From assembly GCF_001194135.2 (NCBI RefSeq), contig NC_068982.1, positions 185,250,268 to 185,314,267 on the forward strand: a stretch of 64,000 nucleotides of DNA, given 5' to 3'. The notes under the pieces were generated by a model that was given only the letters and a program-made list of their open reading frames with translations, was not told the origin of the DNA and ran no database searches. This document shows positions 1-64,000 of this stretch, piece by piece. A program made the position numbers and the translations under genes. Origin of the DNA: Octopus bimaculoides. Lineage: Eukaryota. Position 1 is the first letter of the stretch, and every line of letters starts with the position of its first letter.

Positions 1-9
1 ATACATCTA

Positions 10-415
10 CAGGGGTTGGGCAAAATAATGGAAACACCAACATCATAATTTTTAAATATCTATAAAAACTGTCAAAAGCTCGTTTATTTTTATATTTTTT
101 TATTTATTATTAGTGTTGCTTAATATGTTTTGTTAAAATTGCTGTTTCTTTTAAGATATCATCAGAAAAAGGTAATTAAAATTCATTAAAATGACAGATC
201 TATCAGACTTTCAAAGAGGTCAAATTGTTGGTGCTCCTATGGCAGGCGCTAGCGTAACAAAAACAGCTGAAACGTTTGATGTATCAAGAAGTACTGTCTC
301 GTAAGTAATGACAGCCTTTGAGAAAGAGGGAAAAAGCTCCTCGTTAAAACAAAACTCCAGAAGAAAACTAAAACTTTCAGATACGGACTGTCGGACTCCT
401 AAGTGAATACCGATA
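10..415 (+). mobile_element. Tc1/mariner transposon 5' fragment (TIR plus decayed N-terminal HTH)
   Basis: TA at 8-9 then CAGGGGTTGGGCAAAATAATGGAAAC TIR-like start; from 191 translates MTDLSDFQRGQIVGAPMAGASVTKTAETFDVSRSTVS*VMTAFEKEG, a Tc1-type paired-like HTH with an in-frame stop. Confidence 0.8.
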
Positions 416-559
416 AATGGTAATTTCAGTGATGCACTGCAACAGCATATGCCCCCATATCTGACCTGTTTCTAGGTGAGAGTAGTTTAGGCTTCCACTG
501 GTCAGTTCAGACCATATGGCTGTTTTTGCACTCACAATGACATTGATTATGTTAGTATT

Positions 560-1440
560 AGTCTAAGTGGTTTCATTTAGCATTCTGCAGAGTATAATGT
601 TTCAGTGACATTAGCTCATTACACTGGATAATACATGTAGTAAGGCAGACATTATGTTAGCATCAATTAATTGTCTTTCTGTAGGGTGTGGAATTTCAGC
701 AACAATAGTTATTACATGGGAAGGTAACCCCTTTGATGGTGTCAGGTGACATAAGTTTGCATGACCTGTATGAGTGATAATAAGCAGTAATCTCAATAGG
801 CAGGAGGGATTATATACGTTGCCATTGTGTGTGAACCGGTAAGGCTTAGAATACTATATCTGAGGAATCAGCAAGTTCATTAACAGAGTGTACTTCTAGT
901 GGCAACAGCAAGATAGGTTAGTCTTTCTATGGATGGAGCAATTCCTCACCAGAGGCAGGGTTGGTAATTACAAGCTCCAAGTGAATAAGGAGAGGCCCAG
1001 TCAAAGATGCTCTAAGTTGGGGAAGTTGTTTCAATGGTCCTTGAGTCACCCAATGAAGTGGGACAGAAAAGCAGTTCTCCCTACACCAGAAAGAGTGCAG
1101 GAGTTGCATGTATCTTTTCTAGAGTCATTGACTGTCATGTTGTTTCATGACGCTACTAGATGCCACGAGAGTGGCTCCATAAATTCCAGTTTTTGAGAAA
1201 TAGGATCTTTCCAATTGGTAGAATTTTGGCAGTTAATATCTTGTGGGTGTGTGCATGAGACCTGTAGCATGCAATGTTGGAAGTGATATTATCTAAGCAT
1301 CCATAACTGACCTTGATGTTTGATATCTATAGGCTCTTAGAAAATGCTTTCAAATTAGTGTCAGGAAGCTCCTAGAATGGAAATATCTAGACTGCATACA
1401 GGATTAAACCAGACTGACCTTTCACTTCCTAATTCTCTTC
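560..1440 (-). mobile_element. Penelope-like element C-terminal remnant (heavily decayed)
   Basis: Minus-strand frames give WFNPV and IKVSYGCLDNI-like words resembling the WFNPP...KISYSC region of Penelope-like ORFs; many frameshifts. Confidence 0.45.
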
Positions 1441-1539
1441 AAGTTTGGATTTGGGAAATCCTCCATATACGTTAACTTGGAAAAATCACACATCACTAAT
1501 GCCTCTTTCTCTGTCAGTCTATCTGTCTGTCTCGCTTTC

Positions 1540-1541
<2 letters not shown>

Positions 1542-1579
<38 letters not shown>

Positions 1580-1599
1580 NNNNNNNNNNNNNNNNNNNN

Positions 1600-1632
<33 letters not shown>
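1542..1632. repeat. (GT)n / N-gap / (TA)n microsatellite
   Basis: Directly visible; N-gap 1580-1599. Confidence 0.95.
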
Positions 1633-1634
<2 letters not shown>

Positions 1635-2000
1635 CCATCACCAGGTTAGCATATGAGGGTGCTACTTTCATGCCCACAGCTGTTCTGTTTATCTGTCTAT
1701 ACATTTTTCTATCAAAGTTGATGTTCTCTTCCAGTACTACATGCATACTTTTGATGACAAAGTCCATTTTGAAATGTTCATTTATCATCTCTCTATGTTT
1801 TTCTATCTAATTGCTTCTAGGCCAAAAGTGAGTGGTATATTAGAATAGAGGTGACAAATGTCAAAGCTTGCTAGAAGAGGAAAAATAAGTCACAGACCTT
1901 TACTTGATGACTTCCCCAGATTAAAACCATCAATTTATTGAAATTTACAGTTAGGCATTTCTGAACTGATTGGTCTCCAAAACAATCAACTGGAAATCTT
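1633..2000 (-). mobile_element. Penelope-like reverse transcriptase fragment
   Basis: LASFDICHLYSNIP (cf. LVSFDVxSLYTNIP) and YRQINRTAVGMKVAPSYANLVM (cf. YxQxxGTAMGxxxAPxYANLFM). Confidence 0.75.
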
Positions 2001-2699
2001 TTGTTCTTTGTTTCATTTTTCAATAAACAGCTGGTATTTTATGAAGATGATAATGACAGCAATAAACACCTGACCCATTTGCCACCCAAACTCCTTAAGA
2101 AGCCAATTCTTTCCCCTCCTCCCTACTGCATCTAATTCATTTATCTTTTGTCTAAACATTCCTCCCACACACATACACATTCAAAACAACAAACAGGTGG
2201 TCAAACTGCTTAACTGATTATTCTCTAATATTCGTTAACTCCAGACCCAAGAAAAATTTATTAAAAATATTTGAGTTCCTGACAACTTTCAATAAATAGC
2301 TGACATCCTTCACACACATATATAAAGTAATATTCTCAATATTTCACAGTTTTTGAAAATTTCCAGTCGGGATGAAAGCACTTATTTGAGCATAATGGAT
2401 GTAATAAAAAGTATTTTCCCTCCTCCTGACTTCTTTCTTCTTCATTAATACACACACAGACACACACACATTATGTGAAAATTGAATGAAGTTACTTACA
2501 TTAAGACCTGACACTTGAGAGAAGGTCCTGCGAAACACATTGAGCATCACTGGCTGAACATATAGAGAAAGAAAGAGAAGACTGTTAATATGACATTGTT
2601 ATATGTGATACAATACCAAGTTTTAATGAATAAATGATGTAACTGTGTGTGTGTGTTTACATATATATTATTATTAACAACAACAATAACAATAACTGT

Positions 2700-2890
2700 T
2701 TTAAATTTTGGCACAGGGCCAGCAAGTTTTGGGGACAGGTTAAGTCATTTACACTGACTCCAGTGCTCAACTGGTACTTATTTTATCAACCCTGAATAGA
2801 TGAAAGGCAAAGTCAACCTTGATGGAATTTGAACTCAGAACATTAGAGACCCACCTAAATGCCACTAAGTATTTTGTCTGATGTGCTACC
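2700..2890 (-). mobile_element. tRNA-derived SINE, family A (Meta/Sauria-like core)
   Basis: Reverse complement has B-box GAGTTCAAATTCC and core GGTTGACTTTGCCTTTCATC...GATAAAATAAGTACCAG. Confidence 0.75.
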
Positions 2891-2917
2891 GATAATAATA
2901 ATAATTATTATAATCTT

Positions 2918-3130
2918 TTCTATTAAAGGCACAAGGCCTGAAATTTTAGGAGAGGAGGAAAGTCAATCACATTAACCCCAGTACTTGACTGGTATTTAAT
3001 TTATCGACCTTGAAAGGGTGAAAGGCAAAGTCAACCTCAGCGGAATTTTAATGTAGAACGTACAGATGGGTGAAATCCCACTAAGCATTTTGCCAGACGT
3101 GCTAATGATTCTGCCATCTCACTGCCTTTA
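2918..3130 (-). mobile_element. tRNA-derived SINE, family A
   Basis: A-box-like TGGCAGAATCATTAG and the same central core as 2700-2890. Confidence 0.8.
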
Positions 3131-3539
3131 AAGTACTGTCACCCCCAATAATAAGAATGTAAAAGGATTAGTTAGTCTCTGTCACCTGTTGTTAGTCTCT
3201 AGCATAAACATAGTTTGTATACAGAACACAGCTGACTTGATAACTGATCAATAAAATTTATTAATCAATGTGTCAAATACAGTTTGTCCCATATCAAGAT
3301 TAAACAGAAAATTTCCATAAAATGACAAGTGTTCTACAGCTCCGTTTTGAAAGTAACAAATGCTGTTTATAATGTGATAATCAAATCTATAAATAAAAGG
3401 GATGGAAGTGGTTGATGAGAACTAAAATTGTTTCAAAAAGCACATTGAATATATATTACATTACATACATCTGATGAGCTTTTTTGAAACAATTGTAGTA
3501 CTCAATGATCTTGTCACTCCTTTTTATTTACAGATATAT

Positions 3540-3880
3540 ATCATGATCACTAAGCATCCATTTTCCAAGCTGGCATGGATTAGACAGTTTGGTTGGAAAT
3601 GGTAAGCTGGAGAGTTGTACCCGACTCCAGTCTGATGTTGACTTGGTTTCTACAGCTGGATGCCCTTCTTAATGCCAACCACTCCAAGAGCATAATGGGG
3701 TACCTTTTATGTGTCACTGTCACAGGTGCTTTATGTGTCACTATCAAAGGTGTCTTTTACATGTCACCAGCACTGTCCACGACTATGATTTCACTTGGCC
3801 TGACGAGTCTTCTCAAGTAACGCAAACTGTAACAGGTCTCAATCATTTGTCATCGCTTCTGCATGACCCAACATCTGAAT
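3540..3880 (-). mobile_element. RTE LINE 3' end, 5'-truncated and decayed
   Basis: Family core TTTCTACAGCTGGATGCCCTTC(C/T)TAATGCCAACCACTC plus end of RTE ORF. Confidence 0.7.
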
Positions 3881-4514
3881 ATTATTAATATATATATATA
3901 CATACATACATACATATATATATATATAGCTTCCTGGTAATTAATCGATATTAATTAATATATGATTTTTTACCCTATTTTTTTATATATATATATATAT
4001 ATATAGATAGATAGACAGATAGATACACACACAAAGTAGAAAGAGAAGACAGTAAAATTGATATGGCTGAATGGGATAATACAATAATAAATTTTAATGT
4101 GATGTGGTTAAACTACTTTTAGAATGTCTACAGCATTGTTTTCTCCACACACAAAGTAGAAAGAGAAAACAGCAAAAATGTCATTGCTATATGTGATAAT
4201 GTAATAATAGTAAGGTTAAATTTATGTGAAGTGAACGATCAGACATAAAGCTTATTGAAGTTATATAAACACAGATACTAAGCACTTGAAAGGTAACCAC
4301 AAATATATTATGTAGGTTGGAACTAGCACGAGTTTACCAGTGTGCACGCATATTACATGTGTAGCACTCTTGAAGAATACATGTCACTGTATGTGATTTG
4401 ATGCCATCGTTCCAGAAGCTCTTCTCTTCGGTTACTTCATCTCAGTATTCCCTCCTTTGCAACAATGTTTTGTCATCCAACTTTGCTGCCACTATTTTCC
4501 CCAAATCTCTAATC

Positions 4515-4790
4515 CCCCAGGCATGCTGGCATGGGTTGGACAGTTTGACTGGGGCTGGCCAGCTGCACCAGACCCCAGTCCGTTTTGGCATGGGTTCTAT
4601 GGCTGGATACCCTTCCTAATGCCAACCACTCTACAGAGTGTAATGGGTGCTTTTATGTGCCACCGGCACAGGAGCCATTTGCATGACAACAGAATCTGCC
4701 ACAACTGTGGTTTTAATTGGCTTGACGGGTCTTCTCAAACATGGCACAATGCCAAATGGACTCAGTCATTGCCTCCATGAGGCCCATCTA
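4515..4790 (-). mobile_element. RTE LINE 3' end, 5'-truncated
   Basis: Same family core and ORF-terminal sequence. Confidence 0.75.
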
Positions 4791-4794
4791 ACTC

Positions 4795-4925
4795 TTCGAA
4801 ACGCTTAGTGTAGAATGGTGGTAGCTGATGAAGGAAATGTTCTCTATGTGACCTGTGTTTTCTGTGCTCTGTTTATGTTCTGTTTTTCATTTTGTCCACA
4901 TTTTTTGTGACATCCTGTACCCAGA
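4795..4925 (+). repeat. Short repeat homologous to 26570-26770 (probable Penelope-like terminus)
   Basis: CTTCGAAAC...CTGATGAAGGAAATGTTCTCTATG...CATCCTGTAC matches the reverse complement of the 26.6-26.8 kb segment; Penelope assignment is inference. Confidence 0.5.
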
Positions 4926-5005
4926 TATGCATCTATATATACATGTGGATGCAGGTATGTACATACATGTACGTATATATGCATATACTCACATATTATT
5001 TGTAT

Positions 5006-5043
<38 letters not shown>

Positions 5044-5494
5044 TTATATATACACAAACACACATATTCATATAATGCACACTTACACACACATATAGGA
5101 AGACATGAGTGTGCATAAATTGTATACTCATACAAACAAATATGGCATGCAATTCAGAAGTCAACAGAAATGACAAATAAAATAAAGAACAGAGAAATGT
5201 GAGTGACGTAATTCCTAGAAATACATTAGAGGTGGTGGGTGATCTCATCAATCCCTTTTATTTACAGATATATATGTTATAGGTGATAGATGTGGTGATT
5301 ATTGAGCTGAATATGATATTGGTGGTGGTAGATGAGACTATTGGACTACTTGGGTGATAGGTAGCTGTTCATGGTGGTGTGGATGTCAGGTGAGTATTGG
5401 ACTATAATGAAGGTGTTCAGTAACAGGTGAAAGGTCTATGTATGTCAACTGTATAATAGTGGTTATGATCGTGGGAAACAGATGAATATTGAAC

Positions 5495-5769
5495 ATCATC
5501 ATCGTTTAACGTCTGCTTTCCATGCTAGCATGGGTTGGATGATTTGACTGAGGACTGGTGAAACCGGATGGCTACACCAGGCTCCAATCTGATTTGGCAG
5601 AGTTTCTACAGCTGGATGCCCTTCCTAATGCCAACCACTCTGAGAGTGTAGTGGGTGTTTTACGTGCCACCCGCACAAAGGCCAGTCAGAGGGTACTGGC
5701 AACGGCCATGCTCAAATGGTGTATTTTATGTGCCACCCGCACAAGAGACAATCCAGGGGCACTGGCAAC
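5495..5769 (-). mobile_element. RTE LINE 3' end with (GAT)n tail
   Basis: (CAT)n-CGTTTAACGTCTGCTTTCCATGCTAGCATGGGTTGG... close to copies at 8541, 15186 and 26073. Confidence 0.9.
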
Positions 5770-5791
5770 AAATAGATATGAATTAGCAGTA

Positions 5792-7745
5792 ATCATCATC
5801 ATCATCATTTAATGTCTGTTGTCCATGCTGGCAAGCTGGAGGGCCGCACCAGACTCCAATCTAATTTGGCATGGTTTCTACGTTGGATGCTTCAAAACCT
5901 CATCCCATGTCTTCCTGGAACTTTTCTAGTTTTGGTAGTGATTCAACTATAAGAGCAAGGTCATCAGCATAGAGGAGCTCCCAGGTGCAGCCTGTCTTAA
6001 GTTCTTCTGTTATTGTCTGGGGGACTATGATGAACAAGAAGGGGGATGAGGACCAATCCTTGGTGAACCCCTACTTGTACCCTGAATTCTTTGCTGTGCT
6101 CATTGCCAACCCTCACCTTACTGGTAGCATCTCCGTACATGGCTTGGTCAGCTCTCACCAACCACTTGCCTATCCCTAGTTTCCACATTGACCACCTGGT
6201 AAGGGATTGGTGGACCCTGTCAAAGGCTTTCTCCAAGTCAATAAAAGCCAAGTACAGAGGTTTATCTTTGGCTATGTATTTCTCCTGCAGCTGCCTTATC
6301 AGAAATATAGCATCAGTCGTGCNNNNNNNNNNTATTTCTCCTGCAGCTGCCTTATCAGAAATATAGCATCAGTCGTGCTTCTCCCTGGCACAAAACCAAA
6401 CTGCATCTCATCTAGACTAACTCTCTCCCTAATTAGTTGGGCAATGATTCTCTCTGTAACTTTCACCACCTGATCCAATAATTTGATACCCTTGTAATTA
6501 TTTCTATCTAAGGCATCACCTTTACCTTTGTAGTAGTTGACTATGGTACCACTACACCAGTCATTGGGTATGACTCCTTCATGAACTACCTGATTTACAA
6601 TATGGGTGACTAAACCATAACCCACACCACCAGATATCTTAAGCATCTCAGCGGTGATTCCTGATGGGCCGGGGGCTTTCCCTGTCTTCATATTCTTAAT
6701 TGCTTTATCTACCAAGATACTGTGGATTCGGGTAGCTGGTTCTCCTCCTCCTCCTATTCATTCTCCTTTTTCAGCAGTCTTTCATAATGGCATTTCAAAG
6801 CTTCTTTCTTTGCAGAATCATTAAATACAAGTGCACTATCATCCATGAAGACACATTTCTCTCCTATGACATAACAATTTTCTCTCACACACTGTCTTGC
6901 AATTCAAAACACTTCAGTTCTTTGGTCCTCACACTGCTGAACATAGGCAAATTTCTTTTTTTCTGCTTCTCCCTTGGTTAGATATACCTGTCTCCTAGCT
7001 CCCCTTCTGACTATCTGATACAGTTCCCTGCTACCCCCACTCTTCCAGGCCTATTTCTTTTCTCTAATGGCCCTGTCTACAGCATTGTTCCAGCACCATG
7101 TTACACTAGGTCTGGATGGGATTTTGCACCAATGCAGATTTGGTCTGTGGCACTCAGCAGGAATTCCCAGTTGCCCTCTATGTCACAATTCTCTAGATCC
7201 TCCTCCCTCTCATCAAATTTCTCAGTTAGGATGTCCCCAAATCTGCATTACAGAACTCCAGTAGCCTTGTTCCCTCTTCGTTTCAGGAACCAATTCTATG
7301 GCCCCTATGGAAGATACCAGGCTGCTGTCTGACATGCCCATACAAATCCTCAGCCATGAAGACAAGATCATAGTCACTCATCTTTGAGGTAGCCTGCAGA
7401 AGACTATCATAAAAGTGGTCCTTCTGTTCATTTGGTAGGCCCGCTTCTGGGGCATAGGCAGATATAATTGTTGCAATGCTATTCTGCAGGACTAGCCTAA
7501 GCTTAAGCACTTTATTGTACACTCTGACTACCTCTATGACCTTATCCACCCATTTCTCTGCAAGAAGTATGCCCACACCACGTACCTTGTCACTGTCACC
7601 TTCCCAGAAGATTTTATACTTATGTGCCTTGCCTGTGAGGAACCTGGCTGATGCAACATACATCAACTCTTGGATGCAACACATATCAACACACCTCTGT
7701 TCAAGCATCTCAACAATCTTGCCTTCATTCAAGCATTGGAGAGAT
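5792..7745 (-). mobile_element. RTE-clade LINE with decayed endonuclease and RT ORF, internally deleted, tail present
   Basis: EN: EIVEMLEQRCVDMCCIQE, ISAYAP; RT: GKAPGPSGITAEMLK, NYKGIKLL, QFGFVPGRSTTDAIF, FIDLEKAFDRV, GVHQG, YADD-like at about 5960; (GAT)n tail at 5792. Confidence 0.92.
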
Positions 7746-7754
7746 AAATATAAG

Positions 7755-8125
7755 TTTCAAATTTTGGTATAGAGCCAGCAATTCTGGGGGAGGGGTTAAG
7801 TTGACCTTGGTGGAATTTGAACTCAAAACATAAACATGGATGAAATGCTGTAAAATATGACTAAGTTGCTAGAACAACTACATTGTTAGAAATAAGAACT
7901 AAACAGTTCTTATGCTGTTGTTTAAAGCACATAATTGTATACATGTGTACTAACAGGAACTGTAATCGCCCAAAAATACTGGTCGTGAATTCCCTATACT
8001 GATTGGTCAGTTTCAGGTATTGATCAATATAGGGAATTCTTGACCAGTGTTTTTGGGTGATTACAGTCCCTGTCAGTACATATGTATACAATTAGCCTGG
8101 CATGCTAACAATTCTGCTAACATTA
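7755..8125 (-). mobile_element. tRNA-derived SINE family A, internally deleted and split by a foldback insert
   Basis: GGAATTTGAACTC B-box segment to about 7855; head resumes at about 8093 (GCCTGGCATGCTAACAATTCTGC). Confidence 0.65.
7855..8093. mobile_element. Truncated copy of the foldback element at 9039-9414
   Basis: About 96% identical (9 differences in about 238 nt, by eye) to the reverse complement of 9131-9403 minus its central loop. Confidence 0.85.
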
Positions 8126-8133
8126 ATGTAGAG

Positions 8134-8255
8134 ATCATCATCATCATCGTTTAACGTCCGCTTTCCATGCTAGCATGGGTTGGACGACTTGACTGAGGAC
8201 TGGTAAAACCGGATGGCAACACCAGGCTCCAATCTAAATTTGGCAGAGTTTCTAC
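8134..8255 (-). mobile_element. RTE LINE 3' tail
   Basis: (CAT)n plus 110 nt of family consensus. Confidence 0.9.
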
Positions 8256-8540
8256 CAAATAAATATTAGAAACATTAGTGGATTGTTGGACCATGCAAAG
8301 TAGTGGTGGCAATTGTTGGACTATACATAGTCTTGGACTGTGGTTGATGTTGGCTGTTGGACTGTGCACTGAAGTACAGTGACCTCTATTTGCAAACCCA
8401 TGCAATTGCACTCACTATTTCTTGTGCACTAAATAATACAAAATGTGAGTTTGTTATCACATTTCTCCATTACTGACACCCACACCCATATGGTGGCACC
8501 AACCATCCACTCTCCCTTCACCTACATTAACATACAAGTT

Positions 8541-8868
8541 TGCCGTTGCCTGACTGGCCTTCGTAGGATTTTCGAACGAGATCGTTGCCAGTGCCCCTGG
8601 ACTGGCTCTTGTGTGGGTGGCACATAAAATACACCATTTTGAGCGAGGCCGTTGCCAGTACAGTGTGACTGGCCTTTGTGCGGGTGACACGTAAAAGCAC
8701 CCACTACACTCTTGGAGTGGTTGGCGTTAGGAAGGGTATCCAGCTGTAGAAACTCTGCCAAATCAGATTGGAGCCTGGTGTTGCCATCCGGTTTCACCAG
8801 TCCTCAGTCAAATCGTCCAACCCATGCTAGCATGGAAAGCAGACGTTAAACGATGATGATGATGATGA
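8541..8868 (+). mobile_element. RTE LINE 3' end
   Basis: Tandem GTGGCAC/TTGCCAGT modules, GGTTGGCGTTAGGAAGGGTATCCAGCTGTAGAAAC core, (GAT)n tail. Confidence 0.9.
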
Positions 8869-9038
8869 CTGCTCATTACATTTCTCATTTGAAAATGAAC
8901 TTCTCATATGAAGGGCCAGGTGTGAGACATTAGATTTCTGGTCTGATAGTCTGAGAGAAAAATCCATAAAATGCATGCATAGTGAGACTTAATTTCTATA
9001 TCCTTAGAATCAAATACATACATATATGTGTATGTGTG

Positions 9039-9414
9039 TATAATTATCACTAAATATGTCTAGGGTGTTAGGACACCTACATTGCTAGAAATAAGAGCTT
9101 AAAAGCTCTAATGCTGTAGATAAAGCACATAATTGTATACATATGTACTGACAGGGAATGTAATCACCCAAAAACACTGGTCAAGAATTCCCTATATTGA
9201 TCAATCAGTTCTGGCTAATTCTGTAGCCTCATCGATACCTGAAACTGACCAATCAGTATAGGGAATTCCTGACCAGTGTTTTTGGGCGATTACAGTTCCT
9301 GTTAGTACACATGTGTACAATTATGTGCTTTAAACAACAGCATAAGAACAGTTTAGCTCTTATTTCTAGCAATGTAGTTGTTCTAGCACCTTAGTCATAT
9401 TTAGTGACAATTAT
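9039..9414. mobile_element. Foldback/MITE-like palindromic element
   Basis: TATAATTATCACTAAATATG...CATATTTAGTGACAATTATA termini; imperfect inverted arms of about 160 bp around a short loop. Confidence 0.85.
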
Positions 9415-9879
9415 AGTTTTCCTTTTGGGTAACACATTGCACACGTGTCTATATATTTATATATACTGTTCAAACATATATATTATTTGAACTTGAAAGT
9501 AAATATTGTAAAGATTGTATCACTGTAACAACAGCAGTAACAACAACAATGATGGCAGGGTGGGGTGGGACAATAACAATATAACAGTAGCAGCTAACAG
9601 TAGTAACAAATGAATCGATGGTAAGTCTTTAGACTTTATCCAGGTGTGATGATTTAGTTAGATTAGAAAACTAAGATATGTTCAACCTTTCACCATTGAT
9701 ACAAATACCCATTTACCTGTCCACTTGGCAGTCAAATAATGTCCACTTATCAATGAAACTAGAAACTAGCCGGTTCCTTTATAGCCTACATGTATATACT
9801 TGTCACCACTCCAAATTATGTTGGCTGTATTGTCTAAAAATAATTTAACTGATTCCTTGTTTATTTTTTTGAATTTTAA

Positions 9880-10080
9880 GGAAACTTCAGTAACCGCTTG
9901 ACCTGCAAGAAATAGCAACCAAATTTCTTCAAATTATACACTTCCATCTAAGAAAAGAACACATTAAATAATATAGTCCAGAGGTCACCATTCATAGGAA
10001 CAAGATAAGATAGTCACAATTGGATTGCTTTTGATCAAAAGTTTACTCATTGACAGTTGATTTGGGATTATACAACAATT
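9880..10080 (+). repeat. Short interspersed repeat ending in (CAA)n, family C (unclassified retroposon-like)
   Basis: TTGACCTGxxAGAAATAGCAACCAAAT...TTGATCA...TACAACAA; related copies near 10440-10590, 14545-14733, 25800-25915, 28745-28922, 35960-36146 (+) and 29180-29345, 32025-32190 (-). Confidence 0.55.
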
Positions 10081-10993
10081 GTGAACAGGAATAATCTCTG
10101 TTGCTTGTAGTTTTTTTAATTCGCTACATTTTTATGTCCTGTGCTGAGTAGGAAAATACTTAAAAGTGACTTTCATTGTCCTCGTTTTGCTAAGAGATGA
10201 TTGTTACAAGTGACAATCAGGTTAGCTTATGACATCATCATATTTAATTGCCATAAATCTTATCAAATTCAGAGTAAAAAACTTGTAGACATAAGTAATT
10301 TTTTCCATTATTAAGCATGTTTGGAACTGAATAAAATGTCCTCATATAAAAATATGAAGGGAGGTTTTAATCTAAATATGAATATTTAAAAAGATTCCAT
10401 ATTTCGAGAATTTGAGGTGATGGTCACAGGTAGGTTGGTATGAAAATGATAAAAGAAAGGACACATTGGCATTGAATAATAATATAGACCTAGATACACA
10501 ATGTCTGAAAATTAGATGGGATGGTCACGATTGGAATACTTTTGGTTATAGGTGTGCTTGATCAAGGCTTGCCTGAACCTAAACACCGATAAGTTGGGTA
10601 ATGTAGCTGTAGATATGCTATGTCAAAAAAAAAACCCCAAAAAACCCAAAAAGGATGCACTATTGGAATGATTTTTTAATATGGGAGTTAGCTAAACCAG
10701 GATTGACCTGGAGCCAAACAACAGCCACATGAAGGCTGAACTTCCTAATTTTCTCCCTCCTTTAGAATAAAAAAATAAATTTTACAAGTGAGGAATTGGT
10801 CCAATGCATCACATTGCAGTTGTTCAGCATGGTTTTGGATTCATATTCTACTGGATTCCAGTTTGACTATCATTGGTAAAATACCAGTATTATCACAAAA
10901 TTGACTCTACACTAGTCTTAAAGTATTTCTAGTAGTAGTGCTGGATTAAATATGTCAAAGCAGTGAACCTCAAACTTATTCTGTTGTGGTAAA

Positions 10994-11269
10994 CCCATTA
11001 CCTCCCATAACTCTATTAACTGGAATTTTTTATGAAACTTTGATTTCTAGCATAAAACAGCCTTAGAAACACACTGGAATGATCAAAATAACATTTTAAA
11101 TAGAAATAAGCGAGATATTGGGTGAAAAATTAGCAAACCTCATTTGAATATCAGAGAAATATACCTAGTAGATATAGCAAAAAGGTTAGATATGTGTAAA
11201 TATTGACAGATAATTAAGAAATTTGTAATTTTTAAGTGATCTCATATGAGATCACTGGTAGGTAATGGG
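10994..11269. mobile_element. piggyBac-like MITE
   Basis: TIR CCCATTACCTCCCA/TGGTAGGTAATGGG (1 mismatch), flanked by TAAA and TTAA; perfect 22-bp palindrome AGTGATCTCATATGAGATCACT at 11235-11256. Confidence 0.7.
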
Positions 11270-11649
11270 TTAAACAGTTTAATATGGGTGGGAGGGAAGT
11301 CATAGAGTGAGAATATGTTAAACAAAATCTTAATTCTTCCATCCTCTGTTTTAAATCACAGACATTTTTCTATTAAACACTTGCAATAACATTACAATCC
11401 TAGCACCACTTCCCACCAACAACATTAATCTATAATCCAGGTTAAACATTAACAATGATAATATCAGCGAACCATTCTGCTTTAATAAACTCCTGTGGGA
11501 GCTTCAAATTTCAACCTTGTTTCCTGTGTTGAATAACTAATCCCTCGGCAATTGTTCAGATTCCTCTGAGTAAGTTTACAAACTTCCAAACCTATGTCAC
11601 ATAACTGTCCAGGAAATACTAGGAACAAGTAAAATAGAGATTTCTTACA

Positions 11650-11745
11650 TAGGCAGAAGAAGTTTACTACACAAAAATATGGTTCTGGATTCAGTCCCAT
11701 AATATGACACCTTTGCGAAAGTGTCTTCTATCATGGCCTCACATC
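11650..11745 (+). mobile_element. tRNA-derived SINE family B (CORE-like), 5' fragment
   Basis: GGATTCAGTCCCA B-box followed by CACCTTTGCGAAAGTGTCTTCTA core. Confidence 0.6.
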
Positions 11746-11759
11746 GAATTGTAAATTAC

Positions 11760-11985
11760 TTTTATTCCCTTACTTCTTTCAGTCATTTAACAGCAGCCAT
11801 GCTGGAGCACCGCCGTAAAGGGTTTTTAGTTGAAGAAATCAACCCCTGAACTTATCTCTTGTAAGCTTAGTACTTATTCCATCAGTCTATTTTGCTGAAC
11901 TGCTAAGTTACAGGGATGTAAACATACCAACATCAGTTGTCAAGTGATAGTAGGGGGACAAACACAAGATCACACACACATAAAT
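11760..11985 (-). mobile_element. SINE family B, 3' half
   Basis: TTTCAGTCATT...GCCATGCTGGAGCACCGCC tail and GCTGAACTGCTAAGTTAC body on the reverse strand. Confidence 0.8.
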
Positions 11986-11990
11986 ATAAA

Positions 11991-13096
11991 CGGGATGTTA
12001 GGGTTCATGGAGGAAATGTTTGGTGAGATGAGGTTCTAGAGAAGACTCACCCACATCAGCAAAACCGACTGCTAGAAGTGTTGTGTCCCACCTGCACATA
12101 ACAATAAACATTTTACACACCCTACCCCAAGAAACCGAACTACATCTCCTCTTCATACATTATGACTGTCTCCCTCTCCCATTCGCTGCCCTCACTGCAT
12201 AGCTATTTTCCTCCACCCCATCTTTATACCCAGGTTTTTGCCAGTCACTGCAATTCCCACTCCCTTCTCATGCCTTCTCGGCAATACCTGACTGCATATA
12301 TTATGACCTCCGTACCTTGAGGGCATGCCCTGACAATTGCCACCACTTATCTCTCTCTTCCTTACCCTACCATCACATCCATGCTCTGATCCTTATTACT
12401 TGTGAGTATACCCTGGTACTTCACTATCTCTCTCCTGCTCTTTCTTACACTTTTGCTGTTTCCCCCCACCTCTCTCTCTCTCTTTCCTTTGCTCTTCCTT
12501 CTAGCTGGGTAGCCATGTATCTCCTCTACAGCAGCACACCTATATCTGCCCTCATTCTCGATCACTCTCTCTCCTCTTACTTTTCCCTCTGACTAGGTAA
12601 CCAAGTATCTCCTATACATCAGCACACCTGTTTATCCTCTTTCTTGTACCTTTCCTCCCCTCTCTCACCAGGTACCCATGTACTTCCTCTACAGCAAGAC
12701 ATCTGTTTCTGCCAATCTGTTCCTCTGACATACTCTAACCTTTCATCATCTGACACAAGATCCCCTCCTCCAATGCCCTTACCCCTCTCAAAATTCCTTG
12801 TCTTCCAAGTAATTGGTAACCCTGCCAGTGCTGGTGCCTTGTAAAAAGCATCCAGTCCACACTGTAAAGTGGTTGGCATTTGGAAAGGCATCCAGCTGTA
12901 AAAATCATGCCAAAACTAACCTTGCCTGTGCTAGTGCCACATAAAAAGCACTGAGTCCACTCAGGAAGGGCATTCATCCGTAAAAACCCTGCCAAAACAG
13001 ACACAGTAGCCTGGGGTAGTCTTCTACCTGGCTGGCTCCTGTCAACCATTCTATCCATGCATGCATGGAAGATGGACATTAAATGATGATGATGAT
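11991..13096 (+). mobile_element. RTE-family element with long pyrimidine-rich 3' region
   Basis: RTE ORF end, about 750 bp CT-rich tract, duplicated GGCATCCAGCTGTAAAA module, (GAT)n tail; homologous to 60310-61862 and 62794-64000. Confidence 0.75.
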
Positions 13097-13197
13097 ATGA
13101 TGGGCTCCTTTCAGTTTCTGTCTACTAAATCCACTTACAATGCTTTGGCTGGCCTGAGGCTATAATAGAAGACACTGCTAAATTCATTGTCTTTTTA

Positions 13198-13358
13198 CCC
13201 TTTGGTTACCATATTTCTGTTATTATCTTTATCGTTATTAAACTGGTGTCTGGGACATAAAACTTTACATCAAAATTTCATTTGTGTTACTTAACTGAAA
13301 CCATTAAATTTGTGTCACAGAACCATGGGCAGTTTCAGGTGGGTTGATATCAAAGGAG
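13198..13358. mobile_element. piggyBac-like MITE (degenerate)
   Basis: TTTA|CCCTTTGGTTACC...GATATCAAAGGAG|TTAA. Confidence 0.45.
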
Positions 13359-14733
13359 TTAAGAAACTAATTAGCTCTTCCACAATGTAATTGCTTCAGT
13401 TTCAACACAGTCTTAATTAGGTCACTCACTAGAGAAGTACAACTTCAAAATAAATATATATCACCAACATTTTGACATTCGTTTTTTTCCAATGCTAGCA
13501 TGGGTTAGATGATACTTATTGAGGCAGATTTCTGATGACTGGATGCTCATCCTATCACCAAACCCCACTTATTTTTCATTCTACATCATCACATGTTCAC
13601 TGAACTATGGGATATTTATTCACTGGAGAAAGCAAAAAATGTTGGGTTTTTGTACAGTCCCTGTCTACCAATTACATTCACAAGACTTGGTCACACTGAG
13701 GCTACATAGTAGGAAGTAGTAAGTAGACTCTAATGGAAACTTGTAACCAATGGCACAACTGTTTAGAAAATGAGACAAAATAAGGTCAGGTATTTGGAGG
13801 TAAGGGTATATTTGTCTAGGGCCGTAACAATACTATCAAACCTCTTAGAGACAGAAGAGATAAAATGACCAAATAATTACAATTGTACTAAACTAGGATT
13901 CCATCAGTTTGTGAGATAGCATCTATGTAATCAGAGCAATTCATCCATCAGTTCAAAATCTCAATAAACTACCAAGCTAACTAGATTTAAAACAGAGACC
14001 AAGGCAAATAGGTAGAGGAACTTCTAAGTAATCTCTCAAATTAATTCAATGTACCAGCTAAATCTCCTTCAGTAAATATTTATGAAATAACTTGCACCAC
14101 TGACTTTAGCAGTTAAACTTACTCACAAAATTCTTCTTTGAAATATAACTAGCCTAGATGACACTGACAGAGCATGTCTGCATCCACTTGATTTACTAAA
14201 AGTAGCAGCTAAATTCCTTTGAATAGACACTTATCAATCTTAAAAATAAGAACCATATGAGCCAAGGAGGAAGTTTCTGAGTACATTACTTAGACAATGG
14301 AACAATCAAATCTTTAGCAACTAAAATTTTAGCATCTTGCACATCATTGCTTTCATATCAATGTTTATTTTCTTATGTTACACATCAGTTGGGCAGGTCA
14401 GTCACCCTGCATATTACTAGACAGCCCCTCATCAGTGAGGTTCAACATCCTGTGAGAGAACGACACCACTTCCTACCATTGCTAACATGCATTGTTTATG
14501 TGAGCATATAACAAAAAAGTGACGGAATCTTCATGTGGTTACATAATCTGTTAGAAGTAACAATCAAATCCCCTTGAATCATACCTTAATGTCATAAAAA
14601 AAAACAAAAAAACACACACACACAGAAGATAATGTAATTTTAGGTAAACTATATCTGAATAAACAATGTTGTGAGTCATGAATGGAGGACCTTTGATCAG
14701 GTCTATATCAAATAGGAATAGAGCTAGGGCTAA

Positions 14734-14943
14734 CCCTTTAGCATTCAGATCAGTCTATCAAATGTAATACTTATTGTTTTGAATTAATCATATATTATCA
14801 TGAAGTTTAGAGATTTCGATGATGTGATGGTATATTTTTAGAATGACATTGATGGGTAGGTGTGAAAGGCCAGGTCTGGTTGGTTTGAACATAAATCAGG
14901 TAGAATATTTTGGCTAGATATGACCAGTTTAAATGCTAAAGGG
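14734..14943. mobile_element. piggyBac-like MITE
   Basis: Perfect 12-bp TIR CCCTTTAGCATT/AATGCTAAAGGG; flanks CTAA and TGAA; interrupts the GGGCTAA-ACAACAA tail of a family C repeat. Confidence 0.75.
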
Positions 14944-15185
14944 TGAAACAACAACCACCATCACCAACTTATTACATGACTAAACTATCTTTAAAATGGA
15001 CACTACATATATCTTAAACTCTAAATCAATAAAGGTGAATTGAATGCTGGTCAAATGTTGAAACCCCACTCATTAAAAAACCCCAGATATTACATGTCTA
15101 AACATATGAAGTAGAGGTGACTAAATATAAACAACAACAACAACAAATACTCACACTCTCTGTCATAGTTCAAAGTTCATACATA

Positions 15186-15650
15186 CATCATCATCATCAT
15201 CATCGTTTAACGCCCGCTTTCCATGCTGGTATGGGTTGGACGATTTGACTGAGGACTGGCAAGCCAGAAGGCTGCACCAGGCTCCAATCTGATCTGGCAG
15301 TGTTTCTACAGCTGGATGCCCTTCCTAACGCCAACCACTCCGAGAGTGTAGTCGGTGCCTTTACATGCCACCGGCACGAGGGCCAGTCACACGGTACTGG
15401 CAACGGCCACGCTCAAAAGGTGTTTTTTACGTGCCACCTGCACAGGAGCCAGTCCAGCGGCACTGACAACGACCTCGCTCGAATGATTTTCTAACGTGTC
15501 ACCAGCACAAGTGCTAGAAGGCAATGCTGGTAATGGTTAAGCTCTAATGGTGCTATTTACGGGCCACTAGCACGGAAGCCAGACAGCTGCTCTGGCAATG
15601 AACACGCTCGACAGTGCTGTTAGTGTTCCACTGGCACGGTGACCAGTCAT
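15186..15650 (-). mobile_element. RTE LINE 3' end with expanded tandem modules
   Basis: (CAT)n tail, family core, repeated GCCACCGGCAC-like units. Confidence 0.88.
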
Positions 15651-16673
15651 CAAGTATTTCAATATATCATATATACAGAGTGTGAGAGGTATCCAAGGAC
15701 ATAATTGGTAATTTACTAAAACAACTGTAATCTAACAAAAACCAAATGCATTTTAATAAAAATCTGCACACATGTTCTCGATAAGCTTTCTAAGATTTTC
15801 TATAAATTCACCTTCAGCTTTGATGATTTTTAGTGTAAGAGTAGAATCTTCGACATGCTTGCACAAAATGGTCTTTATTCATTTTGGACATCACCTGGAC
15901 AATGGTGACCTTCAGTGTAGCTGTGGTACTGGAGGTTGTCAATTAGTCTCCCTTTCAACCACATTGCGAACGTAGAAGTTATTGAGATTTAAATCAGGCA
16001 AGTTTGGAGACCACAAATTTAGTATTACGTTTGTAAAGATTGTCCGACTCCTATTTTTGGGTTATATAGGCTTTGTAAGAAGGTGCTGTCGTATTGAAAC
16101 ACATATGGCCTTTCCTTGCTTACTTCATCTATCCAGGGATTAACAACTGTCTTCAGTACCTCAATGTATCCATCAGCATGAATTCTAAAACCTTGTGGAA
16201 AGATGTGAGGTGACGTGACCTTCATTAATCACCATTCCTAAAATCATCACAGTTGCTGGTAACTTAGTGTGAATCACTGTGGGGACATCAGAAGGATCTG
16301 CACACAACCATCTGTCTGATAGTTTACTCCGACACCTAAAATTCTCTCGTGGTGGCCCTCAAATGATTCAAGATCATCATTATAATGTTTTGAACCAGTT
16401 AGATGAATCGTGGTGTCCTTATAGTGTCTGAACATTCAGCATTATTTTTCCTCTTTGATAGAGTGGAAATACTCCCACTACAAGCTTCCATGTCTATCCA
16501 AAATTTGGGTATAAAAAAAAATCTTTTGTAACATTTAGAAAGTTGGCAATTTCTGTATCACTGCTGGTATTGCTGATGTGTCCTATTCATACAACAATTG
16601 CATGTCTCTTCATCTCATGAATTAGCATTTTATCTGACATGGGGATCTGAAAGAAATAAAACTTTTTAGTTAA

Positions 16674-18885
16674 TGTTTACAAGTACACCAGCACGAAAAA
16701 AATCGACCTTTTTTTATCATTTTTTGAAATATTTTCAGTGGATTCCTATGTTTTCGATGACGGAGATTCTTAATATGCCAAAAACCATGTTTTCAAAATT
16801 TTCAATTCCCCCTCCCCACCCTAAAATTTTAAAATTTTAACTTTTTTTAGAATTTTTTTTTCAATCTATGTGGAAAAATATGGAGATTAAGAATATGGAA
16901 AAAAAATAATTAAAATCAAATTTTCTTTGAGGAAACTCCAAAATTGATTCATAACATCCCTTGCCACCCCATTCCGTTGTCTAAAAGTGAAAATGAACAG
17001 CTTGTGTGTTTATGTGTGCACGTGTGAATGAACTGAGAAAATACACTGAAATATGTTTTACATACCTGCCGTATATGTTGGTTTTGCTTTTTCGCTTTAA
17101 AGGTGAACGGTCCTGATAGAAGCAAACATGATATTCAATATGTTTTGTTCTTCATTCAGAAAGAATAAAAACTTCATGTGACTTCATTCATGTGTATCCC
17201 CACCCACAAAAAAAAAAGTTTGTATATTCGGAATCTACATGATATAACATATATTCGTAGAAAATTTCATTAAAAAATATTCATTTTTCTGAAAGTTATG
17301 ATCATCCAAAGTCGGTGGGACAGAAATCTGTAGTTATGCCTGGAATTTAAGTGCATGGTGTCCACAAAATTGACAATTGCTCCAGAGAAGGGAAGATAAG
17401 TTTTTGCAAATCAGATACTCCAGATCATTTCCAAGGGCACCATGAAAAGAAATCTGAAACATCTCCGTCAAAACGGAAAAATTCCAACTTCTTGGTGCTT
17501 CCTAACTCTGAAGTCGGCCTATATATGTATCTATGTGTATCTTTGTGTTTGACACCCTGTCACCGCTTATAACCGCTGTTGCTGAACATTATTTACAATG
17601 GAGAGATAGGTATCCTCATTGTGTTTGTTGTTATCACAACGTTTCACCTGATGTACTCTCCAGCCTTCATCCTGTATTCTGGTGGAATTTTGAACCCAAC
17701 CCTTTATTTGACTAATGTTGCGGTGCGGTTTGGCAAAAAAACAAAACAATAGAATAAGTACTAAGCTTCAAAAATAAGGGATCGTCTTGTTCAACTAAAG
17801 CCCTTCAAGGCGATGCTCCAGCATGGCCACAATCAAGTGACTGAAACAAGTAAAGGAGTAACTCCACAATGTCACCTTTCTATAGTCTGAGTATGGAGCT
17901 TGTTATTTGGATAAAAAAAAAATTCAGTGAATCACTGACCCACATAAAAAGACCCCGATTGAATATCAAACATGTTTCATGAAATTTTGATATGTTACTG
18001 GGCACAACTACAAATTTCTGCCCTCCACTAACTTTGGACGATCATAAGTTTCAGAAAAATGGATAATTGTTAGTGAAATCTTCTACGAATGTGTTATATC
18101 ATGTAGATTCCGAATACGCAAAAATTTTTTTTTGGGGGGGGGGGGGAATTTCAGAAAATTCACTGGAGTCCACTTCAGTTCATCATAACTTTCAAGAAAA
18201 TAGATATTTTTTAATGAAATTCTCTACAAATATACTTCAGATTATGTGGATTCCAAGGGCATGGGAATTTTTGGGGAAAATAATTGGGAGTTATTTTTGA
18301 GAACCGTTCCCCACTCGCGGGTGTTTCTGAACAAGTCCATGTTTGTAGAGAATTTCATTAAAAAATATCCATTTTCTTGAAATTTCTGAATCCCCACCAC
18401 CAAAAAAAAAAAAAAGGCTGTATCCTTATGCCACATATTTTATGCCCTTTAGAAATAATTCCTGATAGACAAGGGGCTTTCACAGTCTTCATATTCTTAA
18501 CTGCTACCAAGAAGAATGGTTGGACCCTCACTTATGTTCACATTAGGACAGCTCTCTCACATTTAGTAGCTTTTCATATTTGCAAGCTGTTCATTTTCAC
18601 TTTTAAATAGCAGGATGAAGTGGCAAGGGGGTGTATGAATCAATTTTGGAGTTTCCTCATAGAAAATTTGAAATTAATTATTCTCTTTTTTTCCGTATTC
18701 TTAATTTCCATATTTTCCCATGTAGATTGAAAAAAAAAAAAAAAATCCGAAAAAAGTTAAAATTTAAAAATTTGGGGTAGCGAGGGGGAATTGAAAATTT
18801 CGAAAACATAGTTTTTGGTATATTCAGAATCTCTGTCATCGAAAACAAAAGGTCAATTTTTTTCACGCTGGTATACTTGTAAACA
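16674..18885. mobile_element. Unclassified 2.2-kb non-coding element with about 300-330 bp terminal inverted repeats
   Basis: TTAA|TGTTTACAAGTA...TACTTGTAAACA|TTAA; arms 16674-17004 and 18584-18885; inner inverted pair about 17195-17342 / 18000-18150. Confidence 0.85.
17518..17860 (+). mobile_element. SINE family B, 3' half
   Basis: ATAGAATAAGTACT...GGCGATGCTCCAGCATGGCCACAATCAAGTGACTGAAACAAGTAAA. Confidence 0.75.
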
Positions 18886-18996
18886 TTAATCAACTTCTTA
18901 ACTGGTTTGGAGAGAGTAACACACCAATCATTAAGTACCCTCAAATACCCCTTGCACCCTATATAGATCGTGTGAGTGTATTTATATGGTATAGGG

Positions 18997-19143
18997 CAGT
19001 GCTCCACAACTGGTACACCATGGTGTAACCTGAATATCATTTTTTCCCCCATGCTTTTTGTTATAGTTTTAGTTCAGGTGTACTGCTGAATTTTGAAAAG
19101 AATATAAGTATACTGAAAGTGAAAAAAAGGTTGCGGAGCACTG
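18997..19143. mobile_element. hAT (Charlie-like) MITE
   Basis: TIR CAGTGCTCCACAAC/GTTGCGGAGCACTG; 8-bp TSD GTATAGGG/GTTTAGGG. Confidence 0.85.
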
Positions 19144-19249
19144 GTTTAGGGCTACATTTGAACAGAAACACCTTGCAGTGTTCACCAATTTAGTTACCTC
19201 CCTTTGCATCTCAACACATCACAAGGCCAGTCAGTGGATGGGTGGAACA

Positions 19250-19620
19250 TGCAGTGCGGTCTGTGAATGCAGAGGACATACAATGTCAGTATGCACACAT
19301 AACAGAATGTAACTTAAGAAAAAAATTGGATATAAGGCATCAGATGTAGTGTGCGAGAGACCGCTAGTATCATTATGTGATGCATACAGATGGGGAGACA
19401 GCTGATCTTTAACTGTGGAAGAGGTAGACCAAGGAAGACATGGTGAAGTATAATCTTCGGATGCCAAGTCTCACCGAGGCAATGACAAGTGACTGAGACC
19501 TTTGGCGATTTGTTGTGCCTTAGAAGACTCATCAAGCTGAATGAAATTGTAGTCATGGCCAGTGCTGGTGACATGCAAAAGGCATCCAGTACACTCTGTA
19601 AAGTGGCTGGTGTTGGAAGT
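19250..19620 (+). mobile_element. RTE LINE ORF 3' fragment
   Basis: GGAAGAGGTAGACCAAGGAAGACATGG (GRGRPRKTW) followed by the family 3' region. Confidence 0.75.
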
Positions 19621-22600
19621 AAGTTTGCAGCATAGAACCAAGGGAGGTGTCAGGCAGGTTGGTATCAAAAGCATTATTACAAGTATTTTGCTGAAAGGCA
19701 CAATCTTATGTGTATGAATTCACAACCAAAGTGTTGACACACAGTATAAAACCTAATGAACATACGAAGACAAATGGCATGCTCTAGTATGGATGAAATT
19801 CCTATTTACTGTAGTAAAGGAAAGCAATCTAAGAGTTCTGGCCACTCTGAAATGTAAAGGATTAGGCCAGAGAAGGTTTGAAGTCCAGTAAGGAAACCTC
19901 TTTGGTGTTAGTGTTGTCACATTTTTCCTTTTCTTTTTTAAGCTATGCAATATAACTAGTAACACATGCAATATAACTAGTATAAAAATATATAATTTCA
20001 TATCAACAATATCATAATCAGTGAACATCATTATCATTAGCAATTTAATTTTTAAACATGAACAGAAATATAAATACAGAGACAAAAGATACCCAGAATA
20101 CTTTGTAAATGAATGAGATTTTTTTTTCTTTTTTTTACAAATGTTTATTTTACAATATATATATAAATATTGCTGCATAGTGAAGATGGTAGCAAGCTCT
20201 GGTATAGTGCGAGGGCAAGTAATGATGAATTTAGGGAACCTAGAAGCTGCCCACTGGTTGAGATCACTATTGCTTCAGAACATTTATACATATGAACATA
20301 GATGTAATAGGTTAGTTGTGAAATCAGAGTTAACTTGTCTACAATCAAAAACAATGAAAAATTTAATCTCTACAAATACTATCTTTTGATTATTATTATT
20401 ATTATTATTATTACTTTAACTAAGCTGTATGGTTGGAAAGTTGTTGACAAAATAATTGTACAACACATTGGAATTAATACTATTTTAATTAAGACAGGAA
20501 GCTTTTGCAACATATACCTATTGAATTGTGAAACATAAAAATGACATCTTTCAAACTGAAAGCAGTAGACAAAAATATTCTTGGTCTAACTCTTCCTATC
20601 CAAAAACTCTCTCTCAGCCTACATTTCCCCTTTATCCACTAACCTGCAACAGTTTAACATGGACCCCACTCAGTCATTTTTCTCGAACCTAGTTAAACAG
20701 GCTCAAGAAAGATATTGGATATTACTCTTCCTTAAAACTAGCATGAGTGACTGGCTGCAGGTAACTTGGATGCCCTGTCTATCGGAGTAAAAAATGAGTG
20801 CAGATATCAAGTCAACAACATGCAAGAAGCTGCCTTAATGGATCTTCTCTACATGGTATAAATTTAATAAAATTATCTTGTGATCAGACTAATTTATCTA
20901 AGCCATAGCGAATTAAAATATTGGCTTTTTTCCTCTGGATCATTAGTCACTTCTGTTGATCAAGTATCAGATTTTTGGTGCCATAACCTTCCTACAGACA
21001 TATGGCAAATAAAATACAAGATTCCAGGAGAAATGCTTAATACACACAATATAAACATGGTAGAGGAAGTATAAACAATTTGTTGAAACTTCAAAGAAAT
21101 ACAGAACTCGGTTAGTTTCACATATTTTATGATCACCGAATTAATTACCTTAGCGCACACAATTGAAGATCACGCAGGAACTAAACTTTCACTTCAGATT
21201 AACAATGTGCTTGCATTTTATGGTAAACCTTTTATCAAAACGGTCACAGCTTAGCACAGCAGAGGTCTACCATATAGAAATGACCCTAAACTGCTGCATC
21301 AGGTTCACCCAGTGAAAGTAAACACAGCTTGCCACAAAAAATGTGTACTATGTGAGAATAATCAACTTGTATATCCATGTGGGAATTACTTCAATAATAT
21401 ACAGACCAAAGACATGGAATAGTTACATACGCCTGGTATATCTAAAGTTTGTAAAGAAAATGTTCATTAACGACAAAAATAATTCTTGAAATGTTTGTGT
21501 AAGTGTAAACTTGAGTAACTCAAGATTGTCAGTCAAGCTTACAGTAAAAGAATTCTAGATTACTGTAGTCAACAATCAATTGTATAACACCATCATTATA
21601 TTTGTATACAGTGAAGCAGTTGGGAATTCTATAACCCACAACGCTATCGTTCATAAAGCGCGAATGTGAGGTTACTGGCATGATACACACGCCTCAGACT
21701 GGGTTACGACTATTGCTACCTTGTTAACACATTAAATGCTACTTCCCACGTTATTTCAAAATCCACCACCACCACCAGCATTGACATCTGAGAAAAAAAA
21801 AACTTTGGATGTTATCATTTCATTATTATTCTAAAACAATAATTAATAAAAAGAAAAGTCAGTAGTAAAAAATAGCACTGAATAAACAAAACGTTTCCCT
21901 GAGTGTCTATCATTACGTGCAGACCACTAATGCAACCACTGACAAACCGACTCAATACCAGTGGTAGTAATAGTTGCGGGAGGGGGAATTGAGACAACGT
22001 GACAAGGTGTTTTTGTAACTGTAAATAGATGAACTAATTGGTATACATTGGTGACGAGGTGGGGTAATGCACCGAGCTTTGATTGACATCCCCTTATTCC
22101 AGGCCATTCGTCGGACTCGATACTAAACCCTAAAATAAACAGAGAACTAAATACACTGTATAGTTTTCATGAAATTAATTTATGGATGAATTTTTTTTTT
22201 TTCTTTTGATAGAAATATGAACAATTGTAAACTTCAAGCAAATACAAGTAGACGTGTGTAGATGTGTGAAAGTATGTTGTATATATGACACACCCACGTG
22301 TTAGTATGTTTGCAAGTAACATCCATTGTATTGAAAGGGTGGATAAAAAGAATATAAAAAGCGAGAGAAGAGTCAAAGAAAGCTATTTTCACACAAATAT
22401 TAAATAAAACGTTAACATTTCTCCCAAATTATTGGGATGTGCCATTCGCTTTCAAAGACTTGTTTGGGTGTTAAGTAAACAAAGCTAAAAGACTATTCAA
22501 ACTATATTCAATAAACACATCAGTTTCTCAACCAACGACAGACGTTCGAAACGAAGTCAAGCAACGTGACAAGGTAGAAATGACGTAAACACCAGCCCCA

Positions 22601-23456
22601 TTAAGATTATTTACAACCGAAGTGGATTCAAAATATAACCTCCACTCATGGATTGCATCAGTTACGCTCGTACTTCAGAATTAGTATTGGAGAGAGGAAG
22701 TGCGAAAAACGCTGGAAGTACTTTTCTCTTCCTTGAAAATCATCAATATTAACGTGTACTTATTTCACAGCTTCACAAAAACCCATCTCCATACAGTGAA
22801 TGTACAGATTTTAGTTTTGAAATTGAAACACTTCAAAAGTAAAATATATTTTCTACGTAAATGCGCAGACTTTCTTTCTGTTTGTAAATTCAAACGTACT
22901 TAATATATTATTCCCGACCATCTATCTGGCTGTAAGCAAGGTTATCAAGTTATAAAATCTCAACTTATTGTATACAAACAATAGTGTGTACAAACGTATG
23001 TGAATGGAAAATTTTCGTATTTATTATGCGTATATATTGGTGTACTGCTATTTTTGAATAGATATATTAATGTGTATGCACTGTAATTCTCTGGTTATTA
23101 TTTGTGGTCCCACATTCTTCACATTATTCTGATGATAAAAAAAATCTCGAAATGGTATTGAGAGGTAATGGGTTATATGTAGTTACACTTGTTTCTTGTT
23201 AGTTTTCTTTATGTCTATAATTTTATAGATCTTTGATATGGAATATATTGGACATAAGTTTCATATGAAGAAACATTTTTTATAAATGATTTTGCTAAAA
23301 ACAAACAAACAAACAAACAAAAGGAACATGACTAATAATGGCTAGTGATAATAAGGGTCAGTGAAATGTAATAGATGGTGTGAACCACACACACACACAT
23401 ACATACATACAAATATATACATAAATATACAGTGATATATCAATAACTATATATTA

Positions 23457-24365
23457 TCACTCGGGACCTATAACCAAAGCAGAAAGGGCAAACATGATAA
23501 ATACAACCCCTCCAACCAATGTGACAGTTCTTGTAGAAATCCTCTGTGCTATTATCCGGCCGCCAACCACAGCTAGTCCGGTACAAAGAGAGTGTCCTAA
23601 GACACCACCAATTATAACACCGTAAATATCCTCACGAGCCGCCAAAATAATCGTCGTCACCTGGGATCGATCCCCCCACTCAGCCAGAAAAGTCAGAGTC
23701 AAGGCTTGCAGAAATATTGTAGATATTAATCCGGTCAGCCATCGCCGGCCGGGAGTTCGAATTATGCCAGTCTCTACGTCCTGAGAGTAGCTGGCTTTCT
23801 GCATTTCATCCTCTCTCTTCTTCAGATCAGCTTGCACTTCTTCGTACTCCTCCTGGCCGTCGTCCGCAGACATTTCGTAACCGTCCTTCAGCATCTTCAG
23901 TCCGAATATAGCGAAGAGTAATGAAGAGATATAGAAGGTATATTTCCGAGGGATAATTGTAGTTGCAAAACCGAGAATAGCAGATAAAACAGTCATAAGT
24001 GCCAAAGCTGCCATAGCTCCCAAAAACACTGTCACCCGGGAATGTCGCATGGCCATTATAGCCGCAATGAAGAAGGTTTTATCTCCCAATTCGGACACTA
24101 TAATGACCGATAGAGAAGCAATAAAGGCATGAATAAAGCCTAAATTAGTTGATCCTATCGCTTCGGTCTCTTTCTGTGTTCCATAGGGGCCTGTTTTGTC
24201 AACAGTGTGTGACACCCCCAGTTTGTGTTTGTTCGAGCCCAGTGGTCCTGCATCGTTCTTAATTCCTGGTTCTAATGGAATCGACTCTGCGTTAGATATG
24301 GCAACGAGCAAAGAGAGACCGAATGTAGATATCAAACACCATCTCAGCACCCACGAAACTGTCAT
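23457..24365 (-). CDS. TMEM165: TMEM165/GDT1 family Golgi Ca2+/Mn2+:H+ antiporter, 302 aa, uninterrupted CDS
   Basis: Both UPF0016 motifs intact (SELGDKT, AEWGDRSQ); N-terminal signal-like peptide; acidic central loop DDGQEEYEEVQADLKKREDE; GHSLCTGLAVVGG; no stops or frameshifts. Confidence 0.97.
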   Translation of the reverse strand: MTVSWVLRWCLISTFGLSLLVAISNAESIPLEPGIKNDAGPLGSNKHKLGVSHTVDKTGPYGTQKETEAIGSTNLGFIHAFIASLSVIIVSELGDKTFFIAAIMAMRHSRVTVFLGAMAALALMTVLSAILGFATTIIPRKYTFYISSLLFAIFGLKMLKDGYEMSADDGQEEYEEVQADLKKREDEMQKASYSQDVETGIIRTPGRRWLTGLISTIFLQALTLTFLAEWGDRSQVTTIILAAREDIYGVIIGGVLGHSLCTGLAVVGGRIIAQRISTRTVTLVGGVVFIMFALSALVIGPE

Positions 24366-24391
24366 AGCACGTTCTTTCGCCAGCGTTATTT

Positions 24392-24495
24392 CTGTAGACA
24401 GACACTTAAATCTGTTTTAGGAATAAAGAAGAGAAAGTGAATCAGAAGCGACAGTTATCAACTACGTCTGTCTCGAATTATGTCGACAGACTTAC
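24392..24495 (-). other. Candidate 5'-UTR intron of TMEM165 (84 or 104 nt)
   Basis: Consensus donor CCG|GTAAGT at 24495; pyrimidine tract and acceptors AAACAG| (24412) or CTACAG| (24392) just upstream of the ATG. Confidence 0.65.
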
Positions 24496-24502
24496 CGGAA
24501 GT
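24495..24502 (+). promoter_or_regulatory. ETS-type motif CCGGAAGT in CpG-enriched TMEM165 5' region
   Basis: Exact motif seen; it overlaps the candidate donor; function is inference. Confidence 0.3.
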
Positions 24503-25313
24503 TGACTTCATCTAATATAGAGCCAGCAGTTTTATTTTACGTATCGAAATAAACATTTCGTTGAGTAATATCATTACTTTTTAAAACTTAGTATATAGTG
24601 ATAATGATAAAGAGATAATCATATTAATAATATAAAATAATATTAATGATAATCAAATATTTATACTAAATACTAGACCATAAAGCAACTACAAATATTA
24701 CGGAATTCATTTCTAGCTCTGTGTATAAAAACCAGCAATAAATAATGACGATAACTAGAAGAATGGTAATAATTAACTGAATTAGTTAAATTACTTCTAG
24801 AATACCCTGAACCAATGTAGAGCAGTCATGAATAAAAGATAGCAGCTTTCTCTGCGGATAAAGTAATATACATAGACCGAAAGAAGAAAGGTGAACAAAT
24901 GTCAGACAGAAAGGTGTGACGTGTCTATTCATGTGCGTACACATGTTTAGCGCCGCCAGCCCAATACAGATCGTGTAAAGCTATTACCAAATGTTTTCCA
25001 GACAAGACTATCTCATTTTTTTTTTTTATTATTCTTAGTTTAGTGTGCTCCATGCAACATTATCCAATATGTCCTTTTTCAAGACGGCAGGGCGTGAGCT
25101 GAAGAAAATTTTGCTGTTATTTCTAGCAGGTCTATCGACCACGTACAGGTTTTTTTTTTTTTTTGTAACGTGTAAGTTATACATTACGGAAGGTTGCTGT
25201 AGTCGTTCCCAAGTCAATCTTATTCACCAGACATGATCAAAGATATTCCGGTCATGACCATCTCGTCTTTTTTTTTTTTTGTCAAGGGCCAATTTGATAA
25301 ATTATCTTTTGTA

Positions 25314-25555
25314 TCTTTTACTTATTTCAGTCACTGGACTACAGCCATGATGGGGCACCATTTTAAAGAATTTTTAGTCCATTGAAAACATTTTAAAATC
25401 CTGGTACTAATTCTATCGATCTCTTGGGCTGAACTGCTAAGTTACGGGGACGTAAACACCAATACCAGGTGTAAAGCGGTGGTGGGGTATAAAAACACAC
25501 GCACACGACAGGCTTCTTTCGGTTTCAGTCAACCACATCCATTCACGTGTAAGGG
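25314..25555 (-). mobile_element. SINE family B
   Basis: TTTCAGTCA...CAGCCATGATGGGGCACC tail, GCTGAACTGCTAAGTTACGGGGACGTAAAC body. Confidence 0.8.
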
Positions 25556-26072
25556 TTGTTTAGATGTACATGCTGTAATGCAATACATATACAAATTGTG
25601 ATGCAATACATGTACAGGTGGTTGTGCTATAAAGCGTACATGGTTCTGTGATCTGATGCATGTACATGTTGCTGTGATGTATCAGCTGCAAAGCTGCAAG
25701 AGAACTTAAGGTTGAACATTGGAGAGCTATTTCACTGCTTAACCTGTGAGAGTAGCAGTCAAATCTATCTATAACTTTCACTTTCTTATATAAGGCAAGG
25801 AAATCTTACATGCTTGTATTCCTACAAACTGCTAAAAGAAGACTGGATGATCATGCTTGGAATGCTGCTGATCATAAGTCTGCTTGGTCAGAGTTGAACT
25901 GAGGTTAAAACAACAGCTTAAGGTTGATCACTTAAAATACGGATACAGAATAAAAGGGATTCTTTAGATCTACTGATCAGTCTTCAGGTGACATCTCTGA
26001 GTTAAGTCACAGATTCAATCTGTGTCCTTTATTTAATAATATAAATAATATATATATATATATATATATATA

Positions 26073-26511
26073 GACCAAGACCTTTGGAAATGTGCTGTGC
26101 GTGAGAAGACCCGGCAAGCCAAGTGAGATCGTTGCCAGGGCCCCTGGACTGGCTCTTGTGCGGGTGGCACATGAGATGCACCATTTTGAGCGTGGCTGTT
26201 GCCAGTACCGCCTGACTGGCTCCCGTAGGATTTTCGAGCGAGATCGTTGCCAGTGCCCCTGGACTGGCTCTTGTGCGGGTGGCACATAAAAGACACCATT
26301 TCGAGCGTGGCCGTTTTCATGCGGGTGACACGTAAAAGCACCTACTACACTCTCTGAGTGGTTGGCGTTAGGAAGGGCATCCAGCTGTAGAAACTCTGCC
26401 AAATTTAGATTGGAGCCTGGTGTTGCCATCCGGTTTCATCAGTCCTCAGTCAAGTCGTCCAACCCATGCTAGCATGGAAAGCGGACGTTAAACGATGATG
26501 ATGATGATGAT
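26073..26511 (+). mobile_element. RTE LINE 3' end (ORF stop, tandem modules, tail)
   Basis: WKCAVREKTRQAK* then duplicated modules of about 95 bp, core and (GAT)6. Confidence 0.92.
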
Positions 26512-26569
26512 ATATATACACACATACATGTACATGCCTACATGTATATGTATATATGCATACATATAT

Positions 26570-27010
26570 AGGTACAGGACGTCAAAAAAACGTGAACAAA
26601 ATGCGAAATGAGAACATAAAAAACAAGAGCATGGAAGACGAACTTTTTTTCGAACAATGAAAGAAACAAATAGAGAAACGAGACAGGCAACATAGAGAAC
26701 ATTCCCTTCCTCAGTTGTCCCGTTTTATCTAATCCATGTTTCGAAGGTAGGGACAAGACGCGACTTCGTTAAAACAGTCTTTTCCGCAAAGCAAATTAAA
26801 TAAAATTTGGGATTTTTTGCGGAGGGTTAAAGTGGTAACAAAAACAGGACAGTAAGAACAAAACAGTAAAAACAAATGGTGAGGGCTGTTAAGCCATAAT
26901 GAGGTGAAGTGGTGAATGATGGAAAAATGAGCTTTGAGAAGAGGCAGGCAAAAGCACGTCTTGTCTTTAGGAAGGAAGTGGAAGAAAGAAAGATAGCCGT
27001 TGGTCACATG
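26570..27010 (-). repeat. Probable Penelope-like terminal repeat
   Basis: Homologous to 4795-4925; pyrimidine-rich on the minus strand; contains GAAAC and CTGAGGA words; class assignment is inference. Confidence 0.45.
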
Positions 27011-27189
27011 TGAGCAACGAGAGAGTCAAGGAGGAAATGTGAGAGAGGGAATGGTGAAGGGGAGAGAAGAAGAATTAAAGAAAAGGTGGAAGAGAAAAAC
27101 AAAGGAAGTATCCTTTATTTAATAACTGGGTTTGCTATTCTAACAACTGGCCAAAGCAGAGCAGTACTGCAATTAAAAAAGAAAGACTT

Positions 27190-27376
27190 CAGGTGCAGGC
27201 ATGGCTGTGTGGTAAGAAGTTTGCTTCCCATCCACATGGTTCAGGGTTCAGTCTCACTGTGTAGTACCTTGAGTAAGTGTCTTCTACTATGGCCCTAGGC
27301 CAACCAAAGTCTTTTGAGTGGAGTTGGTAGATGGAAATATAAAGTAGCCTGGTGTGTGTGTGTGTATGTATGTGTG

Positions 27377-27409
<33 letters not shown>

Positions 27410-27568
27410 TTGTCTCCTGCCACTGCTTGACAATCGGTGTTAGTTTGTTTACATACCTGTAGCTAAGTAGCTTGGTAAAAGAGACTGATAGAATAAGTGC
27501 CAGGTTAAAAAAAAAAACAGGTTAATTTTTGGGGGGGCTAAAATACTTTAAGGTGGTGCCCCAGCATG
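27190..27568 (+). mobile_element. SINE family B, near full length
   Basis: A-box GGCTGTGTGGTAAG, B-box GGTTCAGTCTCA, CORE-like ACCTTGAGTAAGTG, internal (TA/TG)n, tail GGTGCCCCAGCATGG. Confidence 0.88.
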
Positions 27569-27570
27569 GC

Positions 27571-27655
27571 ATCTTGGGCAAGTGTCTTCTACTATAGCCT
27601 CAGGCCAACCAAAGCCTTGAGTGGATTTGGTAGACGGAAACTGAAAGAAGCCCGT

Positions 27656-27720
<65 letters not shown>

Positions 27721-27924
27721 TTGTGTGTCTGTGTTTGTCCCCCTAGCATTGCTTGACAACTGATGCTGGTGTGTTTATGTCCCTGTCACTTAGCGGGTCG
27801 GCAAAAAGAGACCGATAGAATAAGTACTAGGCTTACAAAGAATAAGTCTCAGGGTCGACTTGCTTGACTAAAGGCGTTGCTCCAGCATGGCCGCAGTCAA
27901 ATGACTGAAACAAGTAAAAGAGTA
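27571..27924 (+). mobile_element. SINE family B, 5'-truncated, tandem to the previous copy
   Basis: CTTGGGCAAGTGTCTTCTACTATAGCC...TGCTCCAGCATGGCCGCAGTCAAATGACTGAAACAAGTAAAAGAGTA. Confidence 0.92.
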
Positions 27925-30426
27925 ACAATGATGCGTTCAACAGAAATGATGGCAACAAAGGAATCGGTCTAGTGGTTAAGTACTTATAACTGTTGTAAAC
28001 TCATCTCAGAAAAATGCAGACAAACTGTAAAACTAATTGAAGGCTTTCTTCTTTGCTTAGCTTGTTAGGAAGTCTATTGGTATGTAAGGAACATTTTAAA
28101 AATAAATTCTGGTGTGTGAACAACACACGACCAGAACCCAGAAGATCACTATAAATGCTAAGCTTTCTCGTCCTTCTTCCAGCAAATGAACATTCTCAAT
28201 ATGACTGGAACAAAAATACTTCAACTGGCAACAGCTACCAATTTTTTACAAAGCTCAAATAAGGCCCATAATGGGGCACCGATACCACTTTTGGGACAGT
28301 GCTGTTGCTCCATGCACAAAGATTTTAAGCTGCATCCAAAGAAAGGTGACTTGACCTGCCAAACTCTGGTCCACAGATGTACTGTTTCCTCTCTCACTGC
28401 CCTCCTCCTTCTACAAGAGCCACTATTTGAAGCTGGATAATCTCGTGTCACATCTACTCAGGTGCCCTCAGTCACTTGTCTCTCCTCCTCTCATAACCCA
28501 TATGGTCTCTGCCATGTTCAGGCCCTGCACTAACCAATATATTCAATCTTTCCTTTCCCAAGCATTGACCATCTTTGCAGATGTTTTTCCTGCAGCCATC
28601 GACTTGCAACCAATTACACCAGTCTCAGAAATCCGGCAAAAGCCATACTAGACTAAAAGTAAATAAATGGCAAAATGTATAACTGGAAACGTCTCATTTC
28701 TTCTACTAGTTTAAGTACAAGCCAACCTGGAATATTCTGTTTAGTTACTTTACCTGAAGAAACAGCACCCAATTCTCACTTAAATCACACTCTATGTTTA
28801 GAAAAGGAAAGTAAACATCAAATCATTAGTTTGTGACACCTCTGAATCGACTGGAAGGTCATGGATGAATTACCTTTAATCGTCAGTTTGCTTGATCAGG
28901 ATTGACCTGGAGCTAAACAACTAATATTGGCTTTCACTCAAGACAAATGTTCTATATTTTAAACAAAGACAAGATGTTTACACCTTTCATAGAGGAATTA
29001 ATTGTGTTGTAAGTGACTTTTGTTTTGAATATTTTGACTCCAGGGTACAGTTGACCTTTTGGGAAATTAACTCCTTGTTCTAAGGTTTATAACACTTTAC
29101 ATCAGACAATATAAAAACAGTTCAAAATCTGCTAATCTTCACCATCTCACTTCTCCCTCAATGCATGAAATATGCTGTAGTTTAGTTCCAGGCCAGCTGA
29201 ATGAAGCAGATATACAATGAAAGGGCTTTCCAGCCATGACCATGCCAGTGTATTTAGAATCATATCCAATTTTCCTTTTTTTTTTTCTTCTTTTAAAATG
29301 GTAGAATGGAATGAAGGAGGTTTGGCTGCTATCTCAAGCAGATTGACACATCTTCATTGACTTGTTCAGGATGAAGGGGAAGAATGATGCGAAAATGAAG
29401 AAAGTGTCACCTCTTGACCTCTGAAGCAAGTCATGATGTAGATTTTTACACACAAATGAAGTTTTAGGAGAGAGCAAATTTTCGTTTAATTTCATATCAA
29501 TTCTGTGTAAAGGGAGATAATTCATGTTTATAGACGAAATTCACGACTTGTATAACCTTAAATCAGATATGTTACCACCTACTTTACAATCACACATAAC
29601 TTTACAGTTTTGATTAGTAAAAGAGAGGAAGTTGTCTTCAGATCAAAGACCTGACCTAAATGTTTGCAACAGATTAGACTCTGCTAAAGGTACACAGGGA
29701 CATTGAAGGCCTGTTGGTGAAATTTATTTAAGTTAGAGTTTATACAACTGAATCTAAGATATAATCAGATATGTACTGATATAGTTTAAACATGGTGGCA
29801 TACATCTGAATTATCTATGGACAGATGAACAATTGAAAAACTAGCACCATAATGATGTGTGTAATGTAACAAGGAGAGATATACTAGAGGACTTTGCACC
29901 TGTCGAGAGGGAGAGAGAGAAAAAGAGACAATGGTTGAATGAACATGATAGGTTTTGTTGGTTAAAACTTACTTCAGAGCCCATATCTAAAATATACAAT
30001 GACCTTGAATTTTTCTTATCTAATCAACCACACAGAAAATATATATAAAAAAAAAAAGACATTTGCACACTTCTATGTTTGTGTGCCTTCATTATTCAGT
30101 AGTATTAATTATTAGAAATATCTCATAAATAAATAAAACTCATATAAAAAGATGGAAAGGTTTATAGGAAGAAAATCAGTATCTACAGCGGTCAGATTAC
30201 AAATATATATATATATATATATTGTTAATGAGGACAACAAACGTTATGGCAAGACAAACATCTCAAGTCATATACATTATTATTTCTGCTATATCGAATA
30301 TCTACAATGGCTCCATAACTACTATCTTGGCTATAACCTTGGAGCCCTGGTAATCCGTTACAGCACTTACCTAGTCATTTAGATCACCTGTGAATTAAAC
30401 CTCCATGCTGTGTGTGTGTGTATGTG

Positions 30427-30495
<69 letters not shown>

Positions 30496-30629
30496 GCATA
30501 CATACATCCCCATTGTTTAAAAGCATGAAGATGATAATTCCACTCTACTACTACTTATATATATATTTGGATGGCCACAGCTCTGAGCTGAAACTAGAAA
30601 AAAAATATACACATACACACATATATATA

Positions 30630-30862
30630 GTGATAGGTACAATGATGAATTTAGGGTACAGGTAAGAGTTCACCAGGGTTCAGTTCTCAGTCCCCTCCTA
30701 CTCATCATTGTCCTCCAGGTTATAACAGAGGTATTTAAGACTGGTGCTGATGATCTCATCCTCATAGCAGGTCTAATACAATTAGAAAAGGAATTCCAGG
30801 TGTGGAAGCAAAACCTGGAATTAAAGTTAATTAAGCAAAGACCAAAGTTCTAGTAAGCAGAA
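30630..30862 (+). mobile_element. RTE RT fragment
   Basis: EFRVQVRVHQGSVLSPLLLIIVL and ADDL motifs. Confidence 0.8.
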
Positions 30863-33329
30863 CAGACATGACTCCACTCCCTTCAGGTAAATTGTCCTAC
30901 TTGATATGTAGAAAAGGGGTAGACAGGAATTTCATATAGTGTATGAAACAAGCTATGGACACACTAGGTGCAGTGGAATCTCAAGAAGGTTAACAGGGAA
31001 AGTAGTGTTTGTATGCAGGAGCAATAAGCACTAATGACACATGGGAAACCGATTTTCTTGAATGCTCTAGAGCAGGCCTGGCCAACTCGAATTACACTGC
31101 AGGTCACTTTAATCACAAAGTTTTTTGAGGGCTGCTTGCATACTTTATGCACTAATAAGTCAAACAATCAAATTACAGAATCAAGAATTTTTCATTCGTT
31201 TCGTTTGTTTAAAATTATAAAAATGTAGGCTATTGATTTATTGCCACTTATAAATTTTTAATTTATTTTGAAACAAATATGTTACACAAAGAATTTTGTT
31301 TTGAAATTAAACACAATACTTCAAGAAAGTATCAAGCAGACAAAAGTCTGTTCAAACTCAGAGTTAACCAATAATAGCACTATTACTCTAATCACTCCAT
31401 ACATCTAATGAAATTTCTGTCCACACTGCTTCCATCAGCTTGCTATAGGATTTGTTGTGATATGGGTGATAAGATCAAAAATATTTACTGCAGTATAATA
31501 ATATTAGTGCTTATTGTATTGACCAGCTATCCTCAACAGGATTTGAACTTAAAACCAAACCAAGGATTAATATTTAAATGCAAAACAACAATTCTAGTGT
31601 CCTGGTCATTGCAAGAACTTATTTTCAATCAACAATAATGTATTTTTTTGATCCTTGTTTCATCTTGTACTGCCTGTAATAATGGCATGGTCAAACTCCA
31701 TAGAAGAATATGTACAATTGATTTCCTTATGGCTTAGTTATAAGAAGCACAGTGCCTATGATTCTTTTCAGGGCTTCTGAGCTTGGTAGGGTAATGGCCT
31801 GATTGCTTGCAAGAGAGTGAATTCTAATATAACCACCCAAGGTTGACCAGATAGATTAGAATTATTACCAACTAACCAGGTGGTGTTAAACCAGCCAATG
31901 GATAGTGAAATGCTCTTAGCATTTCCTTGGCACCAGTATTATTATTATTATTATTTATCCACAAAGACAACTCTATTATTACTACTGCTGTTTCACCCCC
32001 ATGTAATCTGTGACTGAGCAGATCTATGATCAAAGGCAATCCAGCTGAGACCATGCTTATCTTTTTAAAGGCATGTAAGGACTATTATTATAACCATTAG
32101 ATTCTAATGTGCCTTATCCTCATTGAAGATGGTTGAGTGTGATTTGTGGGAGATTTGGATTTCTGTCAAATGACGTGACAATATTAAGGCTCCCTCAGTA
32201 AAATGGTAATTATACTGCAACTAGTTTTGAATTCCGAAAATAGCCAGATTCCTTCATGTATGTTGTTGATGCCCTTTAGTAATGTATAAATGACTCAAGC
32301 CCTTTGTAAATCAGAGACTTTGGTGAGACTGTGGTCTATTAAATCAACTCTAACATACTACTGGTACAGGTGAATTTGGATAATGGGTAACACACAATTT
32401 GAATGTAGAAATGGAAGGTACAAAACTGTCAAATATCTAATCCTGCAATCACTGTTTGTTATAAACAACACAAATATTTATTTCTAAGAGACAAAATAAA
32501 CATGATTGTAATGAATAAATATACTTTATAAAGTGAATAGATGATATGTACACATAAGAACTACATGACTGCTGCAAACATAATTTTAAATTCCTTGAAG
32601 TAATCACAATGACTGATATTCTACAACTAGTTGGTTATATATATATATATGATGACTTGAAATATTGAGAATTCCTCCTTATAGCATATGAGATGAAAAA
32701 CTAAACTACTTTACCAATAAAAACAATTTTGACCCCCTTTGTTGGAAATTATTTTCAATTATTGTAGAACTTTTGAATAATTGTAGTAATATTTCTTGAG
32801 TGGAAAGCTATAGATATGTTTCATATATGCTAGAAAAATATCCTTGTTAAAAGATGAGAAAAGCTTTAATCCTAAAAATGGCACAACATAACAATAAACC
32901 TGTTCAAGTGACCAGGGCAGTTGAGTGTATGAAAGGCAGTACAGTAGACCAGCTACTCTGGAATCATCGAGCTATGGCAATCAACAGAGGTACTGGAGCC
33001 AAGAAGTGTTGATAAATTTTGGGGACCTCAAAGTTGGTAACGGTTGTGAAGAGGTTGGTGAGGAGAGAAAGCGGGAGAGACTAGACTAAGAAACTAAATA
33101 GATCTCAGCTGTGAGCCAGTTTAATTAATGCTAAATGGACTTCTGAATCACCTTAATTAGTATGTATTGATCGTTCTGCGCAACACATTAGCCCATCCAC
33201 AACTATCATGTTTCTTGGTTTCTTTGAAAGTTTTTGCATGCTAAATTACTAGCCTGTTGTTCAAATTCCAATATCACCATGCTGGGAGTTCACGACGAGA
33301 GGGAAATACCAATTTTAGTATTACACTAG

Positions 33330-33432
33330 TAATTTATTTATTTTAACAAGGACGGATGAAAGGCGAAGTTGACCTCGTTGGGATTCGAACAATAATTACC
33401 ACAACGCGTTTGACCGGTGCTCTAGCGATTCC
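33330..33432 (-). mobile_element. SINE family A, partial
   Basis: GATGAAAGGCGAAGTTGACCTCG...GATTCGAAC. Confidence 0.55.
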
Positions 33433-36291
33433 TATGGTCGAGATGGACAATTTCTAGTTGTTGCTTTGGTAGATGCCCACAATATTATACATTATCGTTC
33501 TAACAATTCTGGCCACCTTTTTCAATTAGATAACTCGTTCACCTGTAAACATGTTTATAAAATCAAAAATCAGTGCAACACCTATGACTTTCAGAAACAT
33601 TTTTTTCGTACTTAGAACTGTCGGAACATGGAATAAACTACCGGCGTCGGCTATTAGCTGTCGGGACTATTTATCCTTTGAAAATTCCTAGTTTCTTGAA
33701 ACTCGCCAACACTACTTTCGATTTGCTTATATATCCATTCATTTTTTGTGACTCTTCGGTTTTTTCGTTTTGTCCTGTGTATTACGCGTCCACTTTCGAC
33801 TTTCATTGTTGTCTTCCTTTACATAACCTATGCTTTCTGTTTACCCTTTTGCGACGAATTATAGTGTACTTTCAGCACTATACACATTAAGCTCATTAAT
33901 ATTTTGCACATGCTCTTTTTTACATGCTGAATTCTGCTCCAGTTTGCAAAGTCAGACATACATACCTACACACATCTCTTTCATAGGTCGCACAAATTAT
34001 GAAGGGGAAATAAAAACGAGGCATAGTCAAGAAAACAGATCTATCTGTTCCATCTTACCTTGGAATTTAATAGCCTCACAGAAATCATTGTCAAGGTTTA
34101 GGGACTCAATTGCAGCAATAACAACACGAAAATCAAGTCACAGAAACTATGACTCCGAGTGACAATGTGCTTTGAACGACTGAGACTAAGAACGATAACT
34201 CTCGAGCAAGCGGTGTATAGTCTCCCTTCGAAAAGAAATACGTCAGCGCTGCGAGAATACTTGCACAGTTGTCTGTAACGTTGCTGGCATGGAGCAGATC
34301 GAACTCTGATTTTTATTTTTATTTTATGTATTTAGTCTTTTTTTTCTGGCTACATCGCACTGCATTGTCACTAAAGTAGAAAGTGAAGCGACTTAACTCC
34401 ACAGAGAAAGTCATTTACTAAAAATTCTGGAAATTCTATCAAAACTGAAACAATTGTTTTCTTCGAAACTGAAAATTTATTTCGAAACACAGAACAAAAC
34501 CAGCATAAAAGAATACATACATGCATGCTGGATCTAGGTTAGAAACCGGTTCTTTCTCTATTGGTAAGGAATCTTGAAATAAACTGCATAATGACACGTA
34601 TTTTCGCTGATGACATCAATGGTTCAAATATTCGTCCAGGAGAAGAAATCAATCCTCGGATTCGAGGGATGAGCCAACGATATATATGTGTATGTCTGTG
34701 CGCACATGCGCACAGCGTGCACATGCATTTCACACACTTTCCTAATGTGCGTGCGTGCGTGTGTGTGTTTGCAAGTGTATGTAAGAGAAGGCGAGAGAGA
34801 AAAAGAAAAACGAATATATTGGATAGAAATGTCAAATATGTATGCATGCATCCATCTATCTCTATCCATACATAATCTTTTAAGTGTTATGAAATTACGA
34901 CATAAAATAATATTTTCTCATGCATTTCATGAATGATGCATTCCGTATATGAGAATGATGCCTGCAAGATTCCTGTAAATAGGTATTAAAGAGATTACCT
35001 GATGTCCTTTGCATGGCATGATATTCTTTAATTTCACTTAACATCTCTTCTAAAGTGTTTGTACAAATGCATCACTGGGCTTAAAGGGAATGCCAACTGA
35101 TTTAGCAACTGTTTGTAAGCATGCTATCCAACAGTTAAAATCTAGGTCTTTGGTAATCATACAAAGCAACAACATGCAATAGAGTGCAGGCACTTCAATC
35201 CAAGACAGGCACAAGAATATGTCCCACCATCCCTCGAAACATGTAGTCCTGTAACAACGGCAATGGTACTTGCAGTGCATGAATCTTGACTTGTTGATCT
35301 CAAAGACCATTTCATTTCCTCAAATCAGCAGAGAATTATTGATACACCACATAGCACATATATCTCAGTTAACTATTGCTTCTGCACTAACAATGATCAT
35401 ATACATAGCATGTTTGCTGTCAACAGCCATCCAATAATAAATACATAAACTCTATATGATAAGGTAGTGGGATATGAGACCCAAAGAAAAAATAATCTTG
35501 TCTATTGTTTTGATAATGGCTGCAGCAGCTCTAAGCATTTCTATCTGAATATGTTTGATTTTTAACTGAAAGCGTTGCTTCACTCATTATAGTACACTGT
35601 GAAATTATGAATTAATCCTAACAATGCAAAAAGTTAACTGTACTTTCAGTGTTCACCACCATAAACAAATATCCCATTTGACATGATTTTTTTCAGTCAA
35701 TTAATGAGTCTTGAGGATGTTATCTACAATTCTCATGACTAACTGCTGTGAAACAGGATTGCTATTTCTTTTATAGCCAACCATTTTGAAATAACCTTTC
35801 AGTTTTAAAAAAAAACATTCTTTCTGTCTCATTTTATGCTGAGTTATAGCCATTATAAACATTATTTTACCTTCATTTTATCATGCTGATCTCTACCAAA
35901 TTAAGTAGTTTCACTTTCTGAATCATAATACAAAAGATTACCAATTTTTTTTTTCAACAAAGGAACCTCTGTATGATTGCTTGACCTACAAGAAATAACA
36001 ACCAAATCTCATCAAAATCATGCATGCTTCTTAGAAAAGAGCACATTTGATAATATAATTCTGAGTAACCAGGATGGTTACAGCTGGAATGTCTTTGATC
36101 ACAGACCTGCTTGATCATGATGGCCTGGGACTAAGCAACAACAACTTAATTTTGTAGAATTTTAATTCATCCATCAATTATGTCCATATTGTAGACATTG
36201 TGGTGGTGAAAAGATTGGTAAGGATATAATGTGAATGCTCCTTCCTTGGTCCCTTTGCATAACTGATTCAAAGAGAGAGAGAGAGAGAGAT

Positions 36292-36458
36292 GGCTAATTC
36301 AACACCAGTACTTCACTGGCACTTTATTTAAGGACCATGAAGGAATGAAAGACAAAGTTAGCTTCAGCACGATTTGAACTCAAGAGTGCAGAAATCTGGA
36401 CTGAATATTGCAAGGTATTCTATCCAACACTCAAATGATTCTGCCAATTCAACACCTT
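36292..36458 (-). mobile_element. SINE family A, decayed
   Basis: GATTTGAACTC B-box, ATGATTCTGCCA A-box, core remnants. Confidence 0.65.
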
Positions 36459-38759
36459 TGTAGGATTTACTGAGACCTGCAGAGCAGTAAAGGTAGTTTA
36501 AAAAGTTTTAAAATGTATAGTTCTAGAAAAGTGGAACTCTACATGCAAAATGACTGTCAGCAATGTTTGAGAGGAGTTTAAGATTTTAAAAAATTTTATA
36601 AACTGATCCATTTATTTACAATATTAATAGAATGAATATAGGCTTCTGAAAGCTTAATAGACTAGGGAGGTTAGGGATTAGTATATTATCTGAATATTCT
36701 ATCATGGAAAAAGAAAAAAACAAACTAAATACAAAACAGTGGTACAGTCAGGAGTGGAGGGAGTAGCTTAAACTCAGATCCATGATTGGCTAGCAAATTC
36801 AAACAGATGTTGGTGAGGAAAGGTTTATCAATCAATGATAATTACCTTGTTCTGTTTTTAATTAAAGAGTGTGAGTGTAATACTTTATGAGATCAATTTG
36901 AGCTTTATAAAGGGTGAACAATGACAAAGTTTATTTATTCTTTGCTCTGAAAAGAAAGCTAAAATCATCCTGAAGACATTTTGTCTCCTGAGTTGGTGGA
37001 TCTTCTAGATGAAATTTCTGAAGCTGGTTTGTCCTAGTGTATGTACAGCCTTTTTAAATATTTTAATTCTATTATTTATTTCTTATGACAAGAGTATTTC
37101 CTAATAAAATGACATGTAAAACAAATCTTAACCCTTTTAGGTTAACATATCTTATGTTCGGTTGCTTTTAAATGCTAATTGGTTTAGGAAATTCTTGTAA
37201 GAATATGTAAATGAGGTTTTTGTTTTGGAAGATGATTTTTTTTTAACTAGATGATAACCAACGAAATCTCTAGTGAAGAATGAATGAGAAAGGATGTTAT
37301 CAAGAGGAGAGGAAAATAGCAAACAAATGGGTTGAAGAAACTTGTTTATAATGAGAATAGGAAGATTATAACAGCTAGCTGGTTCCTAGGAGATGTCCGA
37401 TTGGAGAGATGAGACCATAAATAAGGGCAATGACTAGCTAACAATGGTAGTCTATGAGAATGATGCAGAAAATCCAAATAATCTTTTGACAGCCAATCTC
37501 TTTTGATAATGTCTTGTTCCTGTAATGAGGAATTAAGATGTTTCTGGTACTTTTTACTTCCCATCAGTGTAAGCTGTATAACTGATCAGTTTATTTCTAA
37601 CTTGCAAATCTTCTATCATATTTAGCAAGTGATAGATAAAATCATTCAAAGCCTGAATTTAAGTATTCCACCAAACTTTACTTTCTTATCACTTCCGTAT
37701 GCAATATTCCTTTCACCAGTCCTAAGTACTCTGCTATCCAATATCTTATCAGGTACTCAGTCAATGTGTTATAGCTATTCAAAAGTGTTTATAATCAGTT
37801 CTTAAAGAATGTATTTAGGTTTCATTGAGTTTTTCCCCCTAGTTTTTTGATTGTCCATATTGCACCTGCTTTTGGAAGCAATGTACAGAAATCTTGATTA
37901 TGTGTTTTCTCCTACAAAGCTTATCTTTGTTGACCATGACATTTTTTAAGTACTGGGACCTGATAATGTCTTGATTCTACTTTCAAAAACACATCTACAA
38001 ATTGGACTCTATGGAACAATTCTGAAGTGAGGACAGTCATAAATGATTAGTTCCATTCTTAAATCGAAGGATTTTCTATTTATATTGGACTGATGGGCTT
38101 TCCTAGAACTAGATAAAGAATCTTTTGATACAATATTAGGTTTTTACCATAATAATTTCAAATTCTTACAGTGATTTAATGGATTAGTTAGAAATCTTTC
38201 TGCTCAATCTTGTATTATGAAATGCTCCACATATGCATAGAAAAAAAAAAACGAAATATATCAGCCAAACTTTAACTTTGTTTTCATTAATATTCAAGGT
38301 TTCCATTGTAACTATTTTTTCAGTTCCTGACCTCTTTACTGTGTGTGAGACTAACTTTAGTTTTGGTATTTCTAATTTGAATTTCTTTGTAAATGATTGC
38401 TTCCCTTTTCATTGTAAAGATTTGTCCATTATGTGAATGTTTTTGGTGTTTACATTTACAATCATTTTCTTATTGCTTGTGAATCTAGATTTGAATTTTC
38501 TGACCATTCCTTTGTGTTTCCACTTGATCCTCTTACATTCTACCATTCACCTTTTCGTCCTATATCATTCTCCATCCTCTCAAGGTTGCACTCTCATTGT
38601 ATTGCAGCAGACAAATTTGATCAGGTCCTTGTTACCATCATCATCATTTAACGCCCATTTTCCATGCTAGCATGGGTTGGACAGCATATATTCTATAAAT
38701 ATCCCGCAGCAAATATTTTAGTCCTTTGTGATTTCATTACTTACCATGATAATTGATTT

Positions 38760-40620
38760 ATTTTTATTGTGACAAGCAAACAGTTATATTGTGCTTTAGA
38801 TAATTGTGGTGAAGCAAATATTGTTACTTTTAACATACTGAAAGCATTTCATAGGGTTTGCTATGCTGATCATTTCCACAAACTTAAACTAAATGGAATT
38901 TCTGGAAGGATCATTATGGTTCTTGAATCTTTTCTAGATGAATGTAGCATTAAAGTTGCTTTAAATGGCCCTCAATCTTTTAGTTCTATTCTCGGTTCAA
39001 TCTTCATCTTAATTTATATTGTAATGGACTGTGGGCTGTGAGGTGACGAGACTCAGGTACATCAGACAGCCCTTACAATAAATATAGAAGAATAATACAT
39101 ATATGCCAGAAGGAAGAGAGAGAGACACAACTGAGTAGAATGTTTAAGAGAAGATTTATTGATATGTTAACATGTGTGTCTGTGTGTGCATCATATATAC
39201 AGAATAATAGACAGGCTGTCATGAGAGCAAAGTGTATGTGTGTATAGGCATGGATGTATGTGTGTGCACTAAGAACATATAAGAATAACAATGAAGTGGA
39301 CAGTGAAGGAGTCTATAATGAGAAGTTAGATGAATGTTCATAGACACAAGAATGAGAAATACCAGTTTGTAATCAATTGTACATGGTAGTTGAAACAGTG
39401 TATCAAGAAGTTGTGGCCATGATACTGAGCCAGTTGTGGTACATGTCGTATGTGTGAAGTTGTGGCTGTAATGCTGCTGCCAGGGTCACTTAGTACAGGA
39501 GTTCTCGCAGGTCATATATTCACTGTTGATCCATGGTGAAGTAATTCATGAACAGTGCAGTGTTGAAACCTGGGTGAGTTGCTTGTTGAGCTGTGTACGT
39601 AGAGATGATGTTAATGACGTTAAGAAGATGATGGTGGCGATGAAGAAAGAGATTGCCGTGATGCTGTTGGACGAAGTTGGTAAGTCTCAATGTGGCTACT
39701 GTAGTGTAGTTTCAGGAACTGGCTGTGTCTTGTGTGGTCAGTGGCTAGACCTTAAAAGGTCTGAAACCAAAGACATTGAAATGAGGAGAAACTGGGTTTT
39801 TATGAGGAGCTGTAGGCTCAAAACTGGGTTGAGAACAGGTCGTCTCATATGATTTATTTAGAGACTCCGATTGGTTATACGCTGCACATTGGCATGACAG
39901 AGTAAGAGACAAATTGTGTCAATACCAACCAATCAGAGTAGTGGACACAACGGGGTTCAAATAGTGGTCAAAGGCTAGCTGTTACCTACTATGTTTGAAT
40001 GCATGTATATATAATAAAGGGGAGAGAGGAATTTCACTCAAGTTTTTGCTACAATATTAATAATTTTCTAGATGATATCATGTCTATCCTTACTATCTAT
40101 ACTGATGATACTATTATATATTCTTGCTTAAATGATAAGTGGTAGGGGCGGTTCACCATGGGCAGCACTTTTGGGTCTGCTGTTGGCAATATGTGTTTTT
40201 TTGTGGGGTCTGGGGGTTGCACACACTCTAGCTAGTCTCTTATTTGTCCTTTTTTTGGAATACAGGAGTCACATTTGGGCTGCGACCCCTGCTGGTGTTC
40301 TCTTCTAAAATTATTTGTCCAGTTTTGGCAGCTAAACTTCAACCTCTGCCTCATCACCAAGACACTGCTTCTTTATTTTTGTTCTATACATATTTCCACA
40401 GTCATTGTTCTACTGAACGTTCATCCCATGTACCTCTTCTAAATATTACTGTTCACATGACTCATCTTTTTGTTAATCCTCATCCTCTCAATGTTGTTAT
40501 CCCCTCCTGTAAGAGATATTTCTACTATAGTAGAACAACTGTCTTATGGAACGTTCTTCTTTCTTCTCATTTCCCGGATAAATATTATCTGAATTCTCTT
40601 AAATCTTGCTCTGATTGACT
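38760..40620 (+). mobile_element. CR1/Jockey-group LINE RT and C-terminus, split by an LTR
   Basis: FNILKAFHRV, SILGSIFILIYI|NNFLDD..IYTDD, then LQPLPHHQDTASLFLFY...TTVLWNVL. Confidence 0.8.
39020..40053. mobile_element. Solo LTR, 1034 bp (Gypsy-like by TSD length)
   Basis: TGTA...TACA termini; 4-bp TSD ATAT (39016-39019, 40054-40057); removal restores the LINE frame; CCAAT boxes and AATAAA suggest minus orientation. Confidence 0.78.
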
Positions 40621-40859
40621 TACAATTCTTAGATTTTCTCTTTTTCTTTTGTAACTCCCAACATACTAAGTGGTTGCTTGAAGCCTGCTTTATTATTGGT
40701 TGTTTTCTATTTTGTTGGCGGTGATTCCTATACAAATACATGTACACACACACACACACACGTTTGCATGCATGCATACACGCGTGCACACACACACGCG
40801 TGCACACACACACACACACGCACACACACACGCACACACACACACACACACATACAAAA

Positions 40860-41009
40860 CAGTCTTCTTTCAGTTTCCGTCTACCAAATCCACTCACAAG
40901 GCTTTGATCAGCCTGAGGTAGGACACACTTGCCCAAGGTGCCATGTAGCGGGACTGAACCTGAAACTATATGGCTGGGAAGCGAGCTTCTTACCACACAC
41001 CCATGCCTA
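40860..41009 (-). mobile_element. SINE family B head
   Basis: Reverse complement GGCATGGGTGTGTGGTAAGAAG...GGTTCAGTCCC...ACCTTGGGCAAGTG. Confidence 0.88.
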
Positions 41010-42034
41010 AACTTATACACAATTATGATACATTTTTCAAGAAAACACTCATAATAGTACATCCTCATTAGGGATTAATAAACTTTGATAACACCTTCAA
41101 AACCCCTTATAAATGCTGGTCTTAACACACTCTAACCACCTCTCACTTTATTACATACAAAGTACATATACAATACAAATAGTTGAATATATGGAGTCAT
41201 ATCCTGATGAATTATATAGGTCCAAAGATGTTTCACTAGTTAGATATGTGAAATGTCTTATCTCTCATATCTTGAACATTTCCTTAAATTCAAAATGTGA
41301 TCTTTTGAGCTAAGGTAAGTCATTGGAGATTTTTGTTTTGTGTATAAAATAATAAACAGTATGATGTCACTTCCTTGCTCTAACTTCACCAGCCTTTAGG
41401 GACAAAATTATCATGCCAATCATCCTTTCTGTCTCTTTGAATCAAAATGTATTTGCCAAAACATTTTTGTTTTTCACTTAGAGTTCTAATTAAAACACAT
41501 TTCTCTTTTCAGTTTTTGAAACTCATTCTATATTTGGATTTGAGAAAATACTAGTTTCTTCAGATCTGCTCAAGACCTTCAAAGAAAGAGCCCTATCTGT
41601 GTCAATCAGCCTTGCTGTCCCTTTCCCAAATATAATTTATTAAGTATAGAAATTAGGACATTTTATTCTGAAATGATAAAAAAAGACAACTGTTTTATTT
41701 TTGCTTGATTATTATTTTTTATTACATTAAATACAGTTTTTTTCTGCCAGTTTATAAAAAACTTTTTTGCATATACTGTACAATTGCACATACAGGGTCC
41801 ACCATAAGTAACTATATATTTTCTTTTGCTTGTAACTTTGTTGATACTTATTCAATTTTTCTATTTCATATGTCATTTGAAAGCTGAAATTTTTATATTT
41901 TTATTTCCTTTTTTTCCCCTATTTTAGATATACTGTTATATCGATTATGTCCACCCAATTAACAAAAGAGCAAAAGATTGCGGTTTTGAAATGGCTATGC
42001 TACAGAAGCTGCTTTTGCCATTATTACAACAGCA

Positions 42035-42200
42035 GGATGGAGCAGAGGGTCTGTACTTTCAGCAAGACGGGGTACTGGCCCATTATGTTACGCTTGTGTG
42101 AGACTGGCTGGACGCCAACCTGCCCTGTCAATGAATTGGCAGACAAGGACTACTTGAGTGGTCATCTCATTCGCTGGATTTGACCCCACTCGACTTTATC
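42035..42200 (+). mobile_element. Tc1/mariner catalytic-domain remnant
   Basis: FQQDGVLAHY...DWLD...WSSHSLDLTPLDF (cf. QQDGAPxH, WPPxSPDLxPxD). Confidence 0.78.
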
Positions 42201-42229
42201 ATGTATTATTGCTTTGCGTGAAATAATTG

Positions 42230-42440
42230 TTTCAAATTTTGGTACAAGGTCAGCAACTTTAGGGGTAGGGGTTAAGTTGATTACACTAACCCCAATGTTC
42301 AACTAATACCTTTTTTTTTATCAACCCCGAAAGGATGAAAGGCAAAGTTGACCTTGATGGCATTTAAACACAGAATGTAAAGATGGGTGAAATAACACTA
42401 AGCATTTTCTCTGGCGTGCTAACTATTTTGCCAGCCTTGC
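42230..42440 (-). mobile_element. SINE family A
   Basis: TATCAACCCCGAAAGGATGAAAGGCAAAGTTGACC core plus tRNA-like head. Confidence 0.85.
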
Positions 42441-42559
42441 ATTGGGTAAAATAATAAAACAAAATAACTGTTAAATAACAATAGACAAGTCAGTCTGATC
42501 CTCATCCCAAGTTATCAAAAGGATCCTTGTGGGACCTAGTTTCATATTGGGACTAAATA

Positions 42560-42664
42560 CATATACATACATACATACATACACATATATATATATATAC
42601 ACACACACACATACATGCATGCACGTACATATATATATACATACATACATACATACATGCATAC

Positions 42665-42711
<47 letters not shown>

Positions 42712-42887
42712 NNNNNNNNNNNNNNNNNNNNNNNNNNNNNNNNNNNNNNNNNNNNNNNNNNNNNNNNNNNNNNNNNNNNNNNNNNNNNNNNNNNNNNNNN
42801 NNNNNNNNNNNNNNNNNNNNNNNNNNNNNNNNNNNNNNNNNNNNNNNNNNNNNNNNNNNNNNNNNNNNNNNNNNNNNNNNNNNNNNN
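42560..42887. repeat. (TACA/TA)n microsatellite and N-gap
   Basis: Directly visible; Ns at 42712-42887. Confidence 0.95.
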
Positions 42888-43455
42888 TGGTGAGAGCTGT
42901 ACAAGCTGTGCTACCAGTAAGGTGAGGGTTGGCAATTAGTACACCAACGAATTCAGGGTGCAAGTAGGAGTTCACTAAGGATCAGGCCTCAGCCCCCTTG
43001 TTCATCATTGCCCTCCACACAATAGCAGAGGAATTTAAGACAGGCTGCCCCAGAAGCTCTTCTATGCTGATGACCTTGCTCCTATAGGTGAATCACTATG
43101 AGAACTATAAAAGAAGTACCGGGTATGGAAGCAAGGTCTAGAATTGAAGGGCCTTAGAGTTAACCTAGCAAAAACGAAAGTCTTCATAAATAGGAAGGCA
43201 GACAAATCACAAATCCCTTCAAGTAGATGGCCCTATTCGATCTATAGAAAAGGCATAGGTAGAAACTCCATAAGATACACTCTTGGAGTAGTTGGCATTA
43301 GGAAGGGCATGCAGCCATAGGAGATCATGCCAAGTCAGACTGGAATCTGGTGCAGCCTTCCAGCGTGCCAGCCCTGGTGAAACCATCCAACTCATGCCAG
43401 CATGGACAACAGACATTAAATGATGTTGATGATGATGATGATGATGATGATGATA
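42888..43455 (+). mobile_element. RTE RT fragment joined to the RTE 3' tail
   Basis: EFRVQVGVH*GSGLSPLLFIIAL, LYADDL, then family core and (GAT)n. Confidence 0.85.
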
Positions 43456-44664
43456 AGTTTGTATACTTGTTTATTCATATGCTACTCTGAATTAGGACTT
43501 GAGTGAATTTTGTCAGATTGTCTCCTTGAACCATTTTCTAAATGAAGTGTGCCAGTAAAACGTTTTGTTTGTATTTTGGGATGTAACTTTGTGCTGCTGT
43601 CATCCTCAGATCAGAAGTGATACGTAAGAAATATGCTGTGAGGGAGATACTACTAAGATAATGTAGTCATTCTCTACCATGCACTGTCTTGCACACACAC
43701 GCACAAGCACGCATGCTCACACACACCCAAATAACCAACCAACCACACACACACACCACCCGCTCACACCCAAACAACCAACCATACACACACACACACA
43801 TACGCACATGCAAACACCCTGCCATACCCAACCAACCAACCATACAACCCCCTCACTCTCTTTCTCATACTCATACACACATACACATATATATATATAT
43901 ATATATATATAGAAAGANNNNNNNNNNTGCTCTCATACTCACTCACACTTACATGCAACAATAAAATGGTTTCTACTGCCACAAAAATTGAAATTAATAA
44001 ACAATCCCTTATGATTTTTAAAAGTGTTTACTAACATACATAGTATGTACAAAAAACAATAACAAGGAATAAAGTGAGAGTATAAGGTATCTATGGAAGA
44101 GACTGCTGTGACACCAATTTACATGTATACATTTACATAAAGGGTGGAGTGGGGGTAGTTTGAACCGAAGAATCTGGTGAGGGCTGTGCTGCTGTCTTGT
44201 GAGAACCCCTTATACTACCTTTCAACCATATTGTTACCAGGTTAATACAGAAACTTTACAATCATACTGAAAGGTTTCTGTATTTTTCATGTTTCAAAGT
44301 AAACTTTTCACTTAGAAATACCCAGTCTGTTTAGCAAATACTGTAGTCATGAATGGATGCTTTTGTGTGTTGGCTGTTTAGTAGAAAGTAATCAGGATGG
44401 GATTGCAAATAAGTTGCCTATTCTAACTTGTGTTGTGTGCACTTCATATATTGAGGTCATTACTGTTTGAGACTAATTGAAATGTGTTCCATCTGCCCAA
44501 CTATCACAAGTAAACTGGCACCTGTTGTAGAACTTACATTGGTATATATACTAGTACTTTAACTGAGAAGGAGGTCAGATATTAGGCATTTGAATAGGTG
44601 AGTCAATTTTGCCTTTCCAGTTATAGAAGAACGAACATGCTCTTTCTAAGAGAACTCAAATCCT

Positions 44665-45726
44665 AAGTGGCATCCCCTAGAGAACTGTTCTGGGGTCATT
44701 ACTGTTCATAATAACCATCTTAGACATGTCCATGGTCACTCAGACAGCCACTGTCACTAGCTAAGCTGATGATACAATATTATCACAGGCAATAAAAAAA
44801 TCAAGATGATGTCGCAAGCTTACAGTGGGGCCTGAATTTGATATACAAATGGGCTGAAATAACATGCAGTTTAATGCTGGAAAATTTCAAGCTCTGCACT
44901 ATCAACTCATGATTGCACTACAGCCTGCATATACAGAACCTGAAGGTACTACAATCCCAAAGTCACAGGCAATGAAAGACCTGGGGAGCAATATGTGCAA
45001 TGACGCATCATTTTATATGCACATAACCAAGAATGCAGCAAAGTGCAGACAACTGGCAGGATGGATACTGAGGTCCTTCAAGACAAGAGACCAAGAAACT
45101 ATGTTAACTTTGTGGAGAACCTTTGTTCTTAGCTGTTTGGATTACTGCTCCCAGTTATGGTCACCACATAGTACAAAACTAACAGTGGAGCTTGAAGCAG
45201 TCCAACACCACTACACTAGAAAGATTGGAACAGTGCAGCAGATGAGCTACAGGGATAGGCTGAGAAAACTTTACTCCCTGGAGAGAAGGCACAACAGATA
45301 TGTAATAATCTACATATGCAAAACTCTAGAATGGCTAGTACCTAATTTCAGCATTGAGTGTTATACAAATGCTAGACCTGGCCACCATTGTATTGTACCA
45401 AAGGTACCATCCATTTTATCTAAATTCAGGACCAGGTACTGAAATAGTCTAGGGGTCAAATGCCCGCAGCTCTTCCATGCCCTGCCACAAAAATTAAGAA
45501 ATCTGCATAAGGTGGAAGTAGATGTCTTCCTCTCCACAATATTGGATGAACCAACAGCCCAACATGAGGTGCAGACGAAGGCATCGGAATCAAACTCCCT
45601 TATACACTAAATAGGCCAACAGCTAGGACAAAGGCACATAGAGGAGTGGTGATATGAAACACTCCAGACTGAGGAAATCAGAAAGACCACGGTGGTGCTC
45701 CAGCATGACTGAAGAGTAAAAGAGTA
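44665..45726 (+). mobile_element. CR1-like LINE, 5'-truncated, with 3' end
   Basis: GTVLG-like motif, *ADDT, MQFNAGKFQ, LDYCSQLWSP, LYSLERR; ends GGTGGTGCTCCAGCATGACTGAAGAGTAAAAGAGTA. Confidence 0.88.
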
Positions 45727-46462
45727 TGCAGGCAAAAAGTGGTTGTATCATTTTTTTAAGAAGCGTGAGAGCATTTCAATAAGGACAATTGTCATAGCAT
45801 GATTCTTTTTTCAGTAACTATGAAACTGTACTTCAGGGGTGTGGATTGACTCCAGGTAGGATCTGGAATCTTGATAAGAGTGAAGGCATAACAGTCTAGG
45901 GATCATGAAAAAAAAAAACATCAATGAACAAGGAACCAAACAGGCCAGCAGTGCAAAGATAGTTTGTGAATTTCAGCTGTGTAATCAGTGCTATGGAGAA
46001 CACTGTTCCTCCTGTCTTTGTTTTCTCTCAAGTTCTCTTTAAGGATAATTTTCTTCATGGTGCTTCACCAATTTCTACTAGTGTGACACATTGTTAAGCT
46101 GAATAAAACAAAAAGTTAATAATCAGAGCATCATGTAGTCTCTTGTGTCTCTTTCTCTCTAATCTTTCCCTGTTGTTAGAGCTTACTTTAATGTAACAAC
46201 ACTTACAAAACAAACACCTACAGACAACAACACACATCATGCTCTGTTTCTCCTGAAAATACGCAGCTTTTACAAGGTTATCTAGTAACTAAGAAAATGG
46301 AGTGCAATTGTTGTCACTTTTCCACACTTGATAGATCCTTTTGCTTTTGGGCTTTTCAAAAACCTGTAGAACTCTGTGCTGGTGCATGGATGAAAGAACA
46401 TAAGGAAAACAATGATGAAATATGAAATTCCCATATTAGTTATAAAGGCTTTTCTTTGAGCC

Positions 46463-46547
46463 ATGACTCCCATCAACAAACCGCATAGGAGACTGATGAC
46501 TCCCATCAACAAACCGCATAGGAGACTGATGACTCCCATCAACAAAC
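46463..46547. repeat. 33-bp tandem repeat, about 2.6 copies
   Basis: Unit ATGACTCCCATCAACAAACCGCATAGGAGACTG, exact copies, no spacers. Confidence 0.95.
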
Positions 46548-46583
46548 ACTCAGTTTTCAGGATAACAGGTTTTTATTCTTTAA

Positions 46584-46800
46584 CCCTTTTGTTACCAGCC
46601 CAGCTGAAACCAGCTCTGGCTCTGAAGTACAAATGTCTTGTTTTCATAAGTTTTGAATCAAAATCTTTCCCCAAACCTTAGTCACAGTTTATGTCCCTAA
46701 CACTAGCTGAATGATAACTAAGTTATTTTACTAAATTCTTTGTTATTTTTAAAGTAATTGAAAGAAACACAGAGCGTCTCTAAATACAGTAATGGAAAGG
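46584..46800. mobile_element. piggyBac-like MITE (degenerate TIR)
   Basis: TTAA|CCCTTTTGTTAC...GTAATGGAAAGG|TTAA. Confidence 0.6.
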
Positions 46801-46989
46801 TTAAGCAGTAATGACTTCCCCGAAGAGGACTTACTCTTTTCTAATGTGATCGATCTCATTTTAAACATTGGTTTTGATTGTTACAACATTAATCAGCCAG
46901 AACCCTCTTGGCCATGCTTCTTAACCTCTTAGAATATCACTCCTTTTATTGAAGCTGGCCCAAAGAAGTGAGAAGAGCTCTTGTTGACA

Positions 46990-47311
46990 CATTCGAGTGA
47001 TCTGAAACCACTTAATAGGCCAAGAAGAGGAAGAAGAAATCATCCAGAGAGCAAAAGAAATCAAAAACCACATAGGAGACTGATATTGAAGGTAGTTGTA
47101 AAGAGGATACTGTTTTCCAGGACATCAGATCAGGTGAGAAAGAACTATTTGATGTTAGGTGAATAAACAGGAATGCAGAGACCCTTCATCATCTTTTGGA
47201 GCCACAAGAGATTTAACTGAGTCAGGATTCATGCAAACTTTCAAGATCCAAGGTCAGGTTTATCATCAGATTGGCTCTCTACTACCTCTGTCAAATGAAT
47301 CACCAAAATTG
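46990..47311 (+). mobile_element. Helitron Rep/helicase N-terminal fragment
   Basis: 47225-47311 translates GFMQTFKIQGQVYHQIGSLLPLSNESPKL, the FxIxGQVYHxIGSLLP motif of Helitron RepHel. Confidence 0.8.
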
Positions 47312-47884
47312 GCCTTTCATTGTTTATAATCTGTATCTGTTTTCTGGTTACAAAATAAGCTACACAAAACAGGTTTTTACTTTATATACATATATGAATT
47401 GAAAACTTTCTTTTAACATTTCACTTAACATCTGTGTTACATGCTGGCATGGGTTGGAGAGTTATTAATGTAGAAAGTTGGTATCTCAGCCACTAGCAGT
47501 TGAGACCTGCATAATCCAATCTGTCCTTTTTGAGCTTTCTTCATGACTCATCTTCCTAACAACCATATTTCCAGCACTCTTCTAACCATGGCAATACTCA
47601 CTCAGGTGCCGTAATTGTATGACCCCCACCTTCTGTGCCATCAGTTATCACTCTTTATGAAACTGTTTCCTTTTGTCACTCATCCCTTATTACTTTATTT
47701 TCCAAAGAACATTTTCTTATAGATCTGCCTTTGAGACTCCCCTCCTCCCCCATCATCCTTTATTGTTTGTCACTCACCGTTTCCACTTCCATGTTCCTCT
47801 GTCACTGTGCATCTCATTTCACTCACATCACATCATCTCCCTATGGTTTTATTATACTGTTGCTCTCCCTACTTCCCTTTTTCT

Positions 47885-48425
47885 TAGCTCTTATATGCTC
47901 CAGTGCAGTCAGTACAATGGGCAACAAGCCTTCTCCAAAACATTCAAATTACTTACTCTCCTTTTAGCTCCACTCAAGCTGAATCTTATCATTATCATGA
48001 TGTCCCAGAACATACTGTGCCACATCTTGATCTTCTACTCAGTCTTTTTTCTTCCTTCTAGCATCCACTCCATCACAATAGTAGCATGTCTTTCTTGTGG
48101 TAATTGAACCATATCTACCACTTAGTCACCATACACTGCAAACTTCCCATGCCAACTCTTCTTATCTCCTTTTTGTTTCTCAATCTGTCCTGGTAAGAGA
48201 TACCCAGGTTTGAATGTAGGCAGCATCAATTGAACAAATCATTGTTTTCTTCCAAGTTTCACTGGTGTAGATAGCTGTTGGTACAACAATAGATGAGTAT
48301 AGCTGCAGCTTTATCTTCTTACTGATGGTCTTAAATCTCCATATTGGAGGAAGGTGTTGGAATACTGACCTTGCATTACTTATCCTGGTCTTGACTTCAA
48401 CTTCTGCATCAACCACATTGAAAAT
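47885..48425 (-). mobile_element. RTE (BovB/Expander-like) LINE 3' fragment, distinct from the main RTE family
   Basis: EVKTRISNARSVFQHLPPIWRFKTISKKIKLQLYSSIVVPTAIYTSETW. Confidence 0.8.
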
Positions 48426-48559
48426 AAAGCTTCTGAGGTATGTAAATTTAGTGATGTATTTCCCCTGAAGGAAGAGAGTATGGCTGTTTTAGTATAGACT
48501 TTCTTCCAAAATGCATCAGCTCAAATTTTCTCTCGTACAGTTGCATTTTATTTTTGTCT

Positions 48560-50700
48560 GCCCATTGACTCACAGCATATAGATCAGACTGGAGTTGAGT
48601 TCGGTCTTCTTCTTCATTGATGATTTGCTGGAGCTTAGTGTCATCAGCAAATATTTCACTTTGCAGTGATTTACAACGCTAGAAAGGTCATTTATGTAAA
48701 TTATAAAGAGGAGCGGACCTAAGACAGTCTCCAGAGGGACACCACTGGTGACTTTTGCTGTACTTGAGTGAACTCCATCGACCACAACTTCTTGCGTTCT
48801 ATTTGCCAGGGAATACTTAATCCAGTGTAGAAGTTTTCCACGGATTCCAACATTTGCCAATTTTGAGAGCAACAGTATAATAAAACCATAGGGAGATGAT
48901 GTGATGTGAGTGAAATGAGATGCACAGTGACAGAGGAACATGGAAGTGGAAACGGTGAGTGACAAACAATAAAGGATGATGGGGGAGGAGGGGAGTCTCA
49001 AAGGCAGATGTCGAACGCTTTCCTGAAGTTAAGGTATATGACATCAGAGTTCGAACCTGCTTCCAAGGCTTTAAATATATTTTCAATGTGGTGTAAGAGC
49101 TGTGTTAGACAGTTCCTGCCACAGCGAAAGCCATGCTGATTTGCCTTTAGGATTTTGTGGGTCTCCAGGAAGTCAGCTATCCTTGATCTTACCTCTCTTT
49201 CAAACACTTTAATGATGTGGGTGGTGAGTGAGATTGGGTGATAGTTAACTGCGAGGGATTTGTTTCCCTGTTTGAAAACCGGGATGACAGACTGGGATAG
49301 GAGCTGTTTCGGTATATAACCTGAGTCTAAAGAATTTCTCCAGAGGTTGGTCAGAGGGACTGCAAGTTAGTGTCTACATTCCTTCAGGAGACTAGCGGGG
49401 AATCTATCAGGGCCTACAGCAGAATAGTATTTGACCTCATTTATTGATAGTATGATGTCTGAGGCAGTGAAGGTCATGTCCAAGATTTTATGTTGGGAAT
49501 CAACTTCGTTCGCTTCTCTTATGTCAATATCAGTGGGATCACTAAAGACAGAGCAGTATTTCTGCCATTTCTTTAGCATCGTGTTGGGGAATGCTGTTAT
49601 CATCGATCAAAGGCCCAATGGGTGAGACAGCGGTTCTGTTCTTATTTGCATAAGAATAGAACACTTTTGGGTTCTGTTTGATGTTTTTGATTACCCACTG
49701 TTCCTCTGCAGCTCTTTGATTTTCAATGGAGGTTTTCATGTCAATCTGCAGATGAAGTTTTTCCAACTCCAGCCCTTTTTATTGTTGTTGAATGTGGATG
49801 TTGTATGTGGGAGTATTTTAATTGGTTGATTTTTTTATTGAGTCTTTTGATGCTCCTGATGACTTTTTTTTTCTTTTTAGGGAACTGGTTTCCGTTTGTG
49901 CTAGTGGATTTTGTAGGAGCATGTTTTGAGCATGTATAGGTGACAATGTTCTCAAAGTGTTGCGATGCGGTCTCAATGTGAGTGGAACTGACAGCGAAAG
50001 ACCAGTCAATGAAGGACAGAGCCTTTCTGATTGCTCCCCAGTCTGCTTTGTGGAAGTTTATGTTGTCAAATGAGTGCCGTGGAGTGGGATTGGCTGGGTT
50101 GATTTTGATATGCTAGGAATTAAAATTGCAGAGTACCATGTTGTGGTCTGAGAGGAGAGTTTTTTCATCTGAAATACTGTGAATGGAGCTAGAGTGGTTG
50201 GTTAATATTAGATCCAAGATCATTTTATTCCGTCTTGTTGGTTCGAGCACTAGTTGAGTCAGGAAGAATTTATCCATAAGATTAAAGAGTAATTCTGCTG
50301 CTGCTTTATCTGATGTAGAGCATTCACCTAACTTCAGAGTATTTGTGGGCCAGTTTATATGAGGGAGGTTAAAATCACCCATCACTAGTATGTTTTTGGA
50401 GTTGTATTTTTGAAGGAAGGACTTGATTTTGTCGAGGTACTCTTCAAAGCACTTTAGAGGTGCTTGGGGGTGGAGGGCTGTAAAGACCAACAATGATTAT
50501 GTCTTTGGCCTTGTTGAATATTGATATGGATTCACAGTAGCCATTGGAAAATATGTCCTTGGCATCAACTGAAAAGGAATCATGGCAAAAGATGGCTGTG
50601 CCCCCTTTATTTCGGTCTGTGTGATCTGCATGGACGATAGTGAAATCTTTTATTTTCACCTCGGCATCCATGTGTGCTGTTTAGGTGAGTTTCAGTAAGG
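48560..50700 (-). mobile_element. CR1-like LINE ORF2 (endonuclease and RT), decayed
   Basis: EN: NKGGTAIF, LVMGDFNLPHINW, LDLILTN, SDHN; RT: [45 protein letters not shown]. Confidence 0.92.
48865..49009. repeat. 145-bp inverted duplicate of 47723-47867
   Basis: Reverse-complement match with no difference found by eye; identical translations in two frames in the ORF track. Confidence 0.95.
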
Positions 50701-50725
50701 ATATATATATATATATATCCTTAAG

Positions 50726-50759
<34 letters not shown>

Positions 50760-50859
50760 TTTTTATATAATATGTATATAATATATATATAAGGATTTAC
50801 TTTTCGCAATGAGATAAAAAAAACGAAGGCTGTGTGGGCATACGAACACAAATATATAG

Positions 50860-50970
50860 GCGTTAGGAAGGGCATCAGGCTGTAGAAACCGTGCCAAATC
50901 AGACTGGAACCTGGTGCAGCCCTTCGGCTTACCAGTTCCAGTCAAACCGTCTAAGCAGACGCTAAATGAT
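50860..50970 (+). mobile_element. RTE LINE 3' tail fragment
   Basis: GGCGTTAGGAAGGGCATCAGGCTGTAGAAAC...GACGCTAAATGAT. Confidence 0.75.
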
Positions 50971-52426
50971 CACACACACACACACTCATTTAAGAAATAT
51001 GTATCACGTAATAAAAAAGTAAATATATGTTCAACAAATACGAATAGGTATGTCAGTATGTGTACGTATAGGAATAAACTGTACAAGCGTATATCTGTTT
51101 ACAAGCTTCTACTTTTTTCCCATGTAAGTGATGGTATCTATGTAAATATGCCAAGATTTTTCTGCCTGTGTGTATGTATGCACCACAGATTCGGTATTAT
51201 TGTGTGCCACACACCAATCTGTGTTAACGCTTATCTATTTGGTGCATAAATGCCGGCATCTACGTAAGTGTGTAAGTGTGTATGCTGCTCTCGAGATGTA
51301 TGTGCGTATGTTTTTTTTTTAAATTCCTGTGTCTATGGTGTTTCTTTGACGAATGTGTATAAGCTTTCGTATATGTGCTGCTCTCGAGACGTGTTCAGTT
51401 TTATTTATGTGTATGCCACTCCCTGGCTGACTGCGCATACACACTTACATACGCATGTGCGTTTATGTTGCTCTCTCTAGACGTATGTGCTAGTTTCTGT
51501 AACGCTCAAGAAATATGTGTACATTTTTATATGATTATGTATAGGCGCGTGTGTGTGTATGTTTGTGCGTACATGTATATATATGTGTGTGTATGTTTGT
51601 GCGTACATGTATATATATGTGTGTATGTTTGTGTGTACATGTATATATATATATGTGTGTGTATGTGTGTGTATGTTTGTGCGTACATGTATATATATGT
51701 GTGTATGTTTGTGCGTACATCTATATATATATGTGTGTGTGTATGTTCCCCTGTTGGACGTGCGCAGTACTATTGAAGGGCAGATAACCGACCTTCACCT
51801 TATACAGAGGACGGTATCACCTTGACATATCGACGTCGTCCGCCACCCCAGCTGCCTCATTAAATCTGTAGGCAGTTGCTGTGTCGTTGGCATAACACTC
51901 TTTCTCTAAACACATCGAAGCCAACTACTAAGTTTAGCTGGTGGCAGATAGATAACCGATTCTGGAGGACTACATACTTTTTCGTTAGGCAAGCTAGCAT
52001 TTGACTACTTTTTATTTATCGAAACCTCCCCTAATTCATCGATGTTAGTAGCCGTCTTCACACCCACAAAAAAAAAAAAAAAAACATTAATGTCCTCTCT
52101 TCTTACCGTTTTATTAACATGTTTTGAAAGATAAACTTTATTTCTGACTAATATTGGACACAGCTTTTTCTGCATCGTTTCGGAAGACATAAAGAAGCAG
52201 CAAGGAAACAGTTGTTGATAATTGTGCTCTATCATTATTCTGAAGTACTACGTGTCGAGTCTCTTTCACAGCCTGCCTTCTGACAGTAGACTACACAGTG
52301 ATAATTAATTCCCTTCATTCAACACCAACACATTATAAGGACATCTTTTTTAATCACTCTTCGCTGATCCTCTCGGATTTATAGTTATAGCTGTCTTGTT
52401 TATTAACTGTTGTTGATAGAATCAAC

Positions 52427-53953
52427 ATGGCCAACACAGCTTTCGTAAAGGGTCACCGACGAACGTCAAGCGACATAGAATTCAAGGAGTTGATACGGAG
52501 AGATGCTCAATTAGCAATGCATAAGGAACTAACCAAATTAATACAAACTGCTCCTCCAGTCCAACAACCTAAAGTGAAAAATGAACTTGACCGCTTCCAG
52601 ATTTTGTTCGAAAGATACTTGCAAGAAGCGGGTACATCGCTAAACTGGGAAAAAATCAAAGTGTTACCTGACGATGCCATAAAAAACTACAACGAAATCC
52701 AGCGAACAGAACTGACAAATATGAAGAACATGTTAAACAAACTTGTGGTCCTTAAATTGAACGGAGGTCTTGGCACCAGTATGGGTTGCCAAGGTCCTAA
52801 AAGCGCCATTTCTGTCAGGAACGACCTTACTTTCCTTGACATGACAGTTCAGCAAATTGAGTATTTGAATAAATCGTACGATGCCGACGTACCTTTGGTG
52901 CTCATGAACTCGTTTAATACAGATGAGGATACAGAAAAGATTTTAGGGAAGTACAACCAGATCAAAGTACGTATTTACACTTTTAATCAAAGTAAATTTC
53001 CGAGAATTAACAGAGAATCTCTTTTGCCAATACCGAAATGCATGGCGACCGTTGGTACCGACGGTACACCTAGTTGGTATCCTCCAGGGCACGGTGATAT
53101 TTATGAGAGTTTTGCTGCAGCTGGTCTTCTAGAAGAGTTTATAGAAGCAGGTCGAGAATATGTATTTGTGTCGAACATCGATAATTTGGGAGCTACTGTT
53201 GACCTTCATATTCTGAACCATTTAATTAATCCTCCAATGGGAGGAATAGCACCCGAATTTGTTATGGAAGTTACCGATAAAACAAGAGCTGATGTCAAAG
53301 GTGGTACTTTAGTAGATTACGATGGTAAGCTAAGGTTACTGGAAATTGCCCAGGTACCCAAGGAACATGTTGACGAATTTAAAAGTGTGAGTAAATTTAA
53401 AATCTTCAATACAAACAATTTGTGGATTAAGCTGAATGCTTTGAAAAGAGTCATAGATGAACGAACACTACATATGGAGATTATTGTTAACCCTAAAACA
53501 CTTGATAATGGAATTAATGTAATTCAGCTGGAAACTGCCTCAGGTGCAGCCATCAAAAGCTTTGAAGGGGCAATCGGCATAAACGTACCAAGAAAGCGGT
53601 TTCTTCCAGTGAAAACTACATCTGATTTACTTCTGGTGATGAGCAATTTATATAAAATGAGAACTGGGGCTTTAGAGATGAGTCCTCAACGCTCCTTCCC
53701 ATCAGTGCCGTTAGTTAAACTTGGTATCCAATTCCAAAAAGTGAAGGAATTTTTGCAGAGATTTGCCAGCATCCCAGACATGTTGGAACTAGATCACCTC
53801 ACTGTGTCTGGTGATGTAACATTTGGTAAATCTGTCAGTCTGAAAGGAACTGTTATAATTATAGCCAACCACGGTGATCGTATTGATATTCCGACAGGAG
53901 CTTGTCTTGAGAACAAGATTGTTTCAGGTAACTTAAGAATCTTGGATCATTGA
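52427..53953 (+). CDS. UGP2: UTP-glucose-1-phosphate uridylyltransferase (UDP-glucose pyrophosphorylase), 508 aa, uninterrupted CDS
   Basis: All family motifs intact: KLNGGLGTSMGCQGPKS, WYPPGHGD, FVSNIDNLGA, DVKGGTL, LLEIAQVP, FNTNNLW, QLETA, RFLPVK, C-terminal ENKIVSGNLRILDH. Confidence 0.98.
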   Translation: MANTAFVKGHRRTSSDIEFKELIRRDAQLAMHKELTKLIQTAPPVQQPKVKNELDRFQILFERYLQEAGTSLNWEKIKVLPDDAIKNYNEIQRTELTNMKNMLNKLVVLKLNGGLGTSMGCQGPKSAISVRNDLTFLDMTVQQIEYLNKSYDADVPLVLMNSFNTDEDTEKILGKYNQIKVRIYTFNQSKFPRINRESLLPIPKCMATVGTDGTPSWYPPGHGDIYESFAAAGLLEEFIEAGREYVFVSNIDNLGATVDLHILNHLINPPMGGIAPEFVMEVTDKTRADVKGGTLVDYDGKLRLLEIAQVPKEHVDEFKSVSKFKIFNTNNLWIKLNALKRVIDERTLHMEIIVNPKTLDNGINVIQLETASGAAIKSFEGAIGINVPRKRFLPVKTTSDLLLVMSNLYKMRTGALEMSPQRSFPSVPLVKLGIQFQKVKEFLQRFASIPDMLELDHLTVSGDVTFGKSVSLKGTVIIIANHGDRIDIPTGACLENKIVSGNLRILDH

Positions 53954-53980
53954 ATCGTAACAGTAATGACATATACAGTG

Positions 53981-53986
53981 AATAAA
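53981..53986 (+). terminator. Candidate polyadenylation signal of UGP2
   Basis: AATAAA 27 nt after the stop codon. Confidence 0.4.
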
Positions 53987-54265
53987 AACATTTACAATTG
54001 TGTATATCTTTCGATTGGTTTTAATGACCAGAAAAATCTATATATATCTAGAGGCCAAAATATTAAAAAAAAAAAAAAAAAAAAACCCTCCTCTCCAGTA
54101 TTATTTGTACCCCAACCTCTTATGAGGAAGAAAAAAAAAAGAAAAACAACCGACAATAAGCAAAATACAATAATTATGTGGTCCGTGTGATGAAGGAAAG
54201 AAATCTCCGTGTAATTCCTCCATGACTGTAAGATCTGCTGACAGTTATATTCTGCTTTCTTTTTT

Positions 54266-54300
<35 letters not shown>

Positions 54301-54538
54301 ATCTGATCGTATTTAGAATTAGTTGTTTTTTCTCTCCAGTAGAATGTGCAGGGGTAATTTGTATTATTTCCTCTAGTCACTTTGTGATACTAGCTGCTGC
54401 TGTCCCACTCAAGCACACTGTCAGAAGAAAAGCAACAACAAACTTCATCTTTCAGTCCACACACTCACAAGCACGCAAGCAAGCTGTTTGTTAGCCCCTC
54501 TCTCTAGCTATTTACCTATCTCTTTCTCTCTGCCTGTG

Positions 54539-54569
<31 letters not shown>

Positions 54570-54819
54570 ACATACATGCATATCTATCTTTCTATCTGAT
54601 GGAAGGGCAGTTTATGAAACACACATACACATTTTAAACACAAACACAGAAAGAAAAAAGAAAATTGCTGTTTAAAATACAAAACCATGACGTCTCCCAG
54701 AATAAACAACACTGATTATTTTCCAATCTGTATGATATTTCAGAATCATTTTCAATTTTGTCGGTTTAAAACTCAGTTAAATAAAATATTTGAAATTTTT
54801 AAACAACTTACTGAGTATC

Positions 54820-55175
54820 TTTTGTCTTTCGTTTCAATTCATAGATTGCAGCCATGCTGGGGCACCACCTTGAAGAATTTTTGGTTGAATGAATCAACCC
54901 CTATACTTATTTCTTTTAAGCCTGGCACTTATTCTATCAATCTCTTTTTGCCGAACCACTAAGTTACAGAAATGTAAACACACCAACATTGGTTGTCAAG
55001 TGGTGGTGGGGGACTGACACAAAACACGCATGCACACACACACAAATATATGATAGGCTTCTTTGAGTTTCCATCTGCCAAATCCAATCACAAGACTTTG
55101 GTTGGCTTGAAGCTACACGGGAGCTGAACCCAGAACCATGTGGCTGGAAAGCAAGCTTCTTACCAACCAGCCACT
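54820..55175 (-). mobile_element. SINE family B, near full length
   Basis: Tail GCAGCCATGCTGGGGCACCACC, body, head GCTTCTTACCAACCAGCCAC. Confidence 0.85.
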
Positions 55176-55698
55176 ATAATGTGTGAAGCAATTAAGGCAG
55201 GATTGCTGTCTAAATGTGGATCAGTCAGTTATGGGACCATATATATAAATATATACATAATCATCATCATAATTATTTTAATGTCCACTTTTTCATACTT
55301 GCACGAGTTGGATGGAATTCCTTTGAGGCAGATTTTCTACAGCTGGATGCCATTCCTGTCACTAACCCTTACCTATTTTCAACTAAAATAATATTTCCCC
55401 ACAGAAGATTAGAAACAGAGGACATCACTTACATAATGGAGACATATTCGCATGATGTCAAGGCTAGGAGACACTAACATGTACACACAGACTAGTGGCT
55501 CTTCTTTTCTGGAGCTACTGTAACTGTTGAGCATATGAACAGATAGGCTGCTTGTCTCTCTTGAATTGGTCAAAGTCATGAAGACGCCTCTGATGAGAAT
55601 CAAATGAAATGACAAAATTAAGGTTGTTCATATATATATATATATACACATATATTTGTATATGTGTATATATGTATTTGTGTATATATATTTGTGTG

Positions 55699-55729
<31 letters not shown>

Positions 55730-55892
55730 ATGTATATATGTGTGTATGTATATATGTGTGTATGTATATGTATGTATGTATGTATATATATATGTGTGTA
55801 TGTATATATATATGTGTATGCATTTATATATGTATGTGTATATATATATATATTTGTCTATATGTATGTGTATATATATATTTGACTATATC

Positions 55893-56444
55893 ATCATCAT
55901 CATTTAACGTCTGCTTTCCATGCTAGCATGGGTTGGACGATTTGACTGACGACTGGCAAGCCAGCAGGTTGCGCCAGGCTCCAATCTGATCTGGCAGAGT
56001 TTCTACAGCTGGATGCCCNNNNNNNNNNNNNNNNNNNNNNNNNNNNNNNNNNNNNNNNNNNNNNNNNNNNNNNNNNNNNNNNNNNNNNNNNNNNNNNNNN
56101 NNNNNNNNNNNNNNNNNNAAGTTCGAAGGTTGTGCTTCACCACCTCATCCCAGGTTTTCCTGGGTCTATCCCTTTCACAGGTTTCCTCAACTGCTAGGTT
56201 GTGACACTTTTTCACACAGCTGTCCTCATTCATTCGCAACACATGACCATACCAGCACAGTTGTCTCTCTTGCACACCACATCTGATGCTTCTCAAATCC
56301 AACTTTTTTCTCAGGGCGCTTACACTCTGCCGTGTATGCCCACTGACATTACACATCTATCGGAGCATACTGGCTTCATTCCTTGCAAGCTTATGCATGT
56401 CCTCAGCAGTCACAGCCCATGTTTCACTGCCATGTAGCATGGCT
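55893..56444 (-). mobile_element. RTE LINE 3' part spanning an N-gap
   Basis: [29 protein letters not shown]; tail with (CAT)n at 55893; Ns at 55999-56118. Confidence 0.9.
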
Positions 56445-56788
56445 ATACAAATATATATATACAAATATATATATATATATATACAAATATATATATATAT
56501 ATATATACAAATATATATATATATACCTATATACAGATATATATATATATACAAAAAAAAATATATATATATATATACAAATATATATATATATACAAAT
56601 ATATATATATATATACATATATACAGATATATATATATATATATACATATACAAAAATATATATATATACATATATACAAATATATATATATATACATAT
56701 ATACAAATATATATATATATACATATATACAAATATATATATTTATACATATATGCAAATATATATATATGCTTACACACACACACAC

Positions 56789-56820
<32 letters not shown>
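56445..56820. repeat. AT-rich compound microsatellite, units like (TA)nCAAA
   Basis: Directly visible; lies at the RTE/CR1 junction. Confidence 0.95.
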
Positions 56821-56821
56821 G

Positions 56822-57550
56822 CAAGTCAAGTCTTAAGTGATGTCCCTCAGGGAACTGTTCTTGGGCCATTACTGTTCATCATAGCTGTCTTAGACATGTC
56901 CACAGTCACTCGGTCTGCCACTGTCAGTAGCTATGCCGATGACACAAATTTATCACAGGCAATAAAAAACCAAGAGGATCTCAGAAGCTTATAGTAGGAC
57001 CTAAACTCAATATACAAATGGGCCGAAATAAACAACATGCAGTTTACTGCTGGAAAATTTCAAGCACTGCAGTTTCAACTCAGTACAAATACTGTACGAT
57101 CTACATTTACAGGACCCGAAGGCACTACAATCCCAGAGTGACAGTCAGTGAAAGACTAGGGGATCAGTATGTGCAATGACGCATCATTTCATATGCAGAT
57201 AAGCAAGACAGCAGCAAAGAGCAGGTAACTAGCAGGATGGATACTGAGGTCCTTCAAGACCAAGAAACTATGTTGACCCAGTGGAGAACATTTGTTCTCA
57301 GCCACCTGGACTACTGTTCCCAGTTATGGTCACCACATAGTTCCAAACTAACAGAAGAGCTTGAAGCAGTCCAACGCCACTATAAAGATTGAAACAGTGC
57401 AGTGGATGAGCTATATGGATAAGCTGAGAAAACTACAGCTCTACTCCCTGGAGCGAAGCCGAGACTGATATGCAATAATATACATATGGAAAATCCTAGA
57501 AGGGCTAGTATCTAACTTTTGCATTGAGTGTTATATAAATGCCAGGACAA
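56822..57550 (+). mobile_element. CR1-like LINE RT fragment (same subfamily as 44665-45400)
   Basis: [30 protein letters not shown]. Confidence 0.9.
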
Positions 57551-59475
57551 GATTCCAAGGGAGAGGAAGATCCTCATGAGATGATGAACGAAGGTTGCAA
57601 ATCGACTCAACCAACATCCTAAAAGTAGCAAAAGGTCCCACCTAAAAACAACACTGATGGAGATTGAAAAAAGGCTGCAACAATCCTATGTGAGGGAGAG
57701 AGCAGACAAAGAAGCCTGGGTTATAAAAAGCATTAAGTCAAACCCAAAGGCCTTCTTTCATTACACGAAAGAAACAGCCTCAGTACGCTGCAAGATAGGA
57801 CCCCTCTTCCAAAAGGATGGCTCCCTCACAGACAGTCCAGCTAGGATCAGTGTGGTACTGAATGACCAGTTCAAAAGTGTCTTTACCACCCTGTTGGAAC
57901 ACAGACAAGTGAACGAACCAGTGGACTTCTTTGCCGCTTCACTTATAACCGGCAAGGCAGTTACAGTGGAATACATCGACATTAGCGAAGAAGATATACT
58001 ACTAGCCATAGATGAAGTGGACACAAACTCAACTGCTGGTCCTGATGGTTTCCCAGCAATCCTCCTTAAATTGTGTAAGCATGCCCTGGCAAAACCCCTC
58101 CAGATTCTCTTCCAGAGCTTTCTTGCAAATGGCAGACTGCCAAGCAAGCTGAAGTAGAGAATAATATGCCCAATCCATAAAGGTGGGAGCAGAGCAGATG
58201 CCAAAAACTATAAGCCTATTTCTCTGACTTCACACATCAGCAAAGTCATGGAACAGGTAGCCAGAGGAAAACTAATTGCATTCCTTGAAGAAAATAACTT
58301 GCTGAGTGATACCCAGCATGGCTTCCAACCAGGTAGGAGCTACCTGACAACATTATGACTTGGTGTTAAGGCAGTTACTCAACAACTCAAATGTGGATGT
58401 AATATACCTTGATTTTGCAAAAGTTTTTGACAAAGTGGATCATGGTATGATATGCCACAAGCTGCATGATTTCAGCATAGCTGGAAAACTTGGAGAGTGC
58501 ATAACTTTCTGAAAGATAGAAGTCAGGCAGTAGTGGCTAATGTAGCCACCTCTATGAAAACACAAATAGTGAGCGGTGTTCCACAGGGCACTGTCTTGGG
58601 ACCACTGCTTTTTATAGTGGCCCTCTCAAATATGCCTTCAAGTATCCAGATACCCACCCTTGCAAGCTACACAGATGATATGAAAGTCTCGCAGAAAATA
58701 CAGAAACCCAGTCATGTTGCACATCTGCAGAAGGAGTTGGACTCAACTTACAGATTGGCTGAGGATAATAATATGCAGTTTAATGCTGAAAAATTCCAAG
58801 CCCTGCGCTACCAGCGTCCAAAAATAAATATGAAACAGGGAATTTCAGTCCCAGAGCCTAAATCAGTGAGGGACTTGGGTATTGACATGAGTAATGATAC
58901 CTCTTTCCAAGTGCACATTACCAGGATGGCGACAAAGTGCCAACAACTGGCTGGATGGATCCTGAGAACATTCAGAATCAGAGATAAGGAAACCATGATG
59001 GTCCTCTGGAGGGCATTCTTCCTCAGCCACCTGGATTACTACTCCCAGCTATGGTCACCCACCAGTGTGAAATTAACAGTGGACTTTGAAGCAATCCAGA
59101 GAAGATTCACAAAGAAGATTGCCTCTTTGCAACTGCTCAGTTACTGGGAAAGGCTGAAACAGCTAAGACTCTACTCCCTGGAAAGAAGGCAGGTGAGGTA
59201 TGCAGTAATATACATCTGGAAGATCCTGGAAGGAATTGTGCCAAATTTTGACATTTAAAGCTACACGAATGCCAGAACTGGAGGACACTGCATAGTGCCA
59301 AAGATCCCAGCAATGCCATCACGCTTTAGAAACTGTTACTGCAACAGCCTGGGTTTCAGGAGCCCACAGCTTTTTAATATTCTCCCAAAGAGCCTGAGGA
59401 ACCTGCACAAAGTAGATGTAGGCGTTTTTAAATCAAAGCTGGACCTCTTCCTGTCAAGAGTCCTAGATGTACGCC
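57551..59475 (+). mobile_element. CR1-like LINE ORF2 fragment (linker, RT, C-terminus)
   Basis: [61 protein letters not shown]. Confidence 0.92.
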
Positions 59476-59661
59476 GCTATGGACGCTTTACATAAATGGA
59501 GTGTTTACATAAATGGAGTCGCATGAAACGATCGTACTGCATTAACTTTGGATATCCTTGTTGCTTATTTTGACTTTAATCACCTTATTTTGAAATTGTA
59601 TGGATAATACCATACTTAATTCTGGTGCCTAAACTTAAGTACCATATTCACCTGAATCTAA

Positions 59662-59709
<48 letters not shown>

Positions 59710-59899
59710 TGGGAAGGGAGGGAGAGAGAAAGAGAGAGACAGAGATTAAAAAAGAAATGAAAAGGTAAGCTGCTTGGCAAGACTTGACAAGGTTATTTGA
59801 TTTAGATATACAATAAAAAGGTATTTTTTTAATTATATATTAAATTAAATGCCCTTGTCAAGTTCTGTCAGATGACTTGCTTTTTCATTCCTGTTTTAA

Positions 59900-60122
59900 C
59901 CCATTAAGTCTCACTGTCCTATAAATAGGACACTAAATGAGAACATTAAATAAGCTATATCACCTTGTTTCAGTGTCCTATTTATAGGACACCGAGTATT
60001 TCTATTTCTACTTGAAGTAAAGGAGTTTTAGTAATTAATTTTTTCATTTTAACCTATTTTTTATCATCTGTAAAAATTTAAAAGTAATATTCAGAAATTT
60101 AAGTACTCTGGGACTTAATGGG
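59900..60122. mobile_element. piggyBac-like MITE with two internal palindromes
   Basis: TTAA|CCCATTAAGTCTCA...TGGGACTTAATGGG|TTGA; internal GTCCTATAAATAGGAC and GTCCTATTTATAGGAC. Confidence 0.8.
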
Positions 60123-60309
60123 TTGATCTGTACCTACGTGCTCAAGGAGAAGCCACTCCTAGCTGTTTCAGAAAGGCAGTCTCAACATCACATGTTCGAC
60201 TACAGTTCAAACCTGATTTTTTATTGACATACCAAATTGAGCACTCTGAGAGCATGCCTGTTAGTTTCAGTCATGTGACAAAAACTCCTCGTATACTTTA
60301 TATTTATAT

Positions 60310-64000: not shown

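What the first reader, a model, noticed from the sequence alone, without database searches (positions are those of the whole stretch)
23457..53953. Two intron-free glycosylation-supply genes within 30 kb, each paired with a divergent promoter
Seen: the only two confident genes in the window both have single-exon CDSs, point away from each other, and each is head-to-head with a candidate spliced gene. Known: UGP2 makes UDP-glucose, the precursor of UDP-galactose and UDP-glucuronate; TMEM165 supplies Golgi Mn2+ needed by galactosyltransferases, and its loss impairs galactosylation. Inference: either a co-regulated metabolic neighbourhood (sugar donor plus metal cofactor) built from retrocopies, or a retrogene-friendly open-chromatin domain. 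Two genes are few, so coincidence remains possible.
Basis: partly seen in the sequence, partly recalled or inferred. Interest (0 to 1): 0.7.

Follow-up and report, generated by a model that had tools for sequence, protein, structure and literature searches.

The report
Two old retrogenes beside a thiolase gene
In this stretch of octopus chromosome, two housekeeping genes (a UDP-glucose-making enzyme and a Golgi metal transporter) are ancient, still-functional intron-less copies made from processed mRNA; they sit in and next to an unrelated thiolase gene, and nothing tested suggests that their closeness is a functional "glycosylation cluster".

Summary
The window is Octopus bimaculoides chromosome CM046602.1. 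Both genes are real. TMEM165/GDT1 is 23457-24365 (-), 302 aa. UDP-glucose pyrophosphorylase (UGP) is 52427-53953 (+), 508 aa. Each is one uninterrupted, full-length ORF under strong purifying selection (dN/dS 0.05-0.08). The assembly gaps lie in the microsatellite-rich spacer and touch neither CDS.

They are not the only genes. A 415-aa thiolase gene on the - strand has its first coding exon at 34059-34088. TMEM165 is nested in its first intron on the same strand, so it is not head-to-head with anything. The minus-strand "gene" just upstream of UGP is a LINE endonuclease/RT relic. The thiolase start is 18.3 kb from UGP.

Both genes are single ORFs in another deeply diverged cephalopod, so loss of introns is ancient. 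UGP coexists with a multi-exon paralogue (138-kb gene on another chromosome). Scallop TMEM165 has 7 coding exons, and no second cephalopod copy was seen.

Linkage holds in O. sinensis (35.4 kb). In the other cephalopod lineage the genes lie on different contigs, at least 182 kb apart. Each of the three genes has its own CpG-preserved promoter block.

Verdict: ordinary ancient retrogenes. The co-regulated neighbourhood is unsupported.

The parts
23457..24365 (-). Intron-less CDS of a TMEM165/GDT1-family Golgi cation/proton antiporter (302 aa; motifs ELGDKT and EWGDRS)
   Evidence: dN/dS is 0.065-0.077 against two other Octopus species. It is a single ORF in the ENA cephalopod too.
22001..25500 (.). 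CpG-preserved block (o/e about 0.8-1.4, background 0.26; two sub-blocks, 22001-23000 and 23501-25500) covering TMEM165 and about 1.1 kb 5' of its ATG. It is presumed to be the gene's own promoter.
   Evidence: The ENA cephalopod locus L013 has an equivalent block 5' of the gene.
1..34058 (-). Intron 1 of the thiolase gene; it runs off the left end of the window and hosts TMEM165 in the same orientation
   Evidence: The annotated 415-aa thiolase gene spans the TMEM165 locus in O. bimaculoides and O. sinensis. No thiolase-domain exon was found anywhere in the window.
34059..34088 (-). First coding exon of the thiolase gene (MISVRLLNSK, followed by donor GTAAGA)
   Evidence: It is homologous to the annotated Argonauta hians thiolase CDS start, L005:313-284 (MNFLRILNSK|GTAAGA). 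The surrounding 217-232 nt align at E = 6e-9. A motif scan found it only in these two places.
33001..35000 (.). CpG-preserved block around thiolase exon 1 (presumed thiolase promoter)
52427..53953 (+). Intron-less CDS of UTP--glucose-1-phosphate uridylyltransferase (UGP, 508 aa)
   Evidence: It is a single ORF in O. sinensis, Argonauta and the ENA cephalopod. dN/dS is 0.04-0.08.
50751..53500 (.). CpG-preserved block covering 1.7 kb 5' of UGP and the first 1 kb of its CDS (presumed UGP promoter)
   Evidence: L012 has an equivalent block.
51761..52018 (+). Conserved non-coding element 410-666 nt upstream of the UGP ATG (candidate core promoter or 5' UTR)
   Evidence: 80% identity to Argonauta over 264 nt. 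Long invariant runs appear in a four-species alignment.
48570..50493 (-). Degenerate non-LTR retrotransposon (endonuclease ORF 50113-50493; weak RT ORF 48570-49001). This is the likely source of the 'candidate gene' head-to-head with UGP.
42712..42887 (.). Assembly gap (176 N) in the spacer; an (ATAC)n array at 42563-42711 abuts its left edge
43918..43927 (.). Assembly gap (10 N) in the spacer; a (TA)n run abuts its left edge

Best explanation
The region holds three independent transcription units.

1. A multi-exon thiolase gene lies on the - strand. Its exon 1 is at 34.06-34.09 kb, and its first intron is more than 34 kb long and leaves the window.
2. An intron-less TMEM165/GDT1 gene is nested in that intron, same orientation, 9.7 kb downstream of the thiolase ATG.
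3. An intron-less UGP gene lies 18.3 kb upstream of the thiolase ATG, pointing the other way.

Shown here: both intron-less genes are intact, full-length and under strong purifying selection. Both were already intron-less before octopods split from another deep cephalopod lineage. UGP arose by a cephalopod-specific duplication and coexists with a multi-exon paralogue on another chromosome. Each of the three genes has its own CpG-preserved block.

Inferred: both genes originated by reverse transcription of processed mRNA, that is, as retrogenes. The UGP retrogene became the slowly evolving main copy while its parent diverged faster. The TMEM165 retrogene replaced its parent ('retrogene replacement'). 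Each gene is driven by its own unmethylated promoter. Their 28-kb proximity in Octopus is a historical accident of insertion or rearrangement, not a selected functional cluster.
For: Identity and intactness.

Source of the window (GCA_001194135.2, CM046602.1) and the host thiolase gene.

Thiolase exon 1. No thiolase-domain exons occur in the window.

Purifying selection: UGP dN/dS is 0.046 (O. sinensis), 0.081 (Octopus sp.) and 0.050 (Argonauta). TMEM165 is 0.065 and 0.077.

Ancient intron-less state: complete single ORFs of both genes occur on long genomic contigs of ENA assembly ERZ21867824, with synonymous sites saturated against Octopus.

Ancestral introns: Pecten TMEM165 has 7 coding exons over 8.2 kb and is not nested in a spanning gene. 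The O. sinensis UGP paralogue has a gene range of 138,164 nt for 499 aa, on a different chromosome.

UGP tree: the cephalopod clade has 94% bootstrap. It splits into an intron-less clade (100%) and a paralogue clade (98%), and the octopus paralogue sits on a long branch.

TMEM165 tree: there is one cephalopod clade (100%), and no second cephalopod copy appears among the 120 best hits.

Separate promoters: the only sizeable CpG-preserved blocks in a background of o/e 0.26 sit at the three gene starts, apart from one young repeat. The same pattern appears in the other cephalopod.

Linkage: 35.4 kb in O. sinensis. In Argonauta the thiolase exon 1 lies 9.7 kb upstream of UGP, divergent. In the ENA cephalopod the two genes are on different contigs, at least 182 kb apart.

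Against: No classical retrocopy hallmark survives. The A22 tract 115 nt after the UGP stop codon is absent from O. sinensis and a third Octopus species, so it is a young microsatellite rather than a relic tail. No target-site duplications were identified.

For TMEM165 no parental copy was found, so in-situ loss of all introns cannot be excluded.

No transcript data were available. UTR introns, promoter use and co-expression are therefore untested.

The species behind ENA assembly ERZ21867824 is unknown. Calling it a decapodiform is an inference.

Whether Argonauta has TMEM165 in the thiolase intron could not be checked.

No genome-wide rate of intron-less genes in octopus was found, so 'chance' is argued, not measured.
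Confidence: 0.7

Rival explanations
1. Retrogene-friendly domain. The 5' region of an actively transcribed housekeeping thiolase gene (promoter plus first intron) offered open germline chromatin and regulatory context. Two independent processed copies therefore landed and survived there, and the adjacency is ancestral to coleoids.
For: Both retrogenes lie within 10-18 kb of the thiolase start. The thiolase/UGP divergent arrangement is conserved in Argonauta. It is established knowledge that retrocopies in or near expressed genes are more often transcribed (Kaessmann et al. 2009, cited in PMC7661307). LINE endonuclease/RT relics are abundant in the window.
Against: In the other deep cephalopod lineage the two intron-less orthologues are at least 182 kb apart, on separate contigs. 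No thiolase exon 1 motif or thiolase-domain exon lies within 10 kb of either gene there. Two genes are too few to show enrichment. The LINE copies visible now are far younger than the retrogene events.
Confidence: 0.15
2. Co-regulated glycosylation-supply neighbourhood. UGP (UDP-glucose supply) and TMEM165 (Golgi Mn2+ supply) are kept together because shared regulation benefits galactosylation.
For: Both products feed glycosylation, by established knowledge of human UGP2 and TMEM165-CDG. The pair is conserved, in the same arrangement, in O. sinensis.
Against: The Octopus species are close relatives (dS 0.17-0.35), so conserved order between them is uninformative. The pair is split in the other cephalopod lineage. 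An unrelated thiolase promoter sits between the genes. There are three separate CpG-preserved blocks 9-18 kb apart, and no shared or bidirectional promoter. The functional link was chosen after the fact.
Confidence: 0.05
3. In-situ intron loss. One or both genes sit at their ancestral locus and lost all introns through recombination with a cDNA. For UGP, the multi-exon paralogue would then be the relocated DNA-level duplicate.
For: No parental TMEM165 copy was found. The intron-less UGP is the slower-evolving copy and the one closer to other molluscs: 74-76% identity, against 66-70% for the octopus multi-exon paralogue. No poly(A) or target-site-duplication relics remain.
Against: Scallop TMEM165 is not nested in a thiolase gene. 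Simultaneous loss of all six coding introns is most simply explained by a processed copy. A nested position inside another gene's intron is typical of an insertion.
Confidence: 0.1

Closest known systems
Retrogene replacement / orphan retrogenes (for example amphioxus SYCP1, PMC5803294)
   Same: A single-exon processed copy of a normally multi-exon housekeeping gene is the only copy detected. It is intact, conserved and under purifying selection (TMEM165 here).
   Different: Loss of the parent is inferred only from its absence among the best 120 database hits. No poly(A) tail or target-site duplication remains. The event is much older, pre-dating a deep cephalopod split.
Cephalopod SP6-9b/c intron-less paralogues attributed to early-cephalopod retrotransposition (PMC7661307)
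   Same: An intron-less duplicate coexists with an intron-containing parent. The duplication is cephalopod-specific and old, and is retained across cephalopods (UGP here).
   Different: The SP6-9 copies lie in tandem within 1.5 Mb of the parent. The UGP retrogene is on a different chromosome from its parent and appears to be the more conserved copy.
Nested intronic genes / retrocopies hosted in introns of other genes
   Same: TMEM165 lies wholly within intron 1 of the thiolase gene.
   Different: It is in the same orientation as its host. It has its own CpG-preserved block, so use of the host promoter is not required.
Human UGP2 and TMEM165
   Same: Same Pfam families, with full-length domain coverage and 60-70% identity to vertebrate orthologues.
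   Different: The human genes are multi-exon and unlinked (my own knowledge, not tested here). The octopus CDSs are single exons, 28 kb apart.

Membership tests
GDT1/TMEM165 family (Pfam PF01169) | Two GDT1 repeats, each with an E-x-G-D-[KR]-[ST] motif, in a multi-pass membrane protein | tested here: met
   PF01169 at 5.4e-45 with 2 matched stretches. ELGDKT and EWGDRS are present in the translation.
GDT1/TMEM165 family (Pfam PF01169) | Golgi Mn2+/Ca2+-proton exchange activity | not testable with these tools
   Needs transport assays or complementation.
UDP-glucose pyrophosphorylase (Pfam PF01704, UGP2 type) | Full-length UDPGP domain; close identity to animal UGP2 | tested here: met
   PF01704 at 2.9e-190, profile positions 2-413 of 413. 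Identity is 74-76% to other molluscs and 67-70% to vertebrates over 97-100% of the length.
Retrogene (processed-mRNA-derived functional gene) | CDS lacks the introns present in the ancestral gene | tested here: met
   Single ORFs. Pecten TMEM165 has 7 coding exons. The octopus UGP paralogue spans 138 kb.
Retrogene (processed-mRNA-derived functional gene) | An intron-containing parental gene elsewhere in the genome | tested here: inconclusive
   Met for UGP: the paralogue is on a 57-59 Mb chromosome, against the 192-208 Mb chromosome that carries the intron-less copy. No parent was found for TMEM165, which implies replacement or in-situ loss.
Retrogene (processed-mRNA-derived functional gene) | Poly(A) relic and target-site duplications | tested here: not met
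   The A22 tract after UGP is not conserved among Octopus species, and none was seen after TMEM165. This is expected for events old enough that synonymous sites are saturated, so it weakens proof of the mechanism rather than the reading.
Retrogene (processed-mRNA-derived functional gene) | Functional, not a processed pseudogene | tested here: met
   Intact ORFs in 4-5 species. dN/dS is 0.04-0.08.
Bidirectional (head-to-head) promoter pair | Two divergent gene starts sharing a promoter region, conventionally less than about 1 kb apart | tested here: not met
   No divergent protein-coding gene is called within 10 kb of either gene. The thiolase ATG is 18.3 kb from the UGP ATG. The upstream minus-strand ORFs are LINE relics. 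Non-coding divergent transcripts were not testable.
Co-regulated functional gene neighbourhood / conserved microsynteny | Linkage conserved across deep lineages | tested here: not met
   Conserved in O. sinensis (35.4 kb). In ENA assembly ERZ21867824 the genes lie on different contigs, at least 182 kb apart.
Co-regulated functional gene neighbourhood / conserved microsynteny | Correlated expression or a shared regulatory domain | not testable with these tools
   No expression, ATAC or Hi-C data. The three separate CpG-preserved blocks argue for separate promoters.

The most novel reading that the evidence does not exclude
Processed copies may have taken over core housekeeping functions in the coleoid stem lineage as part of a wider wave. 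UGP (the retrogene is now the conserved copy and the parent is diverging) and TMEM165 (the parent is gone) would be two examples. The thiolase 5' region would be a conserved 'landing pad' whose chromatin let both copies acquire CpG-island-like promoters. If general, retrogene replacement would be an unrecognised contributor to the large-scale reorganisation of cephalopod genomes.
Probability: 0.12. Interest if true: 0.55.

Novelty: new member of a known kind. Interest (0 to 1): 0.25.

Why it matters
The finding corrects the local picture. There are three genes here, not two. One of them is nested inside another, and there are no divergent partner genes.

It also supplies two documented cases of ancient, functional retrogenes of core metabolic and Golgi genes in cephalopods. 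One probably replaced its parent; the other is more conserved than its parent. The paper searches run here turned up no genome-wide survey of cephalopod retrogenes, so these cases could serve as seeds and positive controls for one.

The finding does not support a new kind of metabolic gene cluster.

Tried and rejected
1. Thiolase coding exons. I searched the window and the fetched loci with tblastn and with an HMM built from three bacterial thiolases recalled from memory, used only as probes. Nothing was found. Only the short first coding exon is in the window, and it was found through the annotated Argonauta CDS start. The thiolase subtype could not be determined. A PTS2-like reading of its N-terminus was considered and dropped because it does not fit the consensus.

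2. Logan contigs L006-L011 as possible cDNAs. They are colinear with the genome and end in microsatellites, so they say nothing about splicing.

3. Poly(A) relic after UGP. Rejected, because it is not conserved.

4. A possible 5'-UTR intron (GTAAGT...AG) about 50-130 nt upstream of the TMEM165 ATG was noted by eye. It could not be tested.

5. Rfam and tRNA scans of the window found nothing.

6. A 45-nt match between the Argonauta UGP upstream region and window 26492-26532 abuts a repeat of about 470 bp. I treated it as repeat-related.

7. The look-up of UGP isoform X2 (P0086) failed because only the longest isoform is indexed. Isoform X1 worked, but the gene was too long for its DNA to be returned, so intron positions of the paralogue were not obtained.

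8. Literature searches for cephalopod retrogene surveys, octopus UGP, and intron-less TMEM165 found nothing specific. PMC5534336 reports that 75% of StringTie loci in octopus are single-exon, but this is attributed largely to fragmentation and is not usable as a null.

9. Continuity across the two N gaps could not be checked against O. sinensis, because the fetched loci stop short of that interval. The unfetched middle is about 15.4 kb in O. sinensis against about 13.4 kb in the window, so no large piece seems to be missing.


Full report
WHERE THE WINDOW IS FROM. Exact-protein look-ups place both ORFs on Octopus bimaculoides chromosome CM046602.1 (assembly GCA_001194135.2, 192.5 Mb). Window position 1 corresponds to about 185,250,268 in the record. 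The window is 37.5% G+C and has five N runs.

CHECKING THE OBSERVATION. ORF 23457-24365 (-) encodes 302 aa with two GDT1 repeats (PF01169, 5.4e-45). ORF 52427-53953 (+) encodes 508 aa and covers the whole UDPGP profile (PF01704, 2.9e-190). Both align over 97-100% of their length to mollusc homologues, so each complete CDS is one exon. The genes point away from each other, and their ATGs are 28,062 bp apart.

The two flagged gaps (42712-42887 and 43918-43927) lie in the spacer. An (ATAC)n array and a (TA)n run abut their left edges. They do not touch a CDS, so frame continuity is not an issue. Only the exact distance is uncertain. The independent O. sinensis assembly has the same arrangement, with 35,428 bp between the ATGs.

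The annotations of O. bimaculoides and O. sinensis both show a 415-aa thiolase gene (Thiolase_N/Thiolase_C) on the same strand as TMEM165 and spanning it. In Argonauta hians the CDS of the orthologous 415-aa thiolase starts 9.7 kb upstream of UGP, in divergent orientation. That start reads ATG...MNFLRILNSK followed by GTAAGA.

The homologous exon in the window is at 34088-34059 (-): MISVRLLNSK followed by GTAAGA. The surrounding 217-232 nt align at E = 6e-9. A motif scan finds this pattern at no other place in the fetched loci. No thiolase-domain exon occurs anywhere in the window.

It follows that everything left of 34059 is thiolase intron 1. TMEM165 is nested in it, in the same orientation, 9.7 kb downstream of the thiolase ATG. 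UGP lies 18.3 kb upstream of the thiolase ATG.

No other protein-coding gene is called within 10 kb of either intron-less gene in either Octopus annotation. The minus-strand ORFs just upstream of UGP are a LINE endonuclease (50113-50493, 7e-15) and a weak RT match (48570-49001). More RT fragments lie at 44864-45442 and 57657-59258. The claim that each gene is head-to-head with a candidate spliced gene is therefore not supported.

PROMOTER ARCHITECTURE. The window is strongly CpG-depleted (median o/e 0.26). The only CpG-preserved blocks are the following:
- 22.0-25.5 kb, covering TMEM165 and its flanks;
- 26.25-27.0 kb, a young repeat of about 470 bp with a second copy at 15187-15653;
- 33.0-35.0 kb, around thiolase exon 1;
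- 50.75-53.5 kb, covering the UGP 5' flank and 5' CDS.

The same picture appears in the other cephalopod described below. There the background is 0.12-0.17, with a single CpG-preserved region (one to three adjacent blocks) covering about 2 kb 5' of each intron-less gene and the start of its CDS. I read these blocks as three separate germline-unmethylated promoters; this is an inference. A 258-nt element 410-666 nt upstream of the UGP ATG is 80% identical in Argonauta, with long invariant runs. It is a candidate core promoter or 5' UTR.

ARE THE GENES FUNCTIONAL? Yes. dN/dS for UGP is 0.046 (O. sinensis), 0.081 (a third Octopus species from Logan contigs) and 0.050 (Argonauta). For TMEM165 it is 0.065 and 0.077.

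ARE THEY RETROCOPIES, AND HOW OLD?

Age. Complete single ORFs of both genes sit on long genomic contigs (331 kb and 61.5 kb) of ENA assembly ERZ21867824. This is an unidentified cephalopod whose UGP is 88% and whose TMEM165 is 73% identical to the window's proteins. Synonymous sites are saturated against Octopus, and only the CDSs align. The intron-less state therefore pre-dates a deep cephalopod split. Calling that split octopod versus decapodiform is my inference.

UGP. A neighbour-joining tree (497 columns, 200 bootstraps) gives a cephalopod-specific clade at 94%. It splits into an intron-less clade (100%) and a paralogue clade (98%). The paralogue clade contains the annotated octopus 'isoform X1/X2...' genes and two Logan sequences. 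The O. sinensis paralogue has a gene range of 138,164 nt for 499 aa and lies on a different chromosome. This is the classic parent-plus-retrogene pattern. The intron-less copy is the more conserved one: 74-76% identical to other molluscs, against 66-70% for the octopus paralogue, which sits on a long branch.

TMEM165. The scallop orthologue has 7 coding exons over 8.2 kb and is not inside a spanning gene. All cephalopod sequences form one clade at 100%. No second cephalopod copy is among the 120 best hits. This suggests retrogene replacement, although in-situ loss of all introns is not excluded.

Hallmarks. No poly(A) or target-site relic survives. The A22 tract after UGP is missing in two other Octopus species. 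Given the age of the events, that is expected.

IS THE ADJACENCY MEANINGFUL? Order and orientation are conserved in O. sinensis, but that species is close (dS 0.17-0.35), so this says little. Argonauta conserves the thiolase/UGP arrangement. Its TMEM165 could not be examined, because the look-ups were exhausted and no annotated protein was found.

In the ENA cephalopod, UGP sits 172.5 kb from one end of its contig and 157.3 kb from the other. TMEM165 sits 24.4 kb and 36.3 kb from the ends of a different contig. The two genes are therefore at least 182 kb apart in any arrangement, and at least 197 kb apart in the octopus arrangement. No thiolase exon lies within 10 kb of either gene there.

Three observations argue against a selected, co-regulated 'glycosylation-supply' unit: tight linkage is not maintained across cephalopods, an unrelated gene's promoter lies between the two genes, and each gene has its own CpG-preserved block. 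The functional link between them was drawn after the fact. A retrogene-friendly domain around the thiolase 5' end remains possible but has no positive support. I found no genome-wide count of intron-less conserved genes in octopus, so the chance expectation is argued rather than measured. As an illustration, uniform placement in 2.5 Gb gives about 3 pairs within 30 kb for 500 such genes and about 12 for 1000.

COMPARISON WITH WHAT IS KNOWN. These are ordinary members of known kinds: functional retrogenes, one probably a replacement of its parent (compare amphioxus SYCP1, PMC5803294) and one coexisting with its parent. Intron-less SP6-9b/c paralogues have been attributed to early-cephalopod retrotransposition (PMC7661307). 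TMEM165 is also a nested intronic gene. Membership of the GDT1 and UDPGP families is met at the sequence level. The criteria for a bidirectional promoter pair and for conserved microsynteny were tested and not met.

VERDICT. The two intron-free CDSs and their orientation are real. The statements 'only two genes' and 'each paired with a divergent gene or promoter' are wrong. A retrocopy origin is well supported, and co-regulation is unsupported. Interest is low to moderate. The value lies in two clean, datable examples of ancient housekeeping retrogenes in cephalopods and in a corrected annotation of the locus.

Noticed in passing
window 1-64000; blocks at 22001-25500, 26251-27000, 33001-35000, 50751-53500: The window is very CpG-depleted (median o/e 0.26) apart from sharp CpG-preserved blocks at the three gene starts and one young repeat. 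The ENA cephalopod loci L012 and L013 show an even lower background (0.12-0.17) with a CpG-preserved region 5' of each intron-less gene.
   Followed up: partly
window 51761-52018: Non-coding element upstream of UGP, 80% identical between O. bimaculoides and Argonauta. It contains long invariant runs (for example GGGCAGATAACCGACCTTCACCTT). It is a candidate core promoter or 5' UTR.
   Followed up: partly
window 15187-15653 and 26046-26511; several copies in O. sinensis loci L003 and L004: A dispersed repeat of about 470 bp (G+C about 47%, CpG-rich, so probably young), with no Pfam match to its longest ORF. It is SINE-like or the tail of another transposable element.
   Followed up: no
window 44864-45442 (+), 57101-57260, 57657-59258 (+), 48570-50493 (-); about 6.3-7.7 kb (-): Several degenerate non-LTR retrotransposon fragments (RVT_1 and Exo_endo_phos_2 hits). 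At least three copies share the same 3' region. A 10-N gap (6323-6332) interrupts one RT-like ORF.
   Followed up: partly
window 55595-56994, around the 100-N gap at 56019-56118: More than 1 kb of compound (TA)n/(CA)n-type microsatellite produces spurious 170-200-aa ORFs on both strands. It is an assembly break point, not a gene.
   Followed up: no
octopus UGP paralogue (P0247, P0248; other chromosome, not in the window): The multi-exon UGP paralogue has a 138-kb gene range and evolves markedly faster in octopus than the intron-less copy. This may mean sub- or neofunctionalisation of the parent after the retrogene took over.
   Followed up: partly
window 24412-24494 (-), upstream of the TMEM165 ATG: GGTAAGT followed about 80 nt later by a polypyrimidine tract and AG. 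This looks like a short 5'-UTR intron, but there is no transcript evidence.
   Followed up: no
L002 (window 13457-34365): The listed range of the thiolase gene starts at locus position 1, although the ATG exon I mapped is at L002 position 278. This could be an annotated 5' UTR or upstream exon, or clipping by the tool.
   Followed up: no
protein P0122 (JGI, 462 aa): A TMEM165 hit with an internally duplicated segment of about 160 aa (the same sequence appears twice). It is probably an assembly artefact of a metatranscriptome contig, and it explains the hit's inflated bit score.
   Followed up: no
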